Source: a phage | Sequence record: PX880099.1 | Reading direction: 5' to 3' (one strand) | Length of the DNA stretch: 64,000 nucleotides | Shown: piece by piece, positions 1 to 64,000 of the stretch | Numbering within the stretch: the first letter of the stretch is position 1 | How the letters are laid out: each line of letters starts with the position of its first letter | Position numbers and translations under genes: made by a program | The notes under the pieces: generated by a model | What the model saw: only the letters and a program-made list of their open reading frames with translations | What the model was told of the DNA's origin: nothing | The model's database searches: none

Positions 1-792
1 TGGCTTTCAATGTCTAACATCACCTGTAATATCTTTGATTGTGTTGGTCAACCTGAATCTGGTCCAGGGACATTTTATGATGGATTCTTCCGTAGAGAAA
101 AATCTGTTCTTGAGATGGTTAACGTAAACTGTTACCCAGATGGCAAGACTATGGTTACTGGTCGCCCACAGTGGAGCCGTTGCCGTTACTCTGATATTCA
201 TCGTGTCAACTGTAATGTTGAAGCTAATATGTATACCAATATCGCAGGTGGTATTGGAGCTATTGTAGGGACAACTGGCAAAGTTTATTACTTAGAGCCT
301 AACCCTAGCCGAAACATTGATGGGATGCATTTCCCAACAGGGAAGGAGTTTGACAAAGGGGATATGATAGTCAAAGCGGATAATACGTTCTTCCTTGTAA
401 CAACAAGTGGGGCATACATTCCAGATATCCCAGCTTTCGGTATTCGAGCTACACAAGCAGGAGATACCTTCCTGACACAGAACTTGACTCCTAATGGGAC
501 AGCAACAAACGCTTCTTGGTTGTATCACTATCCTCTGTCAGCAGGAACACGTATCCGTATTCCTGGTGCTGGTGTAGGTGGAGCAGATTTGGACACAGTT
601 ATTACTCGTGCACCTTATCAAGATAATGATACGTGGACTAACCCAGTTAAAATAGACATTGCAGATCCAATTGTAACGCCTACGAGTGCTGGAGTTAGAA
701 TCAAAACCATACCTAACGATTCTAGTAATGTTTCTGTAGGTAATACTGCGGTTATTCGCCCAACGCCAGTGGTAGATGTGCCAACAACCTAA
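1..792 (+). CDS. tail-fibre or structural protein, C-terminal part (5' end probably outside window)
   Basis: Frame open to window start; no SD before ATG at 10; Thr/Asn/Gly-rich; lies in tail-fibre block; followed by G/C hairpin. Confidence 0.4.
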   Translation, partial: WLSMSNITCNIFDCVGQPESGPGTFYDGFFRREKSVLEMVNVNCYPDGKTMVTGRPQWSRCRYSDIHRVNCNVEANMYTNIAGGIGAIVGTTGKVYYLEPNPSRNIDGMHFPTGKEFDKGDMIVKADNTFFLVTTSGAYIPDIPAFGIRATQAGDTFLTQNLTPNGTATNASWLYHYPLSAGTRIRIPGAGVGGADLDTVITRAPYQDNDTWTNPVKIDIADPIVTPTSAGVRIKTIPNDSSNVSVGNTAVIRPTPVVDVPTT

Positions 793-800
793 TGGAAATA

Positions 801-828
801 GAGAGGGGGGAATCCCCCTCTTCTTCCA
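801..828 (+). terminator. stem-loop GAGGGGGG-aat-CCCCCTC with weak T tail
   Basis: Perfect inverted repeat directly after the stop at 792; T tail interrupted, so may be an attenuator. Confidence 0.4.
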
Positions 829-857
829 ATAGAATGGTCTAATAATAGGAGAGATAA

Positions 858-2882
858 ATGAATTTAACAAGACCTAATAGTGCGATAGCCGATCTAGTAG
901 AAGCTACTTATCGAAAACGTCGCAGTTTTGAGGCAGGTTTTACATTACGTAATTCCCGTGAAGTTTTGCTGTTAGCGGCAGAAGGGAATTATTACCAATG
1001 GAAAGGAACTTTTCCTAAAGTAGTTCCAGCAAACTCTACGCCAGCCACCACAGGTGGTATTTCTTCCCTTGCATGGCAAAGTGTTGGGACCGCTGATGAT
1101 ATAGCAATTATCAATGCCAAGTTTACGGCAATGCAGCAACAGATTGATGATCTGTCGGAAACAATACCTGAAGCTGGTAAATCGGCTTATCAGATCGCAC
1201 TTGATAATGGTTTTGTTGGAACAGAAGCACAATGGCTTGCTTCTTTGAAAGGGGATACTGGTGCTCAACTTAATATTAAAGGATCATTAGCAAGCACTAG
1301 TGAACTACCATCTACAGGTAACGTTGCAGGGGATGGTTATATCGTAGGTGATGTGATTTACGCTTGGGATGGTTCTGTTTGGAAACTTATTTCTTCTCTT
1401 GGGCCAGAAGGTAAATCAGCTTATGAGGTATGGTTGGCAGATGGTAATACAGGATCTGTTTATGATTTTCTTACCTCTATAAAAGGTGATAAAGGCGATG
1501 TTGGTCCTACAGGGCCACAGGGAGCACCTGGTGTTAACGCCAACGGTTTTGATTATCGTGGGGATTTGCCTTCTACAAGTAACTTACCACAACCTAACTC
1601 TGAAAACGTAAGCCAAGCTTATTCTATCAATGGTAATCTTTATGTCTCCAATGGGACAGCTTGGGTCAACATGGGTAATATTGTTGGTCCTCAAGGTCCA
1701 CAAGGTGAGGCAGGTAAAGACGGTCTAGATGGAACAGATGGAGATGAAGGGAAATCTGCATATCAAAGTTGGCTGGATGCTGGTAATGAAGGGACAGAAG
1801 TAGATTTTATTGCCTCGCTTAAAGGTCCAAAAGGAGACAAGGGAGAGCAAGGAGAACGAGGACCACAAGGCGAATTAGGTCCACAAGGACCAGTGGGTGC
1901 AACAGGATCAGGTTTAGAGATTATCGGGGTTCTGAACAGCGAAGCTGAACTTCCTCCGACTGGAGAAGTAGGTGATGCATATAAAATTAATAATGATTTG
2001 TATGTTTGGGTTCAAGATGCTACGGAATGGATGAATGTTGGCAGTCTTGGAGGAACATCAATTACAGCTAAAGGTCATGTTCCAAACAGTGAAGCTCTCC
2101 CTGTTTACAATAACTATGGCGATGCCTACTTAACTGAAGACACTAGTAATCTTTACATCTATACCTACGATCAAGACACCAATTCCGCATCTTTTGTTGA
2201 CATGGGAAGTATTAAAGGCGACAAAGGTGAAAAAGGGGATAAAGGAGATAAGGGTGATCCTGGAACAAACGGAACCAACGGTACTGATGGGACCAACGGT
2301 AAGGACGGCGCACAGTGGTTTGTAGCAACAACTAATCCAGTCGCAGGAGACGGTGTTATCAATGATTACGCCTTCAATACTACCACTGGAGCAGTGTTTA
2401 AGAAAACAGATTCTTCTACGTGGACACTTATAGGAACTCTTCCTAGTATACCAGAAGCTCCTCAAGACGGCTTGACGTATGGTCGTTCTGATGGAAACTG
2501 GATCGAAATATCAGGATCAGATCCTACGGAAGCTATAACGCCAACTAGAGTTACAGCAGGTTTCATGGAACTTGAAACAACTACTGCCAACTCTGGAGCA
2601 TCTTGGACTCCTTCTGGAACTTCCAATATGTATGTTGTTACAGTAACTGACGCTCTGACAGTTGGAGCATGGCCTGGTGTCACTGGCTCTACAAAACCTA
2701 AAGCGTTTTCAGCAATGATTTATTTGATTCAAGATACAACGGGACACACGGTTACACTAGATGCGTCTTATGGAGCACTAAATGATACAGAAATAGCAAC
2801 TACTGCTAACGCAGTAACAATTTTGCAATTAACGTATCCTGGTGTGGGTGATATCGTGGACATGGTTGTTGTAACACGATAA
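858..2882 (+). CDS. tail fibre protein with collagen-like Gly-X-Y repeats
   Basis: SD AGGAGA before ATG; several Gly-X-Y runs (e.g. GDKGDVGPTGPQGAPG); thrice-repeated module EGKSAY..WL..G..DF..SLKG. Confidence 0.85.
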   Translation: MNLTRPNSAIADLVEATYRKRRSFEAGFTLRNSREVLLLAAEGNYYQWKGTFPKVVPANSTPATTGGISSLAWQSVGTADDIAIINAKFTAMQQQIDDLSETIPEAGKSAYQIALDNGFVGTEAQWLASLKGDTGAQLNIKGSLASTSELPSTGNVAGDGYIVGDVIYAWDGSVWKLISSLGPEGKSAYEVWLADGNTGSVYDFLTSIKGDKGDVGPTGPQGAPGVNANGFDYRGDLPSTSNLPQPNSENVSQAYSINGNLYVSNGTAWVNMGNIVGPQGPQGEAGKDGLDGTDGDEGKSAYQSWLDAGNEGTEVDFIASLKGPKGDKGEQGERGPQGELGPQGPVGATGSGLEIIGVLNSEAELPPTGEVGDAYKINNDLYVWVQDATEWMNVGSLGGTSITAKGHVPNSEALPVYNNYGDAYLTEDTSNLYIYTYDQDTNSASFVDMGSIKGDKGEKGDKGDKGDPGTNGTNGTDGTNGKDGAQWFVATTNPVAGDGVINDYAFNTTTGAVFKKTDSSTWTLIGTLPSIPEAPQDGLTYGRSDGNWIEISGSDPTEAITPTRVTAGFMELETTTANSGASWTPSGTSNMYVVTVTDALTVGAWPGVTGSTKPKAFSAMIYLIQDTTGHTVTLDASYGALNDTEIATTANAVTILQLTYPGVGDIVDMVVVTR

Positions 2883-2884
2883 CA

Positions 2885-2910
2885 GAAGCCCCGAAAGGGG
2901 CTTTCTTTTT
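2885..2910 (+). terminator. rho-independent terminator
   Basis: AGCCCC-gaaa-GGGGCT hairpin followed by TTTCTTTTT. Confidence 0.65.
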
Positions 2911-2923
2911 ATGGAGGGTTTAA

Positions 2924-5599
2924 ATGTTTCCAATTCCAATATTTACTATTATGACCAGCACTGGTGTCGTTCCTCTGCCAGCAGGTATTGTTAAAAAAGT
3001 AATCACTTTAGATTACCCAGACAATGCTGGTAATTCTAACAGCAGTTTAGCAATTTTGCTTAATGATGGTAGATTGTTTACTCAAGGCGCAAACCTTTTT
3101 GGTGAGATTGCAGATGGAACTCGTAGTGCACGATTCAATAACTTCCACTTAGCTTCTACTGTAGTAGCGGATGTGTTTACCGCAGATCGTTGTTTTGTTA
3201 TTAAAACTAACAGTGGGGGATGGCAATATTCAGGATTGACAGCAGGATTGGTAGGATCTATAGCAGCAGGTGGTACGGACGCATGTGTAACTACTTGGAC
3301 CAGCTTTCCATCTGTAATAACAGGGACTATCTCTTTAGCCAATCTTAAAGAGGTTAAGGGAGGATATAACAACACTCTCTGGTTAATGAATAGTGGTGTT
3401 CTTTATGGATCAGGTCAAAACACAGTAGGTAGTTTAGGTGCAAGTACTACTAACGAAGTTTCTACTCCTCGTCAGATAACAAGTGCAGCAGTTGCTTTTG
3501 ATGCAGGTTACAACCAATGCTCTTATGTCAACAATGTGGGAACCTTGCGTGTTTGTGGAGCTAGTAAAGGTTTAGCAGGTAATAATAACACAACAACAGC
3601 TTTTGTCAATGCCAAGATATCCGCTACTGAAACAGTGTATGTCAAAGATTACATCAATACAGTTTCCCAGACAATAGTTGTAGGAGATACCTCCGGTGGC
3701 ACGGGTACAGTAAACTACTTATATGTTAGATCTAATACAGAAACAACCTACACTAAACTGGATACCTTTGCAGCAGGTTTCTCAACATGGAAGTTTCCAC
3801 CAAGCCGCCACTCTTTTTTCGTTGGGATCAATAATTCCTTGTGGGCTATTGGTAAGAACTACACTGCAAACTTAGGTTTGGGGTATGATTCTGCGAGCGG
3901 AGATCCACTCCAAGTGGGAAAACCAGTTAAACCTGAAGGAGTGGGTTCTTGGGATATAAACAAGCTCACAAGCGTTCATACGCTGAATATGGATGTTACT
4001 AACCAATTAGGTTATCAAGGAACCTTTTTCGTTTATAATGGAGATATGTATTATTCCGGTATTTGGAAAGATGGGAAAGCCTCGTATCTGTTCAATAGTG
4101 GTCTAAACTATAATAAATTCACACCAATAGCAAGCTCCGTGATTACGGGTGATATTCTGGCAACTGGCTTAACTACAGATTCTTTAGGAATTTGTATTGT
4201 AGGCGGAACTAAACAGTTGACACATTCTGTTAGCCCAGAAGGAGGTAAACTTTTCAATATTAAATACACTTCTTCTGCCCCTGCAAACATGACAATATCA
4301 TCTACTGGTTTAATGACTTTCCATGCAGAAGGTGGTTTTGATGCAGGTATGACAGCCTTAAACGCTGAAGGAACAACTTTATCAGATACCTCTGGAGGAT
4401 ATGCTTCAACATTGAGCGTTTACACTCCTAGCTTATCTGCAATGGATGTAGGAACAACACAAACAATGGTAGCAGAAATAACGCCAACAGGGGCAGCAAG
4501 CTTACCTGGTATGGTTGTTGAGTATTTCTCTAATGACCCTACGGTAGCAACAGTTGACCCCGTTACAGGCGTTATTACAGCAGTTGCTGATGGGGATTGT
4601 CGTATCGGTTGTAGAGCAACTTATCAAGGTGTGGTAACTGCCGAAGATAGTTCTTATCTCGCAGTGAATGCTGTGGTGATTGTGATGGACTATGATTTGA
4701 CGCAAGAAACTATTCCGGCGGATGTAAAGGTCAACAGGAGTAACCGTTATGCCAGGGCTTCTGGAGATATCCTTGTACCTACGGAGAGTTCTGCTCCCGT
4801 AGCACCTTTAGAATATGTTGGTACAACTCCACAAGGTAGACGTGTTGTAGCAGCCAACCGTACACATATCTTTATCAACAACAACTTGACAACAGCTTCC
4901 CCGTGGTTGAAGACGAACTTGACAGTCACGGCATCAACAATCAACTCTCCGGTTGGAACTACGGCTAACACTTACAAGTTAACACCTTCTACAACTTCAG
5001 GACAACATATTTTATCAGCAGTGAATACAGCTTCTGATATTACAGCAGGTAAGCACTGGGCGGCATCCGTATTCTTGAAGCCAGACGGGATCACTAAAGT
5101 GAAACTCAAATTGACTTCAGGAGATGAGATTAACGAAGGGACTTATGATCTTGTAGCTGGAACATTTACAGGTGCAGATGCAAACATAATCGATATGGGG
5201 AATGGTTGGTATCGTGTAATTCTACACAAAGTGACAGTTGCCAAACAAGCATCTATAACCTATGAGATTATAGCTTTGAATGCAAGTGGATCAGACACTT
5301 TCGCAGGAGATGGTACGGCAGGTCTTATTGCTTGGGTTCCACAGCTTGAGATGGGTGATATGACAAATCCAGTTTGGGCGGGGACACCATTTGTTTGTTC
5401 TTATGCACGAGACACTACCAGTGCTGTTACCTTCACTATTCCTAAGAATGGACATACTGGCGTGGACATTTACCACACTGATGGTACTGTGCAACGAGAG
5501 GTCTTCACTGGTACAGCTACAACTTGGATGTTGACGTTCACCGCCGCAAGTGCGGATTGGGGATCGAAGTTCATTACAGGTTTGAAATATTACGACTAA
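2924..5599 (+). CDS. large tail fibre or tail spike protein with Ig-like (Big_2-type) domain
   Basis: SD GGAGGG; 891 aa; Gly/Ser/Thr-rich repeats; motif SNDPTVATVDPVTGVITAVADG typical of bacterial Ig-like group 2 domains. Confidence 0.8.
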   Translation: MFPIPIFTIMTSTGVVPLPAGIVKKVITLDYPDNAGNSNSSLAILLNDGRLFTQGANLFGEIADGTRSARFNNFHLASTVVADVFTADRCFVIKTNSGGWQYSGLTAGLVGSIAAGGTDACVTTWTSFPSVITGTISLANLKEVKGGYNNTLWLMNSGVLYGSGQNTVGSLGASTTNEVSTPRQITSAAVAFDAGYNQCSYVNNVGTLRVCGASKGLAGNNNTTTAFVNAKISATETVYVKDYINTVSQTIVVGDTSGGTGTVNYLYVRSNTETTYTKLDTFAAGFSTWKFPPSRHSFFVGINNSLWAIGKNYTANLGLGYDSASGDPLQVGKPVKPEGVGSWDINKLTSVHTLNMDVTNQLGYQGTFFVYNGDMYYSGIWKDGKASYLFNSGLNYNKFTPIASSVITGDILATGLTTDSLGICIVGGTKQLTHSVSPEGGKLFNIKYTSSAPANMTISSTGLMTFHAEGGFDAGMTALNAEGTTLSDTSGGYASTLSVYTPSLSAMDVGTTQTMVAEITPTGAASLPGMVVEYFSNDPTVATVDPVTGVITAVADGDCRIGCRATYQGVVTAEDSSYLAVNAVVIVMDYDLTQETIPADVKVNRSNRYARASGDILVPTESSAPVAPLEYVGTTPQGRRVVAANRTHIFINNNLTTASPWLKTNLTVTASTINSPVGTTANTYKLTPSTTSGQHILSAVNTASDITAGKHWAASVFLKPDGITKVKLKLTSGDEINEGTYDLVAGTFTGADANIIDMGNGWYRVILHKVTVAKQASITYEIIALNASGSDTFAGDGTAGLIAWVPQLEMGDMTNPVWAGTPFVCSYARDTTSAVTFTIPKNGHTGVDIYHTDGTVQREVFTGTATTWMLTFTAASADWGSKFITGLKYYD

Positions 5600-5638
5600 T
5601 AAAAAAGGGAACCCGCAAAGGTTCCCTTTTCTTTTATA
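5598..5638. terminator. bidirectional rho-independent terminator between convergent genes
   Basis: AAGGGAACC-cgcaa-AGGTTCCCTT hairpin flanked by A-run upstream and T-run downstream; sits between + strand stop at 5599 and - strand stop at 5663. Confidence 0.7.
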
Positions 5639-5662
5639 AAAACTCTTTATAAATCAATAAGA

Positions 5663-6544
5663 TCAGAATGGAATATCATCATCGAAGTCCATTGGAGGTT
5701 CTTCTTGATTACTTGGTTCTGGTTGTGGTTCAGGTTTCTTCTCTTCTTTCTTCTCTTCTTTCTTAGGTTGTTCTGCGGAACCACGAATGGCAGCAGCAAC
5801 TTTATCAGACAGAGCCAGAACTTTACGAGCAGAGTCGATCAGATCTTCTACAGATACAGTCTTAATGGTATGGTCTTTACAAGCATTGAGGATAGCGTGA
5901 CCAACAGATGCCCCAAGATCATAATCATTAATATCAACACCACGAGATTCAGCAATTTCCGATTTCAGCGTGACAGTTGCAGATTGAACAACCCCAGCGA
6001 TATCGAAAGCATCGCCTTTAACACCATTACGAATCAGTTCCAGTGCACCATTTACTGCGTGACCAGTTTCCAGACCTACAGTATCACGTTTTTTATAGGA
6101 TTGCTTAGGAGCAGCATCGTTGGAACCCTTATTGCCAGAAGATTTGTTAGACTTCTGAACACCATCGGTAGACAATACTGTAATACGAGATTTTTTAGTA
6201 TTGTAGTAAGTTTTACCGCCTTTATTATCAACGCGATCAATATCAATACTTACTTCTACACCTTTTTCAATAGTGATCCAGTTATCACCTTCTTTGACTT
6301 GCAGGTTTTCATAACCTTCTTTCAGTTCAATGTCACCAAGAGAAATCCAAACACCTTTCTCATCTGGTTTAGCACCTTTCTCTTTCAGAACAAGAGAAGC
6401 TCGGTGAGTTGAAACAATCGTTTTTCCTTCCCAATGAAAAGTTTTAGGTTCAGCGAATTTATCCAGTTTAACGTAGTCTACGATACCAGTTGCATAAGTT
6501 ACGGTTTTGCCTTTACGATCAGTTTCAGTATTAATTACGGACAT
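5663..6544 (-). CDS. putative ssDNA-binding or replication protein with SSB-type C-terminal tip
   Basis: C-terminus EPPMDFDDDIPF matches the E. coli SSB C-terminal tip as I recall it; Lys/Glu/Pro-rich linker precedes it; N-terminal fold not recognised. Confidence 0.65.
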   Translation of the reverse strand: MSVINTETDRKGKTVTYATGIVDYVKLDKFAEPKTFHWEGKTIVSTHRASLVLKEKGAKPDEKGVWISLGDIELKEGYENLQVKEGDNWITIEKGVEVSIDIDRVDNKGGKTYYNTKKSRITVLSTDGVQKSNKSSGNKGSNDAAPKQSYKKRDTVGLETGHAVNGALELIRNGVKGDAFDIAGVVQSATVTLKSEIAESRGVDINDYDLGASVGHAILNACKDHTIKTVSVEDLIDSARKVLALSDKVAAAIRGSAEQPKKEEKKEEKKPEPQPEPSNQEEPPMDFDDDIPF

Positions 6545-6560
6545 TATTATCTCCTCTACA

Positions 6561-6953
6561 TTACATTAATTTTGCACAGAAAGAGCGGAGTCTTTCCATA
6601 TCATCTTGCTCTAACAGGTATTTACCTTTACCTATTCCAACTCCAATTTCACCATTAGGAAAATGAACTATTTGCACTGGGAAACCTCCGAGTTTAATTG
6701 TGGCAGCTTTGCCTTCTTCGTCTATAACGTTTCGGATTGTATCTTGCAGTGAAATGAATTCTTTGTTTGTAACAGTGGTTTCAATTATTTCAGATGTTTC
6801 AACACGAGCAGTTAGCTTCTTGTTTCCACCTTGAATAACCAAAATTTGAAAATAAAAAGAGTTGTCAAGACCTACAACATTTTTCTCAACTAGTGTCAAA
6901 CTGGTATAGTTTCCATAAACAGTTTCAACAGCTATCTTAGAACGTTCAGTCAT
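6561..6953 (-). CDS. hypothetical protein
   Basis: 130 aa ORF in co-oriented replication block; no family recognised. Confidence 0.5.
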   Translation of the reverse strand: MTERSKIAVETVYGNYTSLTLVEKNVVGLDNSFYFQILVIQGGNKKLTARVETSEIIETTVTNKEFISLQDTIRNVIDEEGKAATIKLGGFPVQIVHFPNGEIGVGIGKGKYLLEQDDMERLRSFCAKLM

Positions 6954-6998
6954 TGAATGCTATCCTATCATAAAATGTTTAATATTGTCAAGCTTTAA

Positions 6999-7595
6999 TT
7001 ACCAAGGAATATCATCTTCTTCTTCCGATTTGGTATCTACTTGAGGTGGACGTGGAACCTTAACCTCTTTAACAAAGCGAAGATATGGGAAACGCGTAGC
7101 GATTTTAATAACATGTTTGGCATCTTCTCTAACATCTTTGTGCAAGAAGCAGATCCCTGTTTCCAAAGTTGTTTCAAAATCTTTAGAGTAATAACAATCC
7201 TTTCCATCAAATGCAGCCTGGCAGATGGACAGATCAAACTCATTCAGAAAGGTTGTCATTACATTTGGGTCCATAATCATAAGGTTGCAAAGCTGACCAT
7301 CACGTTCAAATTCAAAAACGTGTTTAAGACCAGTAACACCCTCGTAGTTATCAGAAGCCTCTTTGTTTCCTAGTTTACGAATATTAGTTCCCATCAAAGC
7401 AGATGCAATCAAGTCTTGTATTTGCTCTTCTGATCGATGTGCAGGAAGAGACGTGTAAAAATCCAGATCACGTCCAGCAATATCAAGAATACGCCAATCA
7501 CGAACAGCACCGCCAGCCAAGACAGAATTAGGATCAGCGATCTTTAATACAGTAAGAATTTCTTTGGCAATATTGATTTGTTTTGATTTAGTCAT
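6999..7595 (-). CDS. putative Pol-beta-superfamily nucleotidyltransferase with SSB-tip-like acidic tail
   Basis: GGAVRD..DLDF motif resembles CCA-adding/poly(A) polymerase head domain; C-terminus EEEDDIPW resembles the SSB tip. Confidence 0.5.
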   Translation of the reverse strand: MTKSKQINIAKEILTVLKIADPNSVLAGGAVRDWRILDIAGRDLDFYTSLPAHRSEEQIQDLIASALMGTNIRKLGNKEASDNYEGVTGLKHVFEFERDGQLCNLMIMDPNVMTTFLNEFDLSICQAAFDGKDCYYSKDFETTLETGICFLHKDVREDAKHVIKIATRFPYLRFVKEVKVPRPPQVDTKSEEEDDIPW

Positions 7596-7806
7596 TGATA
7601 CGCTCCACAGTTACTTTAACAATATCGTCCATATTAATCTCATCTCCCAAGACTTCAATAACACCTTCCTCATAAAGTCGAGCACATTCTTCCCATACTT
7701 CTGCTTCCGTCATTCCACCTTCAATCTTATTTGCAAGACCTTTAATAACATCTTCATTTTGTTCATCAATAAGAATTGAAACATTAAAGCTCACTAGTTT
7801 ACGCAT
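7588..7806 (-). CDS. hypothetical small acidic protein
   Basis: 72 aa; SD GGAGAA before ATG; overlaps upstream gene by 8 nt. Confidence 0.5.
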   Translation of the reverse strand: MRKLVSFNVSILIDEQNEDVIKGLANKIEGGMTEAEVWEECARLYEEGVIEVLGDEINMDDIVKVTVERIND

Positions 7807-7816
7807 TGTTTTCTCC

Positions 7817-7984
7817 TTATACCTCTAAACGGAAAGTTTCTTTAGATACAAAATCGTATCCACCTTTTTCAAGCCAGCCATTGTAAACCTCATCGGCTTG
7901 AGACTCTATCATAAAATACCGAGTGGTAACTTCGTCTCCGACAATACGCACAATTTTATAGCAAATCATGATACCATTTCCCAT
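7817..7984 (-). CDS. hypothetical small protein (55 aa, below ORF-track cutoff)
   Basis: ATG overlaps stop of upstream gene (TAATG); fills an otherwise empty gap in a tightly packed operon. Confidence 0.35.
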   Translation of the reverse strand: MGNGIMICYKIVRIVGDEVTTRYFMIESQADEVYNGWLEKGGYDFVSKETFRLEV

Positions 7985-8175
7985 TAATCTTCCTCCAGAT
8001 CAATTTCATTATAACAATGTATGCAGAAACCATCATTGTGCATATGTTGTTCATAAGACATATCTTTACCACAAGACCAACAACGGATATCCCCATCGTC
8101 CCATTCACGTTCTTCTTCACCTTCAAATTCATCTGGTAGGTAAGGCATACCAAGACAATCTAAATCGTAATGCAT
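7984..8175 (-). CDS. small Cys-rich (zinc-ribbon-like) protein
   Basis: 63 aa with CWSCG and CIHC pairs; SD AGGAGG before ATG. Confidence 0.5.
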   Translation of the reverse strand: MHYDLDCLGMPYLPDEFEGEEEREWDDGDIRCWSCGKDMSYEQHMHNDGFCIHCYNEIDLEED

Positions 8176-8188
8176 ATCTCCTCCTATA

Positions 8189-8206
8189 AAGGGGCAGAAG
8201 CCCCTT
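8189..8206 (-). other. intercistronic stem-loop AAGGGGC-agaa-GCCCCTT
   Basis: Perfect hairpin between polymerase stop and next gene's SD; no T-run, so attenuator or processing site rather than full terminator. Confidence 0.4.
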
Positions 8207-8223
8207 ATAAAACAATGAGTTAA

Positions 8224-10815
8224 CTAGTGACAGGACGCCCAGGAGTTACCCACATCATATCCGGCAGTAAGCTGAACGTTAAGATTGTAAAATTCTCCAG
8301 CCTTAGTAACAGCTAAAGCAGCAAGTTCACCTGCCCGACTATAGGCTGTAAACCATCCACCTTTGGGAGATTCATGAATGTTAGCCCAAATTTGCCCTGT
8401 CTCTTTTTCCTTATTATGCTTCCATTCTTCGACTTTAGCAAGGCATTCTTTATCAATTTTCTTTTGTTCTTCAGGATCGTCTACTTTTTTCCAACCTAAT
8501 GATTCGGGTGAAAACCATTTAAATTCTACAAGGTTACGAGAAACTTCAAGCTGGGCTTCATCGTGATATGCAATCATTTGTTGTACGAAGTCTTTATTCT
8601 TCCAGTCATCTTTAAAGAAGTCAACACTTAGTCCTTCTTCTTCGATCATATCATCATAAATAACCATTGCACGTTTAGCACAGATAACCCCACCGCTTTG
8701 GAACAGAGAGTTAAGAATCGCATGAGCAGAACGAGTAGGAACCTTACGACCGTCAATACCCAAAACATATTGTTTACCAGTCTTAACCCAGAAATCGTTT
8801 AAACGTTCTTTAAGACGCGCCAATGGGAATGCAGCTTCCCAGAAAGCATCGAACACCAATTGACCTGTAAACTTATCGCTACCAATTGTTTTAGCAACCT
8901 TGTCGGCTTGTGCACCATAGGTAATACCATACTTAACAGATTTAGCAGGACTACGTTCAAATTTACGTCCAATAGTTTCAGTGATACGTTTTGCCATCAT
9001 TGTGTGAACATCATTAGGTTTCTCTAACAACAGAGCGTTACAATATTCGTGTGGCTCCGGCTCGTATCGCCAACAGTAGTGTGATTCAATTTTTGCTTCC
9101 AAAGAGTCGAAGTCGTAGCCAATCTGGAAGTATTTAGGAACCTCTACACCAAACAAGTTACGCATCTCCCATCCAAACAAAGATGTGACACGAGGAATAT
9201 TAGCTACAGACCTATGCTTCATACGAGAGGTTGCAGCATCACATGTAGCGGCTGGTGTAGGAATACGCCCATCCGCCCTTACTGCGGCTAAGAAACCTTT
9301 ATCATATTCTTGGTCTTCTTCATCTTCTTCCCAATCAGCACCACCACCTAAAATAGAGTTCCTACGATGCTTATACGTTAAGTATTCTACAATCTGTGTA
9401 GCATAAGGGAATTTCTCACCCAAAGCTTGCAGGTTAGGACAGATTTCTTTTTCCTGACCTTTGGTAAAACATGGGTTAGTCAATACTTTAAGACCGCGAC
9501 CTTTTGCTATACGCTCTTGAATCTTCCTTTCCAAGGTTTCCGGTGTGCACTCCAGATGATCACAACGGTCCTGACAAAAATTAGAAGATAAAGTTTGCTC
9601 AACGTAAGCTCGAATACCTTTCTGAAGTTCTTCCTCGCTCTTTTTAATCTTGGTGCCAGATTTAAGAGTCAAATCTTTATCTTTATATTCCGATGGTACC
9701 CAACCTAATCCTACAAGCCAGTTTTTAATATGGGTTGTATCGTTTAATGTTGCAGGGATGTGAGGATCACATAAAGGCTCATCTGCTGCAACTGGCAGTT
9801 TCCACTCTTTCCCCAACATAACTAACCACCAATCTCCATCCCTCTCTTCCAAATGACCATCATGTTTCTTAGCAAAATTGATCATATGGTTAGTTGGTTC
9901 TAAGTTCTTTTTAATTTGCAACTTAGGTGGAATAAAAGCTTTAAGATAACCTTTTGTTGCTGGTTTAGGTGGCAAAATAGGCTCAACGAGTAAACGAAGA
10001 CGCTCCATTTCTGCATCCAAAAAAGCAAGGTTCTCTTCTGCTTGCTTCATGTTAAAAGCAAACCCACGGTGTTCCTGGCGCGTGATAATGTCTGCTACAC
10101 GTTGTTCAAGTTCAAATGGACCTTCCCATTTATCATAATCACCCCATTCTTCCATGAGGTAATTATATACACTTGTGTTGGCTTTGTTATCATAGATACA
10201 GTAATAAAGCATATCCGCAGCAAAAGTCTTAAATCGATCTTCTTCTGGAATCTCTTTACGGAAATCTATTTTTACATCACCGCCTGCTTTTCGAGAAAGT
10301 GCTGCCAAGCTATGTCCTGATTTGCCCTCAATCTTTCGATCTGGGTTTAACACTTTACTCAAAATCAAAGAGTCAATAAGTTTTACCTTATTTTTGCCCC
10401 ACGTGTTATATTTAACACTGTAATCTAATCCATAAAACAGTTTTGTAGCCAACCAGTCATAGTTGATACCGTTGTGTGCCACAGCCATTTCAACCAAATA
10501 TTCAGGCTTGTCTTTAAAATAACCTTCATGATTAATAAAGTCTGGGAAATCTTTTAATTGAAAATGTGTGTAATCTTGCGCCACATATTCTTTAAGAACA
10601 TACGTGTATTTACCATCTGATTCTTCATAAGGACGCCCGTCAAAAATATACTTAGGGCCATCGTGGAAAGCTACTATCTCTCCTGTTTCATGGTTCTCTA
10701 AGACAATACAGTGCATTTGAAATGTGTCTTTGAGACGATAAGGGCTAGCTAAATAATCGATAGTGTCATTATTCAACAATCCGTTTGCTTCAATATCCCA
10801 TGTAAACTTACTCAC
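8224..10815 (-). CDS. DNA polymerase, family A (PolI/T7-like) with 3'-5' exonuclease domain
   Basis: 863 aa; N-terminal WDIEANGL exo-like motif; GYDFDSLEAKI (motif A-like); KSVKYGITYG (motif B); YHDE (motif C). Confidence 0.9.
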   Translation of the reverse strand: MSKFTWDIEANGLLNNDTIDYLASPYRLKDTFQMHCIVLENHETGEIVAFHDGPKYIFDGRPYEESDGKYTYVLKEYVAQDYTHFQLKDFPDFINHEGYFKDKPEYLVEMAVAHNGINYDWLATKLFYGLDYSVKYNTWGKNKVKLIDSLILSKVLNPDRKIEGKSGHSLAALSRKAGGDVKIDFRKEIPEEDRFKTFAADMLYYCIYDNKANTSVYNYLMEEWGDYDKWEGPFELEQRVADIITRQEHRGFAFNMKQAEENLAFLDAEMERLRLLVEPILPPKPATKGYLKAFIPPKLQIKKNLEPTNHMINFAKKHDGHLEERDGDWWLVMLGKEWKLPVAADEPLCDPHIPATLNDTTHIKNWLVGLGWVPSEYKDKDLTLKSGTKIKKSEEELQKGIRAYVEQTLSSNFCQDRCDHLECTPETLERKIQERIAKGRGLKVLTNPCFTKGQEKEICPNLQALGEKFPYATQIVEYLTYKHRRNSILGGGADWEEDEEDQEYDKGFLAAVRADGRIPTPAATCDAATSRMKHRSVANIPRVTSLFGWEMRNLFGVEVPKYFQIGYDFDSLEAKIESHYCWRYEPEPHEYCNALLLEKPNDVHTMMAKRITETIGRKFERSPAKSVKYGITYGAQADKVAKTIGSDKFTGQLVFDAFWEAAFPLARLKERLNDFWVKTGKQYVLGIDGRKVPTRSAHAILNSLFQSGGVICAKRAMVIYDDMIEEEGLSVDFFKDDWKNKDFVQQMIAYHDEAQLEVSRNLVEFKWFSPESLGWKKVDDPEEQKKIDKECLAKVEEWKHNKEKETGQIWANIHESPKGGWFTAYSRAGELAALAVTKAGEFYNLNVQLTAGYDVGNSWASCH

Positions 10816-11609
10816 TATTCCTCCTTTCTAATGTTCTCCAGAACCCACTGAAGTTCTTTTAAACTTAAACTTCTTACTCCCGCAGTTTTACTAGCTTCGG
10901 CTTTAAGTAACGGGTAAGCCTCAATGATACGCGTTTTAAGATCAGAAGTCAAGGCTTTTAAAAAATAGGTAGATGCTTCAGATAAAGAATCTTCTTCTGA
11001 TAACACTTTACCTGCACTTGCTCCCGCTCTCCTAACAGCTATGTCGTAGTCTTTACTGTTGCCTAATACGAATAGTCGATTTTCTCCTAAAACAACGGGA
11101 GAACGCTTCTCGTTGCGTTTAATCCATACCTGGAATACACAAGGAACATCCCAAGGTTCTCCATGAAGAATAAAAGATCCTTTTGGACATTCTTCTTCGT
11201 AAAGAAGATGCATGTGGGGATTTAGTTTGTGTGCAAAAAAGATTTTTTGAAATGTGCGAGGCAAGATAAAACAAATACCACCTTCGTTATCCAACATTTC
11301 AGCACAATGGTTAAAGAATTTAATGGCAAGACTAGCATTTTTTCCAAACGGAGGATTACCGACAAAAGCAGTTACACTGCCAACAGACTCAACAGATTGA
11401 GCTAAAAAATCTGCCTCAATACAATCTTCAAACTTAGGGTCAATATCAAAAGAAGTTATGTTTTTAAAACAAGAAGAGAAAGCTCCTTCTCCCGCAGATG
11501 GTTCTACGTAGTTAGCTTCCTCTCCAAAAATTTCTTTGATCTTATCACATAAGAACCCCGCATAAGCGGGGTTAGTGTAATATTGATCAAGTGTATTCAA
11601 CTTGCTCAA
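10815..11609 (-). CDS. N6-adenine DNA methyltransferase
   Basis: SAM-binding-like VEPSAGEGAF followed by catalytic NPPF; stop overlaps polymerase start by 1 nt. Confidence 0.7.
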   Translation of the reverse strand: MSKLNTLDQYYTNPAYAGFLCDKIKEIFGEEANYVEPSAGEGAFSSCFKNITSFDIDPKFEDCIEADFLAQSVESVGSVTAFVGNPPFGKNASLAIKFFNHCAEMLDNEGGICFILPRTFQKIFFAHKLNPHMHLLYEEECPKGSFILHGEPWDVPCVFQVWIKRNEKRSPVVLGENRLFVLGNSKDYDIAVRRAGASAGKVLSEEDSLSEASTYFLKALTSDLKTRIIEAYPLLKAEASKTAGVRSLSLKELQWVLENIRKEE

Positions 11610-11618
11610 TAGTCCTCC

Positions 11619-12050
11619 TTAGTTGTTAGCGAACTCAATAGTGAGGTCAACTTTACCATCGTCAGAAATAACCATGTTTTTGGTATTTTTAAAGATGATA
11701 TCTACTTTACCTTCACTTACACGACAGAATGCAACACCATCTGCAACTTTATCAATATAATATTTGTAAGAAAGAATACCCACTTTACTACGACCAGCAC
11801 CTTTTGTGAAAGAAGGGCTTACATCGAAACGGAAACCTTTAGAAGAAACAACACGGTAAGAACGTCCAGTTGGGATATGCTCAATAACAGAGACATTGTT
11901 CTCAACAACTTTTACAGCAAACTCTTCAGGATGATCCTCAACAATCATGTGTGGGATGGCAAATGCCAACGCTTGTTTGTGTTTAATAACACCAGCACCC
12001 AGAGCACCAGCAGCTTTAACTTTTGCATTCAGATCGATTGTCATACGCAT
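11619..12050 (-). CDS. hypothetical protein
   Basis: 143 aa ORF in replication operon; no family recognised. Confidence 0.5.
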   Translation of the reverse strand: MRMTIDLNAKVKAAGALGAGVIKHKQALAFAIPHMIVEDHPEEFAVKVVENNVSVIEHIPTGRSYRVVSSKGFRFDVSPSFTKGAGRSKVGILSYKYYIDKVADGVAFCRVSEGKVDIIFKNTKNMVISDDGKVDLTIEFANN

Positions 12051-12111
12051 TTTTACTTCTCCTCTTGTTTGGTTGATGAGACAAGTATAAGTCCCTTCCG
12101 CAAAGTTGTCA

Positions 12112-12146
12112 ACAGGTATTTTTAATAAAAGGGCCGAAGCCCTTAG
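12112..12146 (-). terminator. rho-independent terminator
   Basis: AAGGGC-cgaa-GCCCTT hairpin overlapping the helicase stop, followed on - strand by TTTTATTAAAAA. Confidence 0.55.
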
Positions 12147-13921
12147 TAGTTGCTATCCGTAGGTAAGTTAGCAGGGTTGTTAAAATACTGCTCTTTGTCG
12201 TGAAGAGTTGCAGTTCTAATGTCATAGTAAAACTGCCCTGCTGGACCAGTCTCCGAGAACTCACGGTTTTTTAGGATAAAGCAATGAGTTGTATTACGTT
12301 CTACAGGATCTTCAGCAGCCTTATCTCGTTCCAAAGCCAAGGTAATACCAGCACCTTTAGCCAAGAAACTACTACCCATTGCATCGTCCTCTGTTAAGTG
12401 CTCATTGCCACCGTTAGCTGACTTCTTAACGTGTGAGATGACGATAATAGTTATAGCATACTCTTTCATGATTCGCTTCAACCATGTTGCTAACTCTTCC
12501 TGGGCTTGAACATCCATACCAGAAAGCAAATCAGAATAAGGGTCGATAACAAGAATTGTTACTCCAAAATAGATGATCATCTCCAAAACTTTTTCTTTGA
12601 TAGACTCCACATCTGCTCCACGATCATCACACACGTAAAAACGTGGTGATCCATCTTCTCTTTCGTAAAAATCTAGGATTTTTTCTTTATTCTCTTCCAA
12701 GATTTGAAATTTCTCTTCCGGTGTTTTCCTGTGTAGAGGAATGTGTAGGAAAGAGGATAACAGGTTACGAGAATACTTTTTATAAGTCGCTTCCAAGGAC
12801 AGAATACCTAGGGTATGTTCTGGGTGTGCAACAATAATATGTTTGGTGATCTCGTTCACCATCAAAGTTTTACCGATACTGGTCTTTGCCAGGATGACTG
12901 TAATCTCTTCCTCTACTAAACCACCACCCAACATGTTTGCAGCAACACGCATAAAAGGAGGCAAGGTAATCATCTTGGATTCCAAGCATTCCAATGCAGC
13001 TTCATACAAGACATTAGAAGCATAAACACCTGCGGGAGTGTATAGACGAGCACTCCAAAAAGCTTTTACGAAATCCTTTGCACGACCTTCTTCCAGATAC
13101 TGATTGGCATCCTTAAGATCCATCTGCATACGGTAGACTTTGTTACGAGGTAACACCTTAACAATATTTTCAAATGCCTCATTACCTGCTTTGTCGTTAT
13201 CCATGCAAACAATAATCTTCTTAAATTTTTCAAAGAAAGGATATTGTGCCTGAACTTGTTTATACATACTGGTTTCACCAGTTGTGCCACTTACTACGGC
13301 TGGAAGCTCATATTTACTGTCCAAGTTTTCAGATAGCATTTGATAAGCTGCCAGAGCATCGTGTTCACCACCTGTAATTACAACAGTATGAGAACGATCT
13401 GCAAAACGAATTTGTCCAAAAAGATCTACATCTTTACCTACTTGACCAATAGGTTTACTGAAATCTTTAGGATGAATACGACGCTTAAAACCGACCAATT
13501 CTTTACCGATGGTAGTTGGATATAAACAACTTTCTACTACCATCTGATCCCCTTCCTGACGGTATTCATAACGAACACCATAGAAAGATGAAACTTTTTC
13601 TTTAATGCCTCGATAACCACGTGGGTTGGTTGATGTTTCTTGAACAATTTTACGATGAATCTGTTTATTAAATTCCGAACCCACAATCTCCTCCTCTTCT
13701 TCTAAAACTTCACCATTTTCTCGTAACCATTCTACGCTAGGAATAGTGTATTCACACGCAAAGCACTTAGCACCTTTATGCTCTCCATTAGAATCTAATC
13801 CGTAAACCATCAGGTTATTACGAGAGCGATCCTTGCCATTTTTCATGCAGCGCGGACAACCTGTATGTCCTTCCTTGCTAAGATCAACATCAAATCCATA
13901 TTTAGTTATAATGTGCGACAC
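12143..13921 (-). CDS. bifunctional primase-helicase (T7 gp4-like: zinc finger, TOPRIM, DnaB-type helicase)
   Basis: N-terminal CPRC..CFAC zinc-binding motif; C-terminal Walker A AKTSIGKT and Walker B-like VLVIDPYSD. Confidence 0.85.
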   Translation of the reverse strand: MSHIITKYGFDVDLSKEGHTGCPRCMKNGKDRSRNNLMVYGLDSNGEHKGAKCFACEYTIPSVEWLRENGEVLEEEEEIVGSEFNKQIHRKIVQETSTNPRGYRGIKEKVSSFYGVRYEYRQEGDQMVVESCLYPTTIGKELVGFKRRIHPKDFSKPIGQVGKDVDLFGQIRFADRSHTVVITGGEHDALAAYQMLSENLDSKYELPAVVSGTTGETSMYKQVQAQYPFFEKFKKIIVCMDNDKAGNEAFENIVKVLPRNKVYRMQMDLKDANQYLEEGRAKDFVKAFWSARLYTPAGVYASNVLYEAALECLESKMITLPPFMRVAANMLGGGLVEEEITVILAKTSIGKTLMVNEITKHIIVAHPEHTLGILSLEATYKKYSRNLLSSFLHIPLHRKTPEEKFQILEENKEKILDFYEREDGSPRFYVCDDRGADVESIKEKVLEMIIYFGVTILVIDPYSDLLSGMDVQAQEELATWLKRIMKEYAITIIVISHVKKSANGGNEHLTEDDAMGSSFLAKGAGITLALERDKAAEDPVERNTTHCFILKNREFSETGPAGQFYYDIRTATLHDKEQYFNNPANLPTDSNY

Positions 13922-13933
13922 TTTGTTCTCCTG

Positions 13934-14212
13934 TTAAAATGGTTCGTTAGTCTCCATCATATATTCTGCTTCTAGTTCTTCCATGTGCTTTCTAAATTGG
14001 AAAGCAATTTCTGCTACAGTTACATTTAAATCTTTTTCAAAAACTTCTGTAGATCCTTCATAAAAACGAATACCGTCAATTAAAAGCCCTCCGTGGTAAT
14101 CCCAATCGCTTTCACGAGAAAGTGGATTAGGTTCTTCATAATAGTAATCCACCTCCACGACCAAGGCTTTCCCGTTACGAGTGGTGTATTCAAAATCAAA
14201 AGTGTTAATCAT
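13934..14212 (-). CDS. hypothetical protein
   Basis: 92 aa; ATGA-type overlap with downstream gene. Confidence 0.5.
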   Translation of the reverse strand: MINTFDFEYTTRNGKALVVEVDYYYEEPNPLSRESDWDYHGGLLIDGIRFYEGSTEVFEKDLNVTVAEIAFQFRKHMEELEAEYMMETNEPF

Positions 14213-15156
14213 TATAGCTCCTCAAATAAAAGTCTACGACGCTCATTCAACACATCAATGTGATAATGAGTCCTGACATACTTAGCTAATGCTAATCCTT
14301 TCTCCATGCAAACATCGGGAGCACTTAATAAGTATTCCGTAATATCTTTCCACTCGGAAGGTGTTTCAGCAAAGAATAACAAATCTTTAAACTCTTGTGT
14401 ATGATAATTCTCACGAGGAGAGCAGATTAAAGGTAAACCCTTAGCACCCGCCTCAAGAATTTTAAGATTGCTTTTTGCATTATTAAACACGTTATCGATC
14501 AATGGTGCAAGACTGATTTGATGACCATCGTAAGATTCCATGTAGTTGGCATATGGTCTTACACCTTCATAAACACAAGTTGGTGCTACATTTTCTCTGA
14601 TTAAAGACCATTCACGACTACTTAAAACTTCAGAATCCCTACGAAAACCACATATTGTAAGATCTTTACCAAAATCGGGCAAGATAGCCAAATCTTGTTT
14701 ATGTGTTTCACTTCCAGCCCAGACTAATGGAGTTTTGGAGTAGCGATCACGGGTCAACACAAATTGACCTTCATCGTAAGGAAGTCCATTAGGGATTATG
14801 TGCACATTATCATTGTATTGTGAAAGTTCAACTTGCAAGGCAGGTGTCGTAGTTGTAACAAGATCACTGTGCTCTAAAAACCATTTTAAATGTTCACGAA
14901 TACCTGATTCAAAAATACCTTCTAACATGTGTCCTTTTGGAATAACTAAAGAGTCATCCAAATCCATAACCATTTTAAAGCCTAGGTTTTTAAGGGCTAA
15001 AAAGCCCTCTTTACCTTTTGTTGGCACTCCGTTAAAAACGAAAACGTTGTGTTTAGGTTGTGAAGAGAACTGCCTTGAGTAAGGCAGCACTACCCTATGG
15101 AAATCGCAGACACTATAATTGATTCCGTTACGATTGTCAAGAATTATTTGTCCCAT
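14212..15156 (-). CDS. putative glycosyltransferase, GT-B (family 1-like), paralog A
   Basis: C-terminal ILEAGAKGLPLICS..LLFFAETPSEW resembles GT1 C-terminal domain; paralogous to 15164-16111. Confidence 0.5.
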   Translation of the reverse strand: MGQIILDNRNGINYSVCDFHRVVLPYSRQFSSQPKHNVFVFNGVPTKGKEGFLALKNLGFKMVMDLDDSLVIPKGHMLEGIFESGIREHLKWFLEHSDLVTTTTPALQVELSQYNDNVHIIPNGLPYDEGQFVLTRDRYSKTPLVWAGSETHKQDLAILPDFGKDLTICGFRRDSEVLSSREWSLIRENVAPTCVYEGVRPYANYMESYDGHQISLAPLIDNVFNNAKSNLKILEAGAKGLPLICSPRENYHTQEFKDLLFFAETPSEWKDITEYLLSAPDVCMEKGLALAKYVRTHYHIDVLNERRRLLFEEL

Positions 15157-15163
15157 ACTTCAC

Positions 15164-16111
15164 CTACAAACTTTCAATAACCTGGCGTCGCAATTCGTTT
15201 GCATCTGCCAGATTATAATGTGTTCGAACATGTTCCGCTAAGAACAAGCCGCGATCTTCCCGATAGTTCGGATTACGAAGAAGCTTAACAATTTCGTAAT
15301 GCCATTCTGCTTTATTCTCTGCGTAAGCAACAGCGCGAGCATCTACAGGGTTAAAATAAGGTAATACCTTAGAACAAACAATCGGAATACCTTTTGCCCC
15401 AGCTTCAAGGATTTTGAGATTACTTTTACAATTATTAAAATCATTATCTACCAAAGGAGCTATAGCAATAGCATGACTTTCGTAAACACTCATGTAGTTA
15501 TCTAAATCTTTTACAGCAGCTTTATATTTGGCATTTGGTAAATTTCTACGGATCTTAATCCACTCTTGCCCTGTGATACTCTGCGAAGCTTCATACCCCG
15601 CAATAGTAAGAAGTTCATCATCAAAAGTATTAGAGACTAGTCGTAAATCGGGTTCGTGACTAGCACCGCCAGCCCATACAACAGGGGCACCGGATGAACG
15701 ATCATTTGACAAAGTGAATTGTCCGCTATCAAAAGGAAGTGCATTTCGGATCACAACAACATTCCTATTTAAGTGACGGATCTTATATGCCAAATATTCC
15801 GTAGTCACAATGACCACATCGGCAAGCTTAACCATAGCTACAATAGCATGAGTGTTTGACTCATATAAACTTGCTAAATAATGTTCTGGATTAAGTTGGT
15901 AGAAATCATCTAAATCTACAACAATCTTAACACCTTGACGTTTCAGGGACAGAACATATTCTGCCCCTTTAGAATGAATACGGTTAAACACGACAACATC
16001 TTTCTTAGGCTGAAAATTATTGTTGTTAAATGGTATAACAATACGATGATAATCACAACCACTGTGAGGTTTTGCATCAATTTTCAGTTTAGTCCATTTT
16101 TTATTTGACAT
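15164..16111 (-). CDS. putative glycosyltransferase, GT-B (family 1-like), paralog B
   Basis: Start moved to ATG with SD GAGGAGG (MSNKKW); C-terminus ILEAGAKGIPIVCS..VAYAENKAEW parallels neighbour. Confidence 0.5.
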   Translation of the reverse strand: MSNKKWTKLKIDAKPHSGCDYHRIVIPFNNNNFQPKKDVVVFNRIHSKGAEYVLSLKRQGVKIVVDLDDFYQLNPEHYLASLYESNTHAIVAMVKLADVVIVTTEYLAYKIRHLNRNVVVIRNALPFDSGQFTLSNDRSSGAPVVWAGGASHEPDLRLVSNTFDDELLTIAGYEASQSITGQEWIKIRRNLPNAKYKAAVKDLDNYMSVYESHAIAIAPLVDNDFNNCKSNLKILEAGAKGIPIVCSKVLPYFNPVDARAVAYAENKAEWHYEIVKLLRNPNYREDRGLFLAEHVRTHYNLADANELRRQVIESL

Positions 16112-16784
16112 GTGCCAGTGCCTCCTCATAAGAAATTCGGATTTTCCCATTTTTAATATCTTCTAAAGACGCTTTATATTCTTCCCAGTTAATGCCAATA
16201 GCAGCTTCTTTCTCTTCTTTTGTCAGATTAGCAAAAGGCATAGGATTATTTCCAAAAACATCGTCTGGGTGGATATAAGCCATGATACGAAGTGGACAAG
16301 GTATTGCCTGAATACCCTGATTCAAACCAGCAGCTTTCAAACGGTGTACCCATTCAGCATCTTCAAAACCATAGCCGTGAGTGTAAGGGCGGAAATAACC
16401 CATCTTCTCAACAACGGCACGAGAATACATTGCAAATTGACACATTGCAAGTTCCCAGAGAATAACTTCTCCTTTACTCCCAACAACTTTATCTTTGAAA
16501 TACTCCGGCATACCAAAGAAATCCCATCCTCCAGAGACAGCTTGATCTACAAAATATGTTTCCCATCCCTCCATGATTGGGTAGCAATCGTCGTCAAAAA
16601 TAAACCAATAATCATAACCTTCTTCATAAAACTGGTGCATAAGTTCATTCCTGGCATAAGCTACACCTTTACGATCTGGATCGTTGAATACTCGAAAATC
16701 TGCGTGTGGATCTGTTACAAGGTAGTCTTTAAGTGGACGGACACCTACAGTGATAACACCCACTCCGATTTTAATATTTTCCAT
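16101..16784 (-). CDS. putative glycosyltransferase, GT-A-like (DxD motif)
   Basis: FIFDDDCYP acidic motif after a hydrophobic strand. Confidence 0.45.
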   Translation of the reverse strand: MENIKIGVGVITVGVRPLKDYLVTDPHADFRVFNDPDRKGVAYARNELMHQFYEEGYDYWFIFDDDCYPIMEGWETYFVDQAVSGGWDFFGMPEYFKDKVVGSKGEVILWELAMCQFAMYSRAVVEKMGYFRPYTHGYGFEDAEWVHRLKAAGLNQGIQAIPCPLRIMAYIHPDDVFGNNPMPFANLTKEEKEAAIGINWEEYKASLEDIKNGKIRISYEEALAHVK

Positions 16785-16792
16785 TTTCTCTC

Positions 16793-17356
16793 CTAAATAG
16801 TTTTACTGTGATCGTGACAGTGTAATAAATGATGTATAGACCGTTGAGGATTTGTTTGACCTAATCTGTAAATGTGAAACAGATACATTCCCCGCATCAA
16901 TCCTAACCTCTTTCCTTTTTCATGTAAAGTGCGAGAGAAAATTAAGTCGAATTGGATAGATTTTTCTTCGAAAGGAATTTCATTCCACAATGATTTTCTA
17001 AAAAGCAAAAAGAAACCTGCTAGAGGTGTTCCGAAAGGAACTTCTTCAACACTCACTTTATGATAGTCTCTTGCAACCTTAGCATATTCTATATGGTTTA
17101 GAATATCTGGATCATCGTTAATTTGGTTAGAGAAAAGCTGATAACCACTACCTAACCTGTTACAAGTTGCACCTATTACATCAAAAGGTGGGTTTGACAT
17201 AACAAGCTCTTCAAGCATAGATGGTTGATCAGGCAGGAGGAACATCGTATCGGTATCTCTTAAACACACCCAACTATCATCTGGAAGAACGGCAATAGCT
17301 TCATTGATAGCCTTGCCGATATTTCCTGTCAGATAGGGAGTAATATAATAAATCAT
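16793..17356 (-). CDS. putative glycosyltransferase-like protein
   Basis: VCLRDTDTMF DxD-like motif; adjacent to three other glycosyltransferase candidates. Confidence 0.4.
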   Translation of the reverse strand: MIYYITPYLTGNIGKAINEAIAVLPDDSWVCLRDTDTMFLLPDQPSMLEELVMSNPPFDVIGATCNRLGSGYQLFSNQINDDPDILNHIEYAKVARDYHKVSVEEVPFGTPLAGFFLLFRKSLWNEIPFEEKSIQFDLIFSRTLHEKGKRLGLMRGMYLFHIYRLGQTNPQRSIHHLLHCHDHSKTI

Positions 17357-17372
17357 TCTCCCCTCCGTTATA

Positions 17373-17564
17373 TTAACTGTCAGCTACAATCCCACGTTTA
17401 ATCATTTCTTGTTGGATTTGGATGACACGATCTCGTGCTTCCATATATTCTTTAAAAGATTCTTGGAGATGGTCACGAGCTACATCCCGTAGTTTAATCA
17501 GTTTGTCGTTTGTCACTTCTTGAAGAGAGATCTCGCCAGTTTCATTGGTCCCAAGCGTTTTCAT
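17373..17564 (-). CDS. hypothetical small protein
   Basis: 63 aa, charged, coiled-coil-like. Confidence 0.45.
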   Translation of the reverse strand: MKTLGTNETGEISLQEVTNDKLIKLRDVARDHLQESFKEYMEARDRVIQIQQEMIKRGIVADS

Positions 17565-17772
17565 TTACAACCTCCTTAATAGCTACTGCACAGTTCTTAC
17601 AAATACATTGACCTTTGTTCTTAGAAATTTCAATGTAAGGTTCATTTTCGTTTTCTCCGCGTCGTGAATCGTATATTACAGTATTGAAGCAGACAACGCA
17701 AATGTTTTTAATAACGACATATTTTTGCACTTTTTGTTTAGTGCGAAAATTGACTTCAATAACTTCTCCCAT
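17542..17772 (-). CDS. small zinc-ribbon-like protein
   Basis: Start set at ATG after SD GGGGAG (TGATG overlap); CVVC and CICKNC pairs. Confidence 0.45.
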   Translation of the reverse strand: MGEVIEVNFRTKQKVQKYVVIKNICVVCFNTVIYDSRRGENENEPYIEISKNKGQCICKNCAVAIKEVVNENAWDQ

Positions 17773-18056
17773 CAGTGAATCTCCCCTAAAATGTTGTTTT
17801 GAGACATTACTGCGGAGCATTCTACAGCATCATGAGTCCTTGCAAAACGCTCCCACAACACAGCATCTACTTTAAGAACCATACAAGGATAAATACTGTC
17901 GTTGATCATATCAATACTGTATTTATCTACATCCTTTTCATCTTCCATAAACAAAGTAGCGTATGCTTCCAAATGCTTACGGGTGTAGTATACGTCCTCT
18001 TCGGTAAGACCGACAACCAGGTAACTTGCTACAACAACAGTATTATCTTCTTGCAT
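17772..18056 (-). CDS. hypothetical protein
   Basis: Start set at ATG after SD GGGGAG (MQEDNTVV). Confidence 0.45.
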   Translation of the reverse strand: MQEDNTVVVASYLVVGLTEEDVYYTRKHLEAYATLFMEDEKDVDKYSIDMINDSIYPCMVLKVDAVLWERFARTHDAVECSAVMSQNNILGEIH

Positions 18057-18057
18057 T

Positions 18058-18579
18058 TTAACTCCCCTTTGGTAGATAGAAACCATGCACTTTATCTCGA
18101 TAAACAAGACGCATATCACGCTCCCAGTGTGTCTTTATATTCCGCTTCTTGAAGTATAGAGCACCTTTAGTAACATCTAAAACAGACCGCAATTCAGGAA
18201 AATGTTTCTCTAAATAAAGTAAACGCTCCGCTATTGCTTTTGCTTCCTGCCACTTATCTTTCTCTGTTACGTTAAAAGTTTTCGCATATGAGAATTGCCC
18301 TTTCTGGAACAAGACTCCTCTGACTGTGTTAGGAAAGTAGGCATCATTTCTTCTATTGATTACCACATTCCCAACGGCATTCATTCCTTTTTTACCCAGA
18401 CCGCGACCTTCTGCGTAAATTGCACAAGCTAATAGAATTTTATCATTATATTGCTTTGTACATTTGTGAACTACTTTAGCGGTTTTTACGTTTGCAGCTT
18501 CGGCTTTCGCCACAACAGGTGTAAATGTAAAAGCAGTTAAGGATAGTAACGCAACTGTTACAAAGTTTTTTATCAGCAA
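18058..18579 (-). CDS. secreted cell-wall hydrolase, SleB/CwlJ family (endolysin candidate)
   Basis: TTG start after SD AGGAGG; N-terminal signal peptide; AIYAEGRG..VINR core resembles the SleB hydrolase family. Confidence 0.65.
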   Translation of the reverse strand: MLIKNFVTVALLSLTAFTFTPVVAKAEAANVKTAKVVHKCTKQYNDKILLACAIYAEGRGLGKKGMNAVGNVVINRRNDAYFPNTVRGVLFQKGQFSYAKTFNVTEKDKWQEAKAIAERLLYLEKHFPELRSVLDVTKGALYFKKRNIKTHWERDMRLVYRDKVHGFYLPKGS

Positions 18580-18611
18580 ATTTTGCCTCCTTTTTAAGTT
18601 AACGAACTTCT

Positions 18612-18640
18612 AGTATAACACGATAGAGGCTTTATTGCAA
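18612..18640 (-). promoter_or_regulatory. sigma70-like promoter for the hydrolase operon
   Basis: On - strand TTGCAA-17 bp-TATACT about 30 nt upstream of the SD. Confidence 0.4.
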
Positions 18641-18660
18641 GAGGGGGATTTCTCCCCCTC
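18641..18660 (-). terminator. stem-loop GAGGGGGA-gaaa-TCCCCCTC after the TerD gene
   Basis: Perfect G/C hairpin 19 nt past the TerD-family stop; weak U tail; resembles the hairpin at 801-828. Confidence 0.4.
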
Positions 18661-18678
18661 AAAATCATTTGTTAATTA

Positions 18679-19281
18679 TTATGGACATTCATACCATTCT
18701 TTTTTACCACCGAAGGCCATCACCACATCGCAAATATCCAGACCAGCTTTACCTACACCATATGCTTTCAGTTTCCATTCCCCATCTTCACGAACCAAGG
18801 AAGCCACGTGGCAGATTGTGTTGCCAGCTACTTCAGGAGCCAGGAAGTCAAAATCCAGAATTTCCACATTGCGCTCGGAGTCGAAGATTTTAAGCATACC
18901 TTCAGAAGCATGACCAAAACGTTTCAGACCTGTATCATCATCAATGGTCAGAACAAAGGCAATCTCTTGTGCATCAGGAGAGATTTTAGCCAGAGTAATA
19001 TCAATCTGCTCCATGCTGCCAGTTCCATCACGAACATCGTCACCAGCGAAGGTAGAACGTTCAGGATCAAACTTGTTAGCATAGCAAACTAGATGACGTG
19101 CAGACAGCATTTCAGGATTGCCAGCGGCATTGTGACGACAAACCAGTGCACTTACATCCAGATCCAGTTTAGAATCAGATTTCCAAGAGAATTCCAGGCG
19201 CAGTTCTTTCAGAGCCGGAGCAACTTTCTTCAGGGAAATTTTTTCGCTAGAGCCTTTTTTCAGAGAAATTTTATCAGTCAT
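18679..19281 (-). CDS. TerD-family protein (tellurite-resistance/stress TerD domain)
   Basis: N-terminal KISLKK, LDLDVSALV and GDD..DG motifs typical of TerD; SD GGAGA before ATG. Confidence 0.75.
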   Translation of the reverse strand: MTDKISLKKGSSEKISLKKVAPALKELRLEFSWKSDSKLDLDVSALVCRHNAAGNPEMLSARHLVCYANKFDPERSTFAGDDVRDGTGSMEQIDITLAKISPDAQEIAFVLTIDDDTGLKRFGHASEGMLKIFDSERNVEILDFDFLAPEVAGNTICHVASLVREDGEWKLKAYGVGKAGLDICDVVMAFGGKKEWYECP

Positions 19282-19296
19282 CTTTTGTCTCCTCTA

Positions 19297-19566
19297 TTAT
19301 TTAAGTGTAATACCAGTTACAGTCAATTCTACTTCCAAAAGCTTAGATGTGTTTTGGATTGCTACTAATTGTGCATGATGGTTTAGTTCTACAGCAGAAT
19401 AATCATTTTCCCCATCATCTACTTTTAAATAAACAATAACTTCACTAAGGTCTAAACCATTTTCGTCAAATGCATTTTCATAGACGAAAGTATCTCCTAC
19501 ATCCAAATCTTTAATGGTAAGGCATCGTTTATTTACTTTTTGCTCATCAATTTCGAAGTTTAACAC
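19297..19566 (-). CDS. hypothetical protein, paralog of 20588-20866
   Basis: Shares GDTF..Y..A.DE.GLD and C-terminal E.EL.VT.ITLK with the paralog. Confidence 0.5.
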   Translation of the reverse strand: MLNFEIDEQKVNKRCLTIKDLDVGDTFVYENAFDENGLDLSEVIVYLKVDDGENDYSAVELNHHAQLVAIQNTSKLLEVELTVTGITLK

Positions 19567-19795
19567 TTCTTCCTCCTAATGTTATCTCCGGTTTGTATAT
19601 ACGAAGAATTATAGCATTTTCATTTTCTTTGTCAACCCATTCTTCATAATCGGGCCATACATGAATCTCTACTCTACTTACAATATCTTCCATCCGCACA
19701 GTCCCAATGAAATATTCTTTGAGACTGCGCATAATGAAAGCTTCTCTCTCGCGCCAATAATTTTCTACGACTTGAGAGGCAAGCTCGTCGATCAT
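19547..19795 (-). CDS. hypothetical protein
   Basis: 82 aa ORF in co-oriented block. Confidence 0.45.
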   Translation of the reverse strand: MIDELASQVVENYWREREAFIMRSLKEYFIGTVRMEDIVSRVEIHVWPDYEEWVDKENENAIILRIYKPEITLGGRSVKLRN

Positions 19796-20586
19796 TTTTT
19801 AGCACCTACCTTAACAACCCACTCTCCGAACTCTTCAGATAAGAGTTTGTCATAAAGCTCTGAATCTGTCAAGTCTAAATCTTTAATGCCAATAAAACCA
19901 ACATTGTCATAAGCATTTGCCAGTTCTTTCAGGAAGCTGAACTTCTCATTACCAACGCCAACCATGAACCAATAGATAGGCTTATTCTTATTCTCTTCAA
20001 TAAGACGACGAACAGCACTAGGATCACCATTCTCACCATCTGTCTGGAAGAATACAACACCAGGAGTAACGTCAGCACCTGGTTCAGATACAGCTACAAC
20101 TTTTTCACGCTCTACCGATACTGTTTCAGTTTTACCCAGCAGACGATTAAAGAAGCCTTTCTTTGGAGCCTCCTCTTGTACCACTTGTTTAGTGGTAACA
20201 TATTTGGTAACAGTGCCAAAATACTCATCGTAGATATCTGCCATTACAGGGGCGTAATTTGTTCCACCTCCGATACGAACATTACGCATACATTTACCAA
20301 CATAGTCATCGTAAACGTCTGCTGTTGCTGGAGTAAGCTCTTGAGAACTCGTATTGAAGGCCCACATGTCAATTTGTTCATTATCGTCGAACAGCATACC
20401 AAAAGGAAGCAGTTTGCCTACAAAATCACTCACTACCCCACGAGTATATAGACCATGCATACTACCAGAAATATCTAGAGCACATGCTACACGAAGAACA
20501 ATCTTACCTTCATTCAGGTTCTTATTCTTTTTCAGAGAGAAAGCAAGGTTTTCTTGACGTTTTTTCAGGCTGATTTTCTCGGACAT
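19792..20586 (-). CDS. TerD-like N-terminus plus vWA-domain protein (TerY/TerF-like)
   Basis: N-terminal KISLKK as in TerD; ALDISGSM fits a vWA MIDAS DxSxS motif. Confidence 0.55.
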   Translation of the reverse strand: MSEKISLKKRQENLAFSLKKNKNLNEGKIVLRVACALDISGSMHGLYTRGVVSDFVGKLLPFGMLFDDNEQIDMWAFNTSSQELTPATADVYDDYVGKCMRNVRIGGGTNYAPVMADIYDEYFGTVTKYVTTKQVVQEEAPKKGFFNRLLGKTETVSVEREKVVAVSEPGADVTPGVVFFQTDGENGDPSAVRRLIEENKNKPIYWFMVGVGNEKFSFLKELANAYDNVGFIGIKDLDLTDSELYDKLLSEEFGEWVVKVGAKK

Positions 20587-20587
20587 A

Positions 20588-20866
20588 TTATTTCTCCTTC
20601 TTAAGTGTAATATTGGTAACTTCTAAATCTACTTCCACCATATTTGTATCTGGTGGGATGCAATGAGTATAGCCTCGTTGTGCTAGTGATCCATTAATAC
20701 AGATCGCACTGTTTGTGGAATTTTTAATGAACACCAAGTTACGGTAGGTATCCAACCCTGCGTCTTCATAGGCATCATAATACATGAATGTGTCCCCTAT
20801 GCCAAGGTCTTCGAAAGCAATAGGTAAATCCTGACACTTTTCTTCTTGAATATTGAATCTAAACAC
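20588..20866 (-). CDS. hypothetical protein, paralog of 19297-19566
   Basis: Start set at GTG after SD GAGGAGG, giving MFRFNIQEEK parallel to MLNFEIDEQK of the paralog. Confidence 0.45.
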   Translation of the reverse strand: MFRFNIQEEKCQDLPIAFEDLGIGDTFMYYDAYEDAGLDTYRNLVFIKNSTNSAICINGSLAQRGYTHCIPPDTNMVEVDLEVTNITLKKEK

Positions 20867-21422
20867 GCATACCTCCTCTACCAATTTTGAAGCCCAAATC
20901 GTAAGCTTCCTTAGTGATCTTTTGTAACTCACTTATAGGAAGTGTTACAAGAGGATCATCTTCTTCAATTTCCATCTTGTCATCTTCTGTTTCAATGAGA
21001 GTATTATGCACTTTGTGATAAGGGTTGTCAACACGTTTAAACTTATTCTTTTCTGTGCTGAAAAAACAATCTGGATCTTCTTCACCATCACCCCAACCTT
21101 GGTTAGGATCTCCGTCAGATTGTTCTGTAGGGATTTCACCTGTAAAATACTCTTCCAGCACCATAGCGATACCGTCCCTTGGATTCGAGGAATGCATTAA
21201 ATCACAAACCTTACCCCAATCCATAGCCCATTCGAACCGTTCACGAACGCCATTTTCATTCTCCTTTCCAGAGAAAACACAACCATAACTATCATAGTTG
21301 CCATACATCTCTTCAATAACAACACCATCCTTCAAAAGAAAGAGATAGCAAGGTGATCCGTCGAAAGAAGTAGAAAGGGCAGCTTTGCCCGATTCCTTAC
21401 ACAAAAAGCTAAAACAACCCAT
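20859..21422 (-). CDS. hypothetical acidic protein
   Basis: 187 aa ORF; no family recognised. Confidence 0.5.
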   Translation of the reverse strand: MGCFSFLCKESGKAALSTSFDGSPCYLFLLKDGVVIEEMYGNYDSYGCVFSGKENENGVRERFEWAMDWGKVCDLMHSSNPRDGIAMVLEEYFTGEIPTEQSDGDPNQGWGDGEEDPDCFFSTEKNKFKRVDNPYHKVHNTLIETEDDKMEIEEDDPLVTLPISELQKITKEAYDLGFKIGRGGMRV

Positions 21423-21619
21423 TACAAACCCTCCTTCAGATTATCAAGAGCTACAGTGGTTTCACAAAATTCTCCATATGCTTTATGATGTTCTAGAAAA
21501 GCTTCAGGTCCACCCCAATCATTATCGTGTGTATTCCAACCATCAATAAAAGCATCTTCAATGATTGTGATCAGTTCCTGTCGAGTCAACGTAATGGTAT
21601 CAGGTTTTGGATTATGCAT
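21422..21619 (-). CDS. hypothetical small protein
   Basis: 65 aa; SD GAGGAG before ATG. Confidence 0.5.
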   Translation of the reverse strand: MHNPKPDTITLTRQELITIIEDAFIDGWNTHDNDWGGPEAFLEHHKAYGEFCETTVALDNLKEGL

Positions 21620-21785
21620 CTTCTTTCTCCTCTAAAATATGAAACCCATAGCTACAATAGTCCTGAAAGGTTTCGTGTGCAAGATCTTCTATATCCTCTT
21701 GAGACATATCATCTTCAATTTCGATATCCACAACCTCATTGCATCCACACCAAGCAGTTTCAATATTCACTCGTAAAGTTTTCAT
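21612..21785 (-). CDS. hypothetical small acidic protein (57 aa, below ORF-track cutoff)
   Basis: SD GAGGAAG before ATG; 8-nt overlaps with both neighbours; contains CGC..C. Confidence 0.35.
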   Translation of the reverse strand: MKTLRVNIETAWCGCNEVVDIEIEDDMSQEDIEDLAHETFQDYCSYGFHILEEKEDA

Positions 21786-21988
21786 TCTTCTTCCTCATTA
21801 AATTCCACATCAGAAATAACTTTAAATCTACCAAAGTTACGACAACCTTCATAGATATATCCATCACGACAAGCTGCAAAAATATCTGGAGTTTGTAGCT
21901 GGGTCATTGGGGCAAAGCGTTTCTCTTCGTCATAACGAACACCTATTTCTCCAGCTTGTTCGTCAAGCATGTATACACGGATTCTCAT
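21782..21988 (-). CDS. hypothetical small protein
   Basis: 68 aa; ATGA-type overlaps with neighbours. Confidence 0.45.
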   Translation of the reverse strand: MRIRVYMLDEQAGEIGVRYDEEKRFAPMTQLQTPDIFAACRDGYIYEGCRNFGRFKVISDVEFNEEEE

Positions 21989-23097
21989 TTACCCAACCCC
22001 TTCTTAACAGCGTCAACCATCCCATCTTCGAGAGATTGAACTTCATTGATGTAATCAACACGGGCAGCACGGGCTTCCGTATTGATGCGGTTAGTTTCTT
22101 CCAACATTTTAACCAAGTTTTCCTGATCGTGACGCAGAGTTTCAATATCCAACACTTGACGGTTAGCCAGTGCTGCTGCTTCGATCTGATTCTGTGTGGC
22201 AAGATCGCTACCCAGTTTAATTGCCAGGTTAAATTCATCAAGAACGTTATTCTGTGTCTCTGCGGCTTTCATTTGACGTAAGCTTTCAATATACATTGAG
22301 AAGTTAGCAGAGTAAGCAGGAATAACATTATTTACTATGTTACGCGCAGATCGCATTAAGCTTGCAGAAACTTTTTGCATACCTTGCACACGTGGTCCCA
22401 TTTGGACACACAGTAGGCGCAATGCTTTTAAATCCGCAATACGAATCTCCAGAAGATCCAAGGTATCTCGGATCGCTTGTCGCTGTTCTACCGCATCTTC
22501 TGGAAGAGCAGCCAAAGCTTGTTCTTCTTTTTCATAGGTCGCTGTTAGAAGCTGCATATCTCGGTTCAAACTTGCAGCATATTGTCCAATAGCTTGATGT
22601 AGCTTTTCAAGGTATACCAAAGAATCTTCTTCTTTGCGAATATCCATTTGAAGGTTCTTTACCAACTCTTCAATACGGTTATTAACATTATCAAACTCCC
22701 CAAACAGATCTTCTTTCATACCCATAACTTTTTTAATGAGTTTAGTAATACCTTTGCTTTGTTTAATAGAGTTTGGATCAAGTTGTTTTGCCTGTTTAAT
22801 CAAAGCTGTGAGTCGTTCACTCATCTGATCGCCTTGATTACTACGTTGATGTTTTAATACCTCGGCATTCAAGGAACGCAAGGTTGTTCCTGCCTCTGCC
22901 CCGATCTCTTCGATCTCTTGTCGTGTCATAGAAGGCAAAACTGGGACTTCTTGCGGTGCGGCTGGTGCATAAACAGGACTGGCATCTAACACGCTTGGAG
23001 CAAATACAGATTTACTTGCATCTGTTGTTGCAGTGAATACACTCATTTCAGACTTCTTCTGACCACCAGTAGCTGCTTTTAAAAACGGACTTGTCAT
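21985..23097 (-). CDS. TelA-like toxic-anion-resistance protein
   Basis: 370 aa, long predicted coiled-coil, overall resemblance to TelA/KlaA; sits between TerD-like and TerC genes. Confidence 0.65.
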   Translation of the reverse strand: MTSPFLKAATGGQKKSEMSVFTATTDASKSVFAPSVLDASPVYAPAAPQEVPVLPSMTRQEIEEIGAEAGTTLRSLNAEVLKHQRSNQGDQMSERLTALIKQAKQLDPNSIKQSKGITKLIKKVMGMKEDLFGEFDNVNNRIEELVKNLQMDIRKEEDSLVYLEKLHQAIGQYAASLNRDMQLLTATYEKEEQALAALPEDAVEQRQAIRDTLDLLEIRIADLKALRLLCVQMGPRVQGMQKVSASLMRSARNIVNNVIPAYSANFSMYIESLRQMKAAETQNNVLDEFNLAIKLGSDLATQNQIEAAALANRQVLDIETLRHDQENLVKMLEETNRINTEARAARVDYINEVQSLEDGMVDAVKKGLGK

Positions 23098-23684
23098 TCT
23101 TCATTCTCCTCTTCTGCATCTCTTATGTATGGTGAAACACCGTATTCTTTAGCTACTTTAACCCAATCGTCCCATTTATACAACCATAATTTTCCTTCTG
23201 TTCCTTCTTTATCTGATTTTAACCACATATTAGGTTGCTTACCTGGATACATGCGATTAGGTTTACGATTATAACCTCTAATACATCTTGTCGCAAACCT
23301 ATCTACCAGAACAAGAACATATTTATATTCGTGGTTCAACGGCTCTTTGGAAGTAGCTTTAGGGTTTGCCCCTAATTCTGCTGCCAGTTTTTGCCAATGA
23401 GCACCGTGCCGACTAAACTTACCCATACAACCATCAATAGCATGAGCAATTTCGTGCTTCATTGTATCCACGATCATATCTCTTGTAGAGTTCTTATGCA
23501 AGTGCCAATTTACAACAACAATTTTATCTCGGTAGTTGCACCAACCGAAAGAGTTATTCACTTTGTTTCTAACGCAAGCTTTATATCCTGCTTCACGTAA
23601 CATGTTGTAGTAAACAGGAAAATCTTCTTTTATTTCCTGCATCACTTCCCACCACAAGAGTTGCAAGTCTCTCTCGGTATACAT
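23094..23684 (-). CDS. SprT-like zinc metallopeptidase domain protein
   Basis: HEIAHAID (HExxH) with downstream His/Cys-containing segment. Confidence 0.5.
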   Translation of the reverse strand: MYTERDLQLLWWEVMQEIKEDFPVYYNMLREAGYKACVRNKVNNSFGWCNYRDKIVVVNWHLHKNSTRDMIVDTMKHEIAHAIDGCMGKFSRHGAHWQKLAAELGANPKATSKEPLNHEYKYVLVLVDRFATRCIRGYNRKPNRMYPGKQPNMWLKSDKEGTEGKLWLYKWDDWVKVAKEYGVSPYIRDAEEENEE

Positions 23685-23687
23685 AAC

Positions 23688-24281
23688 TTACACCTTAAAA
23701 GTGAAATGCGTGGTCGTGGCTTCAAAATCAGGGCCAGATAAACGTGCACTGAAATCTGAAATATTTGTAATTAAAAAGCTTTTATGCATACCTAACACAG
23801 CCACGCTTTCAATATCTTCTACTAACATTTCAATCATGTTAGAAACATGGCTGAACGTAGTGTTTTGTTTTTTGATGGTGTAGAAAGAAAGATTCCCACC
23901 TGCTGTATAAGATACTTCTTCAAAATCTTTAATCGTATACTGTGTCCCATCAGTAAAGAAAATGGTAGCTTTATTAGTAGCACGTTTCTTGTTTTTTGGT
24001 CCTTTTTTACGTTTACTGCGAGTAGGAAAACCATTTGGGAATACCGTAGCTACAAATTCTTCAGGAGAAACCTCCTTACCGAAATCATAACCATAAGAAA
24101 CAGCATCTATAAACTCATCGTCCTCATTTTTAAAATAATGAAAATAGGGCCAATTTGACAGATTATCAAGCATCTTATGCTCATCCACAGCAGAGAACGT
24201 ATCCCTCAAAGCACGTGTGATTTGCAAAGCATTAGGCAACCTTTTAACACCTACGATGGAAGTACGAATAGAAATTGTCAT
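23688..24281 (-). CDS. hypothetical protein
   Basis: 197 aa with basic KRKKGPKNKKR patch. Confidence 0.5.
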   Translation of the reverse strand: MTISIRTSIVGVKRLPNALQITRALRDTFSAVDEHKMLDNLSNWPYFHYFKNEDDEFIDAVSYGYDFGKEVSPEEFVATVFPNGFPTRSKRKKGPKNKKRATNKATIFFTDGTQYTIKDFEEVSYTAGGNLSFYTIKKQNTTFSHVSNMIEMLVEDIESVAVLGMHKSFLITNISDFSARLSGPDFEATTTHFTFKV

Positions 24282-24295
24282 TATTTTTCTCCTTA

Positions 24296-24733
24296 TTAAC
24301 GTCGCTTGCTACGAGATGAACTCTTTTTACTTAAAGGGCTATTGTAAGATTTACGAGTTGTATAGCTGCTATTTGTTTTAAAAGTTTGTCTCGGCTTTTC
24401 ATAAGTTTTTATCTCTTGTTTAGGCTTACCATAAAAATTAGTTTTCGGTTTAGGTGTGTTATAATGTTTATTAATAATCGTTCTGTTATCGTTATAATCC
24501 CCGCCGCTACGATTACTGCCACCGCTCATCATATGTCCTAACAACATACCTGTAGCAAACTCACCAACACCGCTACTACTAGAACCGCCACCATTGTTGA
24601 TAATAGTTGTATCTCCGTCAGATCCTTGTTGAGCGTATTGTTGAGGAGGTTGTTGATATTGTGTAGGATTTGTTTCATCCTCGCAAGCTGTTAAAAAGAT
24701 ACAACCAATTAAAATCAGGGCTAGTTTTTTCAT
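24296..24733 (-). CDS. putative lipoprotein, Gly/Ser/Gln-rich with basic C-terminal tail
   Basis: Start set at ATG after SD GAGGAAAG; signal peptide ending in lipobox LTAC. Confidence 0.55.
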   Translation of the reverse strand: MKKLALILIGCIFLTACEDETNPTQYQQPPQQYAQQGSDGDTTIINNGGGSSSSGVGEFATGMLLGHMMSGGSNRSGGDYNDNRTIINKHYNTPKPKTNFYGKPKQEIKTYEKPRQTFKTNSSYTTRKSYNSPLSKKSSSRSKRR

Positions 24734-24920
24734 ATTTGCTTTCCTCGTTTTGACTATTAATACATCTGTGTTTGAAATCTCCAGAGAAGCAATAAAGCTG
24801 CTCTCCATCTCGGTATAAACTCACTTTACTGCCGTTGATTACGCTTGTCAATACAAAAATTACAACAAACAACCCTATTGCAAAACAAATATTTTCAAAC
24901 ACAACCAACAAGTATTTCAT
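24675..24920 (-). CDS. small membrane protein overlapping the lipoprotein gene start
   Basis: One predicted N-terminal TM helix; ATGA overlap with upstream gene; 59-nt out-of-frame overlap with lipoprotein gene. Confidence 0.4.
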   Translation of the reverse strand: MKYLLVVFENICFAIGLFVVIFVLTSVINGSKVSLYRDGEQLYCFSGDFKHRCINSQNEESKYEKTSPDFNWLYLFNSLRG

Positions 24921-25267
24921 TTTAAAAATACCTCATCATCAGTTTCATTATCCCAGAAGAACAAATCCCAACCATTAGGATCATTCCACTTGGCGGCTGG
25001 AGAAGTCCAGATTTGTTCGATATCAATATTCAAAACTTCGCCGTTTCGTTTTGAAACAGCCTTGGTTAATTCCCAACGAGATACAGGTTCTACCTCTCCT
25101 GAACCACTTCCACAACAAACTACTACGTTAGGAGGAAGGTTAATTGGATCTTTGGTCACAATCATAACGCTTACCCCAGGGTAAACTTTTGAAAGATAAT
25201 CTGAAACGTAATCAACATCACCAGGTAAATCCCAAACAAGTTTTTGAATTTCATCAAAATTGCTCAT
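24917..25267 (-). CDS. hypothetical protein
   Basis: 116 aa; first gene after the TerC terminator. Confidence 0.5.
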   Translation of the reverse strand: MSNFDEIQKLVWDLPGDVDYVSDYLSKVYPGVSVMIVTKDPINLPPNVVVCCGSGSGEVEPVSRWELTKAVSKRNGEVLNIDIEQIWTSPAAKWNDPNGWDLFFWDNETDDEVFLK

Positions 25268-25269
25268 AA

Positions 25270-25296
25270 GTCTCTCCTATAAAATAGCCTCCCGAA
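25270..25296 (-). terminator. rho-independent terminator after TerC gene
   Basis: AGCCTCC-cgaa-GGAGGCT hairpin followed on - strand by ATTTTAT. Confidence 0.55.
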
Positions 25297-25309
25297 GGAG
25301 GCTCATCTA

Positions 25310-26284
25310 TTAAACAGCAGCTTCTTCTTTTTCAGGGAAGATAAAGCTTGCAATAACGCCAAGAGCTAATGTGCCTAGAACAATCATCAGACTTACGTTA
25401 GGGGAAATATCATGCGGGAGGAATGACCACTTGGCATGAAGTGTTTCACCGAACGGGTGATACATAAGTTTAGCACCAACAAACACCAGAACCACAGCAA
25501 CAGCTTTCTCTAAGTGAACCAAATATTTCACAGCTACACTTAACACAAAGAAAAGTGCACGTAAACCAAGAACAGCCATCAGCATTGCAGAATAAACTAG
25601 CAGAGGTTCTTGTGTCACACCGATCACAGCCGGAACTGAATCAAAAGAGAAGACAATATCTGTAAGCTCAATAACAAACACACAAAGAAGAGCAGGAGTT
25701 GCATATTTAATACCATTCTTAATGGTAATGAACTTTTCACCATCCAGTGCATTGTGCACAGGCAGGATTTTACCTACTAAACGAACAGCCCAATGTTTAG
25801 AGTAATCGATATCCTCTTCTTCATCACCACCTTTGATGATAGCCACGGCAGACCAAGCTACAATCAAACCGAACAACACTTGGACCGACCAATGAAGGTT
25901 AAACAGAGCGGTGCCTGCTGCAACAAAAATACCTCGGAAGACAATGGCTCCTGCAATCCCCCAAAGTAAAATCTTATGTTGGAGATGTGTGCTCTTAATT
26001 CCAAAGCTTGCAAAAATTGCCATGAACACCATTAGGTTATCTACAGAAAGACTCTTTTCCAACACATAGCCACTTAGGAAAAGCGCGGCAAACTCTTTAC
26101 CATGTTCTACCCAAATGAATGCGTAATATCCTAAAGCTAAAGCAATCCAAAAAACAGACCAAAGCAAAGCAGATTTAATTCCAATTTCTTTATTCTCTTT
26201 ATGACCAAAGAAATCGATACCAATAGACAATGCTAAAATACCAACTAAAACAACTACATCAATGATTGGGAAACCAAGTTGCAT
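25310..26284 (-). CDS. TerC-family integral membrane protein
   Basis: Multiple TM helices; signature LSVDNLMVF; SD AAGGAG before ATG. Confidence 0.8.
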   Translation of the reverse strand: MQLGFPIIDVVVLVGILALSIGIDFFGHKENKEIGIKSALLWSVFWIALALGYYAFIWVEHGKEFAALFLSGYVLEKSLSVDNLMVFMAIFASFGIKSTHLQHKILLWGIAGAIVFRGIFVAAGTALFNLHWSVQVLFGLIVAWSAVAIIKGGDEEEDIDYSKHWAVRLVGKILPVHNALDGEKFITIKNGIKYATPALLCVFVIELTDIVFSFDSVPAVIGVTQEPLLVYSAMLMAVLGLRALFFVLSVAVKYLVHLEKAVAVVLVFVGAKLMYHPFGETLHAKWSFLPHDISPNVSLMIVLGTLALGVIASFIFPEKEEAAV

Positions 26285-26303
26285 TATTTTCTCCTTTCTC
26301 TTT

Positions 26304-26362
26304 GCGGGGAACCACTCCCCGCCTCATGTGATACATCTTACTCTTTTTTAAAACCTTGTCAA
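26304..26362 (-). promoter_or_regulatory. promoter plus 5' stem-loop cassette (same type as the 48-59 kb array) driving TerC
   Basis: On - strand TTGACA-16 bp-TAAGAT-GTATCAC then GGCGGGGA-gtgg-TTCCCCGC hairpin, then SD and ATG. Confidence 0.6.
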
Positions 26363-26365
26363 CAC

Positions 26366-26587
26366 TTATTTTGAAGAACTGGAGGAAAAGATTCCACGCA
26401 GCACTGCCATAATGAACGCTACGCACACCACGGTCCAGAATGTAACAGGAACAGTGATATCTGTGTGACCCATCATTTCAACAACGTAGTTGTAAGCCAG
26501 CAGCAGAAGCCACGCTGGAATCATACTGATCAGGAAAGCCAGAACAAACACGATAACTACTGCCAGAACACCTGCAACAACACCCAT
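26366..26587 (-). CDS. small membrane protein (two TM helices)
   Basis: 73 aa, strongly hydrophobic. Confidence 0.5.
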   Translation of the reverse strand: MGVVAGVLAVVIVFVLAFLISMIPAWLLLLAYNYVVEMMGHTDITVPVTFWTVVCVAFIMAVLRGIFSSSSSK

Positions 26588-26600
26588 ATTATTTCTCCTC

Positions 26601-27083
26601 TTAAAGTTTATAAATAGTCACATCGTGACCTGCTTTTACTAAAGTTTCTTCAATCATCACTTCAATGATAGCCCAATTACCTCCTGCCAACCCTGCTCCA
26701 ATCATAGGTAAACCAATCTTATGTTCGGCAGATGTGTTCACCCATTTGTGGAGATCCTTTGCCATAGCCTCAAGAGCATCATACAGGGCATCATAGTCCA
26801 ACTGACGACCTTTACCGTTATACCCGTAACGGTACTGTCCGTATAGGTTATAAACCAGTGGGTCAGACACCTCCTCCGGCACCCCTAAACTAAAAGAACC
26901 CAGCTTACTTTGATCACCTGCGGCTGTGTCCAAGTCGGCTGCATATGCATAAGGAAATGCTCGTTTAATTTGCGGAGCAATCCCTGCACCCATATTACAC
27001 ATACAGTTACAACAGTGGGCTATAACGTTCACTTCCCCGTTCTTCGCTGCATCGATCAGATTCCCAGTAACAACCTTCAACAT
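26601..27083 (-). CDS. macro-domain protein (ADP-ribose binding/processing)
   Basis: GNLIDA..VNVIAHCCNC..GAGIA resembles the macro-domain N-terminal core. Confidence 0.65.
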   Translation of the reverse strand: MLKVVTGNLIDAAKNGEVNVIAHCCNCMCNMGAGIAPQIKRAFPYAYAADLDTAAGDQSKLGSFSLGVPEEVSDPLVYNLYGQYRYGYNGKGRQLDYDALYDALEAMAKDLHKWVNTSAEHKIGLPMIGAGLAGGNWAIIEVMIEETLVKAGHDVTIYKL

Positions 27084-27092
27084 TTTTCCTCC

Positions 27093-27920
27093 TTACAGAA
27101 TATGTTGTTTTGTGTAACGATCCAAGAACTCAAAGTTTTCAGTATACTTTGCAATTCGATTGTAGCCTTCAGCTAAACAGCCGAAGAAAAGTTGTTCCAC
27201 ATAGTAGTGTGGCAATTGGCTAAGAATGATTTTGAAGTCTTCATGATTTTGGCCCATAAGGTACTTAATAGGACGAACAAGACACTGTGCATCACGTTCT
27301 TCATTAATCATTTTAACAAACGCTTCTGGTGTATTAATATAGTTAAAATTCAGCTTAGCTTCGGTATCTGCTTGATTACCTTCATATTTTGCAAAATACA
27401 AGAAGTAAACATCATTTTTAACTTGATTTTCATCAAGAATCTCAATCAGTTTGTCTTCATGAGTTCCAGTGATATTTACATCATCAATGAACACAAGCTT
27501 CTTATCACCCCAGAATTCTTTGTTGCAGTAGAATGTATCCCCATCAATAAGTTTCTTACGACTAGCTTTATCTAAGAAACCATAATCGTTGATATAGCTA
27601 ACTTTACGATGAATAATATCCAGTTCTGCTGAACGACCTTGATCATATTGTGCTTGCAACATATTAAAGTAATTAATAAAATGATCTGTCATCATTGTTG
27701 CAGCATTATGCACATGGTTATAAGGAGAAGGAATGATAACAAATTGTTCCCCAATATGTTTCATTGCCACTTGAGCAAAAAACTGAAGTGCCAATTCTTT
27801 ACCCATACGACGCGCAGCTTGGTTACTGCCAAATTTCAATTTTGAATAATCTTTGATATCAAAAGTAGCAGTTTCCAGGTCATCAAATTTATTTGCAAAA
27901 ATTTGAGTTTGATTACGCAT
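27093..27920 (-). CDS. phosphoribosyltransferase (PRTase)-like protein
   Basis: KLVFIDDVNITGTHE fits the PRTase PRPP-binding motif (hydrophobic-DD-x-x-TG-x-T). Confidence 0.55.
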   Translation of the reverse strand: MRNQTQIFANKFDDLETATFDIKDYSKLKFGSNQAARRMGKELALQFFAQVAMKHIGEQFVIIPSPYNHVHNAATMMTDHFINYFNMLQAQYDQGRSAELDIIHRKVSYINDYGFLDKASRKKLIDGDTFYCNKEFWGDKKLVFIDDVNITGTHEDKLIEILDENQVKNDVYFLYFAKYEGNQADTEAKLNFNYINTPEAFVKMINEERDAQCLVRPIKYLMGQNHEDFKIILSQLPHYYVEQLFFGCLAEGYNRIAKYTENFEFLDRYTKQHIL

Positions 27921-28569
27921 TTACAATTTCTCCTCTTTTAAGTTTCTCTAGTAAGTCGTTAGGGTTCTTAATATGACAGAAGTTAATCCCTATGTCAACA
28001 CATTTTCCATCAAATTCTTCGCTGTCCCCAACATGTAAAATCTCTTCAGCCTTCAAAGGAATGCTTGAATATGTGGCGGTCCTAACAAAGAATCTAGGAT
28101 CTGGTTTACACAACAGATGTTCGTCTGAAAAATGCATAAATTCAAAACAATTCCAACTGTCAAACATACAAGCACGACGCAAAATATCCCCAGATATGAA
28201 ATTAGTATTGCTTTTAATACTAAGATCATATTTACCAGACAAGTATAGCAAACAAACTGGCAAATCTAAAGCAATATGTGGAGGAAATTTAAGAAACCAT
28301 TGTTCACACTCAAAACGCATTTGTGCAGATTCTACAGGGGTTAAACCTATCTTTCTTCCCAACATGTTCCATGCATATGCTACGCCTTCTGCACACCCAT
28401 TTAGTGCAGCATTATCCATAATTTCTTTGGCATCTTTATATGCTTCTTTTGCCGCACGTTCAGACATTCTACCATATGTAGCAATAGTGTGCGTACGTGC
28501 ATCTGCATAGTTTTGATTGGCAGAAATAAGAGTATTCCATACATCAAAAGAAATATGTTTTATTGTCAT
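27913..28569 (-). CDS. HAD-superfamily hydrolase-like protein
   Basis: ISFDVWNTL (motif I-like), LCKPDPRFF and HVGDSEEFD (motifs III/IV-like); start set at MTIKH. Confidence 0.5.
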   Translation of the reverse strand: MTIKHISFDVWNTLISANQNYADARTHTIATYGRMSERAAKEAYKDAKEIMDNAALNGCAEGVAYAWNMLGRKIGLTPVESAQMRFECEQWFLKFPPHIALDLPVCLLYLSGKYDLSIKSNTNFISGDILRRACMFDSWNCFEFMHFSDEHLLCKPDPRFFVRTATYSSIPLKAEEILHVGDSEEFDGKCVDIGINFCHIKNPNDLLEKLKRGEIVNA

Positions 28570-28570
28570 A

Positions 28571-29176
28571 CTAGGCCCACCACGCATCAAGATTTAAGTT
28601 ACTGTCTACCACAACTTGTTCTATGTGGTAGCCTTTTATCTGTATCCCACTGTTCAAGAGCATATCATATGCTTCATTGAAACGCAACTTATCTTCTGCG
28701 GAATATAAGCGAGCATTGTAAAATCGGTAATCAAGTTCTTCAGCATTAGAAGAAATACGGAAGAAGTTTGTTTCTACTTCAGGATCACTTGCTGAAGTTT
28801 TAATGTGAACTTCTCCGTAATTTTCTTTGCTTAGATCCATGAAAAGAACACAGGCAACATGTTTAAACATTCGTTCCAGTTTGTAACGAACAACATTGAA
28901 ACCTGCGTTCTCAAGTTTTTCTACACATTGCAACATTAACGTAGTGTCGAGATCGCTTTGATACTTTGTTAACATACGATCACGTTGAGACTTTGTATCC
29001 CGATGTAAATCAATTGTTGTGCATTTGGCACCAATGATCTTAGCTGCTTTCATCAACTCTTCAGAACTAACGTTAGATAAAGTAAGATGAAAATGGGCTT
29101 TCCACACTTTTTTAGCAGGGACACCAAAAGATTTATCCCCACTATTCGGCATGTTGACTACTACACTATGTTGCAT
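28571..29176 (-). CDS. hypothetical protein
   Basis: 201 aa; HFHLTL resembles one H-x-T-x motif of 2H phosphoesterases but the second motif is unclear. Confidence 0.45.
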   Translation of the reverse strand: MQHSVVVNMPNSGDKSFGVPAKKVWKAHFHLTLSNVSSEELMKAAKIIGAKCTTIDLHRDTKSQRDRMLTKYQSDLDTTLMLQCVEKLENAGFNVVRYKLERMFKHVACVLFMDLSKENYGEVHIKTSASDPEVETNFFRISSNAEELDYRFYNARLYSAEDKLRFNEAYDMLLNSGIQIKGYHIEQVVVDSNLNLDAWWA

Positions 29177-29191
29177 TACTTATCTCCTCAC

Positions 29192-29416
29192 TTAAAATGG
29201 AAGTCTTTGAAGTTCATCTCCTCCGATATCAAGTAATTTAGCAACATCTCGATCAGAAAGCAACTCTTTTCTTTGTAAAATATCCACAAGGGTTGCAAGA
29301 ATGTCCTTAACGTCCCGATCACTGTTCTTCAAAAGTTCTCCTGCCGTCCCTACCCTATCTCCTACAGCAAAATATGTAACCATAAAACCTCCTACGCTAA
29401 TCTGATTGCCAACCAC
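29192..29416 (-). CDS. hypothetical small protein
   Basis: 74 aa ORF overlapping nrdG start region. Confidence 0.4.
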   Translation of the reverse strand: MVGNQISVGGFMVTYFAVGDRVGTAGELLKNSDRDVKDILATLVDILQRKELLSDRDVAKLLDIGGDELQRLPF

Positions 29417-29867
29417 TCGCCGTTTTGGTCCATAATCTTTGATTATCTGACCCTCTGAAAGGTTTTGTGGTTGGATTGTTTATTTCATACTTTCCGTCTA
29501 CAATAATGTCAACAAGATTTTTAATATACAAAGGCACTTCCTCAAAAGTATATCCTGTATACACCATTATATCTTTGCTTGACCCATAAACGTCTCTAAC
29601 CTTTTCTATAAGGTTTTTAACATTGTAAATATTCTGCGGATCTAATGGTTCTCCTCCTAAAATTGTTAAACCTTTTACAAACGGTCTTGACAAATCTTTT
29701 AAAACTTGCTCTACATTTTCGTTAGTGAACGGTTTCCCATAAGAATAAGACCAGGCTTTCTGGTTAAAACAGCCACGACAACCGTGGCTACAACCACTAA
29801 CCCAGAGGGAGCACCTAACTCCCTCACCATTAATAAGATCTACAGGTTCATATCCTGCAAAATTCAA
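29397..29867 (-). CDS. nrdG: anaerobic ribonucleotide reductase activating protein (radical SAM)
   Basis: CSHGCRGC radical-SAM-type cysteine motif; immediately downstream of nrdD with 4-nt overlap. Confidence 0.85.
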   Translation of the reverse strand: MNFAGYEPVDLINGEGVRCSLWVSGCSHGCRGCFNQKAWSYSYGKPFTNENVEQVLKDLSRPFVKGLTILGGEPLDPQNIYNVKNLIEKVRDVYGSSKDIMVYTGYTFEEVPLYIKNLVDIIVDGKYEINNPTTKPFRGSDNQRLWTKTASGWQSD

Positions 29868-31678
29868 AGATGTTTCTCCCTTTGCAAAACTTCCTGCATT
29901 TTACCTTTGTTATAAGGCCGTGAATTAGGGGCAGAAAGATACCCTGATACACGTCTAACTACAGAAATAGTTTCTTCTTCATGGTTGCCACAATTAGGAC
30001 ACTCAAACCCTTTAGCCGTTGCCTTAAATTCTCCATGAAAACCACACTTAAAGCATTGATCCACGGGCTGATTAATACCAAAATAGTGAATATGTTCATA
30101 AGCGTAGTCTACTAAAGTCTCCAAAGCTTCTAAGTTATTCTTTAAGTTTGGTGTTTCGACATAACTTATGTTACCACCATTGCTAATCTGTGCAAAACCT
30201 GCTTCATAATCCCATTTTTCAAAAGGATTTGTTACCAACCATACAGGTTGATGAAAAGAATTAGTAAGATAGTCTCTTTCTACCAGACCTGGATATTTTT
30301 CATTTAAAGCTGTTGCAAATTTATAGCACAAGGATTCTGCTGGAGTTCCATAAAGACTAAATGCCAACTTAGATCGTTCTTTAAACACAGCACACACATC
30401 TTTCATATGTTGCAGAATGTTTTTACCTAGTTCCTTTTTATCTTTTTCCTCTGGATAAAGGATTTCCAAAGCTTCGGCAAGACCTACATAACCAATACTA
30501 ATAGAAGCATAACCACCTTCAAACAAAGCACCAATTTCATCGTTGGCATTTAAACGCGCTAAAGCCCCTTCCATGAAAAGAATAGGGTTTTCAGATGCTT
30601 TGGTATGTCTGATACGGTTTACACGTAGCATGTGAGCATCGTAGGCTATCTCCATATGTTTATTAAGAAGATCGGTGAAAGATTCTCCTTTACTTCTCGC
30701 TTCCGCAGCAATCAGAGGCAAGTTGATAGAAACTACTCCAAGGTTGAATCGTCCATCATATTTTTCTCCTTGTTCGGTGGCATAGTACGACAAAAAGGAA
30801 CGACAACCCATACTCGTAACGGTACCATCTGCTGATCCCGTAACTTCTTTGTTCAAAGGAACAGAAATAAAATCTGGATAAATACGATCAGCACAACATG
30901 CCAAAGCTTGTTGCTTAAGGTCGTAGTTAGGATCACTAGGTTTCATGTTAACACCTTCTTGTAAAAAGAAAATAACTTTAGGGAATACAGGCGTTACATG
31001 ATCTTTACCTAGACCGTTACTATGCACTTTAAGATAGTTAGCTGTGATCATTCTGCCAAAAACAGAGGTATCCAGACCCATACTGATTGTAATAAAAGGA
31101 GATTGTCCATTAACACTCATTAAAGTGTTAACCTGATACAAAAGAGTTTGCATAGCGTCATATACATCTTGTTCGGTCATTTCTAGGGCTTCTTTCCTTG
31201 CATAACAACCGTAGCGACGTTTGGTTATCTCCATGTTTTTAAGGAAACTGGCTTCAACATAAGGACTAAGACCTTTATCAATGTGCGCACACGTCTGACC
31301 TCCATACTGACTGGAGGCAACAGCTTGGATGATTTGAGTTAGCACTGTAGTAGCTACTCCAATAGATTTTGGTTTTTCTATCTGTGCAGCACCGATCTTA
31401 AAACCATTCTCTAACATATCTTGATAATTAACAAGACAACAGTTTGTAAGAGGAGAGAGCAGATAATCCAAGTCGTGAATATGTCCAAAACCTTCTGTAT
31501 GCCATTCTGACAAGTTTTTTGGCAGTATCTGTGTCATTGCCATATGTTTGCTTAAAATCCCCGCCAAGAGATCCCTGTGCGTGTTAACAAGGTGGGAAGG
31601 TTTGTTTGCATTCTCTCTAGTGTATGTTTCTGAAGTGCGATCTAAAAAAGAAAAAACATCTTGGTACAAATCTTTCAT
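29864..31678 (-). CDS. nrdD: anaerobic ribonucleoside-triphosphate reductase
   Basis: 604 aa; C-terminal CFKCG..CPNCG zinc ribbon and glycyl-radical motif RRVSGYL. Confidence 0.9.
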   Translation of the reverse strand: MKDLYQDVFSFLDRTSETYTRENANKPSHLVNTHRDLLAGILSKHMAMTQILPKNLSEWHTEGFGHIHDLDYLLSPLTNCCLVNYQDMLENGFKIGAAQIEKPKSIGVATTVLTQIIQAVASSQYGGQTCAHIDKGLSPYVEASFLKNMEITKRRYGCYARKEALEMTEQDVYDAMQTLLYQVNTLMSVNGQSPFITISMGLDTSVFGRMITANYLKVHSNGLGKDHVTPVFPKVIFFLQEGVNMKPSDPNYDLKQQALACCADRIYPDFISVPLNKEVTGSADGTVTSMGCRSFLSYYATEQGEKYDGRFNLGVVSINLPLIAAEARSKGESFTDLLNKHMEIAYDAHMLRVNRIRHTKASENPILFMEGALARLNANDEIGALFEGGYASISIGYVGLAEALEILYPEEKDKKELGKNILQHMKDVCAVFKERSKLAFSLYGTPAESLCYKFATALNEKYPGLVERDYLTNSFHQPVWLVTNPFEKWDYEAGFAQISNGGNISYVETPNLKNNLEALETLVDYAYEHIHYFGINQPVDQCFKCGFHGEFKATAKGFECPNCGNHEEETISVVRRVSGYLSAPNSRPYNKGKMQEVLQREKHL

Positions 31679-31740
31679 TATTAATCCTTATTTTGTGAGT
31701 AGAACTATTATTCTACCTCTTTCAACCGAAAAAAGCTTTG

Positions 31741-31774
31741 AGGGAAATCAAAAAAGGCGCAAAGTGCGCCTTTA
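31741..31774 (-). terminator. rho-independent terminator
   Basis: AAAGGCGCA-aag-TGCGCCTTT hairpin followed on - strand by TTTTTT. Confidence 0.6.
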
Positions 31775-31781
31775 AGTTTTA

Positions 31782-33167
31782 TCATTTGGAGAGGAATTGT
31801 CTTCCCATGATCTTACCGTTCTTCACAGCGGTCCCATCGTGTCCATTGTAATCCCAGGTTCCATCGATATTACGCAAGAAGCTATCACGAACAGTATAGG
31901 CTTTACCGTTCTCTACTTTACTTTCTTCCACAATGATTGCCATAACAAGCTTATTTTCAATTTCGGTAGTAACCGATTCTTTGATACCCTCTGTAACTTC
32001 ACGATCATATTGGATATAAACTCGCTCCTCGGTTACTTGCACGTCTACCACATTTTTAAATGTGTAGGTCTGTTGCGTAGTGTAGAGGACACGAACGACA
32101 CTCTTCTTACCTACCGGAGGCTTCTTACGAGGCTTACGGTAACGTGGTTTAGGGTTGTTAGTTGGAAGCCAACCAACAATATCCCGATCATATCCAACAT
32201 GACCCCAAGTGAAATGCGTAGCCGATCCACTATCCGTAGTTCCGTCACGAAAGAGAACTTCTACGTGACCACCACAAGGGCGGTGTCCACCATTATTATA
32301 GTTGTATTTTGCCGTGCGCGGGAGAATGAAGTATTCTTTAATCGCCCACTCTTCCAGATTGTCGATATTCCAAGTGAATACTGTTCCCTTAGCAACATCT
32401 GTTTGACCATTGTTGAAGCGAACCTGCACGAAATCTTCCGAAGGCATAACACCTGTGTTCGGCAGATATTCAAATGCAGTATCTTCCGCTACAAACTGTT
32501 CTTCCTCTTGCTCCTCAATACTTGGCACAGGCGCAGCTTCATCGTATTTCGCAGCAAACATATTTTTAAATTCTTGAGCCGTGACTTCTACAAGGCCGCG
32601 ATCACCAGTAGCAGCAGAGTGTGGGCGTGGTAAATCCCCAACTTCAATATGCATTGCATCTAAGCCTGCTTGACGATCAAAGAAGATAACCTTGCGGAAT
32701 TGTTTATCTTTATATTGTGGCAGTTCATACATACTTGGATCGATTGTCTTCAAACGTTCAGCATCTTCTGGCTTCCAGAAGCTTTTACCTGTTGCAAATC
32801 TAAAGTCTACCAGTAGTTTAACAACATCTCCTAATGATAAACTATCTGCATCTACGAAAACGTCTTCGATTCCCAATAACCCTGATTTCTTAAGAATCAA
32901 ATCTAACATGTAACCTCCTGTGGTTTGTTCTGCGTCTGGATAACGATCAACACTGGTGCTGGTTACACCGTTTATTTCACCAGTGGAGGCATTGTAGGAA
33001 ATATATGGGAAGGTCATATCGTTCATTGCAAAATCACCTGAACAGGTTGGATCATCTTCTCCCTCCCAGCCATACACCTTCACAATACCTTCACACAATT
33101 TGTCATACACACCAGCGCGACGTGCTGCTTCAGCAACTTCCTGTTTACGGGCAAATTTATTAATCAT
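31782..33167 (-). CDS. hypothetical protein with basic KPRYRKPRKKPP segment
   Basis: Start set at ATG after SD AGGAGG (MINKFARK); about 461 aa; no family recognised. Confidence 0.5.
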   Translation of the reverse strand: MINKFARKQEVAEAARRAGVYDKLCEGIVKVYGWEGEDDPTCSGDFAMNDMTFPYISYNASTGEINGVTSTSVDRYPDAEQTTGGYMLDLILKKSGLLGIEDVFVDADSLSLGDVVKLLVDFRFATGKSFWKPEDAERLKTIDPSMYELPQYKDKQFRKVIFFDRQAGLDAMHIEVGDLPRPHSAATGDRGLVEVTAQEFKNMFAAKYDEAAPVPSIEEQEEEQFVAEDTAFEYLPNTGVMPSEDFVQVRFNNGQTDVAKGTVFTWNIDNLEEWAIKEYFILPRTAKYNYNNGGHRPCGGHVEVLFRDGTTDSGSATHFTWGHVGYDRDIVGWLPTNNPKPRYRKPRKKPPVGKKSVVRVLYTTQQTYTFKNVVDVQVTEERVYIQYDREVTEGIKESVTTEIENKLVMAIIVEESKVENGKAYTVRDSFLRNIDGTWDYNGHDGTAVKNGKIMGRQFLSK

Positions 33168-33717
33168 GATTCCTCCTGTTAATTGCCATAGATGCACGAG
33201 GTTCGGCTATGGCTGTTGCATAAATATATGGATGACCTTGTGGGGACAATCTTGTTCCGAATGACCCTAATTCTAAACCATTCATGTCTTCCACGTCAAG
33301 CCCTATTTCTGTTTCTACAATTCTTGTTTGGACTTTGTAGTAGGTCCAGAAGAAGTATCGCATTTCTTCGGCATACTCTTTCACTTCACCAAAGCTGGGA
33401 TAGAACTCAATCAACTCCAGCTTCAAGAAGATGTTGAAGTGAGAATCATCCAACACTTCCTCTGTGCGGTAACATGGTGTCAGGGCCATGTAGGGATGAC
33501 CAGCGATAAACTCGTAGCCATCCTTTTCCATTTGCAAGAATGATTGCTCGGCACTGGCAACATAAAACTTCCCATTAGGATGCCCCAAAGGAGCATCTTC
33601 TTTGCCAGGTGGCAGTGTGAATGCCAAAATATCTGCATCCACTAAATAAGGAACATCTAACATTTCAGCAAAGCGTCCATAACTCTGGATGGCTTCGGCA
33701 ATCACACCTGTGTTCAT
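33160..33717 (-). CDS. hypothetical protein
   Basis: 185 aa; 8-nt overlap with downstream gene. Confidence 0.5.
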   Translation of the reverse strand: MNTGVIAEAIQSYGRFAEMLDVPYLVDADILAFTLPPGKEDAPLGHPNGKFYVASAEQSFLQMEKDGYEFIAGHPYMALTPCYRTEEVLDDSHFNIFLKLELIEFYPSFGEVKEYAEEMRYFFWTYYKVQTRIVETEIGLDVEDMNGLELGSFGTRLSPQGHPYIYATAIAEPRASMAINRRNHD

Positions 33718-33965
33718 GACCTTCCTCCTGTGCGGAAAGCGCGTTTAGTAATGTTGGACATAATGATTAAATCTTGTAAAGTCATATCTGGGAACTGTTG
33801 TTCTAAAACTCCCTCGACAGCCCCTATAATATCTGACAATTCAACAAGTTGCATTATTTTGCAATCCTGCTCAACAGCATCAAAAAGTTCTTCTACTTCC
33901 TCTTTAATCTTTTCTATGCTGCCATAAGGTTGTTTCTTAATGTCTGTTATGTGATACCCTGCCAT
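33714..33965 (-). CDS. putative MazG-like nucleotide pyrophosphohydrolase (small)
   Basis: EEVEELFDAVEQ..LVELSDIIGAVEGV resembles the MazG/HisE helical motif; weak. Confidence 0.35.
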   Translation of the reverse strand: MAGYHITDIKKQPYGSIEKIKEEVEELFDAVEQDCKIMQLVELSDIIGAVEGVLEQQFPDMTLQDLIIMSNITKRAFRTGGRS

Positions 33966-35558
33966 TTAACGATCCTCTCTGATTTGATTAATCTTACGAG
34001 CAAGGGCAGCTATAAGCTTATCTTCTTCAGATACAGGAGCCGTGCTCTTACCTAAACGATGCATGTCTAAAATCTCTTGAACAGTTCGGTTCCATTGCAG
34101 ACATTTAATACAACGTGTATGTGCAACATACAGAAGATTTCGTTCTGATTCTTCAAGACCTACCCACTCACCCTTCTTATCGTAATTAGAAGGGAAGTCA
34201 TTTGCAACAATAACCTGATCCCATTCCAAACCTTTTGATTTGTGGGCTGTAGTTAAAGTAACTTTAGCCGTTGGAGAGTTACGGTGCATACGTAAAGTGT
34301 ATGCAATATTATTAGCTTTACCAGAAACAACAATGTTTAAAAGTCGTTTTGCATCAGGATCTGATTCTGCACACTCTACAAATTCTTCCCAAGAAGTGTA
34401 AGGTAGAACTGTCTCATGCTTAACTTTGTCCAAATCACCTCTACGTAAAGCATTAACACTATCAACCATAGAAATGAAATCTTTGGTATCTACGTTAATA
34501 ATAATCTCTTCTCCGTTAGCGATTCGGTCCATAGCTTCGAGCAACAGGGTCAAATTCTTACGGAAAATAATGGTGTAAGGTTTACTATAATCTACCACAT
34601 CAGAATGAAAACTTCCAGTGACAGTATCATAACCTTTCCCTACCAGCGGATGCTTCAGAGGTGAGCGATCAGAAAGGATCGCATTAGCAATGTCCGCAAC
34701 TTTAGGACCAAAGCGAAAACAAGCTGTCAGAGGCAACTCAACCCCATATGTAGCCGTTTGCTTCATCATGTTCTGGCTTCCACGGAACTGATAAATACTC
34801 TGAAACTCATCACCCACAACAACAATACGTTTAGCCGATTTAGCATTGCGAAGGATAGACAGGAATGCAGGGTTAACATCCTGGAATTCATCTCCAAAAA
34901 TAATATCGTATCCTAAATCTTCTTTACTCAATTCAAAGAGTTTCACATAGGTGTCATGAGTCATAATGGTTTCTGATTTAGGATCAATACGCTCACGCCA
35001 AAGTTGCTTCGCATATTTAACAACTTCGTTAATAAGTTTTTGTTCGTTGATGTTCTTACGTTTAAGATCTGACATATGCACTTTAGGAAAATGTTTATGT
35101 CCAATATGTTCATCGTCAGAAAACTCGTATTTAGCTAAAGTTTGTTTTACCATTAACCCGATCATTGCACGAGTCAGTAGCACTTTACCATTCTTATCAA
35201 TCAAGTTCTGAATCTTGAATTTTTTGGCAATCTCACTACCAGTTCCAGCTACGTTAACATATTGACCTTCTGGACGAGACAATTTGTGTCGAAGGTTTTG
35301 TGGAAGACGCTGGTAACAGATTGAATGTAGCGTTCGGCACATAACATTAGGCGGCATTTTACGTCGAGCTTCCTCTGCCATACTTTTGTTAAACGCCAAG
35401 TATAGAATACTATCATTTGTGCCATTAGCCAACATATACAGCGTTGACGTTTTACCTGATCCAGATTTAGCTTGAATTGTAACGAAACGATTTTCTTGAT
35501 ACCCACTTTCAATAGCGTATTGTTCGTCGGTAGGTGTAAAACTCAATTGTGTAGACAC
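33966..35558 (-). CDS. UvrD/PcrA-like superfamily 1 DNA helicase
   Basis: Walker A AKSGSGKTS; DEFQD; VVVGDEFQSIYQFRGS; TAHKSKGLEWDQV. Confidence 0.85.
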   Translation of the reverse strand: MSTQLSFTPTDEQYAIESGYQENRFVTIQAKSGSGKTSTLYMLANGTNDSILYLAFNKSMAEEARRKMPPNVMCRTLHSICYQRLPQNLRHKLSRPEGQYVNVAGTGSEIAKKFKIQNLIDKNGKVLLTRAMIGLMVKQTLAKYEFSDDEHIGHKHFPKVHMSDLKRKNINEQKLINEVVKYAKQLWRERIDPKSETIMTHDTYVKLFELSKEDLGYDIIFGDEFQDVNPAFLSILRNAKSAKRIVVVGDEFQSIYQFRGSQNMMKQTATYGVELPLTACFRFGPKVADIANAILSDRSPLKHPLVGKGYDTVTGSFHSDVVDYSKPYTIIFRKNLTLLLEAMDRIANGEEIIINVDTKDFISMVDSVNALRRGDLDKVKHETVLPYTSWEEFVECAESDPDAKRLLNIVVSGKANNIAYTLRMHRNSPTAKVTLTTAHKSKGLEWDQVIVANDFPSNYDKKGEWVGLEESERNLLYVAHTRCIKCLQWNRTVQEILDMHRLGKSTAPVSEEDKLIAALARKINQIREDR

Positions 35559-35572
35559 GTATTTCTCCTCTC

Positions 35573-36082
35573 TTAATAAAAACTCTTGACAATCCTCATC
35601 ATTTCCTTAGCTCTGCTGGCATAAGGTTCTTTTAGATTAGGTGGCAAATGTGCATTAATGTATCCCATTTGTTTTTCCCATGTCCACTTATCTTTAAATC
35701 TTGGCATGGTATCTCCTGCTAAACTGTTTTCTTTTCGTGTTTGAATAATCCAATTACATGGAAAATGCACACCACCTTTACGGAAGGGAATATAATGTCC
35801 CAATGTGAATGCCTTATTGTTCTTTAAACGTCCAGCTAAATTAAGATTAACAATAAGACTACGAAACACATAGTATTGATAAAGATTGTCAACAGTATAT
35901 ACAGAGTAGTATGCTCTAAGTGCATTATCTCTACTAAGATTACCAACATCCAAACTGCACCAGTTTAAATTACTTGGATCATAGTTGTGATTATCAATCC
36001 ATTCTTCTCTTTCCTCAAATTCTGCATTAACAGCAGATTGCCCTGCTGTAGATACAAAAAGAGAATTTGCATCAAAGAACAT
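35573..36082 (-). CDS. hypothetical protein, possible HNH-like nuclease
   Basis: GHYIPFRKGG..NWIIQTRKEN loosely resembles the HNH motif; weak. Confidence 0.4.
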   Translation of the reverse strand: MFFDANSLFVSTAGQSAVNAEFEEREEWIDNHNYDPSNLNWCSLDVGNLSRDNALRAYYSVYTVDNLYQYYVFRSLIVNLNLAGRLKNNKAFTLGHYIPFRKGGVHFPCNWIIQTRKENSLAGDTMPRFKDKWTWEKQMGYINAHLPPNLKEPYASRAKEMMRIVKSFY

Positions 36083-36092
36083 ACTCCCTCCT

Positions 36093-36446
36093 TTAGTTTA
36101 CATCGTTTAGAGCATTACCAATCTTTAAGATAATAACATCGTTAAGGGCTTCTTCTCCATTAAGGCCAGAGAAAGCAGGAGTAACGAAAGTTACCATATA
36201 ATAATGGTCTTCTTGTAGGATTGCGATAACGCCGTCTAGTTTAACATCTCCTGTGAAACGAAAAACTTTCAACTTTTGTTCTAAAGGAAGATCTCCTTCA
36301 ACATTTAAAACCATATCTCCAACACCAAACTTTTCTGCCCCGATGTAGATGTAAGCTTGGTCCTCTTTTTTATGATAATACAGTGTTGCTTGTTTGTCTT
36401 GTAGTGTTGTGATACCAAACACATCTACATCAATAATATTTTTCAA
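36093..36446 (-). CDS. hypothetical protein
   Basis: Start probably TTG after SD GGAGGAG; longer ORF-track version overlaps upstream gene by 61 nt. Confidence 0.4.
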   Translation of the reverse strand: MKNIIDVDVFGITTLQDKQATLYYHKKEDQAYIYIGAEKFGVGDMVLNVEGDLPLEQKLKVFRFTGDVKLDGVIAILQEDHYYMVTFVTPAFSGLNGEEALNDVIILKIGNALNDVN

Positions 36447-36811
36447 AAATTCTCCTCCCAAATCCAATAATTGTCTACATAAGTAGGATGCCTTTTGTCC
36501 CACTCTTTTCTAGCCCAAGCCACGGCTGCTATCAATACATCTCCATGACAAGGTTGAGGGGAGCAGAAGCAAACTAAATCTTTCCCTTCTAGCTCTAATA
36601 AATCTTCAAGAGTGATCTTACCACAACGAATTTGCTCCCACAACCACTCTTTATACCTTTGTATAGTTGATCCTCGTGGTTCATCATCTTTTAACTTAAA
36701 AGGGTTTGCAAACTTGGAGGCTTTTAGTCCCATATGTGGCATTGCTCTACCAATATAAACAGCACCTTCTGGGATTGTTTTGCCTAAATGGTAAAAGTTT
36801 AATACCTTCAT
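36443..36811 (-). CDS. hypothetical protein with NPF..C.C.P..CHGD motif
   Basis: 122 aa; conserved-looking Cys/His cluster CFCSPQPCHGD; family assignment from memory, unverified. Confidence 0.45.
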   Translation of the reverse strand: MKVLNFYHLGKTIPEGAVYIGRAMPHMGLKASKFANPFKLKDDEPRGSTIQRYKEWLWEQIRCGKITLEDLLELEGKDLVCFCSPQPCHGDVLIAAVAWARKEWDKRHPTYVDNYWIWEENF

Positions 36812-36812
36812 A

Positions 36813-37175
36813 TTAACCTAAACACATACGTGCGATCAGACCTTGAATTAGTTTATCTGCTTCTTCTCGATCATAGTCGGTATCTTCTATACCACCATCT
36901 TCGTCACGATAAACTTTACCTTCCAGGTACCCAGCATCGATCAAACCAATAATCAAATCGAACTGCCAACAAGAATTACCGAAAGGACGTTTTCCACTGA
37001 AACTGTCTTCTTCTTCCCAAAGTGTAGAGAGCAGTCGTCTGAAATATTCACGCACAGTAACAGTGCCAAGATCATCGTCTTCAAAAACAACATCTAAAGC
37101 ATCTGGTTCAGCTTTATCTACAACAGGCACATAACGTTGACCATTAATAACAACATCTACAATCGTTTCTCTCAT
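36813..37175 (-). CDS. hypothetical acidic protein
   Basis: 120 aa. Confidence 0.5.
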   Translation of the reverse strand: MRETIVDVVINGQRYVPVVDKAEPDALDVVFEDDDLGTVTVREYFRRLLSTLWEEEDSFSGKRPFGNSCWQFDLIIGLIDAGYLEGKVYRDEDGGIEDTDYDREEADKLIQGLIARMCLG

Positions 37176-37534
37176 TTTTCCTCCTTCTTGTATTCTAAGA
37201 ACATGTCAACTTCATAAGCTGCCCGTTCATTAAATTTACTAGGATCTACTAAAATAAAAAGTTGTTTATTTATATCTTGAAACTCTTTTACTACAATGTA
37301 AAGGTGTTTCTTACAAGAGAAGCCTGTTGCTTGATAAGCATCGCCCCAATCATCCACACCTTTTAATGTTTCTACATACTTACATTTTATTTTATCTTTA
37401 CCGTCTTGGTAAAGTGCTTCACCTCCGAACCATGTGAAGAATTTAGTGCGATCTGCCCCAACCTTAAAGCCGTCACGAGCAAAAACACCAGTAGAGGCTA
37501 ATAACAGCAAGGCAAACAGCACTTTTCTCATCAC
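37172..37534 (-). CDS. secreted protein (signal peptide)
   Basis: N-terminal MMRKVLFALLLLASTGVFA signal peptide. Confidence 0.5.
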   Translation of the reverse strand: MMRKVLFALLLLASTGVFARDGFKVGADRTKFFTWFGGEALYQDGKDKIKCKYVETLKGVDDWGDAYQATGFSCKKHLYIVVKEFQDINKQLFILVDPSKFNERAAYEVDMFLEYKKEEK

Positions 37535-37842
37535 ATCTCCTCGTCGGACTTCAAGGCTTTAGAGAATACTACATTAAACATTTCACCGCAACCATTATTA
37601 ACATAATACATGATGTAATTATCATCTTCGTCTACAGGCGCACGATACTCCAATTCATAACTATACAGATTAGAATTACTTGTGCAACCTTGTGGATACC
37701 AAAAGTAAAGTTCACCACAAGATTCTACCCATTTAAGACCAGTCCGATCTTCAAACACCAATGTAGAAGGGTTTTCTGAATCTTTCACAGCTTCTTCATA
37801 CTGTTGATGTACCATAACTGCTAATGATAATGTACTCATCAC
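37531..37842 (-). CDS. hypothetical protein
   Basis: 103 aa; ATGA-type overlap. Confidence 0.45.
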   Translation of the reverse strand: MMSTLSLAVMVHQQYEEAVKDSENPSTLVFEDRTGLKWVESCGELYFWYPQGCTSNSNLYSYELEYRAPVDEDDNYIMYYVNNGCGEMFNVVFSKALKSDEEM

Positions 37843-38055
37843 GCCTCCAAATAGTGTTTACAAATGACAAAACGCCATGTTTGTTTATAATAGTCTCTTT
37901 TTTCAAGAGCCTCTTTGTAAGAGGGTATACGTTGCGACAGAAGCATCCATTCACAATCTGCACCCATTCTTCCATAAAGCGCGTAACGGATGTTACTTTG
38001 TTTATCTCCCATAAATGCCTCCTTAATCTTGTTTACAAGTATACCCTCTAATTAG

Positions 38056-38253
38056 TTACACTTTTTCCCAAGTACCAAAAGCACAGGAAGGGTAGATTCC
38101 AACTTGAGGGTTTCCGTTATCATCTTTGAAAGTAAAACTGTTGTTGTCTTTATCAAGAACTGTAGAATAAATCTTACCAACAGTAACGCAGTTGGAAGCT
38201 TGACCCAGTTCAGTAAGAGTAAGACATTTCATTTTCTGTTTCTTTGTAGCCAT
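38056..38253 (-). CDS. hypothetical small protein
   Basis: 65 aa; SD GGAGA before ATG. Confidence 0.45.
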   Translation of the reverse strand: MATKKQKMKCLTLTELGQASNCVTVGKIYSTVLDKDNNSFTFKDDNGNPQVGIYPSCAFGTWEKV

Positions 38254-38335
38254 TTATAAAGTCTCCTTAGTAAGTGAATCTTTATTCTCCACAAAGAGCT
38301 TTGCACATGTCAAGTAACTCTTTGTGAGATTAATC

Positions 38336-38605
38336 TTAATGATTGATGATGTTGATGACGATCTTAGTTTCAACCTTAGCCCAACAGGAATCTGCTTCAT
38401 TAAAACGACTATTTGCAATGTATTCTCCTGCACGAGAACCTGTTAAGCAAACTGCACCTGTATCTGTAGCTAAGTAGTAGTCCCGTTCTTGTTCATTTAC
38501 TTCTGAGTTGTAGTAATAGAAAACAGACATAGGTTCAATTTCAGATAAACGGTATAACTTTGGAACAGGGGATTTCTCGATAAACTCAACAGAAGTTTTA
38601 CTCAT
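38336..38605 (-). CDS. hypothetical protein
   Basis: 89 aa; SD AGGAGA before ATG. Confidence 0.45.
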   Translation of the reverse strand: MSKTSVEFIEKSPVPKLYRLSEIEPMSVFYYYNSEVNEQERDYYLATDTGAVCLTGSRAGEYIANSRFNEADSCWAKVETKIVINIINH

Positions 38606-38838
38606 TTGTTTTCTCCTAGATCTAAACTAATTAAGAAGTCACGAAGGATGATCATTTGTTCTGTAGACAATGATAATACACCTTCTCCATAAATATCACC
38701 AGACCATTCAGCAGTTAGATCTAGTGTACCAGTACCAGGAAACCAATCAATAGTGATCTGATTACCATTAGAGTCAGGTAGTATTTCACTGACTAACATA
38801 ACACACTCTCCTATTATTGTTCTTGATCTTACGATCAT
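38602..38838 (-). CDS. hypothetical protein
   Basis: 78 aa; SD AGGAGAG before ATG. Confidence 0.45.
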   Translation of the reverse strand: MIVRSRTIIGECVMLVSEILPDSNGNQITIDWFPGTGTLDLTAEWSGDIYGEGVLSLSTEQMIILRDFLISLDLGENK

Positions 38839-38968
38839 CTACCGATAAGAACAAGTACTTAAATCTCTGTTCTTCGAACATCTAACGATAGAGATTAATC
38901 TATTACATAATCTATACTCGCTATCGCTCGACCCTTCGGGGTTAGGGTAGCATATTTTTTGAAAAAAG

Positions 38969-39292
38969 TCAACACTTATTTTTGGTAAGTAGATAAATCA
39001 ATTGTTCACCTGCTTCTGGTGCATATAGTGCTTTAGTATCGAAGTCAAAGAAGTGAGTGACTCCTGTTACTTTGGATGCCTGAATAGATAATCGTGCAAG
39101 CTTAAGCAGATTATCCATTTCTGCAATCTTTGCACGAAACACTGCACGTGTAGCGTCAAAAGCTGCATGTGGCATGTATTTACGATTTAGACTACTACGT
39201 TTAAATTTACGATAATCTGCAATGATCTTGTTACGTTCTTTGTTCAAGTGCTTTACCAGTGCAGTGTATACATGTGGTTCTTTGTTAGCCAT
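38969..39292 (-). CDS. hypothetical protein
   Basis: Start set at ATG after SD GAGGAG (MANKEPH). Confidence 0.45.
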   Translation of the reverse strand: MANKEPHVYTALVKHLNKERNKIIADYRKFKRSSLNRKYMPHAAFDATRAVFRAKIAEMDNLLKLARLSIQASKVTGVTHFFDFDTKALYAPEAGEQLIYLLTKNKC

Positions 39293-39497
39293 TGTTAATC
39301 TCCTCTTCATATGTTGGTAGTGCATGGTATGCGATCACAGGTGCCAAGTCAAAATAAAAATGACCATTGATAACAGCTATCGTGCCATTGCGTGTTTTGT
39401 TAACTTCACAAAATCCCTTCTTGCCGTTTGCCATGATTACAAGCCACTCTCCGATAGGAACATCCTCGGTACCAGATACTTTAATCCATCCACTCAC
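39285..39497 (-). CDS. hypothetical small protein
   Basis: 70 aa. Confidence 0.45.
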   Translation of the reverse strand: MSGWIKVSGTEDVPIGEWLVIMANGKKGFCEVNKTRNGTIAVINGHFYFDLAPVIAYHALPTYEEEINNG

Positions 39498-39751
39498 TTT
39501 ACTTCCCCTTTGTAATCGGACACTATACCAGGTCTTACTTTTGCCTTAAGATGTTTCAACTCTACCATAGGAGTTGCCACTTGTATAGGGCTAACTTCAA
39601 CCTTGTAGATAGTATATTCATAAGTCGCATATTTACCGATGGAATGCAAATACTTAATTGCGTGTTCAGGGGAATCTGCTTCAACATACCCTAAATCTTT
39701 CGTAGTACGACCTTCGGTATCGCCTTCAGTGGTTACGTGATAAAGTGTCAT
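39494..39751 (-). CDS. hypothetical protein
   Basis: 85 aa; ATGA-type overlap. Confidence 0.45.
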   Translation of the reverse strand: MTLYHVTTEGDTEGRTTKDLGYVEADSPEHAIKYLHSIGKYATYEYTIYKVEVSPIQVATPMVELKHLKAKVRPGIVSDYKGEVK

Positions 39752-40071
39752 AAAACCTCCTTCTGGTTGGCTGCTTCAATCATAACGTTAAGAGTCTCCA
39801 TACCGCTTTCAACTGCTTGAGCAATCTCTTGGAACACTGTTTTCTTAAAGATGTATAAAGATCCTGCCTGTAAGCGTTGCACACAGCATAAGAGGGTTTG
39901 GTGATCCATAACAAAGTCTCCATAAGCACAATCAATTTTCCCTGTGATTGGGTTGTCTCGTGAGCGAGGATCGTATTCTAATGTGATATGCGTTACACCA
40001 GGTAAAGTAACAAACTGACAACGGATGTTGACACGTGGTGCAATTGACACGCTAAACAAACTGTTTGACAT
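39748..40071 (-). CDS. hypothetical protein
   Basis: 107 aa. Confidence 0.45.
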   Translation of the reverse strand: MSNSLFSVSIAPRVNIRCQFVTLPGVTHITLEYDPRSRDNPITGKIDCAYGDFVMDHQTLLCCVQRLQAGSLYIFKKTVFQEIAQAVESGMETLNVMIEAANQKEVL

Positions 40072-40214
40072 TTAAACCTCCTCGTAGTAAGGCAAAGTTT
40101 TGATCAGCTGTTCTGAAGTGCCATTCTCTGTCCATGTAACCCCGTTGTCAAGAGAAACATACCCTTTCTTATCGATAAATTTACGGAGACAACCAGTGAA
40201 CTTGTTTTTGTAGA

Positions 40215-40649
40215 TCATTTCTTCTTTCCTTTCTTTAATTTGTTGTGACCTTTACCCTTATAAAGCTTGTGATTACGAGCAGATGGGTTATTTTGGTTCT
40301 CCAGTCGGCTAACAGGTGTATTCCAAAGATTTCCTGCTACAAAAGATGCTGCCACAAGTTCTTCCAGGTATACAAAATCCAAAGCAGGTATCTTTGTTTC
40401 CCTCATCTTGCGTTCTACATTAGACAACACGCCTTCTTCCTTACTGTCTTCTTTTTCAATTACAGACCAACCCTCTTCCTGCCAAGCTTCCCCTCTGAAC
40501 CAAGTTTCCATGTTATAACCTTGTTCGTCGAGAATAACACCATCTCGCATCTCAAACCATTCACCACCGCAAAAATAACTGTGCTCAACACGTCTACCTT
40601 CCTTCATTGCTTCTTTAGCTTCGGTCCAAGTCAGTTTGATGTTTTGCAT
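40215..40649 (-). CDS. hypothetical protein with basic C-terminus; first gene of the - strand block
   Basis: 144 aa; ends KGKGHNKLKKGKKK; upstream region holds divergent promoters. Confidence 0.5.
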   Translation of the reverse strand: MQNIKLTWTEAKEAMKEGRRVEHSYFCGGEWFEMRDGVILDEQGYNMETWFRGEAWQEEGWSVIEKEDSKEEGVLSNVERKMRETKIPALDFVYLEELVAASFVAGNLWNTPVSRLENQNNPSARNHKLYKGKGHNKLKKGKKK

Positions 40650-40710
40650 TTGTTTTCTCCTCTTGTTTTGTATGAGTTGATCTTAACAGGACTAAAAAGC
40701 ATGTCAATAC

Positions 40711-40738
40711 TTGATCTGAAATTATTTTCAGGTATCAT
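40711..40738 (+). promoter_or_regulatory. sigma70-like promoter for the + strand block
   Basis: TTGATC-16 bp-TATCAT about 25 nt before the first + strand start in the divergent intergenic region. Confidence 0.35.
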
Positions 40739-40766
40739 ATATGAACATTAACAAGAGAGGTAGATG

Positions 40767-41057
40767 ATGAACATTACTTTAGCAACTAAGAATATTTCTG
40801 AGACAATTAACGGTTTTGGTGTCATTGTAGCCTTACACGGTAACAACGAGAAATGGTTGGCTTCTTTTGAAGAGGATCGTCAGCACAACATTATTTTAGA
40901 TGCTCCTATAAAAGTTATGCATATCGTTGGTGAAAGCAAAGTGCTCACTTCCTCCCGTTCAAAAGAACAAATTACAAATGAATTAGTAAAACTGCTTGAC
41001 AATGTTCTTAACATGTTTGATAATGCACCCATCGATACAAAACGTGTCTTAATGTGA
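40767..41057 (+). CDS. hypothetical protein
   Basis: SD GAGAGG before second ATG. Confidence 0.45.
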   Translation: MNITLATKNISETINGFGVIVALHGNNEKWLASFEEDRQHNIILDAPIKVMHIVGESKVLTSSRSKEQITNELVKLLDNVLNMFDNAPIDTKRVLM

Positions 41058-41069
41058 GAGGAGAACCAA

Positions 41070-41357
41070 ATGTATTATTCACAAAATGAAGTAGCAAACA
41101 TTAAACTGGCAGTTGGCGATCTTATTGTGTCACCTAACTACCATTGGGATAACACAGACTTGGTTGAAGTAGTAACTCATGTTGGGTTTGAGGGTGTTGT
41201 GCTCTACACCCTGGGTGGAGGTGTTGTTGGGGAAATGGAACGTTATACAACGACCAAGAAACTGGTAAGTTCTTATCGTATGTTCTTGCATCAAGGCTCA
41301 GAAGAGTATGCAACCTTCTTGTTGAAATTGGACGCAGATCGGGAGAAGGCACGATGA
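41070..41357 (+). CDS. hypothetical protein
   Basis: SD GAGGAGAA before ATG. Confidence 0.5.
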   Translation: MYYSQNEVANIKLAVGDLIVSPNYHWDNTDLVEVVTHVGFEGVVLYTLGGGVVGEMERYTTTKKLVSSYRMFLHQGSEEYATFLLKLDADREKAR

Positions 41358-41710
41358 AAATTGTACACGATGAAATTCAAATAGAAGAAAGTGACCTGAT
41401 GGATTTGGATGCAGCTTTGGGGAAGGTAATCTATGCAGGAATTAAAGCCTTCCGTGAGAAGGCAAACAATAGCACGTTTGTCATGATCCCCACTAAACTG
41501 ATGCGTGTTTTGTATCCAAATAGAAGTGCGCCGTATACAGATGAAGAAGAGGAGACAGGTAGAAGAGAGTGGTTAAATATTTTAGAAAAGATGGAGAATG
41601 CTTTTATTGATAGTGGTAATCCAGAAATCGTGTATACTGAAGATCAAAGGAAGGCACGGTTAGAGGGCCGTCTTTTATTCGCTAGTTATTTTGATAATCT
41701 TTGGAGCTAA
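41354..41710 (+). CDS. hypothetical protein
   Basis: 118 aa; ATGA overlap. Confidence 0.5.
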   Translation: MKIVHDEIQIEESDLMDLDAALGKVIYAGIKAFREKANNSTFVMIPTKLMRVLYPNRSAPYTDEEEETGRREWLNILEKMENAFIDSGNPEIVYTEDQRKARLEGRLLFASYFDNLWS

Positions 41711-41712
41711 AT

Positions 41713-41889
41713 ATGTCTGAATTCTTCACAATGGCTTTCTTAGGGATCTATCTGATTATTAGTGCTGTTGGCTTAATCATGTCTCTAATAGAGGAAATGG
41801 GAATTAAGTGGAATTGTGCATTCGGTATAGCTCTTATGCTCACTCCGGTTTGGATCTACATCTGCAAAGCAGTTGAACTCATTGGTTAA
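41713..41889 (+). CDS. small membrane protein
   Basis: Start set at ATG after GGAG; two hydrophobic segments. Confidence 0.45.
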   Translation: MSEFFTMAFLGIYLIISAVGLIMSLIEEMGIKWNCAFGIALMLTPVWIYICKAVELIG

Positions 41890-41899
41890 TGGAGGTAAT

Positions 41900-42238
41900 A
41901 TGTTTAGTAAAGAAATGAGAGAGGTGATCGCTACTCTGGTAGTAGATCATGGTGTTGAAGTTGAGCGTCACGTTTGGAAAGATGAGCCTCCTTTCTTTGA
42001 TTTGGCATCACGGGCTAAAAGTCACATGTATCTCCTTGAAGATGATAAGGATTTTATTCTGCGTATGCGTTATGATCGAGAGTTTAGAATTCCTCTTGAC
42101 ACAGATCCTGATGATGTAGTATTGTGGTTGGCAGAGCATTTCGCATTTAACGCTCTACATGGAAGAAGTTTTGGTAATGAACGTTGGGATACCATTTGTC
42201 GTAAACATAATATTGAACCAGAATACGGGAGTATGTAA
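41900..42238 (+). CDS. hypothetical protein
   Basis: Start set at ATG after SD GGAGGT. Confidence 0.5.
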   Translation: MFSKEMREVIATLVVDHGVEVERHVWKDEPPFFDLASRAKSHMYLLEDDKDFILRMRYDREFRIPLDTDPDDVVLWLAEHFAFNALHGRSFGNERWDTICRKHNIEPEYGSM

Positions 42239-42489
42239 TGTTAAGTATCAAACCTAAAATGATTACTGAAGATCAAAAAGATTACATTTATAAATGTGGT
42301 CGGGTGTGGAAAGAATACACTAAAGGTAATGAAGTTATTGTAGTTACGGAACATGCTATTTCTTTATCAGATCTTTTTGGTGATTATTTGCAAGTCATTA
42401 AAATTGGTATTGACAGAGGTTTGGTGCAGGTGTTAACATTATCCCAAGTTGAAGCAGAACACTTAGACAAAATCATTGTCGAGTTCTAA
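42238..42489 (+). CDS. hypothetical protein
   Basis: 83 aa; overlapping start/stop with neighbour. Confidence 0.5.
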   Translation: MLSIKPKMITEDQKDYIYKCGRVWKEYTKGNEVIVVTEHAISLSDLFGDYLQVIKIGIDRGLVQVLTLSQVEAEHLDKIIVEF

Positions 42490-42502
42490 GAGGAGAAAGA
42501 AT

Positions 42503-42667
42503 ATGATCTCTTTAGAATCAATAGCTTTTAAGAAGGGGTATACCGCAGGGTTCAAGTTTGGTATGTTTAATAAAGTAAATCCATATTGTCCAATGACACA
42601 CAAAAAGGAATTCGAAGAATGGGAAGATGGATTTTCTAAAGGCTATCAGGCAAAAGGTTGGTTGTAA
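42503..42667 (+). CDS. hypothetical small protein
   Basis: Start set at ATG after SD AAGAGGAGAAAG. Confidence 0.45.
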   Translation: MISLESIAFKKGYTAGFKFGMFNKVNPYCPMTHKKEFEEWEDGFSKGYQAKGWL

Positions 42668-42676
42668 GGAGAGAAT

Positions 42677-42841
42677 ATGATTTTAAACTTCATCATCAAC
42701 TTGTGTTTGACATTGGGGTTACTCTGTGCAATAGTATCCCCTTTGGTTGGTGAATATTGTTCTGAACTGGCGATGTTTATAGTTCTTGGTGCGGCTATTG
42801 CTAATATGTTTGTCGCTGCGATTTGTATGTTGTGGGAATAG
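42677..42841 (+). CDS. small membrane protein (54 aa, below ORF-track cutoff)
   Basis: SD AAGGAGAG before ATG; two hydrophobic segments. Confidence 0.35.
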   Translation: MILNFIINLCLTLGLLCAIVSPLVGEYCSELAMFIVLGAAIANMFVAAICMLWE

Positions 42842-42852
42842 GAGGGAAGTTT

Positions 42853-43209
42853 ATGAAAAAACTAATCTTAGCCACATTGCTGGCTACCGTAAGCTTCACC
42901 ACTTACGCTCAAAAATTTGTAGCAGTTAAAACAGATATTGGTAAAGATGTTGTGATCACAGGCAACAAGTTTTACTATACACCTGGGAATGGTGTTCTAG
43001 AAGAGTGTAAAGATGTTGAGGCATATACGGGAAAAGAAGATAACACGGAACGTCCTTTTTATTCGATTATAGCTACTTGCAAAAATGAAATAGTAGCTAT
43101 TAAACAATACAAAGATGCCCCTGGAGGAGAATACTTATTAGTCAAGAATATTAAGAGTGAAAAAACTGCAAAGTTTACAGTAATTATTTTAAAAGGAGAA
43201 ACGTTCTAA
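42853..43209 (+). CDS. secreted protein (signal peptide)
   Basis: Start set at ATG after SD GGAGGGAAG; MKKLILATLLATVSFTTYA signal peptide. Confidence 0.5.
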   Translation: MKKLILATLLATVSFTTYAQKFVAVKTDIGKDVVITGNKFYYTPGNGVLEECKDVEAYTGKEDNTERPFYSIIATCKNEIVAIKQYKDAPGGEYLLVKNIKSEKTAKFTVIILKGETF

Positions 43210-44348
43210 TGAAATACACTATTTTTGGAGATGTAGCTGTTGTAAATAAGGAATATGGCGTTGAAGCTAATAAACTTCCTGCTGGAGTTTGGGTTGTCAA
43301 CTGCGATCCGCACGGTAACTACTCTTTAGTGCGTGGTGAAAGTTTCTCTCTTCCGAACACTCTTTATGGGGAAACTAAAGATCGCGCCGCACATGTTATT
43401 AAAACATTTGCTCGTCGTAGTAAAGAAGGTAAAAATACTGGGGTGTTACTGACAGGGACAAAAGGCAGTGGTAAGACGATGTTAGCTAAACTTATTAGCA
43501 TGTCTCTAATGTCCACAGAAGGTTTAGGTATTCCAACCATTTTGGTTACACAGCCTTACACAGATGCTGGCTTCTTAGAATTTATGAGTAAAATTACAGA
43601 TCGTGCTGTTGTTTTATTTGACGAATTTGATAAAGTGTACGCTAAGAAAGAAGATCAGGAAGCACTGTTGACCTTGTTGGATGGAACAGGAAGTGGGAAT
43701 AAACTTTACATCCTCACTAAAAATAGTGGTTATATCTCGGAATATTTTGTAAACCGTCCTAGTCGTATCTACTACAGTTTCAATTACGATAAACTGTCTA
43801 GTGAAACTATGTTAGATTACTTGGATAAGAACTTGGTAAATAAAAAGCACGTAGATAACTTCCAACGTTTATGGGATGTTAGCACAGAGTTGTCTTTCGA
43901 TGTTATTCAAGGCATTGTAGAAGAATTGAATTTCTATCCAAAAATGACTTTTAAAGAATGTCTTGAAATGATGGGTATTTCTTTAGGGAACGATGCTAAA
44001 TGGAATGTGGCTTCTATCGTAGCTAATGGCAAAACCTTGAAGGTGAATTGGATCAATAACTGGCACGACTTCACCCCTACTAAGTTTTTGTCGGGCGCTT
44101 GTTCCCTGAACATCTATCTACAAAGTTTGAAAGATGATGAAGTGGAAGCAATGGAAACCAACAGTTATGTTATCCTGGATGAAGATGGTGATCCACATAT
44201 TGATCTATGTGCAACGGCTGATGGTCTAACTTGTGATCTGATTGAAGGTGGTAAGATTCTGGTTATGAGCACTACACCAGGAAACACTTTGCGAGTGGTG
44301 CTGGAGCCTGTAACACAACGTTCCACTACACTTGGTAGCGTGTTCTAA
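43209..44348 (+). CDS. AAA+ family ATPase
   Basis: Walker A LLTGTKGSGKT; Walker B VVLFDEFDK. Confidence 0.65.
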   Translation: MKYTIFGDVAVVNKEYGVEANKLPAGVWVVNCDPHGNYSLVRGESFSLPNTLYGETKDRAAHVIKTFARRSKEGKNTGVLLTGTKGSGKTMLAKLISMSLMSTEGLGIPTILVTQPYTDAGFLEFMSKITDRAVVLFDEFDKVYAKKEDQEALLTLLDGTGSGNKLYILTKNSGYISEYFVNRPSRIYYSFNYDKLSSETMLDYLDKNLVNKKHVDNFQRLWDVSTELSFDVIQGIVEELNFYPKMTFKECLEMMGISLGNDAKWNVASIVANGKTLKVNWINNWHDFTPTKFLSGACSLNIYLQSLKDDEVEAMETNSYVILDEDGDPHIDLCATADGLTCDLIEGGKILVMSTTPGNTLRVVLEPVTQRSTTLGSVF

Positions 44349-44353
44349 TAAAG

Positions 44354-44380
44354 ATGCCCCGCAAGGGGCATTTGTTATGG
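44354..44380 (+). terminator. rho-independent terminator
   Basis: ATGCCCC-gcaa-GGGGCAT hairpin followed by TTGTTAT. Confidence 0.5.
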
Positions 44381-44438
44381 AGGGATTTTAGTTATTCTTT
44401 TGTTGTAGGCTCGCACTAATAGCTAAAGGGGGGGAGGT

Positions 44439-45899
44439 GTGCCAAAAATAGTCACTTGGGAACAATATAAAACAGATATAAAACAAGCTTATCAAGGTAA
44501 GTCTTGGACTGTTGTAGATTATATTGAGCCGTGGAACGGCAATAAAACTAAACTTAGATGCATCTGTGCTCTGCATGGAGAATGGAAAACAACAAGCATA
44601 AATACCGCTAAACTAGGGAGGGGTTGTCCAGAATGCGGTAGGGAGATTATAAGTAAAGCAGTATCTATAAACAAATCAAAAACCTGGGAGCAATATAAAG
44701 AAGAAGTGCAAACCACTTACAATCAGGCAGGTAAGTTTTGGACTGTTACAGGATGGCACGGAGAATGGAAAGGATGGAATACTAAACTGGTTTGTTGTTG
44801 TGCTTTACATGGGGAGTGGAGGTCTACTTCTATATCTTCTGCGAAAAACGGGAGTGGATGCAGGAAGTGTATGGGAGAAGCAAACAGAGAAAGAACATCG
44901 ATTGCATGGGAGCAATATAAAGAAGAAGTAGAAGAAGCTTATAAAGAAAAACCCTGGATTGTTAGAGGCTATGTGGAACCGTGGAACGGTTCCCGCACTA
45001 AGTTGATTTGTGAGTGTAAGGTTCATGGTCAATGGTGCACTACCACTGTAAACAGTGCTAAACAAGGGACTGGATGCTACAGTTGTCAAAGAGAAATGAC
45101 GAAACAAAGGAATACAATGGAGGATAAACAACATGTTGAAGATTTTATAAAAGCTTGTCCTGATAATGTAGAGCGTAAATATTATCGTAGCGATAGAGTA
45201 GATAGATTAGGTCGTCAGGTTTACTGGATTGTAGAATGTCCTATATGTGCAGAGGATGATTATTGTAAAGAAGGCTTATGCGATAATAAATTTGAGATGA
45301 AGATGAGTCATTTGAAAAGGGGTGGCCTTCCTTGCCGTTGTTCTAAATATTATCATTACACTCCTGAACAATGGGCCTACCGTATGACCAAAGCTTGCCA
45401 GGAACGAGGGGATCAATTTATAGGATTCATTGATAAGGTAAGCAATAACAGCAAGTTTAAATATCTATGTAGGGAGCATGGAGAGCAAACGATCACACCT
45501 ACCGATTATCTCAATGGGAAAGGTTGTCCAGGCTGTAAGAACAGAAATATGCAAGAATTTTACATCAATATTATTCTTGATGAGTACGGAGAAGACACGG
45601 GAGCTTACAAGTTGGGGATTGCAAAGGACAGTGATATCAGGATCAAAGGGCAGAATGCAAACAACAATTACTCTATGCGCCGTATAGCATTGTTCGATCT
45701 GCCGTCCTACCAAGCTTGCAGGGCGTTAGAGAGTAAGCTAAAGTCTAAGACTGATCAGATTCTACCGTCTATTGGCTGTGTAGAACGCTTGCACATGAAA
45801 GATGGTCATAGTGAAACCTTCCTGCGCGAGGATTTGGCTATCGTCTTAAGTGCTATCAACCAAGCAGGTGGAATAATGAGAGAGGAGGAAACATGTTAG
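44439..45899 (+). CDS. Cys-rich protein with three tandem zinc-ribbon-like repeats
   Basis: GTG start after G-rich SD; module W.G..TKL.C.C..HGEW.T.S......G.GC..C repeated three times, then a Cys/His-rich C-terminal domain. Confidence 0.55.
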   Translation: MPKIVTWEQYKTDIKQAYQGKSWTVVDYIEPWNGNKTKLRCICALHGEWKTTSINTAKLGRGCPECGREIISKAVSINKSKTWEQYKEEVQTTYNQAGKFWTVTGWHGEWKGWNTKLVCCCALHGEWRSTSISSAKNGSGCRKCMGEANRERTSIAWEQYKEEVEEAYKEKPWIVRGYVEPWNGSRTKLICECKVHGQWCTTTVNSAKQGTGCYSCQREMTKQRNTMEDKQHVEDFIKACPDNVERKYYRSDRVDRLGRQVYWIVECPICAEDDYCKEGLCDNKFEMKMSHLKRGGLPCRCSKYYHYTPEQWAYRMTKACQERGDQFIGFIDKVSNNSKFKYLCREHGEQTITPTDYLNGKGCPGCKNRNMQEFYINIILDEYGEDTGAYKLGIAKDSDIRIKGQNANNNYSMRRIALFDLPSYQACRALESKLKSKTDQILPSIGCVERLHMKDGHSETFLREDLAIVLSAINQAGGIMREEETC

Positions 45900-46258
45900 T
45901 TGACGTTCAAATTATGCGCAACGAAAGAATGGACTTCTTTGAAGCAGTAGAGAAACATCTGATCAGATGGGACTATGAATTTGTTCCTGCTGGATGTGGA
46001 CCAGTAGAGCATTTAGCGGAAGACGACGATGTATACATGATCATTCGTCAAGTGTACCAGACAGACCAGTGTGAAGAAACTCCCGAACTGATTTTGTTTG
46101 AGTGTAAAGATCTTGCAAAATATTTTGACTATGGCGGAAAAGAGGGTCATAATCTCTCCAGATACAATAAACGTCTACTTATCTTAGACTACATGCGGAA
46201 CAACAAACACAAACTCATCGACGCAGACGCAGTTTATGGCTACTGGTGGATGGACTAA
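45893..46258 (+). CDS. hypothetical protein
   Basis: 121 aa; SD GAGGAGGAAA before ATG. Confidence 0.5.
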   Translation: MLVDVQIMRNERMDFFEAVEKHLIRWDYEFVPAGCGPVEHLAEDDDVYMIIRQVYQTDQCEETPELILFECKDLAKYFDYGGKEGHNLSRYNKRLLILDYMRNNKHKLIDADAVYGYWWMD

Positions 46259-46271
46259 CAAAGGAGAAACT

Positions 46272-46451
46272 ATGGCACGTTTAGCAGATCATGAAATCTT
46301 TAAACCTATTCTGAACCACTATGATGAACTTAAAGCAGTGTTGGATTGTTATAGAGAGGATGAAGAACGTTTGGAAGTCAATCTTAAGATAGTTCTGATG
46401 AAAGCTTTTCAAGACGGGCAAGCTAAAGTTTTAGAAGGCATGAAAAAATGA
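46272..46451 (+). CDS. hypothetical small protein
   Basis: Start set at ATG after SD AAAGGAGA. Confidence 0.45.
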   Translation: MARLADHEIFKPILNHYDELKAVLDCYREDEERLEVNLKIVLMKAFQDGQAKVLEGMKK

Positions 46452-46990
46452 GAATAACTGATGAATATGTATTCTTCTTTTCACATAAAGATGTGTTTAG
46501 TAATTGGTATATTGCACCCTTTACAGAAACTGAACCAGGTTACAATGAGACTTTCTGTTGTGTTGAGCAATATATGATGTGGCGTAAGGCTTTGCTGTTC
46601 AAGGATCATGCGATTGCAGCAGCTATCCTTGATCACTCAACTATACGTGACAACGAGAGGAAACAAGCATACTACAAACGTATGGGTCGAGCGGTATCTG
46701 GTTTTAATAATGATATGTGGGAAGAGAACCGTGAGCGTATTGTTATGCGAGGCTTATGCTTGAAATATGTACAGAATCCAGATTTGTATGCAGACTTACA
46801 CCTTTACCAATACAAAACGTTTGTTGAAGCAAATCCTTACGATAAGGTTTACGGTATTGGAATGGGAATGTATGAACCAGGGGTGCTAAACCCTGCTACC
46901 TGGAAAGGGCAGAATCTTTTAGGCAAATATCATAATAAACTGATCGAAATACTTTTCCCAGACAAAATACCGCAAAGACGATATTTGTGA
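46448..46990 (+). CDS. NADAR-family (YbiA-like, DUF1768) protein
   Basis: FFFSHKDVFSNWY..FCCVEQYMMWRKA..RKQAYYKRMGR..YGIGMG resembles the NADAR/YbiA domain. Confidence 0.6.
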   Translation: MRITDEYVFFFSHKDVFSNWYIAPFTETEPGYNETFCCVEQYMMWRKALLFKDHAIAAAILDHSTIRDNERKQAYYKRMGRAVSGFNNDMWEENRERIVMRGLCLKYVQNPDLYADLHLYQYKTFVEANPYDKVYGIGMGMYEPGVLNPATWKGQNLLGKYHNKLIEILFPDKIPQRRYL

Positions 46991-47042
46991 TATTTTAACT
47001 TTTTTCATTTTTAGAACAAAGGTGTCACTTTGTAGCACAGAA

Positions 47043-47078
47043 ATAAGGCTCCTACAGCACCGTAGAGAGCCTGTTATT
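47043..47078 (+). terminator. rho-independent terminator
   Basis: GGCTCCTAC-agcacc-GTAGAGAGCC hairpin followed by TGTTATTTTG. Confidence 0.55.
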
Positions 47079-47234
47079 TTGTCCTATACAAACCCTTGTC
47101 TTTTTCAGTTTGCATCACTAGGATTCGATCTGAGTGGGTTCCTGAAGGTTTACCAATAAGATTAAAGGTTATATCAAATTCCCACTATCTTTTATCTCAA
47201 AAATCCCTCAAATTATTTAAACTTTTTAAGAATT

Positions 47235-47420
47235 TACAAAAGTGAAAGTTGAAAACCAAAATTTAAAGTTTAGGAAAATTATCTTAAAATGTTAGATACA
47301 AAACAAAACTCAAAAGTCAAGGAAAATTTTAAAAATTTTGCGCGCCCACAGTATTTAAAGTTTTTTTGCTTTTACAAAAATGAAAGTACAAAAGCAAAAT
47401 TTAAAGTTTACAAAAATTTT
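47235..47420. repeat. two copies of a ~46-bp AT-rich direct repeat
   Basis: TACAAAAgtGAAAGTtgaAAAccAAAATTTAAAGTTTAggAAAATT at 47235-47280 repeated with few changes at 47374-47420. Confidence 0.6.
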
Positions 47421-47461
47421 TATGCAGGTGAAAATGAGAAGAGTTCTCATATGGAAATGCA

Positions 47462-47480
47462 AATGATAATGATTCGCATT
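47462..47480. promoter_or_regulatory. Fur-box-like palindrome
   Basis: TGATAATgATTcgCA versus 7-1-7 consensus TGATAATnATTATCA; flanked by palindromic AAATGC..GCATTT. Confidence 0.3.
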
Positions 47481-47519
47481 TAAGTTTATAAATGAGATTG
47501 ATTCTTATTTAATAAGGTA

Positions 47520-47538
47520 AATGACAATCATTCTCATT
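47520..47538. promoter_or_regulatory. Fur-box-like palindrome
   Basis: TGAcAATcATTcTCA, two mismatches to 7-1-7 consensus. Confidence 0.3.
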
Positions 47539-47798
47539 TAGAGAATGACGCGCAGGGGCGGTGTTTGTCTCGCGCTCCCGTGTCCACTCGCCATGTAATA
47601 AGAATAACAGATCCAGCCAGGAAAGCAAGCGATTATTTTATCTTTACATTTCTTTACAAATATATAGCACCCAGCCTACCGGCGATCAACCTTCCAACCA
47701 GTGCCCCCTGGTATGTTAGCCCCGCCTTTACGCCGTGGGGTGGCGCTTCCTCTTCTGTATGTAAAACAGTATAAGCCCGATCCCTGGGCTTGTCAAGA

Positions 47799-48065
47799 TT
47801 ATTTTTTGTTTTCTTGCCAGGATAGGACACCTAACCAAAAATACATATCGCCCCGCGCCCCTGGTGGTATCTTGCTTTCCCCGCCGCCACTGCAAGCCCA
47901 TAGATAACCATTTGCGAACGTATCAAAATGATCTATCTCTTCCACCTTATGATCGCCCAGGTTGAGAACGGTTTCAACCTTTAAGCCCGTTGCGCTTGCT
48001 ACCTGGTGCACCGTGCCGCCTTGCCAGCCCAATGAGTGCATAAGGTGTAATGTAGTATTTGTCAT
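47799..48065 (-). CDS. hypothetical protein on opposite strand in GC-richer island
   Basis: 88 aa ORF; only - strand gene between two + strand blocks; real C-terminus may be shorter. Confidence 0.4.
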   Translation of the reverse strand: MTNTTLHLMHSLGWQGGTVHQVASATGLKVETVLNLGDHKVEEIDHFDTFANGYLWACSGGGESKIPPGARGDMYFWLGVLSWQENKK

Positions 48066-48173
48066 GATATCGCCCTTTCTTTGTTGTGCGCCCTGGTTGG
48101 CGCGGTAGAAAGATAATAGCCCTTTTCTTTATATATAGCAAGCAAAAAGAAAATAAAAAAGATTGAAAAATGG

Positions 48174-48231
48174 TTGACGTTAACCAGGCGGCGGCGTAGT
48201 ATTCATCTTGTAGGGCGGCAATGGTGCCGCT
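48174..48231 (+). promoter_or_regulatory. promoter plus 5' stem-loop cassette 1
   Basis: TTGACG-17 bp-TAGTAT, then GGCGGCA-atgg-TGCCGCT hairpin at predicted transcript 5' end. Confidence 0.6.
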
Positions 48232-48251
48232 CACTATTTGGAGTTAAGATC

Positions 48252-48449
48252 ATGGCAACATTGCACATTGTGGCGAAAGCTGGACAAATCAACGTAGTGG
48301 TAAACGGTTTTACTGAGTTCAGTCACCCCCAGGATGATCATGAAACGGTTTTATCTTTCATTGATTCCCTGTTAGAAATGGGAGTCATTACAGAAGACCA
48401 GCACGCTACAAAATGCAAGCGCGTTAATCAAATTGTAGGAATAGAATAA
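48252..48449 (+). CDS. hypothetical small protein (cassette gene)
   Basis: Start set at ATG after GGAG; 65 aa. Confidence 0.5.
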   Translation: MATLHIVAKAGQINVVVNGFTEFSHPQDDHETVLSFIDSLLEMGVITEDQHATKCKRVNQIVGIE

Positions 48450-48456
48450 AAAGTAT

Positions 48457-48516
48457 TGACAACAAACAACAACCTGATAAGATGTATCACATAGGGCGGC
48501 GGAATGGTCCACCGCT
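48457..48516 (+). promoter_or_regulatory. promoter plus 5' stem-loop cassette 2
   Basis: TTGACA, -10-like TAAGAT/ATAGAT, GTATCAC, then GGCGGCGGA-atgg-TCCACCGCT hairpin. Confidence 0.6.
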
Positions 48517-48540
48517 CACAACAGAAGAGAGATTATCATC

Positions 48541-48813
48541 ATGGCATCATATAGCGCAACAATGATCGTAGCTGGCACCACTGGTAAACCTATGCGCGGT
48601 GGCGGATCTTTCGCTAATATCAATATTGACGGGCGTTTATCCCTGGACGCAGCGATCACCGTGGCGCGGGAAACATTTAAGAAAGAATGTAAATTCAATA
48701 AACAAGATTATCTCGGTTTTGCTATTGAAAAAACCGCGCGCTTTGTTGATTATAAAAGCCCGAAAATGGTTGACACTACATTAAAAGCGCAAGATGTAGC
48801 GTTTTTGCTTTAA
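48541..48813 (+). CDS. hypothetical small protein (cassette gene)
   Basis: 90 aa; purine-rich SD before ATG. Confidence 0.55.
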   Translation: MASYSATMIVAGTTGKPMRGGGSFANINIDGRLSLDAAITVARETFKKECKFNKQDYLGFAIEKTARFVDYKSPKMVDTTLKAQDVAFLL

Positions 48814-48816
48814 GGC

Positions 48817-48872
48817 TTGACATTAACGAATAATTTGTTAATATGTTACATAAAGCGGGAATAGTTCCCGCT
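48817..48872 (+). promoter_or_regulatory. promoter plus 5' stem-loop cassette 3
   Basis: TTGACA-16 bp-TAATAT then AGCGGGAA-tag-TTCCCGCT hairpin. Confidence 0.55.
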
Positions 48873-48889
48873 ATTTGTAAGGTGGTAGA

Positions 48890-49147
48890 ATGTTTTACAT
48901 CAAATTAAAAGGTCACGTGATCGCGTTCAAAGATAACGCTTTTTACAGATTAGCAAAATATGCGTTAATACATCCCCACTATGTTTATATAAGGGGGCGT
49001 GATGAAATAAATATCTTTGATCAAACAACATGCGAGAACATCGAGATCCGCAAGGTTGGCGTACGTGATTATCGTACATCTTTCTACCCTTGCAAGGATT
49101 CAGCAAGTCTTTTTAAAGTATGCCAATTGTTGAAAAAAGGTGGTTAA
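48890..49147 (+). CDS. hypothetical small protein (cassette gene)
   Basis: 85 aa; SD AAGGTGG before ATG. Confidence 0.55.
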   Translation: MFYIKLKGHVIAFKDNAFYRLAKYALIHPHYVYIRGRDEINIFDQTTCENIEIRKVGVRDYRTSFYPCKDSASLFKVCQLLKKGG

Positions 49148-49148
49148 T

Positions 49149-49706
49149 ATGGGCCGCGAATATGTGATCCAGTCTTGGGTAAAACATGAAGCAGATGATC
49201 CGCGCATCATTCCCGATCATCTTATCGATGAATCCACGGGATATAGTGGTGAGCAAATAGGTAACAGATTAGCACGTAGTAACGGCAACGTAAAAGCGCG
49301 TTATGTGCGCCCTGGCTGGCTGGCAAATGGTAACGCTGATTTATCCAGTGCGGAAGATGCGAGCGACGGCGCGAAAGATAATCCTTTGTACAAAGTTGAT
49401 CCAGCTTTTCGTGTCCTGGATGAATACCCCAGCAAGATAGCGGCGCTCGATCAGGCCCTGGAAAGTAAGCGCATCACCTGGACCGCTTACAACATGGCAA
49501 AAAACGTACTTGATGGTAAATTGATTCAAGCTGAAAGAAAATTAGCCAAAATTGCAGCCATAGCCCAGGAGGAAGACGAGGAGACAACGGAAGAGGAAGA
49601 GTACGAAGAGATCCCGCCGTTGTTGTGTGTTGATGCTTTTCCTGATTATCAGCCGACAGAGGAAGAAAAAAGGATCGCACTAGAAAACTTTGAAAATAGT
49701 CTTTGA
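49149..49706 (+). CDS. hypothetical protein with acidic C-terminal region (second gene of cassette 3 operon)
   Basis: Start set at ATG after SD AAAGGTGG; no promoter between it and the upstream gene. Confidence 0.55.
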   Translation: MGREYVIQSWVKHEADDPRIIPDHLIDESTGYSGEQIGNRLARSNGNVKARYVRPGWLANGNADLSSAEDASDGAKDNPLYKVDPAFRVLDEYPSKIAALDQALESKRITWTAYNMAKNVLDGKLIQAERKLAKIAAIAQEEDEETTEEEEYEEIPPLLCVDAFPDYQPTEEEKRIALENFENSL

Positions 49707-49761
49707 CATATCGCCGCCACTGGCATAATATTTACCACGTAGGGCGGCAATGGTGCCGCTC
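49703..49761 (+). promoter_or_regulatory. promoter plus 5' stem-loop cassette 4
   Basis: TTGACA-17 bp-TAATAT-TTACCAC then GGCGGCA-atgg-TGCCGCT hairpin. Confidence 0.6.
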
Positions 49762-49788
49762 ATAGTGAAATTATGCAAGAGGCTTACA

Positions 49789-49884
49789 ATGATTAATAAA
49801 GAAAATAGCTTGACGGTTGGAACGATTAACGCTATCATTCTAGCCGTTCCATTTTGGGTTGTAGTAGCGGCTATTATTTTCTAA
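49789..49884 (+). CDS. possible 31-aa hydrophobic peptide
   Basis: ATG after AAGAGG; single predicted TM segment; only ORF between cassettes 4 and 5. Confidence 0.3.
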   Translation: MINKENSLTVGTINAIILAVPFWVVVAAIIF

Positions 49885-49892
49885 AAATATTC

Positions 49893-49952
49893 TTGACAAC
49901 GTTTTTTAATCTGATAAGATGTATCACGTAGGGCGGCGGAATACTTCCCCGC
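49893..49952 (+). promoter_or_regulatory. promoter plus 5' stem-loop cassette 5
   Basis: TTGACA-16 bp-TAAGAT-GTATCAC then GGCGGCGGAA-tac-TTCCCCGCC hairpin with one bulge. Confidence 0.6.
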
Positions 49953-49974
49953 CAAAACAAAAAAGGGTAACACA

Positions 49975-50337
49975 ATGAGCAAGCAAATCAATACTATCAT
50001 GTTTAATCTGGTATCTTTCCGCGATGATATGAAAAATTTACCACGTGAAACGGTTGATATTCATGTTTCAGCTTATCGCGCCCTTATTGACATGTTACCG
50101 CTAAAACGTGATCAACATGCCGCTAATATGATGCTTAATGCTATGCTTAAAAAGATGATTCAAACGGATCTTACTCTGGCGTATGAGTATCAAGGGCGCT
50201 TATATGCGACTTACAACAAAGCGGTACCTGGTCTGGGAAGTACCGAAGAGTTGCACGGCTTAAACCTGGATCAAAACACTTGGGATAGTATGCGCCGCGT
50301 TATGGTATGGGCCGAAAGCGGTAAAATTTACGAATAA
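49975..50337 (+). CDS. hypothetical protein (cassette gene)
   Basis: 120 aa; SD AAAGGG before ATG. Confidence 0.55.
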   Translation: MSKQINTIMFNLVSFRDDMKNLPRETVDIHVSAYRALIDMLPLKRDQHAANMMLNAMLKKMIQTDLTLAYEYQGRLYATYNKAVPGLGSTEELHGLNLDQNTWDSMRRVMVWAESGKIYE

Positions 50338-50343
50338 AAACGG

Positions 50344-50401
50344 TTGACACTGTTTAAACTTCTGGTATAGTTTATCACGTAGGGCGGCAATGGTGCCGCC
50401 A
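50344..50401 (+). promoter_or_regulatory. promoter plus 5' stem-loop cassette 6
   Basis: TTGACA-16 bp-TATAGT-TTATCAC then GGCGGCA-atgg-TGCCGCC perfect hairpin. Confidence 0.65.
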
Positions 50402-50420
50402 ACAATAAAAGGTTAACATC

Positions 50421-50600
50421 ATGGCTATCATTGCAAAAACTGAGATTATAGGTTTAGATTCGATCCTCCTGGCTTATGAGGAAACTTTAAAAATGTATGT
50501 AGTGACCTATGGTGATTATGTGCGTGAATACGAATACATTGATCTTGCTTTCGAATGTTACATTCGCCAGGTCAATAAAGCCTATAATGATTATCGTTAA
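50421..50600 (+). CDS. hypothetical small protein (59 aa, below ORF-track cutoff)
   Basis: ATG after AAAAGG; only ORF between cassettes 6 and 7. Confidence 0.45.
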   Translation: MAIIAKTEIIGLDSILLAYEETLKMYVVTYGDYVREYEYIDLAFECYIRQVNKAYNDYR

Positions 50601-50619
50601 AAGTTTTAGTCTTATACTA

Positions 50620-50670
50620 TTGACAATGAGTGATAGTATAAGCATAATAACTTTTATCGGGAATACTTCC
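50620..50670 (+). promoter_or_regulatory. promoter plus short 5' stem-loop cassette 7
   Basis: TTGACA-17 bp-CATAAT then GGGAA-tac-TTCCC hairpin. Confidence 0.5.
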
Positions 50671-50697
50671 CACTAACCAAAAAGAGAGAGTGACACC

Positions 50698-51063
50698 ATG
50701 GCTATTAATATCAATGTTTCCGCTTATGCTACCCTGGCTAACACGGCTAAAATTGAATTATCCAGCATTGAGGCGGTGCATATTAGCGCCCGTCGCTGGT
50801 TTCAACAGTCCTACGGTAACACATATTTTTCTTTAATGGTTGACGTTGAGATCGGCGGTAAACTGATCGAGGTGGTTAACGTTCCGTTTCAATATGGCTA
50901 TGGTGATCATTTTGATACCGTCGCCCTGGAAGAATTTAGCAAGGTTATCAACCTTGAGGGCAAGGAATTTTCACGCGGCGCGTATCTTTCCCGTTTTTGC
51001 CGTGACAATGGGATCACTGTATACAGTCATGCAAGCGATGTAAAACGTAAAAAAGATTTATAA
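50698..51063 (+). CDS. hypothetical protein (cassette gene)
   Basis: 121 aa; SD GAGAGAG before ATG. Confidence 0.55.
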   Translation: MAININVSAYATLANTAKIELSSIEAVHISARRWFQQSYGNTYFSLMVDVEIGGKLIEVVNVPFQYGYGDHFDTVALEEFSKVINLEGKEFSRGAYLSRFCRDNGITVYSHASDVKRKKDL

Positions 51064-51069
51064 AAAGCA

Positions 51070-51129
51070 TTGACAGCACGAATAAAAAGAGTAAACTGTA
51101 TTACATAGAGAGCGGGAATAGTTCCCGCC
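51070..51129 (+). promoter_or_regulatory. promoter plus 5' stem-loop cassette 8
   Basis: TTGACA-16 bp-TAAACT-GTATTAC then GCGGGAA-tag-TTCCCGC hairpin. Confidence 0.6.
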
Positions 51130-51152
51130 TCATTCAAAGAGAGATTATCATC

Positions 51153-51392
51153 ATGGCTATTACTAAAACTTACAACGGTCACAAAAACAAAACTCACTGG
51201 AATGTAAGCCTTTGGATTAATAACGACGAATCATTATATCGGTTGGCGAAAGAATTTATCGCCGCTAATACTAATCGTAATGATGCTGCCCGTGATATGA
51301 TGTTATTCCTGGAACAAACTGGACAAGATAAAACTCCAGACGGTTTCAAGTATAGCACTACAGCGATCCGCGCCGCGATGGTTGGAATGTAA
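51153..51392 (+). CDS. hypothetical small protein (cassette gene)
   Basis: 79 aa; SD AGAGAG before ATG. Confidence 0.55.
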   Translation: MAITKTYNGHKNKTHWNVSLWINNDESLYRLAKEFIAANTNRNDAARDMMLFLEQTGQDKTPDGFKYSTTAIRAAMVGM

Positions 51393-51401
51393 TAAAAACA
51401 G

Positions 51402-51461
51402 TTGACAACGTTTAAAATTAGTGTAAGATGTATCACATAGGGCGGGAAGTGGTTTCCCGCC
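51402..51461 (+). promoter_or_regulatory. promoter plus 5' stem-loop cassette 9
   Basis: TTGACA-16 bp-TAAGAT-GTATCAC then GGCGGGAA-gtggt-TTCCCGCC hairpin. Confidence 0.6.
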
Positions 51462-51483
51462 AACAACAGAGAGATTAAAGATT

Positions 51484-51711
51484 ATGGCTATCAATATTGT
51501 TCGCGTATCCGGCACCGTTGGCACTTCCCAGGTTATTGCAGTTGTAACAAACAAAAAGATTAATGATGTATGTGAGATCTTGAATAAGTGGGCTATTGCT
51601 AATTTTGGGGAATATGCAAGCGTCGAGTACATCGAATCCTACCAGGTGCCAACCATCAGCCTGACCGATCTCAACGTTGATCGCCTGTTATGCCTGGATG
51701 AATTAATCTGA
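51484..51711 (+). CDS. hypothetical small protein (cassette gene)
   Basis: 75 aa; SD GAGAG before ATG. Confidence 0.55.
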   Translation: MAINIVRVSGTVGTSQVIAVVTNKKINDVCEILNKWAIANFGEYASVEYIESYQVPTISLTDLNVDRLLCLDELI

Positions 51712-51720
51712 AAAAGATTG

Positions 51721-51777
51721 TTGACACGGGAAAGAAAAAGAGTAAACTGTATTACGTAGGGCGGCAATAGTGCCGCT
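51721..51777 (+). promoter_or_regulatory. promoter plus 5' stem-loop cassette 10
   Basis: TTGACA-16 bp-TAAACT-GTATTAC then GGCGGCA-atag-TGCCGCT hairpin. Confidence 0.6.
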
Positions 51778-51801
51778 CACAACAGAAGAGAGATTATCAC
51801 G

Positions 51802-52014
51802 ATGGCTAATATCCGCACACTGTTAAAAAATGCAAGTCAAGTTTTATTTTCTGATCACGATCATTTTAATAAAGATATTACAGGCGTGAAGAATATCAAA
51901 GATGTAAAAAGTGTTATGGGTATATATTGCAATGTTAAACGTGTTGGAACGTTCGGTGATAAAGTATTGTACCAATCAGGTGATTACAATTTTACTTTGA
52001 CGATTATTTCATAA
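51802..52014 (+). CDS. hypothetical small protein (cassette gene)
   Basis: 70 aa; SD AGAGAG before ATG. Confidence 0.55.
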   Translation: MANIRTLLKNASQVLFSDHDHFNKDITGVKNIKDVKSVMGIYCNVKRVGTFGDKVLYQSGDYNFTLTIIS

Positions 52015-52019
52015 AACGC

Positions 52020-52081
52020 TTGCAATACTGCAAAAATAAAGTAAACTGTATTACATCAAGGCGGCGGAATGGTCCACCGCC
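52020..52081 (+). promoter_or_regulatory. promoter plus 5' stem-loop cassette 11
   Basis: TTGCAA-16 bp-TAAACT-GTATTAC then GGCGGCGGA-atgg-TCCACCGCC hairpin. Confidence 0.55.
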
Positions 52082-52105
52082 TAACAAAGAGAAGAGGAAA
52101 ATATT

Positions 52106-52273
52106 ATGATCACTTTCGCTACCCGTGAAGCCGCTCGCAACGTTGCACGTAAAGTTAACGCCGCCAACCTGGGCGCTACGCTTAAAGCCCCTGTAAAAGA
52201 TGAATCAGGAAAATGGATCTTCCCTGGTCTACGTCATGCTGACAAGTTAGGTACTTTAAGCCTTAAAAAATAA
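52106..52273 (+). CDS. hypothetical small basic protein (55 aa, below ORF-track cutoff)
   Basis: ATG after SD GAAGAGGAAA; N-terminus MITFA shared with 52526-52747. Confidence 0.45.
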   Translation: MITFATREAARNVARKVNAANLGATLKAPVKDESGKWIFPGLRHADKLGTLSLKK

Positions 52274-52276
52274 TCG

Positions 52277-52314
52277 TTGACTTTTCGTTATAGCGCCTTA
52301 TAATGGGCGCTATA
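52277..52314 (+). promoter_or_regulatory. promoter with palindrome straddling the -10 (variant cassette 12)
   Basis: TTGACT-16 bp-TATAAT with inverted repeat TATAGCGCC..GGCGCTATA enclosing the -10 hexamer. Confidence 0.5.
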
Positions 52315-52350
52315 GAGAAGAGAAACCAGTCACAACAGAGAGAAAATATC

Positions 52351-52512
52351 ATGACCAATAAAGAAAAAGCCATCATTAAAGCACATTATCCACATCTAAC
52401 ATTACGTTTTAAAGCCGATGGATCTGTTATGGCCTCCAGTGGGCGCGGGTATGCTTACGGTTTACTTTACACCGCACAACAAGCGCAAGATCATTTAAAC
52501 GCAGTAAAATAA
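52351..52512 (+). CDS. hypothetical small protein (cassette gene)
   Basis: Start set at ATG after AGAGAGAA (MTNKEK); 53 aa. Confidence 0.45.
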   Translation: MTNKEKAIIKAHYPHLTLRFKADGSVMASSGRGYAYGLLYTAQQAQDHLNAVK

Positions 52513-52525
52513 CAAGGAAACCATT

Positions 52526-52747
52526 ATGATCACTTTCGCTATTGTCGCCGTTGTTGCTGGTCAAGTTTACGTAAATGAGACATTTACTACAGAAGACAAG
52601 GCAGCAGGAGATATAACCGCCGTTTACAATGAGTGCAAGGCAGTAGAAAGGATGTTAGCGCCTTGTATGCTAATGAGTGAACGCCAGGACGGAATAACAG
52701 TATTTACTAACATTGGAACAGGGTACCAAATGGTAGTAACAAAATAA
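52526..52747 (+). CDS. hypothetical small protein (second gene of cassette 12 operon)
   Basis: 73 aa; SD AAGGAAA before ATG; hydrophobic N-terminus. Confidence 0.5.
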   Translation: MITFAIVAVVAGQVYVNETFTTEDKAAGDITAVYNECKAVERMLAPCMLMSERQDGITVFTNIGTGYQMVVTK

Positions 52748-52750
52748 AGC

Positions 52751-52808
52751 TTGACACCGATTTAATTTTTAGTAAACTGTTACAGGTAGGGCGGGAATAG
52801 TTCCCGCT
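52751..52808 (+). promoter_or_regulatory. promoter plus 5' stem-loop cassette 13
   Basis: TTGACA-16 bp-TAAACT then GCGGGAA-tag-TTCCCGC hairpin. Confidence 0.6.
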
Positions 52809-52826
52809 CAAAAAGAGAGAAAGACC

Positions 52827-53180
52827 ATGAAAGCACAAAATGCAATTAAAGAGTACATCCTTGCCGCTATCGATTTTAATGATTACGGTATTACAACCGA
52901 AAAAGAGAAGATCGCGGAATTGATGCGCCGTTTTAATTCCGAGTACTGGTACCCTGATAACCAATCACGTTTTAATTATAGTATTGTTAAAGCACTTGCA
53001 TCATGGTTACAAGGTTTGCCATCAGATATCAATATCGCTTTCGAATATTGGGAAATTGATCGCTTGTTAACATCCTGGGGATACATTAAAGAGAATAGCA
53101 GCGATGATAAAATCCAACGAGAAAGGGAAAATTATTGGCTTTATATTGCAGGCGTGATCCTTGCTTGCTCTTATGAATGA
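52827..53180 (+). CDS. hypothetical protein (cassette gene)
   Basis: 117 aa; SD AGAGAGAAAG before ATG. Confidence 0.55.
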   Translation: MKAQNAIKEYILAAIDFNDYGITTEKEKIAELMRRFNSEYWYPDNQSRFNYSIVKALASWLQGLPSDINIAFEYWEIDRLLTSWGYIKENSSDDKIQRERENYWLYIAGVILACSYE

Positions 53181-53186
53181 TAAACC

Positions 53187-53240
53187 TTGACAATTTTACA
53201 AAACAGTTTAAATTAACAATATAGCGGCAATGGTGCCGCT
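53187..53240 (+). promoter_or_regulatory. promoter plus 5' stem-loop cassette 14
   Basis: TTGACA, weak -10, then AGCGGCA-atgg-TGCCGCT hairpin. Confidence 0.5.
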
Positions 53241-53259
53241 CATATGAAGAGGAAACAAA

Positions 53260-53406
53260 ATGAATACATCTAATCGCGCAGAAAAAATTCAATCTTCCAA
53301 GATCCGCAAAGCCTGGAACGAGGAAGTGATCCGCAAAGGCGACAAGCGTAATAAAACAAAGCGCGGGAAGAGTGACAAATATAATTGGATGGATTTAGAG
53401 GATTAA
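53260..53406 (+). CDS. hypothetical small basic protein (48 aa, below ORF-track cutoff)
   Basis: ATG after SD GAAGAGGAAA; Lys/Arg-rich. Confidence 0.4.
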   Translation: MNTSNRAEKIQSSKIRKAWNEEVIRKGDKRNKTKRGKSDKYNWMDLED

Positions 53407-53413
53407 CATAACA

Positions 53414-53441
53414 AGGGCGCATCAAGCGCCCTTTCTTTTTA
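53414..53441 (+). terminator. rho-independent terminator (module AAGGGCGCAYCAAGCGCCCTTT)
   Basis: AGGGCGC-atcaa-GCGCCCT hairpin followed by TTCTTTTT. Confidence 0.7.
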
Positions 53442-53461
53442 CATGTAGAGGATAAACAAAA

Positions 53462-53647
53462 ATGACTTTAAACGAGCTTAAAACAGCCTACAACGCAACA
53501 TTAAAAATAGCCGTGCGTTACCGTGATGCGTATGGTTTTATCGCGCAGGGCGTGATCCTGGGCTTTTCTGACGATGGTTTGATCTATGTTGATGCACATC
53601 ACAACAAGGTTAAACCTGAAAACGTCATTAGCATAAAATATCTTTAA
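53462..53647 (+). CDS. hypothetical small protein
   Basis: 61 aa; SD GAGGA before ATG; no cassette promoter directly upstream. Confidence 0.5.
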   Translation: MTLNELKTAYNATLKIAVRYRDAYGFIAQGVILGFSDDGLIYVDAHHNKVKPENVISIKYL

Positions 53648-53653
53648 AAACGG

Positions 53654-53710
53654 TTGACAGCATAACCAAGTATGATAAGATGTATCACATAGGGCGGGAA
53701 TAGTTCCCGA
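53654..53710 (+). promoter_or_regulatory. promoter plus 5' stem-loop cassette 15
   Basis: TTGACA-16 bp-TAAGAT-GTATCAC then GGGCGGGAA-tag-TTCCCGACC hairpin. Confidence 0.6.
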
Positions 53711-53732
53711 CCACATAAAAGAGAAAAACATT

Positions 53733-53945
53733 ATGACCACTATCACAACAAAACAAGAAAAAATTATTACAGACATTGCCGCAGTAGCCGCTATTGCTAT
53801 TATTGGTACCTACTATGACACCGCGCGACCTTCCTCCTTACATGAGATCGCCGCCGTTGCATCAGTTGGCGTACTGTTTTACGTTGGTAAACGCTATTTA
53901 TCACCAATGATTAACAAGCTGACACCGTGGAAAAATAAAGGTTGA
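53733..53945 (+). CDS. small membrane protein (cassette gene)
   Basis: 70 aa with two hydrophobic segments; SD AGAGAAAAA before ATG. Confidence 0.5.
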   Translation: MTTITTKQEKIITDIAAVAAIAIIGTYYDTARPSSLHEIAAVASVGVLFYVGKRYLSPMINKLTPWKNKG

Positions 53946-53997
53946 TCCTGTTTTATATTGTGTTATAGTTATCGTGTAGGGCGGCAATGGTGCCGCG
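53942..53997 (+). promoter_or_regulatory. promoter plus 5' stem-loop cassette 16
   Basis: TTGATC-16 bp-TATAGT then GGCGGCA-atgg-TGCCGCG hairpin. Confidence 0.55.
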
Positions 53998-54016
53998 CCC
54001 CTTTGAGGATGCAATC

Positions 54017-54301
54017 ATGCGTAAAGCTAACACCGTGCTAATGTTTTCCCTGATTAATAATGCCGCTTACTTGTCCAACATGACGCAGGAGGGTAACACA
54101 TTAACGGCAACATTCACCAATAAGCTTGACCGAGTGATCATAATCTCACTGAAAACAGTTAGTAAAGGCTTTTACTCGTTAGCTTATCATTGTATCACTG
54201 ACACCGACGAGACAAGCCAGGACTATAGCGCCCCTTTCCCTGAATCAATGGCACGGGAGATCATCGCCGCCGTTGTAAATGATGGTTTGTTTACTGCATA
54301 A
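54017..54301 (+). CDS. hypothetical protein (cassette gene)
   Basis: Start set at ATG after SD GAGGA (MRKANTVL); 94 aa. Confidence 0.5.
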   Translation: MRKANTVLMFSLINNAAYLSNMTQEGNTLTATFTNKLDRVIIISLKTVSKGFYSLAYHCITDTDETSQDYSAPFPESMAREIIAAVVNDGLFTA

Positions 54302-54318
54302 AATAATTCAGAAAAGGC

Positions 54319-54378
54319 TTGCAATAATTTTCAGACCGTGTATATTTAATTCATAGGGCGGCGGGAATAGTTTCCTAA
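54319..54378 (+). promoter_or_regulatory. promoter plus degenerate 5' stem-loop cassette 17
   Basis: TTGCAA-16 bp-TATATT then partially decayed GGCGGGAATAGTTTCC element. Confidence 0.4.
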
Positions 54379-54398
54379 GCAAACGAGAGGATTACACG

Positions 54399-54518
54399 AT
54401 GAGCAAGTATACAGTAGAATACACGGTAGAAAATCCGGCAGTATCCGAAGGTAAAAAGATGACATTTGCCATCAGTATAATCGCTTTCGTTATCACTATC
54501 TTATCAATCATCTTATAA
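54399..54518 (+). CDS. possible 39-aa membrane peptide
   Basis: ATG after GAGAGG; hydrophobic C-terminal half. Confidence 0.3.
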   Translation: MSKYTVEYTVENPAVSEGKKMTFAISIIAFVITILSIIL

Positions 54519-54528
54519 GGTGCGTACT

Positions 54529-54690
54529 ATGAAAACAACAGACATTATCAAAGAGATCGCCCTTGCCGCTGACGTTGAGATCGAGGAAGTGATCGCGCTC
54601 AACCTTACAGAAAACGATCTGCGCAACTATGAAGCGGAAAGCGTGAAAGCAAGCGGCGCGGTCCTGGCATATAATCCGGCTAACAAGTAA
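54529..54690 (+). CDS. hypothetical small acidic protein (53 aa, below ORF-track cutoff)
   Basis: ATG after SD AAGGTG. Confidence 0.4.
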   Translation: MKTTDIIKEIALAADVEIEEVIALNLTENDLRNYEAESVKASGAVLAYNPANK

Positions 54691-54699
54691 GGGGATAAC

Positions 54700-54810
54700 A
54701 TGAATCCAAAAGATATGCAAGCATGGAAAGGGTACGACGATCTAAGCGCCTTGCGCAATAAGTCAAGCCGTAACCTTAGACGGTTGGAAGCAAAGAAAAA
54801 GAAAAAATAG
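54700..54810 (+). CDS. possible 36-aa basic peptide
   Basis: ATG after AAGGGG; ends in a Lys run. Confidence 0.3.
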   Translation: MNPKDMQAWKGYDDLSALRNKSSRNLRRLEAKKKKK

Positions 54811-54811
54811 T

Positions 54812-54868
54812 TTGACAAGTCCGCCTAGTCTGATAATATGTATCTTGTAGGGCGGCAATGGTGCCGCT
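54812..54868 (+). promoter_or_regulatory. promoter plus 5' stem-loop cassette 18
   Basis: TTGACA-16 bp-TAATAT then GGCGGCA-atgg-TGCCGCT hairpin. Confidence 0.6.
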
Positions 54869-54888
54869 CACAAGAAGAGAGAAAAATC

Positions 54889-55173
54889 ATGAAAATCACA
54901 AAAAGCCTAACTAATTATGCAGCACGTCGCGGATTATGTTTAACCGTTGAAAACTTAGGGAAAGAAGACTTTTTGTGTTTTTGGGAGCTTGAAAATGATT
55001 GCGAGTGGATGTTTTCTTATTCTATCTGCGAAGATCAAAACGGTTGTTTGTTAACCTGGCGCGGTAATATCTATTTACCGGAAGAAATTAAAGAAGAGTT
55101 ACCAGGTACGATCATGACAGAGAGACAGCTTAAGGAAGTGATCAATTTTGTAGGGCAAAACATTAAAAAATAA
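54889..55173 (+). CDS. hypothetical protein (cassette gene)
   Basis: Start set at ATG after AGAGAGAAAAA (MKITKSL); 94 aa. Confidence 0.5.
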   Translation: MKITKSLTNYAARRGLCLTVENLGKEDFLCFWELENDCEWMFSYSICEDQNGCLLTWRGNIYLPEEIKEELPGTIMTERQLKEVINFVGQNIKK

Positions 55174-55174
55174 T

Positions 55175-55236
55175 TTGACAGTAGGCAAACAACGTAGTAA
55201 AGTTTATTACATAGAGCGGCGGAATGGTCCACCGCT
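55175..55236 (+). promoter_or_regulatory. promoter plus 5' stem-loop cassette 19
   Basis: TTGACA-17 bp-TAAAGT-TTATTAC then AGCGGCGGA-atgg-TCCACCGCT hairpin. Confidence 0.6.
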
Positions 55237-55258
55237 CACAACAGAAGAGAAACAAATC

Positions 55259-55429
55259 ATGATCCCGACTATGTTTTATGTATCGCGCAAAGGTCACAAT
55301 ATTTTTTGGTCTGAAGATTTAAATGAAGCTATGACGTTTGCCCGTGATCGTGTTGCTATCGGTGGCGTTAATATCACCGTGACCGATGAAAACGGCATTG
55401 AATACTATAACGGCGATGATGAAGAGTAA
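55259..55429 (+). CDS. hypothetical small protein (cassette gene)
   Basis: Start set at ATG after AGAGAAACAA (MIPTMFYV); 56 aa. Confidence 0.45.
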   Translation: MIPTMFYVSRKGHNIFWSEDLNEAMTFARDRVAIGGVNITVTDENGIEYYNGDDEE

Positions 55430-55436
55430 TCAACAA

Positions 55437-55455
55437 GGCGGGATTAATTCCGCCT
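55437..55455 (+). other. promoter-less intercistronic stem-loop GGCGGGA-ttaa-TTCCGCC
   Basis: Hairpin right after the stop at 55429 with no -35/-10 upstream and no T-run. Confidence 0.4.
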
Positions 55456-55473
55456 ATATTAAAGGGTAATACA

Positions 55474-55611
55474 ATGAAAACTTTCAACGCAACAGCCTCG
55501 ACAATTGGTTATATTATTACAGTGCAAGCCGTGGATCTGGTAGCAGCAGCAAACAAGATTAAAAAGATGATCCCGCCAGGTAGTGAATTTTCCGTTTGGG
55601 AAGTAAAATAA
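55474..55611 (+). CDS. hypothetical small protein (45 aa, below ORF-track cutoff)
   Basis: ATG after AAAGGG. Confidence 0.35.
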   Translation: MKTFNATASTIGYIITVQAVDLVAAANKIKKMIPPGSEFSVWEVK

Positions 55612-55614
55612 ACC

Positions 55615-55676
55615 TTGACAATAATTTGTTATCTGGTAAAGTGTATTACGTAGGGCGGGGCAATGGTGCAACGCCC
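55615..55676 (+). promoter_or_regulatory. promoter plus 5' stem-loop cassette 20
   Basis: TTGACA-16 bp-TAAAGT-GTATTAC then GGGCGGGGCA-atgg-TGCAACGCCC hairpin with internal mismatch. Confidence 0.55.
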
Positions 55677-55694
55677 ATTAATGAGGGTAGAATC

Positions 55695-55799
55695 ATGTTA
55701 GAGAAAATTTTCACGGTTGTAATAGTGGGCCTGGCGTTATCGGTTGGAGTGGTTGCAACTATGGCTAACATGATCCTATCTTCCCACGGTATCGGTTAA
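55695..55799 (+). CDS. possible 34-aa membrane peptide
   Basis: ATG after SD GAGGGTAG; single hydrophobic helix. Confidence 0.3.
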   Translation: MLEKIFTVVIVGLALSVGVVATMANMILSSHGIG

Positions 55800-55809
55800 G
55801 GTGAAACAA

Positions 55810-55971
55810 ATGATCACGAACAAAACAGGCAAAACGGAATTTTTACGCGGCTTACAAGTTGGTAAGCCTGAGATCTGGCATTGCACGAAGTCCGCGCATA
55901 ATGAAATGAAAGATTTCACCGCTACTTTACAACGTGTTAAAATATCTATTACGCAGAAAAAGCCTTATTAG
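55810..55971 (+). CDS. hypothetical small basic protein (53 aa, below ORF-track cutoff)
   Basis: ATG after AAGGTGAAACAA. Confidence 0.4.
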   Translation: MITNKTGKTEFLRGLQVGKPEIWHCTKSAHNEMKDFTATLQRVKISITQKKPY

Positions 55972-56020
55972 TAGTAGAAAACGAGATCCCGCAAACCATT
56001 ATTATTGTCGAGCGTACAGC

Positions 56021-56407
56021 ATGAAAACAGAAATCATTAACGAAATCATCAACGGCTATAAAGAAGCCTTTATTTTTGCTGAATCAGCAAGGGATCATGA
56101 AGGTAATTTTATAGATGACATGACTGATTATGATTTTTCAGATCAAGCCCATCAACGGATCGCCCAGGATGTAACAGCCTTTATTAATGCTAATCTTGCC
56201 GCTATCTCTGAGGCAATGAGCGACGGCGCAACAGCCAACCAGATCGGGAATGATTTACATTTTACCCGTAACGGTCACGGCGTAGGATTTTGGGATCGCC
56301 CTGAAATATACACCACTAACACGGCGAACCGCCTAACAAATGCAGCTAAGTTTATGCCGAACGTGTCGGCTTACATTGGTGAAGATAATTTGATTTATAT
56401 TGAATAA
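56021..56407 (+). CDS. hypothetical protein
   Basis: Start set at MKTEIINEI; weak SD, possibly translationally coupled; 128 aa. Confidence 0.45.
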   Translation: MKTEIINEIINGYKEAFIFAESARDHEGNFIDDMTDYDFSDQAHQRIAQDVTAFINANLAAISEAMSDGATANQIGNDLHFTRNGHGVGFWDRPEIYTTNTANRLTNAAKFMPNVSAYIGEDNLIYIE

Positions 56408-56413
56408 AAAGTA

Positions 56414-56470
56414 TTGACACAGATCGCCAGTGTGCTAATATTTACCACGTAGGGCGGCAATGGTGCCGCC
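56414..56470 (+). promoter_or_regulatory. promoter plus 5' stem-loop cassette 21
   Basis: TTGACA-16 bp-TAATAT-TTACCAC then GGCGGCA-atgg-TGCCGCC perfect hairpin. Confidence 0.65.
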
Positions 56471-56488
56471 GATAATGAGGAAAATAAA

Positions 56489-56788
56489 ATGGAAACTATC
56501 GCTATTGTTACCGTAGAAAAACTGGTTGTTGGTGATGTGTTCGCGTTAATGGTGCCTAACAGCAGCAAACTGGGCGCTTATGAAGTGATGGACCATAAAA
56601 ATGAATCATTTGGCGACGGTTGCACAATGGCGGTAAAATCCTTAAAGGATGGAATCATCCGCCAGGCTAACTGGCACAAAGGGAATCAAGTCGGTTTAAT
56701 ATCAGCTAATTTCTTGCCAGAAGAGCAAACGTTAGACCAACTATCAGGCGGTAAGACGTTAGCCGAACTACTGGAAACAGCGATCTAA
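56489..56788 (+). CDS. hypothetical protein (cassette gene)
   Basis: 99 aa; SD GAGGAAAATAAA before ATG. Confidence 0.55.
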   Translation: METIAIVTVEKLVVGDVFALMVPNSSKLGAYEVMDHKNESFGDGCTMAVKSLKDGIIRQANWHKGNQVGLISANFLPEEQTLDQLSGGKTLAELLETAI

Positions 56789-56802
56789 TCAACAAAGGGG
56801 CG
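56787..56802 (+). other. promoter-less stem-loop GGGGCG-gcaa-CGCCCC
   Basis: Perfect hairpin overlapping the stop at 56788; near-identical copy at 57079-57094. Confidence 0.45.
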
Positions 56803-56832
56803 GCAACGCCCCACATCAGAAAGGAAAAGATT

Positions 56833-57069
56833 ATGAGTATTGCAACAGTATTAAACGCCGTTAAAACCGCTGAATCATCCGGCTTGCATGTTGAGCTTAT
56901 AGATCAACCAGGTGGCGATCTCCTTGTCCAGGTTTACCCGCCGAAAGTAGGGGATGATTATTATTGGGCTTATTCTGATACGTTCGAACAAGTAGACACG
57001 AAAGCGATCACGGCTTTTATTTTAAAAGCTATTGAAGAAAATAACTTTCATCATAACATCAATCAATAA
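56833..57069 (+). CDS. hypothetical small acidic protein
   Basis: 78 aa; SD AAAGGAAAAGA before ATG. Confidence 0.55.
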   Translation: MSIATVLNAVKTAESSGLHVELIDQPGGDLLVQVYPPKVGDDYYWAYSDTFEQVDTKAITAFILKAIEENNFHHNINQ

Positions 57070-57078
57070 ACCATAAGC

Positions 57079-57094
57079 GGGGCGGTAACGCCCC
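57079..57094 (+). other. promoter-less stem-loop GGGGCG-gtaa-CGCCCC
   Basis: Second copy of the 56787 hairpin, immediately after the stop at 57069. Confidence 0.45.
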
Positions 57095-57123
57095 ATTAAA
57101 CGCAATAGGAAGAGGATAGACGC

Positions 57124-57414
57124 ATGAAAAACATGATCGCAGTAGTTGCCCTAGTTGTTGGTATTAACGCGCCTGTACTGGCTAATGAGTTGTCAGAATC
57201 CATCACGCTAACCGATATCAACGCAATAAACCGGATCGGCGTTAATTATCGCCTATGCCTTGCCGCTAAAACTTTCCAGGACGGCACGACAGAATACCAC
57301 GGATTCGAGGGTATCCGCTGCGGTGAGCTTGCACGCGACCTTAAAGAAGATCCAGACCTTGAGGCCATACCGATGACCGTAAACGGTAAAGCTTACGTAA
57401 ACCGCCAACAATGA
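57124..57414 (+). CDS. secreted small protein (signal peptide)
   Basis: MKNMIAVVALVVGINAPVLA signal peptide; SD AGGAAGAGGA before ATG. Confidence 0.55.
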   Translation: MKNMIAVVALVVGINAPVLANELSESITLTDINAINRIGVNYRLCLAAKTFQDGTTEYHGFEGIRCGELARDLKEDPDLEAIPMTVNGKAYVNRQQ

Positions 57415-57545
57415 GAAAGGTAATCATCACAATGGGGATCGTAGTAGCAACGCTGGCGCTTATCCCCTTCATGGTTGAACATGTGCTGATCAGTGTTGTC
57501 CTTGTAGTCAGTGACCTATTGGAAACGGTTGGCACCTGGTTTTAA
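57411..57545 (+). CDS. possible 44-aa membrane peptide
   Basis: ATGA overlap with upstream stop; two hydrophobic stretches. Confidence 0.3.
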   Translation: MRKVIITMGIVVATLALIPFMVEHVLISVVLVVSDLLETVGTWF

Positions 57546-57550
57546 GATAA

Positions 57551-57580
57551 TAAATAGGGCTTGCAATAGTCCTATTTTTT
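57551..57580 (+). terminator. terminator-like hairpin with T6 run
   Basis: TAGGGC-ttgcaata-GTCCTA imperfect stem followed by TTTTTTG. Confidence 0.4.
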
Positions 57581-57620
57581 GTTATACTTATTGAACGGGC
57601 GGCACCTGGGAGCAGGTGAA
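57561..57620 (+). promoter_or_regulatory. promoter followed by CACCTG-ggag-CAGGTG palindrome (variant element)
   Basis: TTGCAA-16 bp-TATACT; then GGGCGG and a perfect CACCTG/CAGGTG inverted repeat; about 100 nt ORF-free leader follows. Confidence 0.4.
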
Positions 57621-57719
57621 GATAATCACCGGAAGATCCCGCTATATATCGATAGCTAATACCTATCAAACAACAAAACATCAAAGAGATAAACTATCAA
57701 ATCTTTACAATCCTACCTA

Positions 57720-57778
57720 TTGACACCGGATCACGCTTACATTATTATTTATCACGTAGGGCGGGAATGTTTCCCGCC
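57720..57778 (+). promoter_or_regulatory. promoter plus 5' stem-loop cassette 22
   Basis: TTGACA, AT-rich -10 region, TTATCAC, then GGCGGGAA-tgt-TTCCCGCC perfect hairpin. Confidence 0.6.
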
Positions 57779-57796
57779 TGATTTAGGAGTCATATC

Positions 57797-58030
57797 ATGA
57801 TCGAACAAATTAAAAGCACTAAACCAAATGTTAACGGTAATGTTTCTCACTTTATCGGGGATAATGAAAGAGGTACACCGTACGCCGCCGTAACCGTTCA
57901 ACCGAACGGGGATTATTGGTTTACCGTGTACGGATCTTACTCTTTTGGACGTTCGGCACATGATAAGATCTTGCAAGTGGTTAAGCCTACTGGGAAGAAT
58001 ATCACAGCAGAAAAATTTTATAAAAAATAG
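57797..58030 (+). CDS. hypothetical small protein (cassette gene)
   Basis: 77 aa; SD AGGAG before ATG. Confidence 0.55.
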   Translation: MIEQIKSTKPNVNGNVSHFIGDNERGTPYAAVTVQPNGDYWFTVYGSYSFGRSAHDKILQVVKPTGKNITAEKFYKK

Positions 58031-58032
58031 CT

Positions 58033-58091
58033 TGCTTTATATACCCTGTTAACTTATAGTTATTGCGTAGGGCGAGCAATACAGCAAGCCC
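58033..58091 (+). promoter_or_regulatory. promoter plus degenerate 5' stem-loop cassette 23
   Basis: TTGCTT-16 bp-TTATAG/TATAGT then GGGCGAGCAATACAGCAAGCCC imperfect inverted repeat. Confidence 0.45.
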
Positions 58092-58108
58092 ACAAAGAGG
58101 AAAATAAA

Positions 58109-58477
58109 ATGAGCAAATCAGCAATTAAAGCACTTGAAAAAGCACAAGAAGTGATCGCAACGTCAACCACTGGCGCAAAGGTTAATCTCGTTTGTTATCT
58201 GACAGATGAAACTATCCGTAAAAATTGGCGTAATGCTGATTTACTGGCTTGCTTATTGATTAATAGTGTCGCTAATGCTTTCCAGTGTGAAACAGCCGAG
58301 AGCCTGGAGGAAAACTTGTTTGATAATATGGATCAAGCCATTGAAACCTATATACAATCAAACCTGGATAGCTGGAACAGTAAAACATGGCCCGACAATT
58401 TACGCGATACAACTGATCAACTGATCCGCCTTGCCCTGATGGTTGAACGCGATAACGTTTACAACAGCACAAAGTAA
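58109..58477 (+). CDS. hypothetical protein (cassette gene)
   Basis: 122 aa; SD AAGAGGAAAA before ATG. Confidence 0.55.
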   Translation: MSKSAIKALEKAQEVIATSTTGAKVNLVCYLTDETIRKNWRNADLLACLLINSVANAFQCETAESLEENLFDNMDQAIETYIQSNLDSWNSKTWPDNLRDTTDQLIRLALMVERDNVYNSTK

Positions 58478-58486
58478 GATTATACA

Positions 58487-58510
58487 AGGGCGCACTAAGC
58501 GCCCTTTAAC
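58487..58510 (+). terminator. terminator-like hairpin (same module as 53414 and 59050)
   Basis: AGGGCGC-actaa-GCGCCCT followed by TTTAAC, weak T tail. Confidence 0.45.
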
Positions 58511-58536
58511 GTAAAGAAATGTAAATAATGCGCTAT

Positions 58537-58571
58537 CCCCTATTGACAGGGGATCGGCGTTATATTATATT
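58537..58571 (+). promoter_or_regulatory. promoter with palindrome around the -35 (variant cassette 24, no 5' hairpin)
   Basis: TCCCCT-aTTGACA-GGGGA inverted repeat enclosing -35 TTGACA; 17 bp; TATATT. Confidence 0.5.
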
Positions 58572-58616
58572 TAACTTACTGGCAGCAAACAACGAAACGA
58601 AACAAAGGACAACATC

Positions 58617-59036
58617 ATGAACATTAAATCAAATAATCCAGCTTACTCCTTCGATAACGCTTTTTGTCACGGTAGCGCCGCCAAAGGCTTCGAAATCGAT
58701 GGTAAATTGGTTATCGTGAACGTTGACGGGGAAGAGGTTGCAGTGTATCCGGTAAACGATGTTAAAAGCCGTTTACAATGCCGCATGGATGTTACCGCAT
58801 ATCAGCTTGATCCGGTCCGTGTAGTTGCCTTGGTGTTAGAGGAAGAGATCAAAGCAATGCATCACAGTAATAAGTTTATTGGTGACGCGCAGGATAATAT
58901 GAACGTTTGCCGCCATAAAGTTAATGAAGCATTGAAAGAATGCGGTTTTAAGGATCTGATGATTAAACGTGATGAAAAATTCCGCTTTCGTAATGACCTG
59001 GCAAACCGGATCTACTCAATCTATGAAGCGTTATAA
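58617..59036 (+). CDS. hypothetical protein (last gene of array)
   Basis: 139 aa; SD AAAGGA before ATG; followed by strong terminator. Confidence 0.55.
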   Translation: MNIKSNNPAYSFDNAFCHGSAAKGFEIDGKLVIVNVDGEEVAVYPVNDVKSRLQCRMDVTAYQLDPVRVVALVLEEEIKAMHHSNKFIGDAQDNMNVCRHKVNEALKECGFKDLMIKRDEKFRFRNDLANRIYSIYEAL

Positions 59037-59049
59037 TTGACAACAAAAC

Positions 59050-59078
59050 AAGGGCGCACCAAGCGCCCTTTCTTTTTG
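59050..59078 (+). terminator. rho-independent terminator (module AAGGGCGCAYCAAGCGCCCTTT)
   Basis: AGGGCGC-accaa-GCGCCCT hairpin followed by TTCTTTTT. Confidence 0.75.
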
Positions 59079-60039
59079 CCCGAACAATATTGATAGCTTT
59101 CGCCTATGAAAAACCGACACAGAACAAAACTGAATAAATCGCGGTATCGAGCTAATCAACCAGCAAACGAATAACCATACCTCCCAGGGTTACAGGCTGT
59201 TAGAGAGCCATTTAGAGCGGTTAAAATCGATCAACAACCAACAACAAACCATCAAAAACACCCTTTTACCTCCTTTCTAGTGCAATGATAACCATTATCA
59301 TCTACCCATGATTATCTATGCAATATAAGCGCATAATTATAATGTTGATAATAGTTCGCAACAACTAACCAACAAACAACATAAAACAATAAGCAAACTA
59401 ATCATAATCAAAGGAATAATAGCAAGATGATTGATAACGACAAACAATCAAACCATGATGAATACTAAGCAAGATAACGATAACACGACAAAACAACCAA
59501 CTAACGAACAATAACAAACGAAACCATTAAAATAATAACTATTAGCAAAATAGTGCATGAATGAAATCATTACAAAACGAATCATTCATAGAGTCATCAT
59601 TAGCACGCTATGCCGGACACATAGCGAGCTAATAATAAGCCAACTACACCCCAACAATCATAACCATCGGTGATGGTTATTTCTTGTTACTGCGTAGCTT
59701 GCAATAATTGCAAGCGTAATGACGCTTACACTTATTGCGCTGGCTTATTATTAGCATTATATGTAATTACCAAGATCATAACATTAGCGCAATAACAATA
59801 ATCATTGTGGTAATTACGTAAGGAAACAATTAGCATGGCAATAATTATGGGGGCAATGGGAGGATGATTATCATCATTCCGATACATTGCACACTATGCA
59901 CATAATAGAATAAAAAGCAATAATTTTGGGGGCGAAATGTTACCGCCACAGGCGGGAATGTTGAGCAAGTTCTCTTAAACGTAAATAAAATCAGAATAAT
60001 CTTGATTTATTTTAGTTTTTATGTTAATAAACGTTTAAA

Positions 60040-60054
60040 TAATAATCATTCTCA
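60040..60054. promoter_or_regulatory. Fur-box-like palindrome
   Basis: TaATAATcATTcTCA, two mismatches to 7-1-7 consensus TGATAATnATTATCA. Confidence 0.3.
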
Positions 60055-60215
60055 TATAAATAATAGTCTGCTTGTCATGAGCGGGATTAGTTGACAATGT
60101 TCCGTCATATGATGAGGTTGCCAAGCCATTGATAAATAAGTGTTTGTGTGATTTATAATCAGGTGGCCCACCTTGTCGCTATGTTGGCATGAGCCTTGCA
60201 TAAGTCATTGAATAC

Positions 60216-60236
60216 GAATGATAATTATTCTCATTC
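60216..60236. promoter_or_regulatory. Fur-box-like palindrome (best match in window)
   Basis: TGATAATtATTcTCA, one mismatch to consensus; embedded in larger palindrome CGAATGA..TCATTCG. Confidence 0.35.
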
Positions 60237-60576
60237 GCATGATATTTGGGAATTGTCGCTGCGTGGACCTGACGGCCCGAAAATTCGCGTTAAGCACTTC
60301 TTACGTATGCACCATGATTTTTGCCATATCATATTGATTCTATTAGATATTCTTGCCATGATTGCCATGAAACAGGGTGTCCCGAAATAATCTCTCCCCG
60401 TAGATATTTTGGGTTACTTTTTATACAAGAGTGGGGTGTCAAAAATAATCGGTATATATGGGATAATTGATAGGAATCCCCTATGATAATTCGATTGTAA
60501 TTCCCTAAGATTGATCGTATGATGTTGGTGATTAATGATTGCCATGAAAGATGGCTAACGATGAGAGGAGATTATC

Positions 60577-60951
60577 ATGCAAGAGAGTAAAAATGTTCCG
60601 TTGAGCAGTGCAACATTGCTTCGCTTCTATAAAGCATGGATTGCCAACTATCCTGCAATGAATCGCACAACGAGTGGCTTATGTGGTTGTCTGGTAGATT
60701 ATGTAGATGATTTTGTTGGTGAGACAACTAGAGAAGAAGATAGAAGATGGCGTGATCATTTGTTGGACCGTTTGAAATATGAAATGAGGAAACAATTTAC
60801 ATGTGCAGGGTTGGACTACAATCTTCCGTTCAATGCAGATTGCATGGATTACCTTTCAGAGTGTATAAACTTGGCGTGTCATACCAACACGTTACGTCTT
60901 CAATGGGTGAAAGACAGAATTGAAGATGCAAATAATGCTTGCATTGAATAA
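60577..60951 (+). CDS. hypothetical protein
   Basis: 124 aa; SD GAGAGGAGA before ATG; first gene after the ORF-free region. Confidence 0.55.
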   Translation: MQESKNVPLSSATLLRFYKAWIANYPAMNRTTSGLCGCLVDYVDDFVGETTREEDRRWRDHLLDRLKYEMRKQFTCAGLDYNLPFNADCMDYLSECINLACHTNTLRLQWVKDRIEDANNACIE

Positions 60952-61000
60952 AGATGTTTGTATAATGGATGACATAACAGATAGCCAATGAGGAGATGAA

Positions 61001-61210
61001 ATGAAGAATTTGAAAACTGTCACAATGTTCTTGACTAATCCTACACGTGTGCAAGCACTGGCTAAAGCCAGCCGTGTAGCTGTAGAATTCCAAAACTTTA
61101 AGCCGTCCGTTGTGACAGGCAGTGAAACGTGTGTTATCGATTTCATTAACGAATACTTCCGAGGGAATCCGGTTGGTCGTTACTTTATTAAGGGTCTGAA
61201 GGATGCATAG
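61001..61210 (+). CDS. hypothetical small protein
   Basis: 69 aa; SD GAGGAGA before ATG. Confidence 0.5.
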   Translation: MKNLKTVTMFLTNPTRVQALAKASRVAVEFQNFKPSVVTGSETCVIDFINEYFRGNPVGRYFIKGLKDA

Positions 61211-61433
61211 CATGAAACGCATGAAAATTCGTATTGAGAATGATGGTGGTTATAAAGGACTTACCCGTGCAAAATTCCCACTTGTGTTGGAAGCTACGGT
61301 GGAATACAGTGGGCTTGCTCATGTGCGATTCTCGAAGATGATGGAAGTGCAGGAATGGTTTTGGGACGAGATAGATGCACGAGAAGGGGAAGATTATGTT
61401 TTCTTTCCTCACGAATATGAAATTGTTTATTAA
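61203..61433 (+). CDS. hypothetical small protein
   Basis: 76 aa; 8-nt overlap with upstream gene. Confidence 0.5.
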   Translation: MHSMKRMKIRIENDGGYKGLTRAKFPLVLEATVEYSGLAHVRFSKMMEVQEWFWDEIDAREGEDYVFFPHEYEIVY

Positions 61434-61436
61434 AGG

Positions 61437-61685
61437 TTGTATGCAATGATCACACCACAACAAAATGAAGCAGCAATGGATCTTCTTGATAGTTTGTATT
61501 TCGATAATTGGTACTCTGAATGTGAATGGATGAATATGCAAACTCTGAAAGAGAAGACAAAAGCGTTGATTACAGTAGATCAATTTCTTGCAGAGACGGA
61601 AAGAATGAATTATGATATGGCATCTCGCGCACGACGCGTTTCCATTTTCAATAAAATGTTAGCATTATGGGGAGGTAGAAAATGA
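61437..61685 (+). CDS. hypothetical small protein
   Basis: 82 aa; start may instead be the internal ATG (MITPQQ). Confidence 0.45.
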   Translation: MYAMITPQQNEAAMDLLDSLYFDNWYSECEWMNMQTLKEKTKALITVDQFLAETERMNYDMASRARRVSIFNKMLALWGGRK

Positions 61686-62143
61686 GACAATTCACTATAC
61701 TGGCAGCTTATGTGCAATGTGTTCACGATTATGTTAGTGCTCATACAGGTTTGCTGGAAGTTACCAGTAAAATTGAAGGTAATATGGGTACTGTCTGTGT
61801 GCAACATACTTTATCCAATGTGCCGTTTAAAGTGTTCACTGTTGTAGCTGCCGATTACAATCGTGTAGATGTGCGTTTCTTGGATCATAATTTTCGTAAC
61901 GCACTAGATAATATCGAAGATTATCTTCCCGTGAAACCTTTGTCATTTCCACCAAGTCGTGCAAATAATGTAGTGACAAATCTTAATGAAAGAAATGTGG
62001 CTATGCACAAAAAAGTCCGTCAACTGAAAATGCTGATGGAAATGCAAGAAGAGATTGAAAAAGAACTGAAAGAAGATTTTGGTATGCTTCCAAAAGACGC
62101 TTTGAAATGGTATGATGAACTAGGAGGAGAAAGTTATGAATAA
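61682..62143 (+). CDS. hypothetical protein
   Basis: 153 aa; ATGA overlap; SD GGAGG before ATG. Confidence 0.5.
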   Translation: MRQFTILAAYVQCVHDYVSAHTGLLEVTSKIEGNMGTVCVQHTLSNVPFKVFTVVAADYNRVDVRFLDHNFRNALDNIEDYLPVKPLSFPPSRANNVVTNLNERNVAMHKKVRQLKMLMEMQEEIEKELKEDFGMLPKDALKWYDELGGESYE

Positions 62144-62330
62144 AGGAACTACTGTATATTTAGTGACTAAGAACACCCCAGGTTGGAATCAGTGCACAAC
62201 GACTCCATATAAGATTTGTGCAACACTGGAACTAGCACAACGTGCAGAAGCGGAAGTTGATGCTATGCGATACAGCTACGGGGAGATCATTCCTTTCACT
62301 CTGGAACAAGAAGGAGCACATAGTGTTTAA
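62136..62330 (+). CDS. hypothetical small protein
   Basis: 64 aa; SD GGAGGAGAAAG before ATG. Confidence 0.5.
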   Translation: MNKGTTVYLVTKNTPGWNQCTTTPYKICATLELAQRAEAEVDAMRYSYGEIIPFTLEQEGAHSV

Positions 62331-62778
62331 GGTAGGGTTTACTTATAAATTCAAAAGCGTTGCTGACCAAGGAGATATGGCAACACATGACAAAGCAAAT
62401 ATTGCTGTTTGCCAAGCGATTGGAAACGAAGTTTTCAAAGTTATGAATACAGATGATAAGTATGGTCATGTTCTTGAGTTTTATATCAATGGTACCCTCT
62501 ATACAGCAGGTGTTACCCCAGGGTTTAATTCGTATACTTATTTGATTGATAACGAAGAATTTAAATATTTTGAAGAAGTAAAGGAGGAAACAATGGGTAA
62601 AGCAGAACCACAATGGCATGTTGTGATCGTAGGATCAGAGTGTGTAGATGTTTGTTCTAGTTTTGAAAAAGCTTCTGAAGTCGCTACAAAAGCTAAGAAG
62701 GACTATCCGTCGAAGACGGTTGAGATTTACGCTCGTGTTGCAGTAGCAAACGCCACAATCACTATTGATAAGGAGTAA
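62323..62778 (+). CDS. hypothetical protein, paralog family member 1
   Basis: Start set at GTG after SD AAGGAG, giving FKVGFTYKFKS parallel to paralogs; shared C-terminal ..YP.KTVEIY.. Confidence 0.5.
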   Translation: MFKVGFTYKFKSVADQGDMATHDKANIAVCQAIGNEVFKVMNTDDKYGHVLEFYINGTLYTAGVTPGFNSYTYLIDNEEFKYFEEVKEETMGKAEPQWHVVIVGSECVDVCSSFEKASEVATKAKKDYPSKTVEIYARVAVANATITIDKE

Positions 62779-62783
62779 AGCCA

Positions 62784-63242
62784 ATGTTCAAAGAAGGTCA
62801 TGTCTACCGTTTCCAGGATGAGGATTATATGCGACTATATTCTACCTTTGATAACAGTATTGCGGCTATCATTGGAGAGAATTTTTTCGAGGTGTTGAGC
62901 ACTGATGCAAATGGTAATATCTTGTCAATGGTTGTAATAGGTATGAGAGATGGTATTATCACTGCTGGTGATGGGGATCGTTACATAATCAATTCTGCTC
63001 ATATAGATTATTTTGTTGACGGTGGTGTTCGTGGTGGTCGTGGAAAACCCCAAGAAGAACCTGTTGATACGACAAAAGAAGAGTGGTATGTTGTAATGAC
63101 TGATGACACCTGTATTTCTGGATTTGAAAGTTATGAAGAAGCTTTGAAAGAAGCAGCAGAGCATAAAATGGCTAATCCTACAGAAGAGGTTGAAGTTTAT
63201 AAACGTCTGGTTGTTGCTACCATCGGCGTATCTTTTGTTTAA
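62784..63242 (+). CDS. hypothetical protein, paralog family member 2
   Basis: N-terminal MFKEGHVYRF and C-terminal PTEEVEVYKRLV parallel the neighbours; SD AAGGAG. Confidence 0.55.
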   Translation: MFKEGHVYRFQDEDYMRLYSTFDNSIAAIIGENFFEVLSTDANGNILSMVVIGMRDGIITAGDGDRYIINSAHIDYFVDGGVRGGRGKPQEEPVDTTKEEWYVVMTDDTCISGFESYEEALKEAAEHKMANPTEEVEVYKRLVVATIGVSFV

Positions 63243-63254
63243 AAGGGGAATGTT

Positions 63255-64000
63255 ATGTTTAAAGTAGGTTTTGTTTATAATTTCAAATCGGAAGATACCA
63301 AAAAGAATTTTGGTAAAGCTAGTATTCGTAACGCTTTCTTTGTAGGTTGCATTCAAGATAGCAAGTTTAAAGTTTTAGATGTTGATTTTCTAGGTTCTGT
63401 GTCAAAGGTGAAGGTATTAGACACAAATAAGATCATCGAAGGTAGTTCTGGGCTTTTTCCTGAAGGCTATAAGCTTGTAAGTTGTATAGATTATAGTCGT
63501 TTTGAAGAACATCCTCCTGAAGATTATGAGGATTCTCCTACAGGAGGTTGTGTCTTTGTAGAAGGTGGTGTCTATAAGTTTGCAAGTGAACAAGATCGTA
63601 AGCTTTTCGCCAATTATATTGACGGCGGACAAACGACAAACAATGTAAACCGAAAAATTTCCGATCTTATTGGAGATGATCCTTTCGTGATCACAAAGAT
63701 GGTTGGACAAGATGTAACAGCAATCCGTAGGCTTGTATGTAATACAAATCATGTAGCAGGTGAAGGTTGGTTCAAAGAAGCTTGTGCACTGCTAATCAAA
63801 AGCGATAACCCTTACTTTAAAAATATTAAAAATGCTGTTGAGCCTAAACAAGAGGAACCCGCAGCGAATTTTAAACACTATGCTATTGTTAAAGGTATGA
63901 ATGTCCAACTGGTGTCACATTCTTACGAAGAGATCGCCACAGAAGCAAAAAAGATGAAGGAAGAATACCCAATTTCTACTGTTGAGATCTATGAGCGTAT
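63255..64000 (+). CDS. hypothetical protein, paralog family member 3 (3' end outside window)
   Basis: ATG after SD AAAGGGGAA; N-terminal MFKVGFVYNFKS matches paralogs; frame open to window end. Confidence 0.5.
   Translation, partial: MFKVGFVYNFKSEDTKKNFGKASIRNAFFVGCIQDSKFKVLDVDFLGSVSKVKVLDTNKIIEGSSGLFPEGYKLVSCIDYSRFEEHPPEDYEDSPTGGCVFVEGGVYKFASEQDRKLFANYIDGGQTTNNVNRKISDLIGDDPFVITKMVGQDVTAIRRLVCNTNHVAGEGWFKEACALLIKSDNPYFKNIKNAVEPKQEEPAANFKHYAIVKGMNVQLVSHSYEEIATEAKKMKEEYPISTVEIYER

Follow-up and report, generated by a model that had tools for sequence, protein, structure and literature searches.

The window analysed here, a 64-kb stretch of sequence record PX880099.1, comes from a phAPEC8-like myovirus (Phapecoctavirus), a virulent E. 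coli phage. No tRNA or tmRNA genes were found in the 64-kb window. Palindromes of the Fur type occur at three non-coding places only (Table 1). In the array at 47.4 kb, the palindromes beginning at 47433, 47462, 47491 and 47520 follow an exact 29-bp period, and within the 29-bp units the palindrome is conserved while the 8-bp spacer is not. Two conserved predicted sigma70 promoters (P1 and P2) are located upstream of the array at distances of 56-240 nt, and an AT-rich region lies just past it in the direction of P1/P2 transcription. Around this array, an 88-aa neighbouring protein was considered as its binder and rejected, having no DNA-binding fold match and no co-occurrence with arrays. A search for the small minus-strand ORF that JohannJBalmer has downstream of the array yielded nothing but unconserved TTG-start ORFs in AT-rich DNA.

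Table 1 Features of the Fur-type regions in the 64-kb window
Feature	Position	Strand	Sequence or elements	Score (bits)	Remarks
AT-rich region	47209..47418		two 72-nt direct repeats and shorter repeats		~26% G+C
Fur-type palindrome 1	47433..47451		AATGAGAAGAGTTCTCATA	12.5	absent from the original prediction
Composite Fur-type site 2	47456..47480		47462-47480: AATGATAATGATTCGCATT	13.4 (47456), 19.6 (47462)	two overlapping 19-mers, offset 6 bp
Fur-type palindrome 3	47491..47509		AATGAGATTGATTCTTATT	13.0	absent from the original prediction
Fur-type palindrome 4	47520..47538		AATGACAATCATTCTCATT	19.9	
GC-rich conserved non-coding block	47541..47765	minus			predicted leftward transcription, towards the Fur array
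Promoter-like P2, inside block	47601..47628	minus	-35 TTGCTT, 16-nt spacer, -10 TATTCT		
Promoter-like P1	47768..47796	minus	TTGACA, 17 nt, TATACT		11/12 matches
Fur-type palindrome	59284..59302		AATGATAACCATTATCATC	17.3	one mismatch to 7-1-7; absent from the original prediction
Short direct terminal repeat, 329 bp	59964..60292				predicted from the Schickermooser record
Fur-type palindrome in terminal repeat	60038..60056		AATAATAATCATTCTCATA	18.5	74 bp from left end
Composite Fur-type site in terminal repeat	60211..60235		60217-60235: AATGATAATTATTCTCATT	13.1 (60211), 20.9 (60217)	offset 6 bp; 60217 site one mismatch to 7-1-7 consensus

The record of Schickermooser, which is 96% identical, carries an exact 329-bp repeat at both ends, and the border motifs of the repeat are conserved in four phages. 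Judged from this relative, the corresponding stretch of the window probably makes up the physical termini of the virion DNA. The 60038 and 60217 sites both lie inside the repeat, and each end of the virion molecule would therefore carry them. The first of them, whose 15-mer is 60040-60054, is identical to the E. coli ryhB operator at 18 of 19 positions, and the composite site ends 57 bp before the right end of the repeat. The 59284 palindrome, ~680 bp to the left of the repeat, is conserved in phiWec181 and Justusliebigvirus muut; weaker Fur-type sites were located at 59430 and 59531. DnaA boxes were found neither in the region of the 47.4-kb array nor in that of the terminal repeat. The 11-kb small-gene array was also considered as a long terminal repeat of the T5 kind and was ruled out, since the repeat measures 329 bp.

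Fur-type sites exceed chance expectation

Four Fur-like sites had been proposed from the sequence (47462-47480, 47520-47538, 60040-60054 and 60216-60236), and all four were found at these positions. The original list missed the palindromes at 47433, 47491 and 59284, the offset-6 partners at 47456 and 60211, and the weaker sites at 59430 and 59531. A core said to be common to the four sites, ATTCTCAT, is present in three of them, and the 47462 site has ATTCGCAT instead. The idea that the sites bracket a cassette array was not borne out, as the right pair lies inside the terminal repeat and the left array is part of a conserved non-coding module of its own. Compared with the 19-bp palindrome GATAATGATAATCATTATC and its 7-1-7 form TGATAATnATTATCA, the sites at 47464, 47522, 59286, 60040 and 60219 show one or two mismatches to the 7-1-7 form.

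The window was scored with a 19-bp palindromic host Fur matrix trained de novo on 13 Fur-regulated promoter regions of E. coli K-12. Under their own matrix the training operators scored 12-24 bits, with the exception of fecA (6.9 bits), and the phage sites scored as well as the host's own operators: the four proposed sites (47462, 47520, 60038 and 60217) reached 19.6, 19.9, 18.5 and 20.9 bits. At 16 bits or more, five sites were found in the 64-kb window against 0.11 expected from 200 dinucleotide shuffles, and at 18 bits or more, four against 0.03. The five best phage sites (17.3-20.9 bits) all lay above 16.8 bits, the 95th percentile of the shuffle maxima, and 11 of the 12 top-scoring sites of the window fell in two intergenic regions. 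When only the AT-rich intergenic regions were shuffled locally, the observed counts were matched in none of 2000 shuffles. These results put the scores clearly above shuffled background, rather than level with it. In the remaining 86 kb of the genome, outside the window, the matrix scan returned nothing above 12.5 bits. Each phage genome has ~11-13 Fur-type sites.

A promoter-bearing block at a fixed distance from the array

The GC-rich block beside the array is non-coding and shows indels among relatives of lengths not divisible by three. A tandem GTAAA-N5-GTAAA within it (47641-47658, read as the reverse complement) is invariant. Box 4 lies at exactly -21 from the block in all 25 full-length copies, drawn from 17 IMG/VR contigs and 8 reference phages, and most of these copies have further boxes at -50 and -79. 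The fixed distance between box and block spans two subfamilies and holds in every relative examined. Across 19 distinct relatives the hexamers of P2 and their spacing are constant but the sequence between them is not, and the predicted start of P2 (~47594) lies upstream of box 4 by 56 nt. P1 is retained in all relatives, always with 17 nt between its hexamers, and within this spacer lies the terminator hairpin for the minus-strand gene upstream. A covariation term of -0.79 kcal/mol and one clear compensatory AU/GC pair give weak support to an RNA structure in the block; the terminator candidate nearby is one weak hairpin, built partly from a Fur half-site. Rfam gave no match for 46-61 kb at E up to 1 and only sub-threshold noise for 47420-47820 at E up to 10.

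Comparison with the relatives revealed no conserved promoter of a protein-coding gene that overlaps any box. Promoter-like matches near boxes were present at 47407-47435 (plus strand) and 60252-60224 (minus strand), and neither is conserved in phAPEC8, phiWec181 or muut. Fur boxes are textbook promoter operators of iron genes. In the host, operators overlap the -35/-10 elements of the genes they repress, whereas the phage sites overlap no promoter conserved among relatives; likewise, none was seen to cover the -35/-10 or the start site of a regulated promoter. Classical Fur promoter occlusion is therefore unsupported. Iron control of flanking genes, as first suggested for these sites, lacks support for the same reason, because no conserved flanking-gene promoter overlaps a box.

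Related palindromes in the T5 injection stop region

A blastn search with the 47.4-kb array matched the injection stop region of T5-like phages at 83-87% identity, and the same motif clusters occur in many uncultured viral contigs. Within the annotated iss of T5, the Fur matrix scored sites at 9552 (17.5 bits), 9656 (23.3 bits) and 9691/9697 (15.3/19.7 bits). The T5-like phages, which are unrelated to phAPEC8-like phages, have the same boxes in this annotated region, with scores of up to 23.3 bits. No protein is common to the present genome and the first 12 kb of T5; the sole match was an artefact of translation across the boxes. As in the T5 iss, clusters of the present phage lie in non-coding DNA of a terminal repeat. 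In T5, by contrast, paired DnaA boxes adjoin the cluster, which lies within a 10-kb repeat, ~9.6 kb from its end. The setting of a T5-type iss (non-coding part of a ~10-kb terminal repeat, with paired DnaA boxes and DRD repeats alongside) is not that of the present phage, and only the Fur-type palindromes are shared. In Davison's analysis of T5, Fur is not mentioned and the function of the repeats is called impossible to guess.

Host Fur as a candidate binder

We lean towards the reading that the palindromes are binding sites of host Fur-Fe2+, kept in cis at non-coding control regions and not at promoters of protein genes. The identity as Fur boxes holds as far as sequence can show. The phage sites share the 19-bp palindrome, the score range and the 6-bp-offset composites with the E. 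coli operators ryhB, fhuA, exbB, sodA, fepB-entC and iucA. Clusters offset by 6 bp are typical of footprinted Fur sites (Chen 2007), and such composites were found at 47456/47462 and 60211/60217 and likewise in relatives and in T5. A matrix built from the phage sites and run over 58 kb of E. coli DNA recovered known Fur operators only, with ryhB at the top, and all 17 of its matches of at least 9 bits fell inside 2.8 kb of Fur-regulated promoter regions, a test that is partly circular because the phage sites were picked using the host matrix. The boxes are kept while their flanks have diverged in phages of Escherichia, Klebsiella, Cronobacter, Pectobacterium, Proteus and Salmonella, and retention across these six host genera points to a factor common to the hosts.

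Another protein with Fur-like specificity, such as a dimeric phage regulator, a terminase, an initiator or a different host factor, would make the resemblance to Fur incidental. This alternative is possible, and we regard it as unlikely. Two positions systematically distinguish the phage consensus AATGAGAATCATTCTCATT from that of the host. At half-site position 6, G (TGAGAAT, favoured over the TGATAAT of host operators) occurs in 53% of phage half-sites and in 12% of those in host operators, and position 2 is more often A in the phage sites. These differences could reflect a different protein. Regular 29-bp phasing is typical of operators or iterons of a dedicated protein, and arrangement in a phased array or a terminal repeat sets the phage sites apart from host operators. 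The 29-bp centre-to-centre spacing departs from the usual geometry of Fur clusters, which is 3 or 6 bp (Chen 2007). A small conserved minus-strand gene (47799-48065) adjoins the array in several relatives, and its encoded N-terminus reads like a helix-turn-helix. Host Fur nevertheless remains the reading that we prefer to a protein of this kind. The consensus sequences of Zur, ArgR and KdgR fitted the phage sites more poorly than that of Fur, in a comparison of consensus sequences only.

The sites might instead do nothing but titrate Fur as genomes multiply and so derepress host iron uptake for the phage's iron-dependent class Ia ribonucleotide reductase, in which case their position would be irrelevant. 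Multicopy Fur boxes do derepress the Fur regulon, which is the basis of the Fur titration assay, and the phage encodes NrdAB. An E. coli cell contains some 5,000-10,000 Fur molecules, so that with ~11-13 sites per genome a few hundred phage genome copies could matter. For a sink, 29-bp phasing and the exact -21 position of a box relative to the conserved block in all 25 genomes would be unnecessary, and placement inside the terminal repeat is equally superfluous to it. T5 has the same boxes but degrades host DNA early in infection, and derepression of host genes there would therefore achieve nothing. Since a sink alone, one of the roles first proposed for these sites, leaves the fixed position and the 29-bp phasing across two subfamilies unexplained, we consider it quite improbable. 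Chance matches of an AT-rich motif in AT-rich non-coding DNA, which the original prediction had named as a real alternative, and inert relics of tandem duplication (the array is formally a 29-bp tandem repeat) are refuted by the composition-matched local shuffles, by conservation of the palindrome and not of the 8-bp spacer, and by retention of the sites across two subfamilies and six host genera.

Discussion

If host Fur is the binder, its dimers would occupy the sites in an iron-replete host, and the phased array would become a Fur-coated stretch of ~110 bp. Such a complex could act as an iron-dependent roadblock or as an architectural clamp. In the internal module it may gate how far P1/P2 transcription extends into the AT-rich repeats, where the combination of promoter, G-rich transcript and AT-rich element would be reminiscent of a non-coding RNA gene or of phage origins activated by transcription. 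At the DNA ends, Fur might mark the first and last few hundred bp for events such as entry, end protection, replication start or packaging, and replicated genomes would titrate Fur as a by-product. What Fur occupancy leads to is the weakest step of this proposal and is not one that sequence alone decides.

Host factors are known from the terminal and origin regions of other phages, as with IHF at lambda cosB and with the promoters and AT-rich origins of T7 and of T4 (oriF/oriG). The present case is like these in that a host DNA-binding protein (here a putative one) or RNA polymerase acts in cis at a non-coding control region, and the promoters of the internal module, as predicted here, fire into AT-rich repeats as at the T7 and T4 origins. 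We know of no description of Fur in a terminal- or origin-region role. To our knowledge, Fur boxes on phages are known only at cargo genes of temperate phages. One of these is the stx1 promoter, where a Fur box on a temperate phage serves a toxin gene. Another is sitABCD on lambdoid phages, where a Fur box controls temperate-phage cargo (PMC6969025). These phages likewise have Fur sites on phage DNA, but as single operators at cargo-gene promoters in prophages, whereas in the virulent phage studied here the sites are clustered, occupy non-coding control regions at the termini and in the interior, and have no iron gene in their vicinity.

A wider reading would extend this to virulent phages of enterobacteria, both the phAPEC8/rV5-like myoviruses and the T5-like siphoviruses: Fur would serve as a cis-acting, iron-sensing factor at DNA ends and at an origin-like module, the injection-stop palindromes of T5 would be Fur boxes, and entry, replication start or both would be iron-gated. 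We put this forward tentatively and consider it rather doubtful. In the incomplete body of literature searched, no paper connecting Fur with T5 or with virulent phage genomes was found. Should Fur bind, the new elements would be phased arrays in a virulent phage, sites in its terminal repeat, and the fixed coupling of a site to a conserved promoter module across two subfamilies. Lytic phages would then have a means of reading the iron status of the host, and a large, therapeutically used phage group would have a conserved non-coding module that is possibly an origin or an RNA gene. Through the link to T5, the role of the injection-stop repeats, a problem more than 50 years old, becomes simple to test experimentally.

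Within the small-gene array, hits with three mismatches (TGATAAGATGTATCA) at 48475, 49912 and 53673 were considered as Fur boxes and rejected, scoring below 7.2 bits, the value of the 40th-best site. At the counterpart of the 48475 stretch, the phAPEC8 annotation has a putative host-dependent promoter.

Fur-type palindromes cluster in two non-coding regions

Megablast assigned the window to the genus Phapecoctavirus (subfamily Stephanstirmvirinae; 99.9% identity to vB_EcoM-Ro121lw), which comprises phAPEC8-like virulent myoviruses infecting E. coli, with genomes of ~150 kb. In annotated relatives, small plus-strand genes without known function form a long series (the cassette array, ~48.25-59.04 kb) that has a non-coding stretch on either side. 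To obtain a Fur matrix, we fetched 13 E. coli K-12 promoter regions (fepA-fes, fepD-entS, fepB-entC, fhuA, fur, tonB, cirA, exbB, ryhB, sodA, fecA, fhuF and fiu), so that the matrix did not depend on a preset consensus; all but fiu, which is not named there, belong to the set footprinted or gel-shifted by Chen et al. 2007 (PMC2189734), most of which they cover. A palindromic expectation-maximisation search started from every possible seed returned AATGATAATCATTATCATT, i.e. the classical Fur box, and the training operators scored 12-24 bits, except fecA (6.9 bits).

The four palindromes of the original prediction (47462, 47520, 60040 and 60216) were all present, and their reading as Fur boxes was borne out in silico, with scores on a par with host operators and above shuffled sequence. 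The core said to be common to them, ATTCTCAT, occurs in three; 47462 has ATTCGCAT. Scanning added sites at 47433, 47491 and 59284, together with 47456 and 60211, partners overlapping their neighbours at a 6-bp shift (offset-6). Site 60038 matches the ryhB operator of E. coli at 18 of 19 positions. The two non-coding regions hold 11 of the 12 top-scoring sites of the 64-kb window, in which five sites reached at least 16 bits and four at least 18 bits, versus 0.11 and 0.03 in 200 dinucleotide shuffles. Because the Fur motif is AT-rich, we added 2000 shuffles limited to intergenic sequence, among it the 329-bp repeat and the stretch 47180-47560 (26% GC); the observed counts were never reached, which excludes the chance origin that had been raised for an AT-rich motif. 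No site above 12.5 bits was found in the remaining 86 kb of the genome, taken from a near-identical record.

Coordinates of sites and associated elements (window positions unless another sequence is named; bits, score against the Fur matrix)
Feature	Position	Strand	Details
Best Fur-matrix site 1	60217		20.9 bits
Best Fur-matrix site 2	47520		19.9 bits
Best Fur-matrix site 3	47462		19.6 bits
Best Fur-matrix site 4	60038		18.5 bits
Best Fur-matrix site 5	59284		17.3 bits
Non-coding stretches beside cassette array	46.99-48.25 kb and 59.04-60.58 kb		from annotated relatives
P1, sigma70 promoter	47796-47768	minus	TTGACA, 17 nt, TATACT
GC-rich block, ~220 nt	within 47541-47796	minus	indels not multiples of three
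GTAAA-N5-GTAAA tandem	47641-47658	minus	invariant in aligned relatives
P2, second promoter	47628-47601	minus	straight after GTAAA tandem; -35 and -10 conserved
Left repeat-border motif	59955-59972		ATGTTGAGC
Right repeat-border motif	60283-60297		TCGCGTTA|AGCA
Hairpin 1 after A/C-rich stretch	59596-59636		TTAGCACGCTATG..CATAGCGAGCTAA
Hairpin 2	59660-59680		ATAACCATCGGTGATGGTTAT
Hairpin 3	59698-59716		GCTTGCAATAATTGCAAGC
Recurrent TGATAAGATGTATCA motif	48475-48489, 49912-49926, 53673-53687, 54831-54845		between small genes of cassette array
T5 site (NC_005859; L028)	9552		17.5 bits, offset-6 partner
T5 site	9656		23.3 bits, offset-6 partner
T5 sites	9691/9697		15.3/19.7 bits, offset-6 pair
Arrays in uncultured contigs	L052 5780-5906; L091 1976-2113; L123 11421-11669; L132 5043-5228; L080 5910-6141

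The left array is coupled to a conserved promoter module

Sites 47433, 47462, 47491 and 47520 are spaced by exactly 29 bp; in the tuntematon record, a repeat_region without comment is already annotated at 47.46-47.54 kb. Conservation in the 29-bp units covers the 21-bp palindrome AAATGAnAATnATTCTCATTT but does not extend to the 8-bp spacer, a pattern indicating that the palindromes and their spacing are under selection. Window 47461-47806 is conserved far beyond the genus (~70% identity, blastn in distant mode), in Vequintavirinae infecting Klebsiella, Cronobacter, Pectobacterium, Proteus and Salmonella. We aligned eight phages and then 20 distinct sequences. P1 retained its hexamers and 17-nt spacing in all relatives aligned; its spacer diverges in sequence and doubles as the terminator hairpin of an upstream 88-aa gene. 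The P2 spacer is 16-17 nt long and variable, and ~56 nt separate the predicted P2 start from the first Fur-type box. The GTAAA tandem resembles the consensus of CpxR and other OmpR-family regulators, and is a candidate site for one of them.

Scanning IMG/VR for an invariant 15-mer from the block and filtering with an nhmmer profile recovered 17 additional contigs. A Fur-type box sits at exactly -21 relative to the block edge in all full-length copies, with further boxes at -50 and -79 in most; array and GC-rich block therefore form a single conserved module. The module is common to Stephanstirmvirinae and Vequintavirinae (also the compared loci L014, L015, L017, L020-L023 and the 17 IMG/VR loci). 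The array is followed by an AT-rich region that contains 72-nt direct repeats, and no conserved ORF was found after this region. RNAalifold gave weak covariation for the block (term -0.79 kcal/mol, one clear AU/GC pair), and no Rfam family matched the block or module. The module could encode a new non-coding RNA or belong to a replication origin as its transcribed part.

The right-hand sites map to a predicted terminal repeat

For Schickermooser, a phAPEC8-like phage, Korf et al. 2019 (PMC6563267) reported a terminal repeat of 328 bp. The Schickermooser record carries an exact 329-bp repeat at each end, mapping to window 59964-60292, so sites 60038 and 60211/60217 would lie inside the direct terminal repeat, judging from this 96%-identical relative; two further records begin within 9 bases of 60292. 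Site starts are 74 bp (60038) and 253 bp (60217) from the left physical end, and the right physical end is 57 bp beyond the end of site 60217. Some 680 bp ahead of the repeat, site 59284 falls in non-coding, A/C-rich sequence with a strong strand bias. Aligned with phiWec181 and Justusliebigvirus muut, the boxes and both repeat borders are retained and the flanks have diverged, with identity to muut of 73% in box columns versus 57% elsewhere. The sites had been proposed to bracket the cassette array and control flanking genes. Bracketing gives way to a terminal-repeat position on the right and a promoter module on the left, and flanking control is not supported, as no box overlaps a promoter conserved in relatives.

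Each repeat border falls in a motif that is conserved across two genera (four phages) and is a candidate site for terminase recognition or cutting. The A/C-rich stretch (59100-59650; AT skew +0.25, repeated CTAAC/AACAA motifs) could be a packaging signal or non-coding RNA because it is located just before the terminal repeat; the three hairpins after it are invariant even in muut. After the terminal repeat and ahead of the first left-end gene (60577), ATGATTGCCATGAAA-like motifs recur at 60310-60372 and 60536-60550. They lie near promoter-like sites (60362-60391 and 60495-60523) and may serve as operators for a different regulator.

Similar arrays in the T5 injection stop signal and other viral contigs

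By blastn, the array also matched T5-like phages at 83-87% identity, with the hits falling where their left terminal repeat has its inner end. The tabulated T5 sites all lie within the annotated injection stop signal (iss, 9140-10149), around the calculated first-step-transfer shear point 9618. Davison's comparison of 25 T5-like phages named the same elements DRC repeats and palindromes palE to palJ, proposed DnaA boxes as the stop signal and called the function of other repeats "impossible to guess"; Fur is absent from its text. By score, these repeats and palindromes qualify as strong Fur boxes. All 11 IMG/VR contigs assigned as T5-like from their size and DnaA boxes had clusters of three to five sites. 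Strong scores (up to 23.3 bits) with offset-6 partners were seen at T5 9552-9715 and at 1541-2062 of chee24 (L016), and a perfect 7-1-7 TGATAATCATTATCA at T5 233-247, within dmp and ~230 bp from the left end. The searched iss literature does not mention Fur, and no paper found in our searches ties Fur boxes to T5 or virulent phage genomes; the sole phage Fur box encountered there is that at sitABCD in lambdoid prophages. The present arrangement varies a known element, the Fur box, and has a testable link to the iss.

The 21-mer AAATGAKAATNATTMTCATTT matched at least 120 IMG/VR contigs, versus an estimated few by chance. Among the matches listed, 19 of 120 contigs packed at least three sites into 300 bp; some of these are unrelated contigs with arrays repeating every 28-36 bp. 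Since unrelated uncultured viral contigs carry them, Fur-box arrays may be widespread in phages. Non-coding DNA of the tabulated uncultured contigs holds arrays of four to six such palindromes, often at intervals of 28-36 bp, beside G-tract hairpins and short repeats, e.g. ATATGCCCGCATA x2 and TGTGACAA x3.

Fur or another binder

On the sequence evidence, we lean slightly towards the phage palindromes being Fur-bound cis-regulatory or architectural sites. They score like host operators, are kept in phages of six enterobacterial genera, occur in unrelated T5-like phages and include 6-bp-offset composites, the signature of footprinted Fur clusters (Chen et al., PMC2189734). Run across 58 kb of E. 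coli DNA, a matrix rebuilt from 61 phage sites picked out known Fur operators and nothing else, ranking ryhB first, a partly circular test since the phage sites had been chosen with the host matrix. Caution comes from the lack of overlap with conserved promoters, from the phage consensus AATGAGAATCATTCTCATT, where 53% of half-sites, versus 12% in the host, have G instead of T at position 6, and from the 29-bp phasing, unlike usual Fur geometry; the latter two would suit a different protein, which we consider rather unlikely. Boxes in multicopy titrate Fur, as in the Fur titration assay, and with ~12 sites per genome a pure Fur sink is quantitatively possible, but it leaves the positional constraints unexplained and would be senseless in T5, which destroys host DNA early; we consider it improbable. 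Chance, set against the intergenic shuffles, keeps almost no probability.

For Fur-bound sites, a model can build on what the sequence establishes, namely the motif matches, their non-random placement and conservation, the fixed coupling to the promoter module and the terminal-repeat location. Under iron-replete conditions Fur-Fe2+ would occupy the sites, and the occupied phased array would form a nucleoprotein block limiting P1/P2 transcription into the AT-rich repeats; at the termini, Fur would flag the two ends for use in entry, protection, replication or packaging. Transcription-activated phage origins include the T7 primary origin and T4 oriF/oriG. As the window promoters similarly would drive transcription across a G-rich leader and on into an AT-rich element, an iron-gated origin is a reasonable guess, by analogy, for the internal module; the alternative is a non-coding RNA gene whose 3' boundary depends on Fur.

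Neighbouring features of the window

The last gene ahead of the left non-coding region (46448-46990, plus strand) encodes a NADAR (YbiA-like) domain (Pfam E = 1.7e-34) and is annotated in JohannJBalmer as a putative N-glycosidase. The TGATAAGATGTATCA motifs of the cassette array are probably early promoters rather than Fur boxes, because the phAPEC8 counterpart of the 48475 stretch is annotated "putative host-dependent promoter".

Follow-up and report, generated by a model that had tools for sequence, protein, structure and literature searches.

Promoter-less GC-rich stem-loops between early cistrons of a phAPEC8-like coliphage appear to be relatives of a transcribed early leader hairpin

The closest described counterparts of the hairpins analysed here are the promoter-early stem-loop (PeSL) cassettes of the T4-type phages RB49/phi1, PST and nt-1 (PMC2839356, PMC4122927) and the galE exo-block hairpin of the E. 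coli gal operon, an 8-bp stem with a 4-nt loop and no U-tract that halts 3′-to-5′ exonucleases and thereby gives the upstream cistron its differential stability (PMC11925234). Our hairpins, H1, H2 and H3, lie between early genes of a Phapecoctavirus, in a 64,000-nt stretch of sequence record PX880099.1 (the window), which is of the phAPEC8-like coliphage type and 99% identical to coliphage ESCO13. As with PeSL, they belong to intergenic cassettes in a plastic, ORFan-rich early region, in which a σ70 promoter, a G/C-rich stem-loop, an SD and an ATG follow one another and small ORFans are flanked by copies of the element. Through exchange between copies, mapped to the interior of the loop in PeSL, the ORFan is lost, gained or swapped and a chimeric element stays behind; such chimeras were found here in relatives lacking one small gene, g13, and allele replacement in phage phiWec190. 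In contrast to PeSL, H1–H3 have no promoter of their own, the σ70 promoter being present at ~17 sibling cassettes. The leader stem-loop of these siblings lies 3′ of the −10 box and is transcribed, whereas PeSL stem-loops mostly lie between or over the promoter boxes; PeSL stem-loops have also been shown to terminate transcription, whereas H1–H3 are without a U-tract. The phage lineage differs too (Stephanstirmvirinae/Vequintavirinae), and sequence homology to PeSL is not expected. H1–H3 resemble the galE hairpin in being short, devoid of a U-tract and located within polycistronic mRNA, but the galE hairpin lies ~120 nt into the next gene whereas H1–H3 lie in the gap, and its function was demonstrated by mutation and 3′ RACE, whereas we infer that of H1–H3.

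Other hairpins offer partial parallels. The ompA and T7 gene 10 leaders carry 5′-terminal stem-loops that stabilise the message; the sibling leader hairpins likewise lie near the transcript 5′ end and H1 copies that element, but H1–H3 are transcript-internal and could assume a 5′-end role only after an upstream endonucleolytic cut. The boxB of lambda nut combines a short GC stem with a GNRA-type pentaloop in an early transcript and occurs once per operon. H2 and H3 share the short GC stem and GNRA-type loop in an early transcript, but the loop is a tetraloop, boxA is absent, an N-like protein was not recognised, and the hairpins precede individual cistrons. REP/BIME elements and the T4 C(UUCG)G hairpins are said to have been described as intercistronic elements by Newbury et al. 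in 1987, the former as stabilisers, and by Tuerk et al. in 1988, respectively. Like both, H1–H3 are very stable and intercistronic, often with special tetraloops, and in those systems the upstream mRNA is protected. Unlike REP/BIME, H1–H3 are linked to the downstream gene and show neither the REP consensus nor an Rfam match (Rfam 15 covariance-model scan of 47000–64000 at E ≤ 1, zero matches). Hairpins with UUCG loops also occur at 12051–12142 and 25268–25309, on the gene strand.

The genes and signals around H1–H3 are arranged as follows.

55175–55203, + strand: σ70-type promoter of the g08-H1-g09 transcript, with its own leader hairpin at 55214–55237
55259–55429, + strand: g08, the gene 5′ of H1
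55427–55437, + strand: 5′ flank of H1, stop codon included, TAATCAACAAG; recurs at 56786–56796 before H2
55436–55455, + strand: H1, AGGCGGGA-uuaa-UUCCGCCU, 8 bp with one G·U; promoter-less copy of the early leader element
55474–55611, + strand: g09, 45 codons, the gene served by H1
56414–56441, + strand: σ70-type promoter of the g12-H2-g13-H3-g14 transcript, with its own leader hairpin at 56453–56470
56489–56788, + strand: g12, the gene 5′ of H2
56797–56812, + strand: H2, GGGGCG-GCAA-CGCCCC, GNRA tetraloop; left copy of the 16-nt repeat around g13
56833–57069, + strand: g13, a 78-codon ORFan cassette between H2 and H3 whose presence varies among relatives
57079–57094, + strand: H3, GGGGCG-GUAA-CGCCCC, GNRA tetraloop; right copy of the 16-nt repeat around g13
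57124–57414, + strand: g14, 96 codons, signal-peptide-like, served by H3 and conserved in rV5 (ORF171); carried by roughly 170 genomes
57552–57577, + strand: terminator-like hairpin of the intrinsic type, with a T-run, closing the H2/H3 operon

Pfam and PHROGs searches with ten neighbouring proteins assigned no function except to one T7 gp1.1-family protein. The promoters at 55175 and 56414 upstream and the terminator at 57552 downstream place the hairpins within sense-transcribed operons, as the preliminary description of this DNA had proposed. Its statement that upstream −35/−10 sequences and a T-run are missing also held: scanning of the + strand returned no σ70-like site in the gaps 55430–55473, 56789–56832 and 57070–57123, and no T-run in any of the three, the tails reading AUAUUAAAG, ACAUCAGAA and AUUAAACGC. 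The same description spoke of three perfect GC-rich hairpins after stop codons. All three are present, but H1 is imperfect, with a single wobble that is G·U on the + strand and equals an A·C mismatch on the − strand; the ESCO13 copy of H1 is perfectly paired. The position given there for H2, 56787, falls on the stop codon, and the stem begins at 56797. The stop codon is TAA in each case, 6, 8 and 9 nt before H1, H2 and H3, and the ATG follows the hairpins by 18, 20 and 29 nt, respectively. In a 41-nt context the fold energies were −12.3, −14.1 and −14.1 kcal/mol (−11.3 to −12.6 kcal/mol for the isolated hairpins), with z-scores against dinucleotide shuffles of −3.5, −3.5 and −2.1, the last of which makes H3 marginal when taken singly.

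None of H1–H3 is a promoter, an intrinsic terminator or an RNase III site. With stems of 6–8 bp they have the GC-rich stem-loop of a terminator, but a U-rich tract 0–2 nt from the stem is absent on the + strand at all three (3, 1 and 2 U in the 8 nt 3′ of H1, H2 and H3), and for lack of this tract they are not intrinsic terminators. Attenuation by intrinsic termination, among the functions initially suggested, is thus not supported. RNase III processing, also suggested, fared no better: the 6–8-bp stems show no extended pairing in the 41-nt folds and fall far under about two helical turns, and RNase III sites of the T7 early type require a largely double-stranded stem of ~20 bp or more.

The hairpins are real and non-random. 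A count of perfect 6-bp stems with at least five G–C pairs and loops of 3–8 nt gave 30 distinct GC-rich stems in the window versus 1.1 ± 1.0 (maximum 4) in 30 dinucleotide shuffles, a ~27-fold excess. Among 79 unique hairpins of the window and its relatives we found 14 internal G·U wobbles versus 0 A·C, the antisense equivalent, and the non-leader tetraloops of the window were GNRA or UUCG in 7 of 11 cases when read in sense and in 0 of 11 when read in antisense (binomial ~1e-7 at a 4.7% chance per loop, by our own arithmetic), both counts taking in related copies that are not fully independent. Because the wobbles and the GNRA/UUCG loops appear in the sense orientation only, the hairpins would act on sense-strand RNA, and the comparison supports selection on hairpin structure at the RNA level on that strand. 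Loop substitutions in H2 and H3 are confined to the free N of GNRA (GCAA/GUAA), and the basal pair of H3 passes from G-C through A·C to A-U across relatives. A formal covariation test of the H2/H3 lineage yielded one compensatory pair, which was equalled or exceeded in 120 of 500 shuffles and was not significant.

The origin of the hairpins could be approached through the leaders of the sibling cassettes. Some 17 early promoters of the window are followed by a leader hairpin that starts a few nt past the predicted start site and ends 17–24 nt (~20 nt) before the ATG, a spacing to which the 18, 20 and 29 nt of H1–H3 compare; members of this family share the flank ACGUAGG, a stem, a nearly invariant AAUGGU loop and an SD. 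We built a covariance model from 17 post-promoter leaders, leaving out H1–H3; since RNAalifold on the MAFFT leader alignment gave a consensus of only 3 pairs, the leader structure was entered by hand. The model aligned end to end with H1 (55429–55476, 33.0 bits, window-wide E 1e-4) and placed its 5′ flank, TAATCAACAAG, on the conserved leader flank AUCACGUAGG; it matched H2 weakly (13.8 bits, window-wide E 3.2) and gave no match at H3. H1 is thus a genuine copy of the leader hairpin. A chimera of a terminator 5′ half and a leader 3′ half, considered for the shared flank TAATCAACAA, was rejected because the model aligns this flank with the leader's own 5′ flank.

Comparison with relatives, taken from the GenBank phage collection (IMG/VR protein-guided locus searches gave 3 loci each), shows that each hairpin belongs to the gene 3′ of it and moves together with that gene; the three are copies of the early leader hairpin, or relatives of it, that lack a promoter. 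In phage nimi the orthologue of g09 is preceded by a promoter and a homologous leader hairpin, and in nimi, phiWec190, L005 and phi92 the orthologues of g09 or g13 follow a promoter and a leader hairpin, inside which the homology sets in. In phi92 and L005 the 3′ arm of H2 and the sequence downstream of it have their orthologous counterpart in a promoter-leader hairpin, and 3′ of g08 relatives carry either of two hairpins, according to the downstream gene. At the H3 position rV5-like phages have AGGCGGU-uacc-GCCGCCU before the same gene, g14. The linkage of hairpin and downstream gene thus recurs in rV5, nimi, phiWec190, phi92 and L005.

The reading we prefer, with middling confidence, is that H1–H3 are sense-strand stem-loops at the 5′ edge of early-gene cassettes and act as passive decay barriers. 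An early cassette would run from a σ70 promoter, where present, through the leader flank, the GC-rich hairpin, ~10 nt, the SD and the ATG to a small ORF; with the promoter part missing at the three junctions, the hairpin comes to lie directly behind the preceding stop and would be transcribed inside a polycistronic mRNA. There it could stall 3′-to-5′ exonucleases entering from downstream cleavage or termination sites and so protect the upstream cistron, and after a cut just 5′ of the hairpin the downstream cistron would begin with a paired 5′ terminus. Cistron-specific stability within a shuffled operon would be the outcome, and any role as a recombination site would be a by-product of short GC-rich repeats. 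Slowing of message decay, with each cistron given its own stability, is probably the most likely function. From in vitro work, six G–C pairs may be marginal against PNPase. We found no transcript-end or half-life mapping for rV5-like or phAPEC8-like phages in the literature.

Alternatively, the internal hairpins may be neutral scars of promoter cassettes, inert and tolerated, left behind when recombination removed the promoter or the upstream ORF overwrote it. The complete leader copy without a promoter at H1 would fit such an origin, as would the weak covariation statistics of the H2/H3 lineage. Several natural phages do without an intact H3, which also weighs against the barrier reading: SKA64, L004 and L012 have lost the 5′ arm and the loop, only a 5′ arm is left in phi92, the L005 copy is degenerate, and in WPEC2 the closing pair is disrupted. 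Predicted SD accessibility is no better with the native hairpins than with shuffled ones; the unpaired probability of the SD/AUG was 0.65, 0.82 and 0.51 at H1, H2 and H3 compared to 0.61, 0.79 and 0.54 after shuffling of the hairpin, and 17–70% of shuffled hairpins equalled the native one. By the same comparison we rejected a separate candidate function, that of an insulator keeping the SD unpaired. Against inert scars speak the preservation of GNRA through the loop changes at H2 and H3, the compensatory path of the H3 basal pair, the C-to-T change in H1 that still pairs as G·U, and the presence of a hairpin with a different stem before g14 in two subfamilies. On balance we regard this explanation as unlikely, though by no means negligible.

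Genome comparison further indicates that cassettes have repeatedly been joined and separated by recombination inside the hairpins, with g13 gained or lost between H2 and H3, in an early region whose gene content is mosaic between relatives. H2 and H3 constitute a 16-nt direct repeat bracketing g13, and in at least 10 related phages g13 is absent and a single chimeric H2/H3 hairpin takes its place, giving the order g12, one chimeric hairpin, g14 in ETEC-TG, anhysbys, ZCKP1, vB_Ec-G1, KKP_3264 and others; recombination therefore took place within the stem-loop. Judged by their flanks, the g13-less phages are interspersed among the g13-bearing ones in a non-monophyletic pattern. phiWec190 carries a g13 allele of 48% identity between the same hairpins, and in phAPEC8 a deletion has fused two hairpins. 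All of this, together with the PeSL precedent of crossovers mapped to the loop (PMC2839356), would also be expected if the hairpins were selected as recombination modules, with evolvability as the main benefit and with PeSL-like excision of ORFans, possibly as mini-circles, and insertion. For such exchange, however, the repeat suffices, and the hairpin, the GNRA loop and the sense-strand wobbles are not needed; 16 nt is short for RecA-type exchange, and viable junctions are confined to the 44–54-nt gaps anyway, so that the coincidence with hairpins is weakly diagnostic. We consider selection for recombination as the main benefit to be distinctly improbable.

A broader possibility, which we likewise hold to be a slim prospect, is that leader and promoter-less hairpins form a cassette-adaptor system of rV5-like and phAPEC8-like phages, in which ORFans such as g13 are actively mobilised, by PeSL-like mini-circles or a phage-encoded recombinase, and the AAUGGU loop is read by a factor. 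The hairpin would then be both expression adaptor and recombination site, and would allow integron-like shuffling in a lytic phage. The annotation of phAPEC8 includes a putative site-specific recombinase, phAPEC8_0049.

Weak attenuation or pausing that reduces read-through to the downstream cistrons, as reported for PeSL, is very doubtful. A PeSL stem-loop lowered lacZ expression as much as rrnB T1 (PMC2839356), and the GC-rich H1–H3 come directly after stops, as true terminators do. The few U residues past their stems argue against it, and termination at the related leader hairpins would cut short the very transcripts that contain them.

Even less credible is a sequence-specific RNA-binding protein that would use H1–H3 for boxB/N-like antitermination or as a translational operator, although H2 and H3 have near-identical 6-bp stems and GNRA loops reminiscent of lambda boxB, and the AAUGGU loop of the leader hairpins is nearly invariant. 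A protein target had been among the initial proposals, and the evidence turned against it: a search for boxA (YGCTCTTWA) matched only at 25990, away from the hairpins, and the neighbouring proteins include no recognised RNA-binding family. An identical 19-mer is present in the same stop-hairpin-SD setting in three unrelated phage contigs, the loop of H1 differs, and rV5-like phages have another stem sequence. Intrinsic termination of antisense (minus-strand) transcription, for which the scan flagged all three hairpins on the − strand (tails UUUGUUGAUU, UGUUGAUUAC and CUUAUGGUUU), was rejected on gene layout and strand-specific features and is extremely improbable: the 41–64 kb block holds no minus-strand genes and the plus-strand block extends ~20 kb further in phAPEC8, the H1 wobble becomes a mismatch and the GNRA loops become UUGC/UUAC on the minus strand, the U-tracts are not continuous, the leader's own flank accounts for the A-rich sequence 5′ of the hairpin, and the scan background is high (22 found versus 11.4 expected).

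T4-type phages and E. coli operons already offer examples of such a device; what is new is the phage group, the biology is ordinary, and the finding of the hairpins opens no new kind of mechanism. The finding accounts for the build of a highly plastic early region in widely isolated coliphages that are therapeutic candidates: the region may be described as a chain of self-contained units, each with its leader hairpin, SD and small ORF, which stand behind their own promoter or are chained behind another gene and are gained or lost at the hairpins. The three junctions also provide concrete constructs for gauging the effect of short, U-less hairpins on cistron-specific mRNA stability in infection. 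An annotation is corrected as well: the phAPEC8 record gives the conserved 20-mer as 'promoter determined with PHIRE', but a leader stem-loop that is transcribed is the likelier identity.

Over the 2.6 kb around the three intercistronic hairpins (H1, H2 and H3), identity was 99.0% to Escherichia phage ESCO13 and 92–98% to dozens of genomes of Phapecoctavirus (Stephanstirmvirinae), phAPEC8 among them, with weaker matches in Justusliebigvirus (phi92) and Vequintavirus (rV5). Long ORFs divided the window into three strand blocks (1–5.6 kb, +; 5.7–40.7 kb, −; 41.3–64 kb, +), and 48–59 kb formed an early region of small ORFs, most of them preceded by a near-consensus σ70 promoter, TTGACA-16/17-TAnnnT. 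H1 lies within the g08–g09 operon and H2 and H3 within the g12–g14 operon, as expected of the intra-operon elements proposed in the preliminary description; no neighboring protein has a known function.

Operons and hairpins under study
Operon 1, +: promoter 55175, g08, H1, g09
Operon 2, +: promoter 56414, g12, H2, g13, H3, g14, small ORF, terminator 57552
55436–55455, +: H1, stem-loop AGGCGGGA-uuaa-UUCCGCCU
56797–56812, +: H2, stem-loop GGGGCG-GCAA-CGCCCC
57079–57094, +: H3, stem-loop GGGGCG-GUAA-CGCCCC

The distance from the TAA stop codon to the hairpin was 6 nt for H1, 8 nt for H2 and 9 nt for H3, confirming their placement shortly behind stops, and a further 18, 20 and 29 nt, respectively, separated the hairpins from the following ATG. 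The H2 stem began at 56797, the position first assigned to it (56787) being the stop codon. The stems, initially called perfect, were so in H2 and H3, but H1 contains one G·U wobble, paired on the + strand only, at a site where ESCO13 has C. Folded in 41-nt context, H1 reached −12.3 kcal/mol (z-score −3.5), H2 −14.1 kcal/mol (−3.5) and H3 −14.1 kcal/mol (−2.1). The reported lack of upstream promoters and T-runs was borne out by a scan that found no + strand promoter-like site in the three gaps and by 8-nt tails with only 3, 1 and 2 U residues. The window contained 30 hairpins of this class against 1.1 ± 1.0 in dinucleotide shuffles, which is far above chance. An intergenic census of the window sorted the strong hairpins into three classes.

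Hairpin classes and leader coordinates
Class 1, true terminators: T-run present; for example 53413, 57552, 59050
Class 2, leader hairpins: behind a promoter, ending 17–24 nt before ATG
Class 3, plain hairpins: neither promoter nor T-run; H1–H3, 58487 and several in the − strand block with UUCG or GAAA loops
48205–57799, +: leader region; for example 50374–50423, 54842–54891, 56444–56491
26282–26332, −: further leader

In the third class, the hairpin AAGGGCGC-acuaa-GCGCCCUU at 58487–58505 (+) has the stem of the true terminators 53413 and 59050 and the tail UAACG, and is possibly a weak or decayed terminator directly upstream of promoter 58543. Intercistronic hairpins with UUCG, GAAA or UUCU loops on the gene strand also lay between middle or late − strand genes (8176–8223, 12051–12142, 18580–18678, 25268–25309); some have no U-run, so the plain class extends beyond the early region.

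The leaders stand behind about 17–20 σ70 early promoters and combine a covarying GC stem with a nearly invariant AAUGGU loop, which may have a specific partner. Across 17 aligned copies the element runs from ATCACGTAGG through the stem to the loop AATGGT, and the leader 20-mer labeled "promoter determined with PHIRE" in the phAPEC8 GenBank record appears to be a stem-loop of the transcribed 5′ leader. A covariance model of the 17 leaders (R2), with structure set by hand and H1–H3 left out, was run unfiltered over the whole window. It aligned H1 end to end at 33.0 bits (E about 1e-4), flank AUCA-ACAAGG included; H2 scored 13.8 bits, short of window-wide significance, and H3 had no match in this run. 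The TAATCAACAA motif is common to H1 and H2 because, as R2 places it, it belongs to this leader flank.

Several sequence features point to a structure formed in sense-strand RNA. An A·C mismatch on the gene strand equals G·U on the opposite strand, so wobble counts distinguish the two. The sample comprised all unique hairpins with ≥6 bp of perfect core from the window (gene orientation) and from a set of related loci. Among internal mismatches that had Watson-Crick pairs on both sides, 14 were G·U-type and 0 A·C-type, and GNRA or UUCG accounted for 7/11 non-leader tetraloops of the window on the gene strand against 0/11 on the opposite one, many hairpin copies in these counts being related to one another. 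Relatives exchanged only GCAA and GUAA in the H2/H3 loops, the free position of GNRA, and the H3 basal pair, G-C in the window, was A·C in phAPEC8, UP17 and ECO340P2 and A-U in PNJ1809-36 and tuntematon. A formal count in the H2/H3 lineage alone gave one compensatory pair, equaled by 120 of 500 shuffles. A DNA operator or antisense element does not fit the G·U-only wobbles, sense-read tetraloops and GNRA-keeping loop changes. H1–H3 are transcribed sense-strand stem-loops without promoter, U-tract or RNase III-length stem.

Orthologous comparisons assigned the hairpin to the downstream cassette, as its 5′ portion, and ruled out that it is appended to the 3′ end of the gene upstream. A promoter and homologous leader hairpin precede g09 in nimi, phiWec190 and L005, a related locus, and a promoter with leader hairpin precedes g13 in phi92 and L005, where the loop end, the 3′ arm and the sequence behind it match those of H2. 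In phiWec190 another gene lies upstream of H2 and the g13 allele is 48% identical, with hairpin and SD retained. The hairpin AGGCGGU-uacc-GCCGCCU precedes the g14 orthologue of rV5, nimi, isim, V18 and Pr121LW at the distance of H3, behind an upstream gene different from that of the window, and the 3′ side of g08 carries two alternative hairpins, each linked to its own downstream gene.

The 78-codon ORFan g13 is flanked by H2 and H3 as a 16-nt direct repeat whose single mismatch lies in the loop. ETEC-TG has the order g12, one hairpin, g14, and its hairpin is chimeric, with the 5′ flank and GCAA loop of H2 and the 3′ flank of H3. The same order was found in anhysbys, ZCKP1, vB_Ec-G1, KKP_3264 (a Justusliebigvirus) and at least five further records, and other phages gave a two-piece match including g13; across Phapecoctavirus and Justusliebigvirus, the gene (56833–57069; related loci L024, L028–L031) is polymorphic for presence or absence. 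Over the short flanks compared (200 nt before the junction, 186 nt after), g13-less phages formed no cluster on either side and were not monophyletic: the g14 head of ZCKP1 was identical to that of the g13-bearing AV125, and the g12 tail of vB_Ec-G1 was nearest to ESCO13 and the window. This non-clustering suggests that g13 was gained or lost repeatedly. Other junctions also fall at hairpins: the alternative H1 of phAPEC8 is fused straight onto the next leader hairpin, H3 has lost its 5′ arm and loop in SKA64, L004 and L012, and only its 5′ arm survives in phi92, joined to another gene. H1–H3 mark cassette boundaries and are recombination junctions.

The closest known system is the promoter-early stem-loop (PeSL) cassette of T4-type phages, which comprises a σ70 early promoter, a G/C stem-loop and SD-ATG, borders ORFans in plastic regions, and recombines, as mapped in the loop, to yield indels and mini-circles (PMC2839356, PMC4122927). 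H1–H3 share this architecture and evolutionary behavior, but occur in another phage lineage, without a promoter, and here the stem-loop lies within the transcribed leader. We found no description of such hairpins in the literature on rV5-like or phAPEC8-like phages. The hairpins first noted are real, and their preliminary interpretation was partly right.

By analogy, we infer that H1–H3 may act as passive decay barriers. A direct precedent is the E. coli galE hairpin, which has an 8-bp stem and a 4-nt loop but no terminator tail. It stops exonucleases entering from ends made by Rho termination or RNase E cleavage and thereby determines where the upstream message ends and how stable it is (PMC11925234). 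After a cut upstream of the hairpin, the downstream cistron would begin with a paired 5′ end, such as sibling leader hairpins presumably give to primary transcripts. The ompA and T7 gene 10 leaders are the basis for this comparison to paired-5′-end protection. A stem that begins 7–10 nt past the stop codon lies approximately at the leading edge of the terminating ribosome and, on general grounds, may therefore keep its fold while the mRNA is translated. Two points speak against a strong requirement: H3 has been lost in several phages, and six G-C pairs may block PNPase weakly. SD insulation by the hairpin was unsupported when folding was repeated with shuffled hairpins in place of the native ones.

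The main alternative to decay barriers is that H1–H3 are neutral scars of cassettes that lost their promoter; however, the GNRA-keeping H2/H3 loop changes, the pair-preserving changes and the fact that a hairpin is kept before g14 across subfamilies count against pure neutrality. Recombination as the selected function would leave the RNA-specific features unexplained. Attenuation, also raised initially, draws on PeSL stem-loops that terminated in a reporter assay, but lacks a U-tract here, and for RNase III processing the stems are too short. An RNA-binding-protein target was likewise suggested earlier; a boxB-like one lacks both boxA and a recognizable partner protein, and the exact 19-mer AAGGGGCGGYAACGCCCCA occurs between stop codon and SD-ATG in three IMG/VR contigs of apparently unrelated phages, suggesting a generic stable hairpin.

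Occurrences of the 19-mer in IMG/VR contigs
L032, 5051–5069
L034, 7259–7277
L036, 1389–1407

Antisense termination, for which a terminator scan flagged all three hairpins on the − strand, is at odds with a gene layout offering no convergent block for about 20 kb and with the sense-side specificity of wobble and loops.

Elsewhere in the early region, 53260–53406 (+) encodes a strongly basic 48-aa protein of the T7 gene 1.1 family (PF08200, E 5e-13). An A5 run at ~55957–55961, A6 in ESCO13 and phAPEC8, cuts the phAPEC8_0010 homologue by frameshift from 71 to 53 codons and could be a real variant or a sequencing error. Downstream of the bidirectional terminator 59050–59070, an AT-rich, ORF-poor stretch of 1.1–1.5 kb (59070–60195, to about 60570) contained neither a tRNA nor an Rfam match, and its repeats were all short; the genome map published for rV5 has a "non-coding" box as well.

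Follow-up and report, generated by a model that had tools for sequence, protein, structure and literature searches.

We analysed a 64,000-nt stretch of phage DNA (sequence record PX880099.1), which we call the window. It comes from a Phapecoctavirus genome, i.e., from an E. coli phage of the phAPEC8/ESCO13 type within the Stephanstirmvirinae. The 1.8 kb around the locus described here is 99.8% identical to Escherichia phage vB_EcoM-Ro121lw and 97-99% identical to ESCO5, ESCO13, and phAPEC8_ev052, which are also Phapecoctavirus. The long ORFs, including those of an early-type array, lie on the + strand from about 41 kb on, and a standard cassette recurs about 20 times between 48.4 and 58.1 kb. 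The order within this cassette is TTGACA, 16-17 bp, TAnnnT, 7 nt, GTAGGGCGGCAATGGTGCCGCT, a CA-/purine-rich leader, and ATG.

The locus lies near the end of these cassettes, between a hydrophobic 44-aa ORF and a 77-aa gene. In the records that we viewed (Ro121lw and ESCO13), positions 57546-57796 are a gap without annotation. Within it, we found an intrinsic terminator with a promoter (P1) embedded in it, a conserved leader element of about 50 nt, a G-poor spacer, and then a second promoter (P2) that belongs to a standard cassette (Table 1). The element occurs just once in the 64 kb: a covariance model scored it at 77.9 bits, versus 11.5 bits for the next best match.

Table 1. Features of the locus and its flanking genes, in window coordinates.
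Feature	Position	Strand	Comment
44-aa hydrophobic ORF	57411..57545	+	Full-length phrog_16005 match, E 5.5e-30; function unknown
Direct repeat, upstream copy, AACGGTTGGCACCTGG...AAGATAAT	57524-57551	+	Last 22 nt of the 44-aa ORF plus stop region
Intrinsic terminator, stem AAATAGGGCT/AGTCCTATTT	57552..57580	+	Terminator scan
Promoter P1	57561..57588	+	TTGCAA 57561-57566, 16-bp spacer, TATACT 57583-57588; promoter scan
26-aa TTG ORF	57579-57659	+	Start overlaps the -10, no SD
Direct repeat, downstream copy, AACGGGCGGCACCTGG...AAGATAAT	57594-57626	+	5' end of the leader element
Conserved 5' leader element, about 50 nt	57595..57649	+	Covariance-model match, 18-sequence alignment
GGGCGG	57597-57602	+	Sequence
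Outer arms GGCGG / CCGCT	57598-57602 / 57639-57643	+	Leader element
Inner hairpin CACCTG, GGAG, CAGGTG	57603-57608, loop, 57613-57618	+	Conserved core CCTG/CAGG
35-aa GTG ORF	57616-57723	+	GTG 57616 in the window type only
Conserved tract AAGATAATCACCGG	57619-57632	+	Leader element
ORF-free spacer, G-poor, CA-rich	57646..57719	+	74 nt: 4 G, 17 C, 35 A
Most conserved island of the spacer, TATCAAATCTTTACAAT	57695..57711	+	Fixed 8 nt upstream of the P2 -35
Promoter P2	57720-57748	+	TTGACA, 17 bp, TATTAT; 11/12 in scan
5' hairpin of the P2 cassette, GGCGGGAA/TTCCCGCC	57760-57778	+	Standard cassette 57720..57796
SD of the P2 cassette, AGGAG	57785-57789	+	Standard cassette
77-aa next gene, Phi92_gp247 / rV5 gp170 family	57797..58030	+	phrog_9227, E 8e-48; function unknown

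The terminator hairpin (57552-57577) has 10 pairs and a 6-nt loop, and its T tract is TTTTTT (57575-57580). Across 11 distinct sequences, 90.6% of the cells in the stem were paired and two pairs were altered on both sides, a combination of pairing and double changes that was matched by 8 of 500 shuffles. In Schickermooser and Murica, the homologous hairpin carries a terminator annotation from the depositors. The sigma70-like promoter TTGCAA-16-TATACT, which a first-pass annotation of this DNA had described as overlapping the preceding terminator, is indeed present and is conserved. Its -35 sits in the loop of the terminator hairpin. Because there is a TG one base upstream of TATACT, we consider the -10 to be of the extended type (TGtTATACT, 57580-57588), and this motif begins within the T tract. 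The predicted start is at A57594/57595, about 12-15 nt from the predicted point of termination. With the -35 in the stem-loop and the -10 right after the T tract, the locus has the geometry of a promoter-coupled terminator.

On its own, the match of P1 to the consensus is not above chance: it scored 9/12 in our scan, and matches of that quality are common (49 sites, versus 35 expected). The real support for P1 comes from comparing the phages. We found four unrelated upstream contexts (TTGCAA-16-TATACT, TTGTTT-16-TATGCT, TTGACT-18-TATTCT, and TTGCCT-17-TATTAT), and each of them ends with a -10 exactly 6 nt ahead of ACGG. The TTGACT context is a different hairpin, found in A7_1 and Murica, and the TTGCCT context, which lacks a terminator, is found in muut-type phages. 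In rV5, A7_1, and Murica, the layout of terminator and promoter is alike and the hairpins are different. Some phages have a poor -35 (TTGTTT). In all four contexts, sequence conservation starts at the predicted +1 of P1. The promoter scan also identified a strong promoter-like site on the - strand in muut-type phages only; there was no such antisense site in the window.

A direct repeat brackets the terminator and P1, with its two copies 70-75 nt apart. AACGGTTGGCACCTGG in the upstream copy and AACGGGCGGCACCTGG in the downstream copy are identical at 14 of 16 positions, and AAGATAAT is common to both. The 9-mer GGCACCTGG occurs three times in the window, versus 0.22 times expected.

Downstream of P1, the first-pass annotation had pointed to GGGCGG and to a perfect CACCTG-ggag-CAGGTG inverted repeat, in place of "the usual hairpin," and had proposed a distinct type of operator. 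Both motifs are in the window as described. By chance, 160 nt should contain 0.31 perfect 6-bp inverted repeats with a loop of 3-8 nt, or 0.02 when each arm must have at least four G/C, and the whole genome is enriched in G+C-rich inverted repeats (77 observed, versus 8.4 +/- 3.2 expected). The perfect palindrome is a minority allele, as just 3 of 125 records match the window exactly over 45 nt, and phAPEC8 itself differs by one base. The right arm is CAGGGG in ESCO13, muut, and Eryne and CGGGGG in Vequintavirus, PD06, and Schickermooser, and the half-sites vary even among phages that are about 97% identical to the window. The conserved part consists of CCUG, four loop bases, and CRGG, which would form a 4-bp hairpin. 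In the 18-sequence alignment, the pairs of this inner hairpin are retained in 98-100% of cells; the changes are one-sided only (U-A to U.G), and there is no double-sided covariation. RNAalifold independently predicts the inner hairpin. The loop is of the GNRA type (GGAA, GGGA, GCGA, GUGA, or GCAA) in 12 of the 18 distinct sequences, is GGAG in the window's group, and is GGGGA once; most variants retain G at the first position of the loop and A at the fourth. Since the central four positions vary in this GNRA-like pattern and the half-sites are not conserved, the repeat points to an RNA hairpin and not to an operator. The window's lineage has strengthened a small hairpin that is conserved, and the perfect palindrome is the outcome.

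The outer part of the element is more familiar. The element begins with GGGCGGCA and ends with CCGCT and therefore has the same outer stem as the usual cassette hairpin, GGGCGGCAATGGTGCCGCT; about 33 nt are inserted where the ATGG loop stands in the standard version. So the usual hairpin is not missing at this locus, as the first-pass annotation had it, but is present in an expanded form: the leader element looks like an expanded relative of the 5' hairpin of the approximately 20 standard cassettes. The minimum free energy structure for the window holds both the outer stem and the 6-bp inner stem (pairing probability of 0.92). The inner hairpin is predicted to form in the window, Eryne, and A7_1 (probabilities of 0.85-0.92) and to be absent from Vequintavirus, PD06, and Schickermooser (about 0-0.06) because a longer outer stem wins. 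Nevertheless, every lineage folds into a 5'-terminal stem-loop domain, with energies of -12 to -26 kcal/mol. Compared to shuffled sequences, the z-score of the fold is -4.4 for rV5 and -1.6 for the window, which is not significant. Because conservation starts at +1 and a hairpin underlies the palindrome, we favour a function at the level of RNA. A search of the window with Rfam 15 gave no covariance match at the gathering thresholds and, at E values of up to 10, just one chance match of 11 bits in a neighbouring cassette hairpin. ARAGORN found no tRNA or tmRNA in the window.

Beyond the element, the G content of the spacer is in the lowest 0.5% of windows, and the spacer resembles a cassette leader without a start codon. 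It could form alternative hairpins (GCTAT 57641-45 with ATAGC 57652-56, or GATAG 57651-55 with CTATC 57663-67). Within its most conserved island, TATCAAATCTTTA is a perfect match to the IHF core consensus and overlaps AATCTTTACAAT. That consensus, WATCAANNNNTTR, has two perfect matches in the 64 kb, versus 6.9 expected. The island is retained at equal spacing in the divergent phage A7_1, and phi92, which lacks the rest of the module, retains the sequence from TTTACAAT onward. Given the fixed spacing, the retention in A7_1 and phi92, and the IHF match, we take the 3' third of the spacer to be DNA that belongs upstream of P2, and the island as a candidate IHF/UP-type site for that promoter. The next gene already owns a strong promoter in P2, which speaks against a need for another one upstream.

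The terminator scan identified no terminator-like site on the + strand between 57594 and 59049, and none in the rV5 version. In Vequintavirus, the next promoter follows the element after only about 20-30 nt, which are A-rich. The part that is common to both subfamilies is therefore the terminator, the promoter, and the 50-nt element. The first-pass annotation had suggested a discrete small RNA that ends before 57720. This is unsupported, as no lineage has a terminator up to the next gene, and in Vequintavirus the next promoter is so close to the element.

Three short ORFs touch 57594-57719 (26 aa with a TTG start, 35 aa with a GTG start, and 58 aa on the - strand), and none of them is conserved. 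The G run varies from 4 to 11 among the versions. Inside the element, there are indels of -1 (Schickermooser), -2 (92CQ), and +1 (rV5), and ESCO13 has a 2-nt insertion just downstream of the element. The lengths of these indels are not divisible by three, which breaks every reading frame; the 35-aa ORF is ruled out by the indel in ESCO13 and by the limitation of its GTG to the window type. The differences between the window and rV5 at first looked synonymous in the 57579 frame, but frame-breaking indels in further sequences ruled out coding in that frame. Deposited CDS calls over the locus (for example, bas55_0127 in JeffSchatz) have different starts and lengths, and one of them runs on the opposite strand. 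With its short ORFs unconserved and its frames broken by indels, the stretch is noncoding, in agreement with its earlier description as an ORF-free leader.

With BLAST, we found a 261-nt region, whole or in part, in 251 phage records, and each record had it at a single place. We extracted 22 versions for comparison, and our table of identities to the window spans nine Stephanstirmvirinae. Among these nine, identity is 77-96% for the element, 89-96% for the spacer (57646-57719), and 62-99% for the P2 promoter and leader. The downstream gene is 76% identical in PD06, muut, and SD2 (59-62% at third codon positions) and is replaced outright in KKP3264, M2929, and 92CQ. The upstream terminator and promoter are replaced in five phages; in the muut type, the upstream flank is swapped at the -10. 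In PHB05/L030, a deletion joins about 57705 to about 59075. The module persists when either flank is swapped. Across genera with 75% identity in their DNA polymerase genes, a 126-nt block retains 88-96%. More precisely, the polymerase gene of the window (8224-10815) is 75% identical to that of Justusliebigvirus and has no nucleotide match to Vequintavirus, and yet rV5 and its relatives (Vequintavirus) match the window at about 82% over the terminator, promoter, and element. This conservation relative to the polymerase implies strong constraint, horizontal exchange among coliphages, or both; part of the high identity might come from early cassettes that were exchanged horizontally in recent times, and not from selection.

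The module is absent from phi92, as judged by BLAST and by running the covariance model on the early region of phi92, so we consider it to be accessory or dispensable. BLAST of a 134-nt block against 5,426 genomes of E. coli gave no meaningful match. Scans for distant homologues gave three real loci plus chance matches only (pattern scans of IMG/VR) or nothing real (two metagenome scans). We found nothing relevant in the literature on the transcriptomics of Vequintavirus, Phapecoctavirus, or Stephanstirmvirinae, and the paper on the rV5 genome lists promoters and terminators without mention of this element. The ORF-less expanded leader element appears to have no described family in Rfam or in the literature that we found. 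Overall, comparison of the versions establishes the anatomy of terminator, promoter, and stem-loop, the lack of an ORF and of a further terminator, and the conservation; on this comparative basis, the stretch is an unannotated, gene-free, single-copy, conserved regulatory module that is better conserved than the neighbouring genes.

How might this module work? In the reading that we prefer, and whose chance of being correct we put at about even, the region is a cis-acting noncoding 5' leader that is transcribed from an additional promoter of the next gene, located upstream of P2, with a restart that is embedded in a terminator. The intrinsic terminator would stop transcription arriving from the upstream array of early cassettes. 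Host RNA polymerase would then re-initiate about 7 nt further on, at about 57595, from the sigma-70 promoter P1; we propose re-initiation because the -35 lies in the hairpin loop and the extended -10 directly after the T tract. The new transcript would begin, from about +3, with a 50-nt GC-rich stem-loop domain whose apical part holds the small tetraloop hairpin (the 6-bp "palindrome" in this phage) and the conserved AAUCACCGG tract. It would run on through the 74-nt G-poor leader and P2 into the 77-aa gene. Because there is neither a start codon nor a terminator on the way, the RNA would be a long alternative 5' leader from a tandem promoter. The structured 5' domain would act in cis, most likely either by protecting the 5' end from decay or by binding a factor that alters what becomes of the transcript, and the 3' end of the spacer would double as IHF/UP-like upstream promoter DNA for P2. 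We infer the start of transcription, the read-through, and these roles in stability, factor binding, and IHF/UP activity from the arrangement of the features.

Stabilising stem-loops at the 5' ends of bacterial and phage mRNAs are well known, for example in the 5' UTR of ompA. The element resembles them, and also the standard cassettes, in having a GC-rich hairpin within about 3 nt of the predicted 5' end. It differs in that its apical region is expanded by about 33 nt and conserved, and plain protection of the end would need no such expansion. The element, with or without the spacer, might instead represent a new family of early noncoding RNA that moves horizontally between E. coli myophages of two subfamilies and targets the machinery of transcription or decay. 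It might be a signal like nut or put (a GNRA-type hairpin plus a linear tract, read as RNA directly behind the promoter in the terminator, and giving polymerase or the untranslated transcript resistance to Rho or to downstream terminators) or a trans-acting RNA aimed at a host factor; we think this quite unlikely. A lambda-type nut site consists of boxA (similar to CGCUCUUUAACAA) and, adjacent to it, the boxB hairpin with its GNRA-like loop, and has a cognate N-like protein. As a lead only, the module has a small GNRA-type hairpin just after an early promoter, with terminators further downstream. The 4-bp stem of this hairpin is kept, and its loop is GNRA in 12 of 18 sequences and GGAG in the window, but it is not predicted in Vequintavirus. 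There is also a boxA-like UCUUUA-CAAU at 57702-57711, which follows the hairpin at a distance of about 85 nt and has lost 1 nt compared with UCUUUAACAA. This motif is absent downstream of the element in Vequintavirus, and because of its fixed spacing to the -35, it is better explained as upstream DNA of P2.

Two other explanations for the module are harder to set aside. The transcript from P1 might be a small early RNA in its own right, about 60-200 nt long, with a 3' end that is made in the G-poor spacer by Rho or by processing. It would act in trans on a target in the host or the phage, via the conserved, single-stranded AAUCACCGG. Such an RNA would fit the module's own conserved promoter, its lack of an ORF, and its structured 5' domain; the untranslated spacer is rut-like (C/G = 4.25, 5% G); and the module tracks the host (E. 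coli phages of two subfamilies) rather than phylogeny, which would suit an accessory function directed at the host. We nonetheless consider a small RNA unlikely. An intrinsic terminator is absent in every lineage, and a rut-type 3' end is not conserved either, given the 20-30 nt before the next promoter in Vequintavirus. The reverse complement of AAUCACCGG occurs, at up to one mismatch, just 6 times in the 64-kb window, versus 9.4 times expected, and the module has no similarity to E. coli sequence and no Rfam family. Alternatively, the module could be a decayed cassette or a recombination scar that lost its ORF and whose spare promoter and junk leader are kept by the exchange of cassettes. 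The arms and the CA-/purine-rich spacer do resemble a standard leader minus the ATG, the borders of the module coincide with recombination junctions (the swap at the -10, the swap of the downstream gene, and the deletion in PHB05/L030), a direct repeat flanks the terminator, and phi92 does without the module. But a relic should not have the spacer as its best-conserved segment (89-96%, versus 62-86% for the P2 promoter and leader and 59-62% for third positions in the gene), nor a 5' part that is still at about 82% in Vequintavirus, whose polymerase gene gives no nucleotide match. Also, the promoter is at the exact spacing in four contexts, and lytic phages, which are limited by packaging, would rarely keep 126 nt of junk across genera. 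We therefore think decay unlikely.

If CACCTG/CAGGTG were instead a DNA operator, a dimeric regulator bound there could control P1 or block elongation. In favour of this, the perfect 6-bp inverted repeat lies at +9 to +24 of P1, and chance would seldom provide a G+C-rich repeat of this kind (0.02 expected per 160 nt). Still, an operator is very unlikely, as the right half-site is variable (CAGGTG, CAGGGG, or CGGGGG, with 3/125 records identical to the window), the central four positions vary as in an RNA tetraloop, and there is no second copy anywhere in the window. That the 26-aa TTG ORF or the 35-aa GTG ORF encodes a small protein is barely conceivable. By eye, there are the apparently synonymous differences between the window and rV5 in the 57579 frame, and some deposited records have CDS calls over the locus; against this, indels break the frame between close relatives, the TTG start lacks an SD and overlaps the -10, the GTG is found in the window type only, and the deposited calls are inconsistent in start and length and in one case in strand.

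Several other ideas were dropped. An RfaH ops site (GGCGGTAG) lacked sequence support, as the essential T is C here. A CRISPR repeat mimic had no sequence support, and a mimic of 16S helix 45 or of the anti-SD did not fit with the lack of BLAST similarity to E. coli, rRNA included. As for an R-loop replication origin, the sole turning point in GC skew, at about 40 kb, coincides with the switch in ORF strand. A pseudo-ToxI or Type III antitoxin decoy came to mind because some relatives have a phiTE_096-like neighbour. PhiTE, from the wider rV5-like group, expresses a pseudo-ToxI noncoding RNA locus, evidence that phages of this sort carry noncoding RNA decoys that work (Blower 2012, PMC3475682). 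However, pseudo-ToxI has no sequence similarity to the module, and in the PhiTE-like phage CB7 the ToxI-like repeats lie elsewhere, next to tRNA-Tyr and phiTE_202/203. A repeat search found no ToxI-like tandem repeats (of about 36 nt) in the module, only the octamer CTATCAAA twice, 31 nt apart.

If the module works as a terminator-embedded restart with a cis-acting leader, it would be a natural phage example of a terminator and a promoter fused into one element. It would also be an unannotated structured leader RNA that is conserved above DNA polymerase across coliphage genera that are used for phage therapy (phAPEC8, ESCO, rV5, and BASEL phages), and it would offer a handle on how early transcription is organised in these poorly understood phages. 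In addition, the module would pinpoint a junction in the shuffling of early genes, and several deposited genomes would be rid of spurious CDS calls. For now, we regard it as a moderately interesting regulatory feature and not as a new kind of system.

Indeed, the arrangement of a promoter embedded in a terminator is already known. In promoter-coupled terminators, the DNA of the stem-loop supplies the -35, and the -10 comes directly after the T tract; by definition, both RNA ends have been mapped in them, with the 3' end lying no more than about 35 bp upstream of the 5' end (Fletcher et al. 2026, bioRxiv 10.64898/2026.08.19.745784). Our locus is alike in having its -35 in the stem-loop, a T tract and then the -10, the two sites about 10 bp apart, and genes in tandem, with ends that are predicted here. 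Those examples are from bacterial chromosomes, with ends mapped in Acinetobacter baumannii, whereas ours is in a lytic phage, and the coupled promoter here would drive an ORF-less structured leader instead of a gene. T4-like phages have PeSLs, which are composite cassettes of a terminator and an early promoter (Arbiol 2010, PMC2839356; Comeau 2014, PMC4122927). Like them, the module is a small composite of terminator and early promoter in a hyperplastic early region, at junctions of indels and replacements. PeSLs are from unrelated phage families, have multiple copies per genome, and lack a conserved 50-nt leader element; the composite here is single-copy. In the cassette that does occur in many copies in this phage, the order is reversed: the stem-loop comes after the promoter. 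At the swap and deletion junctions, the borders of the module behave as reported for PeSL-type cassettes, despite its single copy.

The terminator of the noncoding module (57552-57719) and its embedded promoter, P1, are flanked by two copies of a direct repeat that match at 14 of 16 plus 8 of 8 positions, with the C-terminal ETVGTWF* of the 44-aa ORF encoded in the upstream copy. The flanking repeat suggests that duplication or recombination may have given rise to the present terminator/promoter arrangement. In muut/SD2-type phages, the module also carries a promoter-like site on the opposite strand (TTGATA-17-TATAAT, matching at 11 of 12 positions), which arose by a change from CCCGC to CTTAT and is not present in the window's type of module. 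There were just two perfect matches to the IHF core consensus WATCAANNNNTTR in 64 kb, versus 6.9 expected, and the genome looks depleted in these sites; one of the two, located between -61 and -49 relative to the next cassette promoter, P2, is part of a conserved island.

In two relatives (L030 and L050, the latter being PHB05), the module's spacer is fused at ...CAAATCTTT to a T tract homologous to that of the terminator at 59050-59070. This junction corresponds to the loss of three genes (57797-59036), and the deletion leaves two GATAGCT..CCTAT motifs about 72 nt apart. In JeffSchatz, 92CQ, and M2929, CDSs were called over the module, but these calls disagree with one another and are probably annotation artefacts.

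Coordinates of the features (window positions unless a relative's record, L-number, is named)
Feature	Position	Description
Direct repeat copies	57524-57551; 57594-57626	
IHF consensus match	57695-57707	
Opposite-strand site, muut	L009 572-600 (-)	
Deletion junction	L030 5458-5620	
CDS calls, JeffSchatz, 92CQ, M2929	L005 2528-2626; L054 279-437; L052 315-449 and 206-355	
Early cassettes	48456-58100	5' to 3': TTGACA, 16-17 bp, TAnnnT, 7 nt, GTAGGGCGGCAATGGTGCCGC 5' hairpin, CA/purine-rich leader, ATG
Twin terminator hairpins	58484-58507; 59048-59071	ACAAGGGCGCAC(T/C)AAGCGCCCTTT
Third hairpin	53413-53433	
Terminator	59050-59070	directly precedes ORF-free stretch
ORF-free stretch	59071-59556 (to ~59660)	A 44%, G 12%
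DNA polymerase gene	8224-10815	

The window has about 20 near-identical early cassettes, whose 5' hairpins score as terminators on the minus strand. Inverted repeats of 6 bp that are G+C-rich number 77 in the window (8.4 expected). The twin terminator hairpins are 96% identical and 564 nt apart, and a third hairpin resembles them.

Both the long ORF-free stretch and the module's spacer contain the motif GATAGCTnnnnCCTAT as well as CAACAA-type runs. Because of synteny with phi92, in which a DTR is annotated about 1.1 kb beyond gp248, and with Ro121lw and ESCO13, whose records stop at about 59960 in window coordinates, we place this stretch in the predicted genome-end or terminal-repeat region.

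In nucleotide comparisons, this phage's DNA polymerase gene is 67-70% identical to that of Pseudomonas Pakpunavirus-like phages and has no detectable similarity to Vequintavirus. Despite this mismatch, early-region cassettes are common to Vequintavirus and the window's coliphage group. Separately, 80 records of the phage collection that we searched contain ToxI-like antitoxin repeats of 36 nt, at 90-100% identity, which bear no relation to the module locus. Among the hosts are Klebsiella, Salmonella, Vibrio, and E. coli, and the range of these repeats reaches well past the published PhiTE case.
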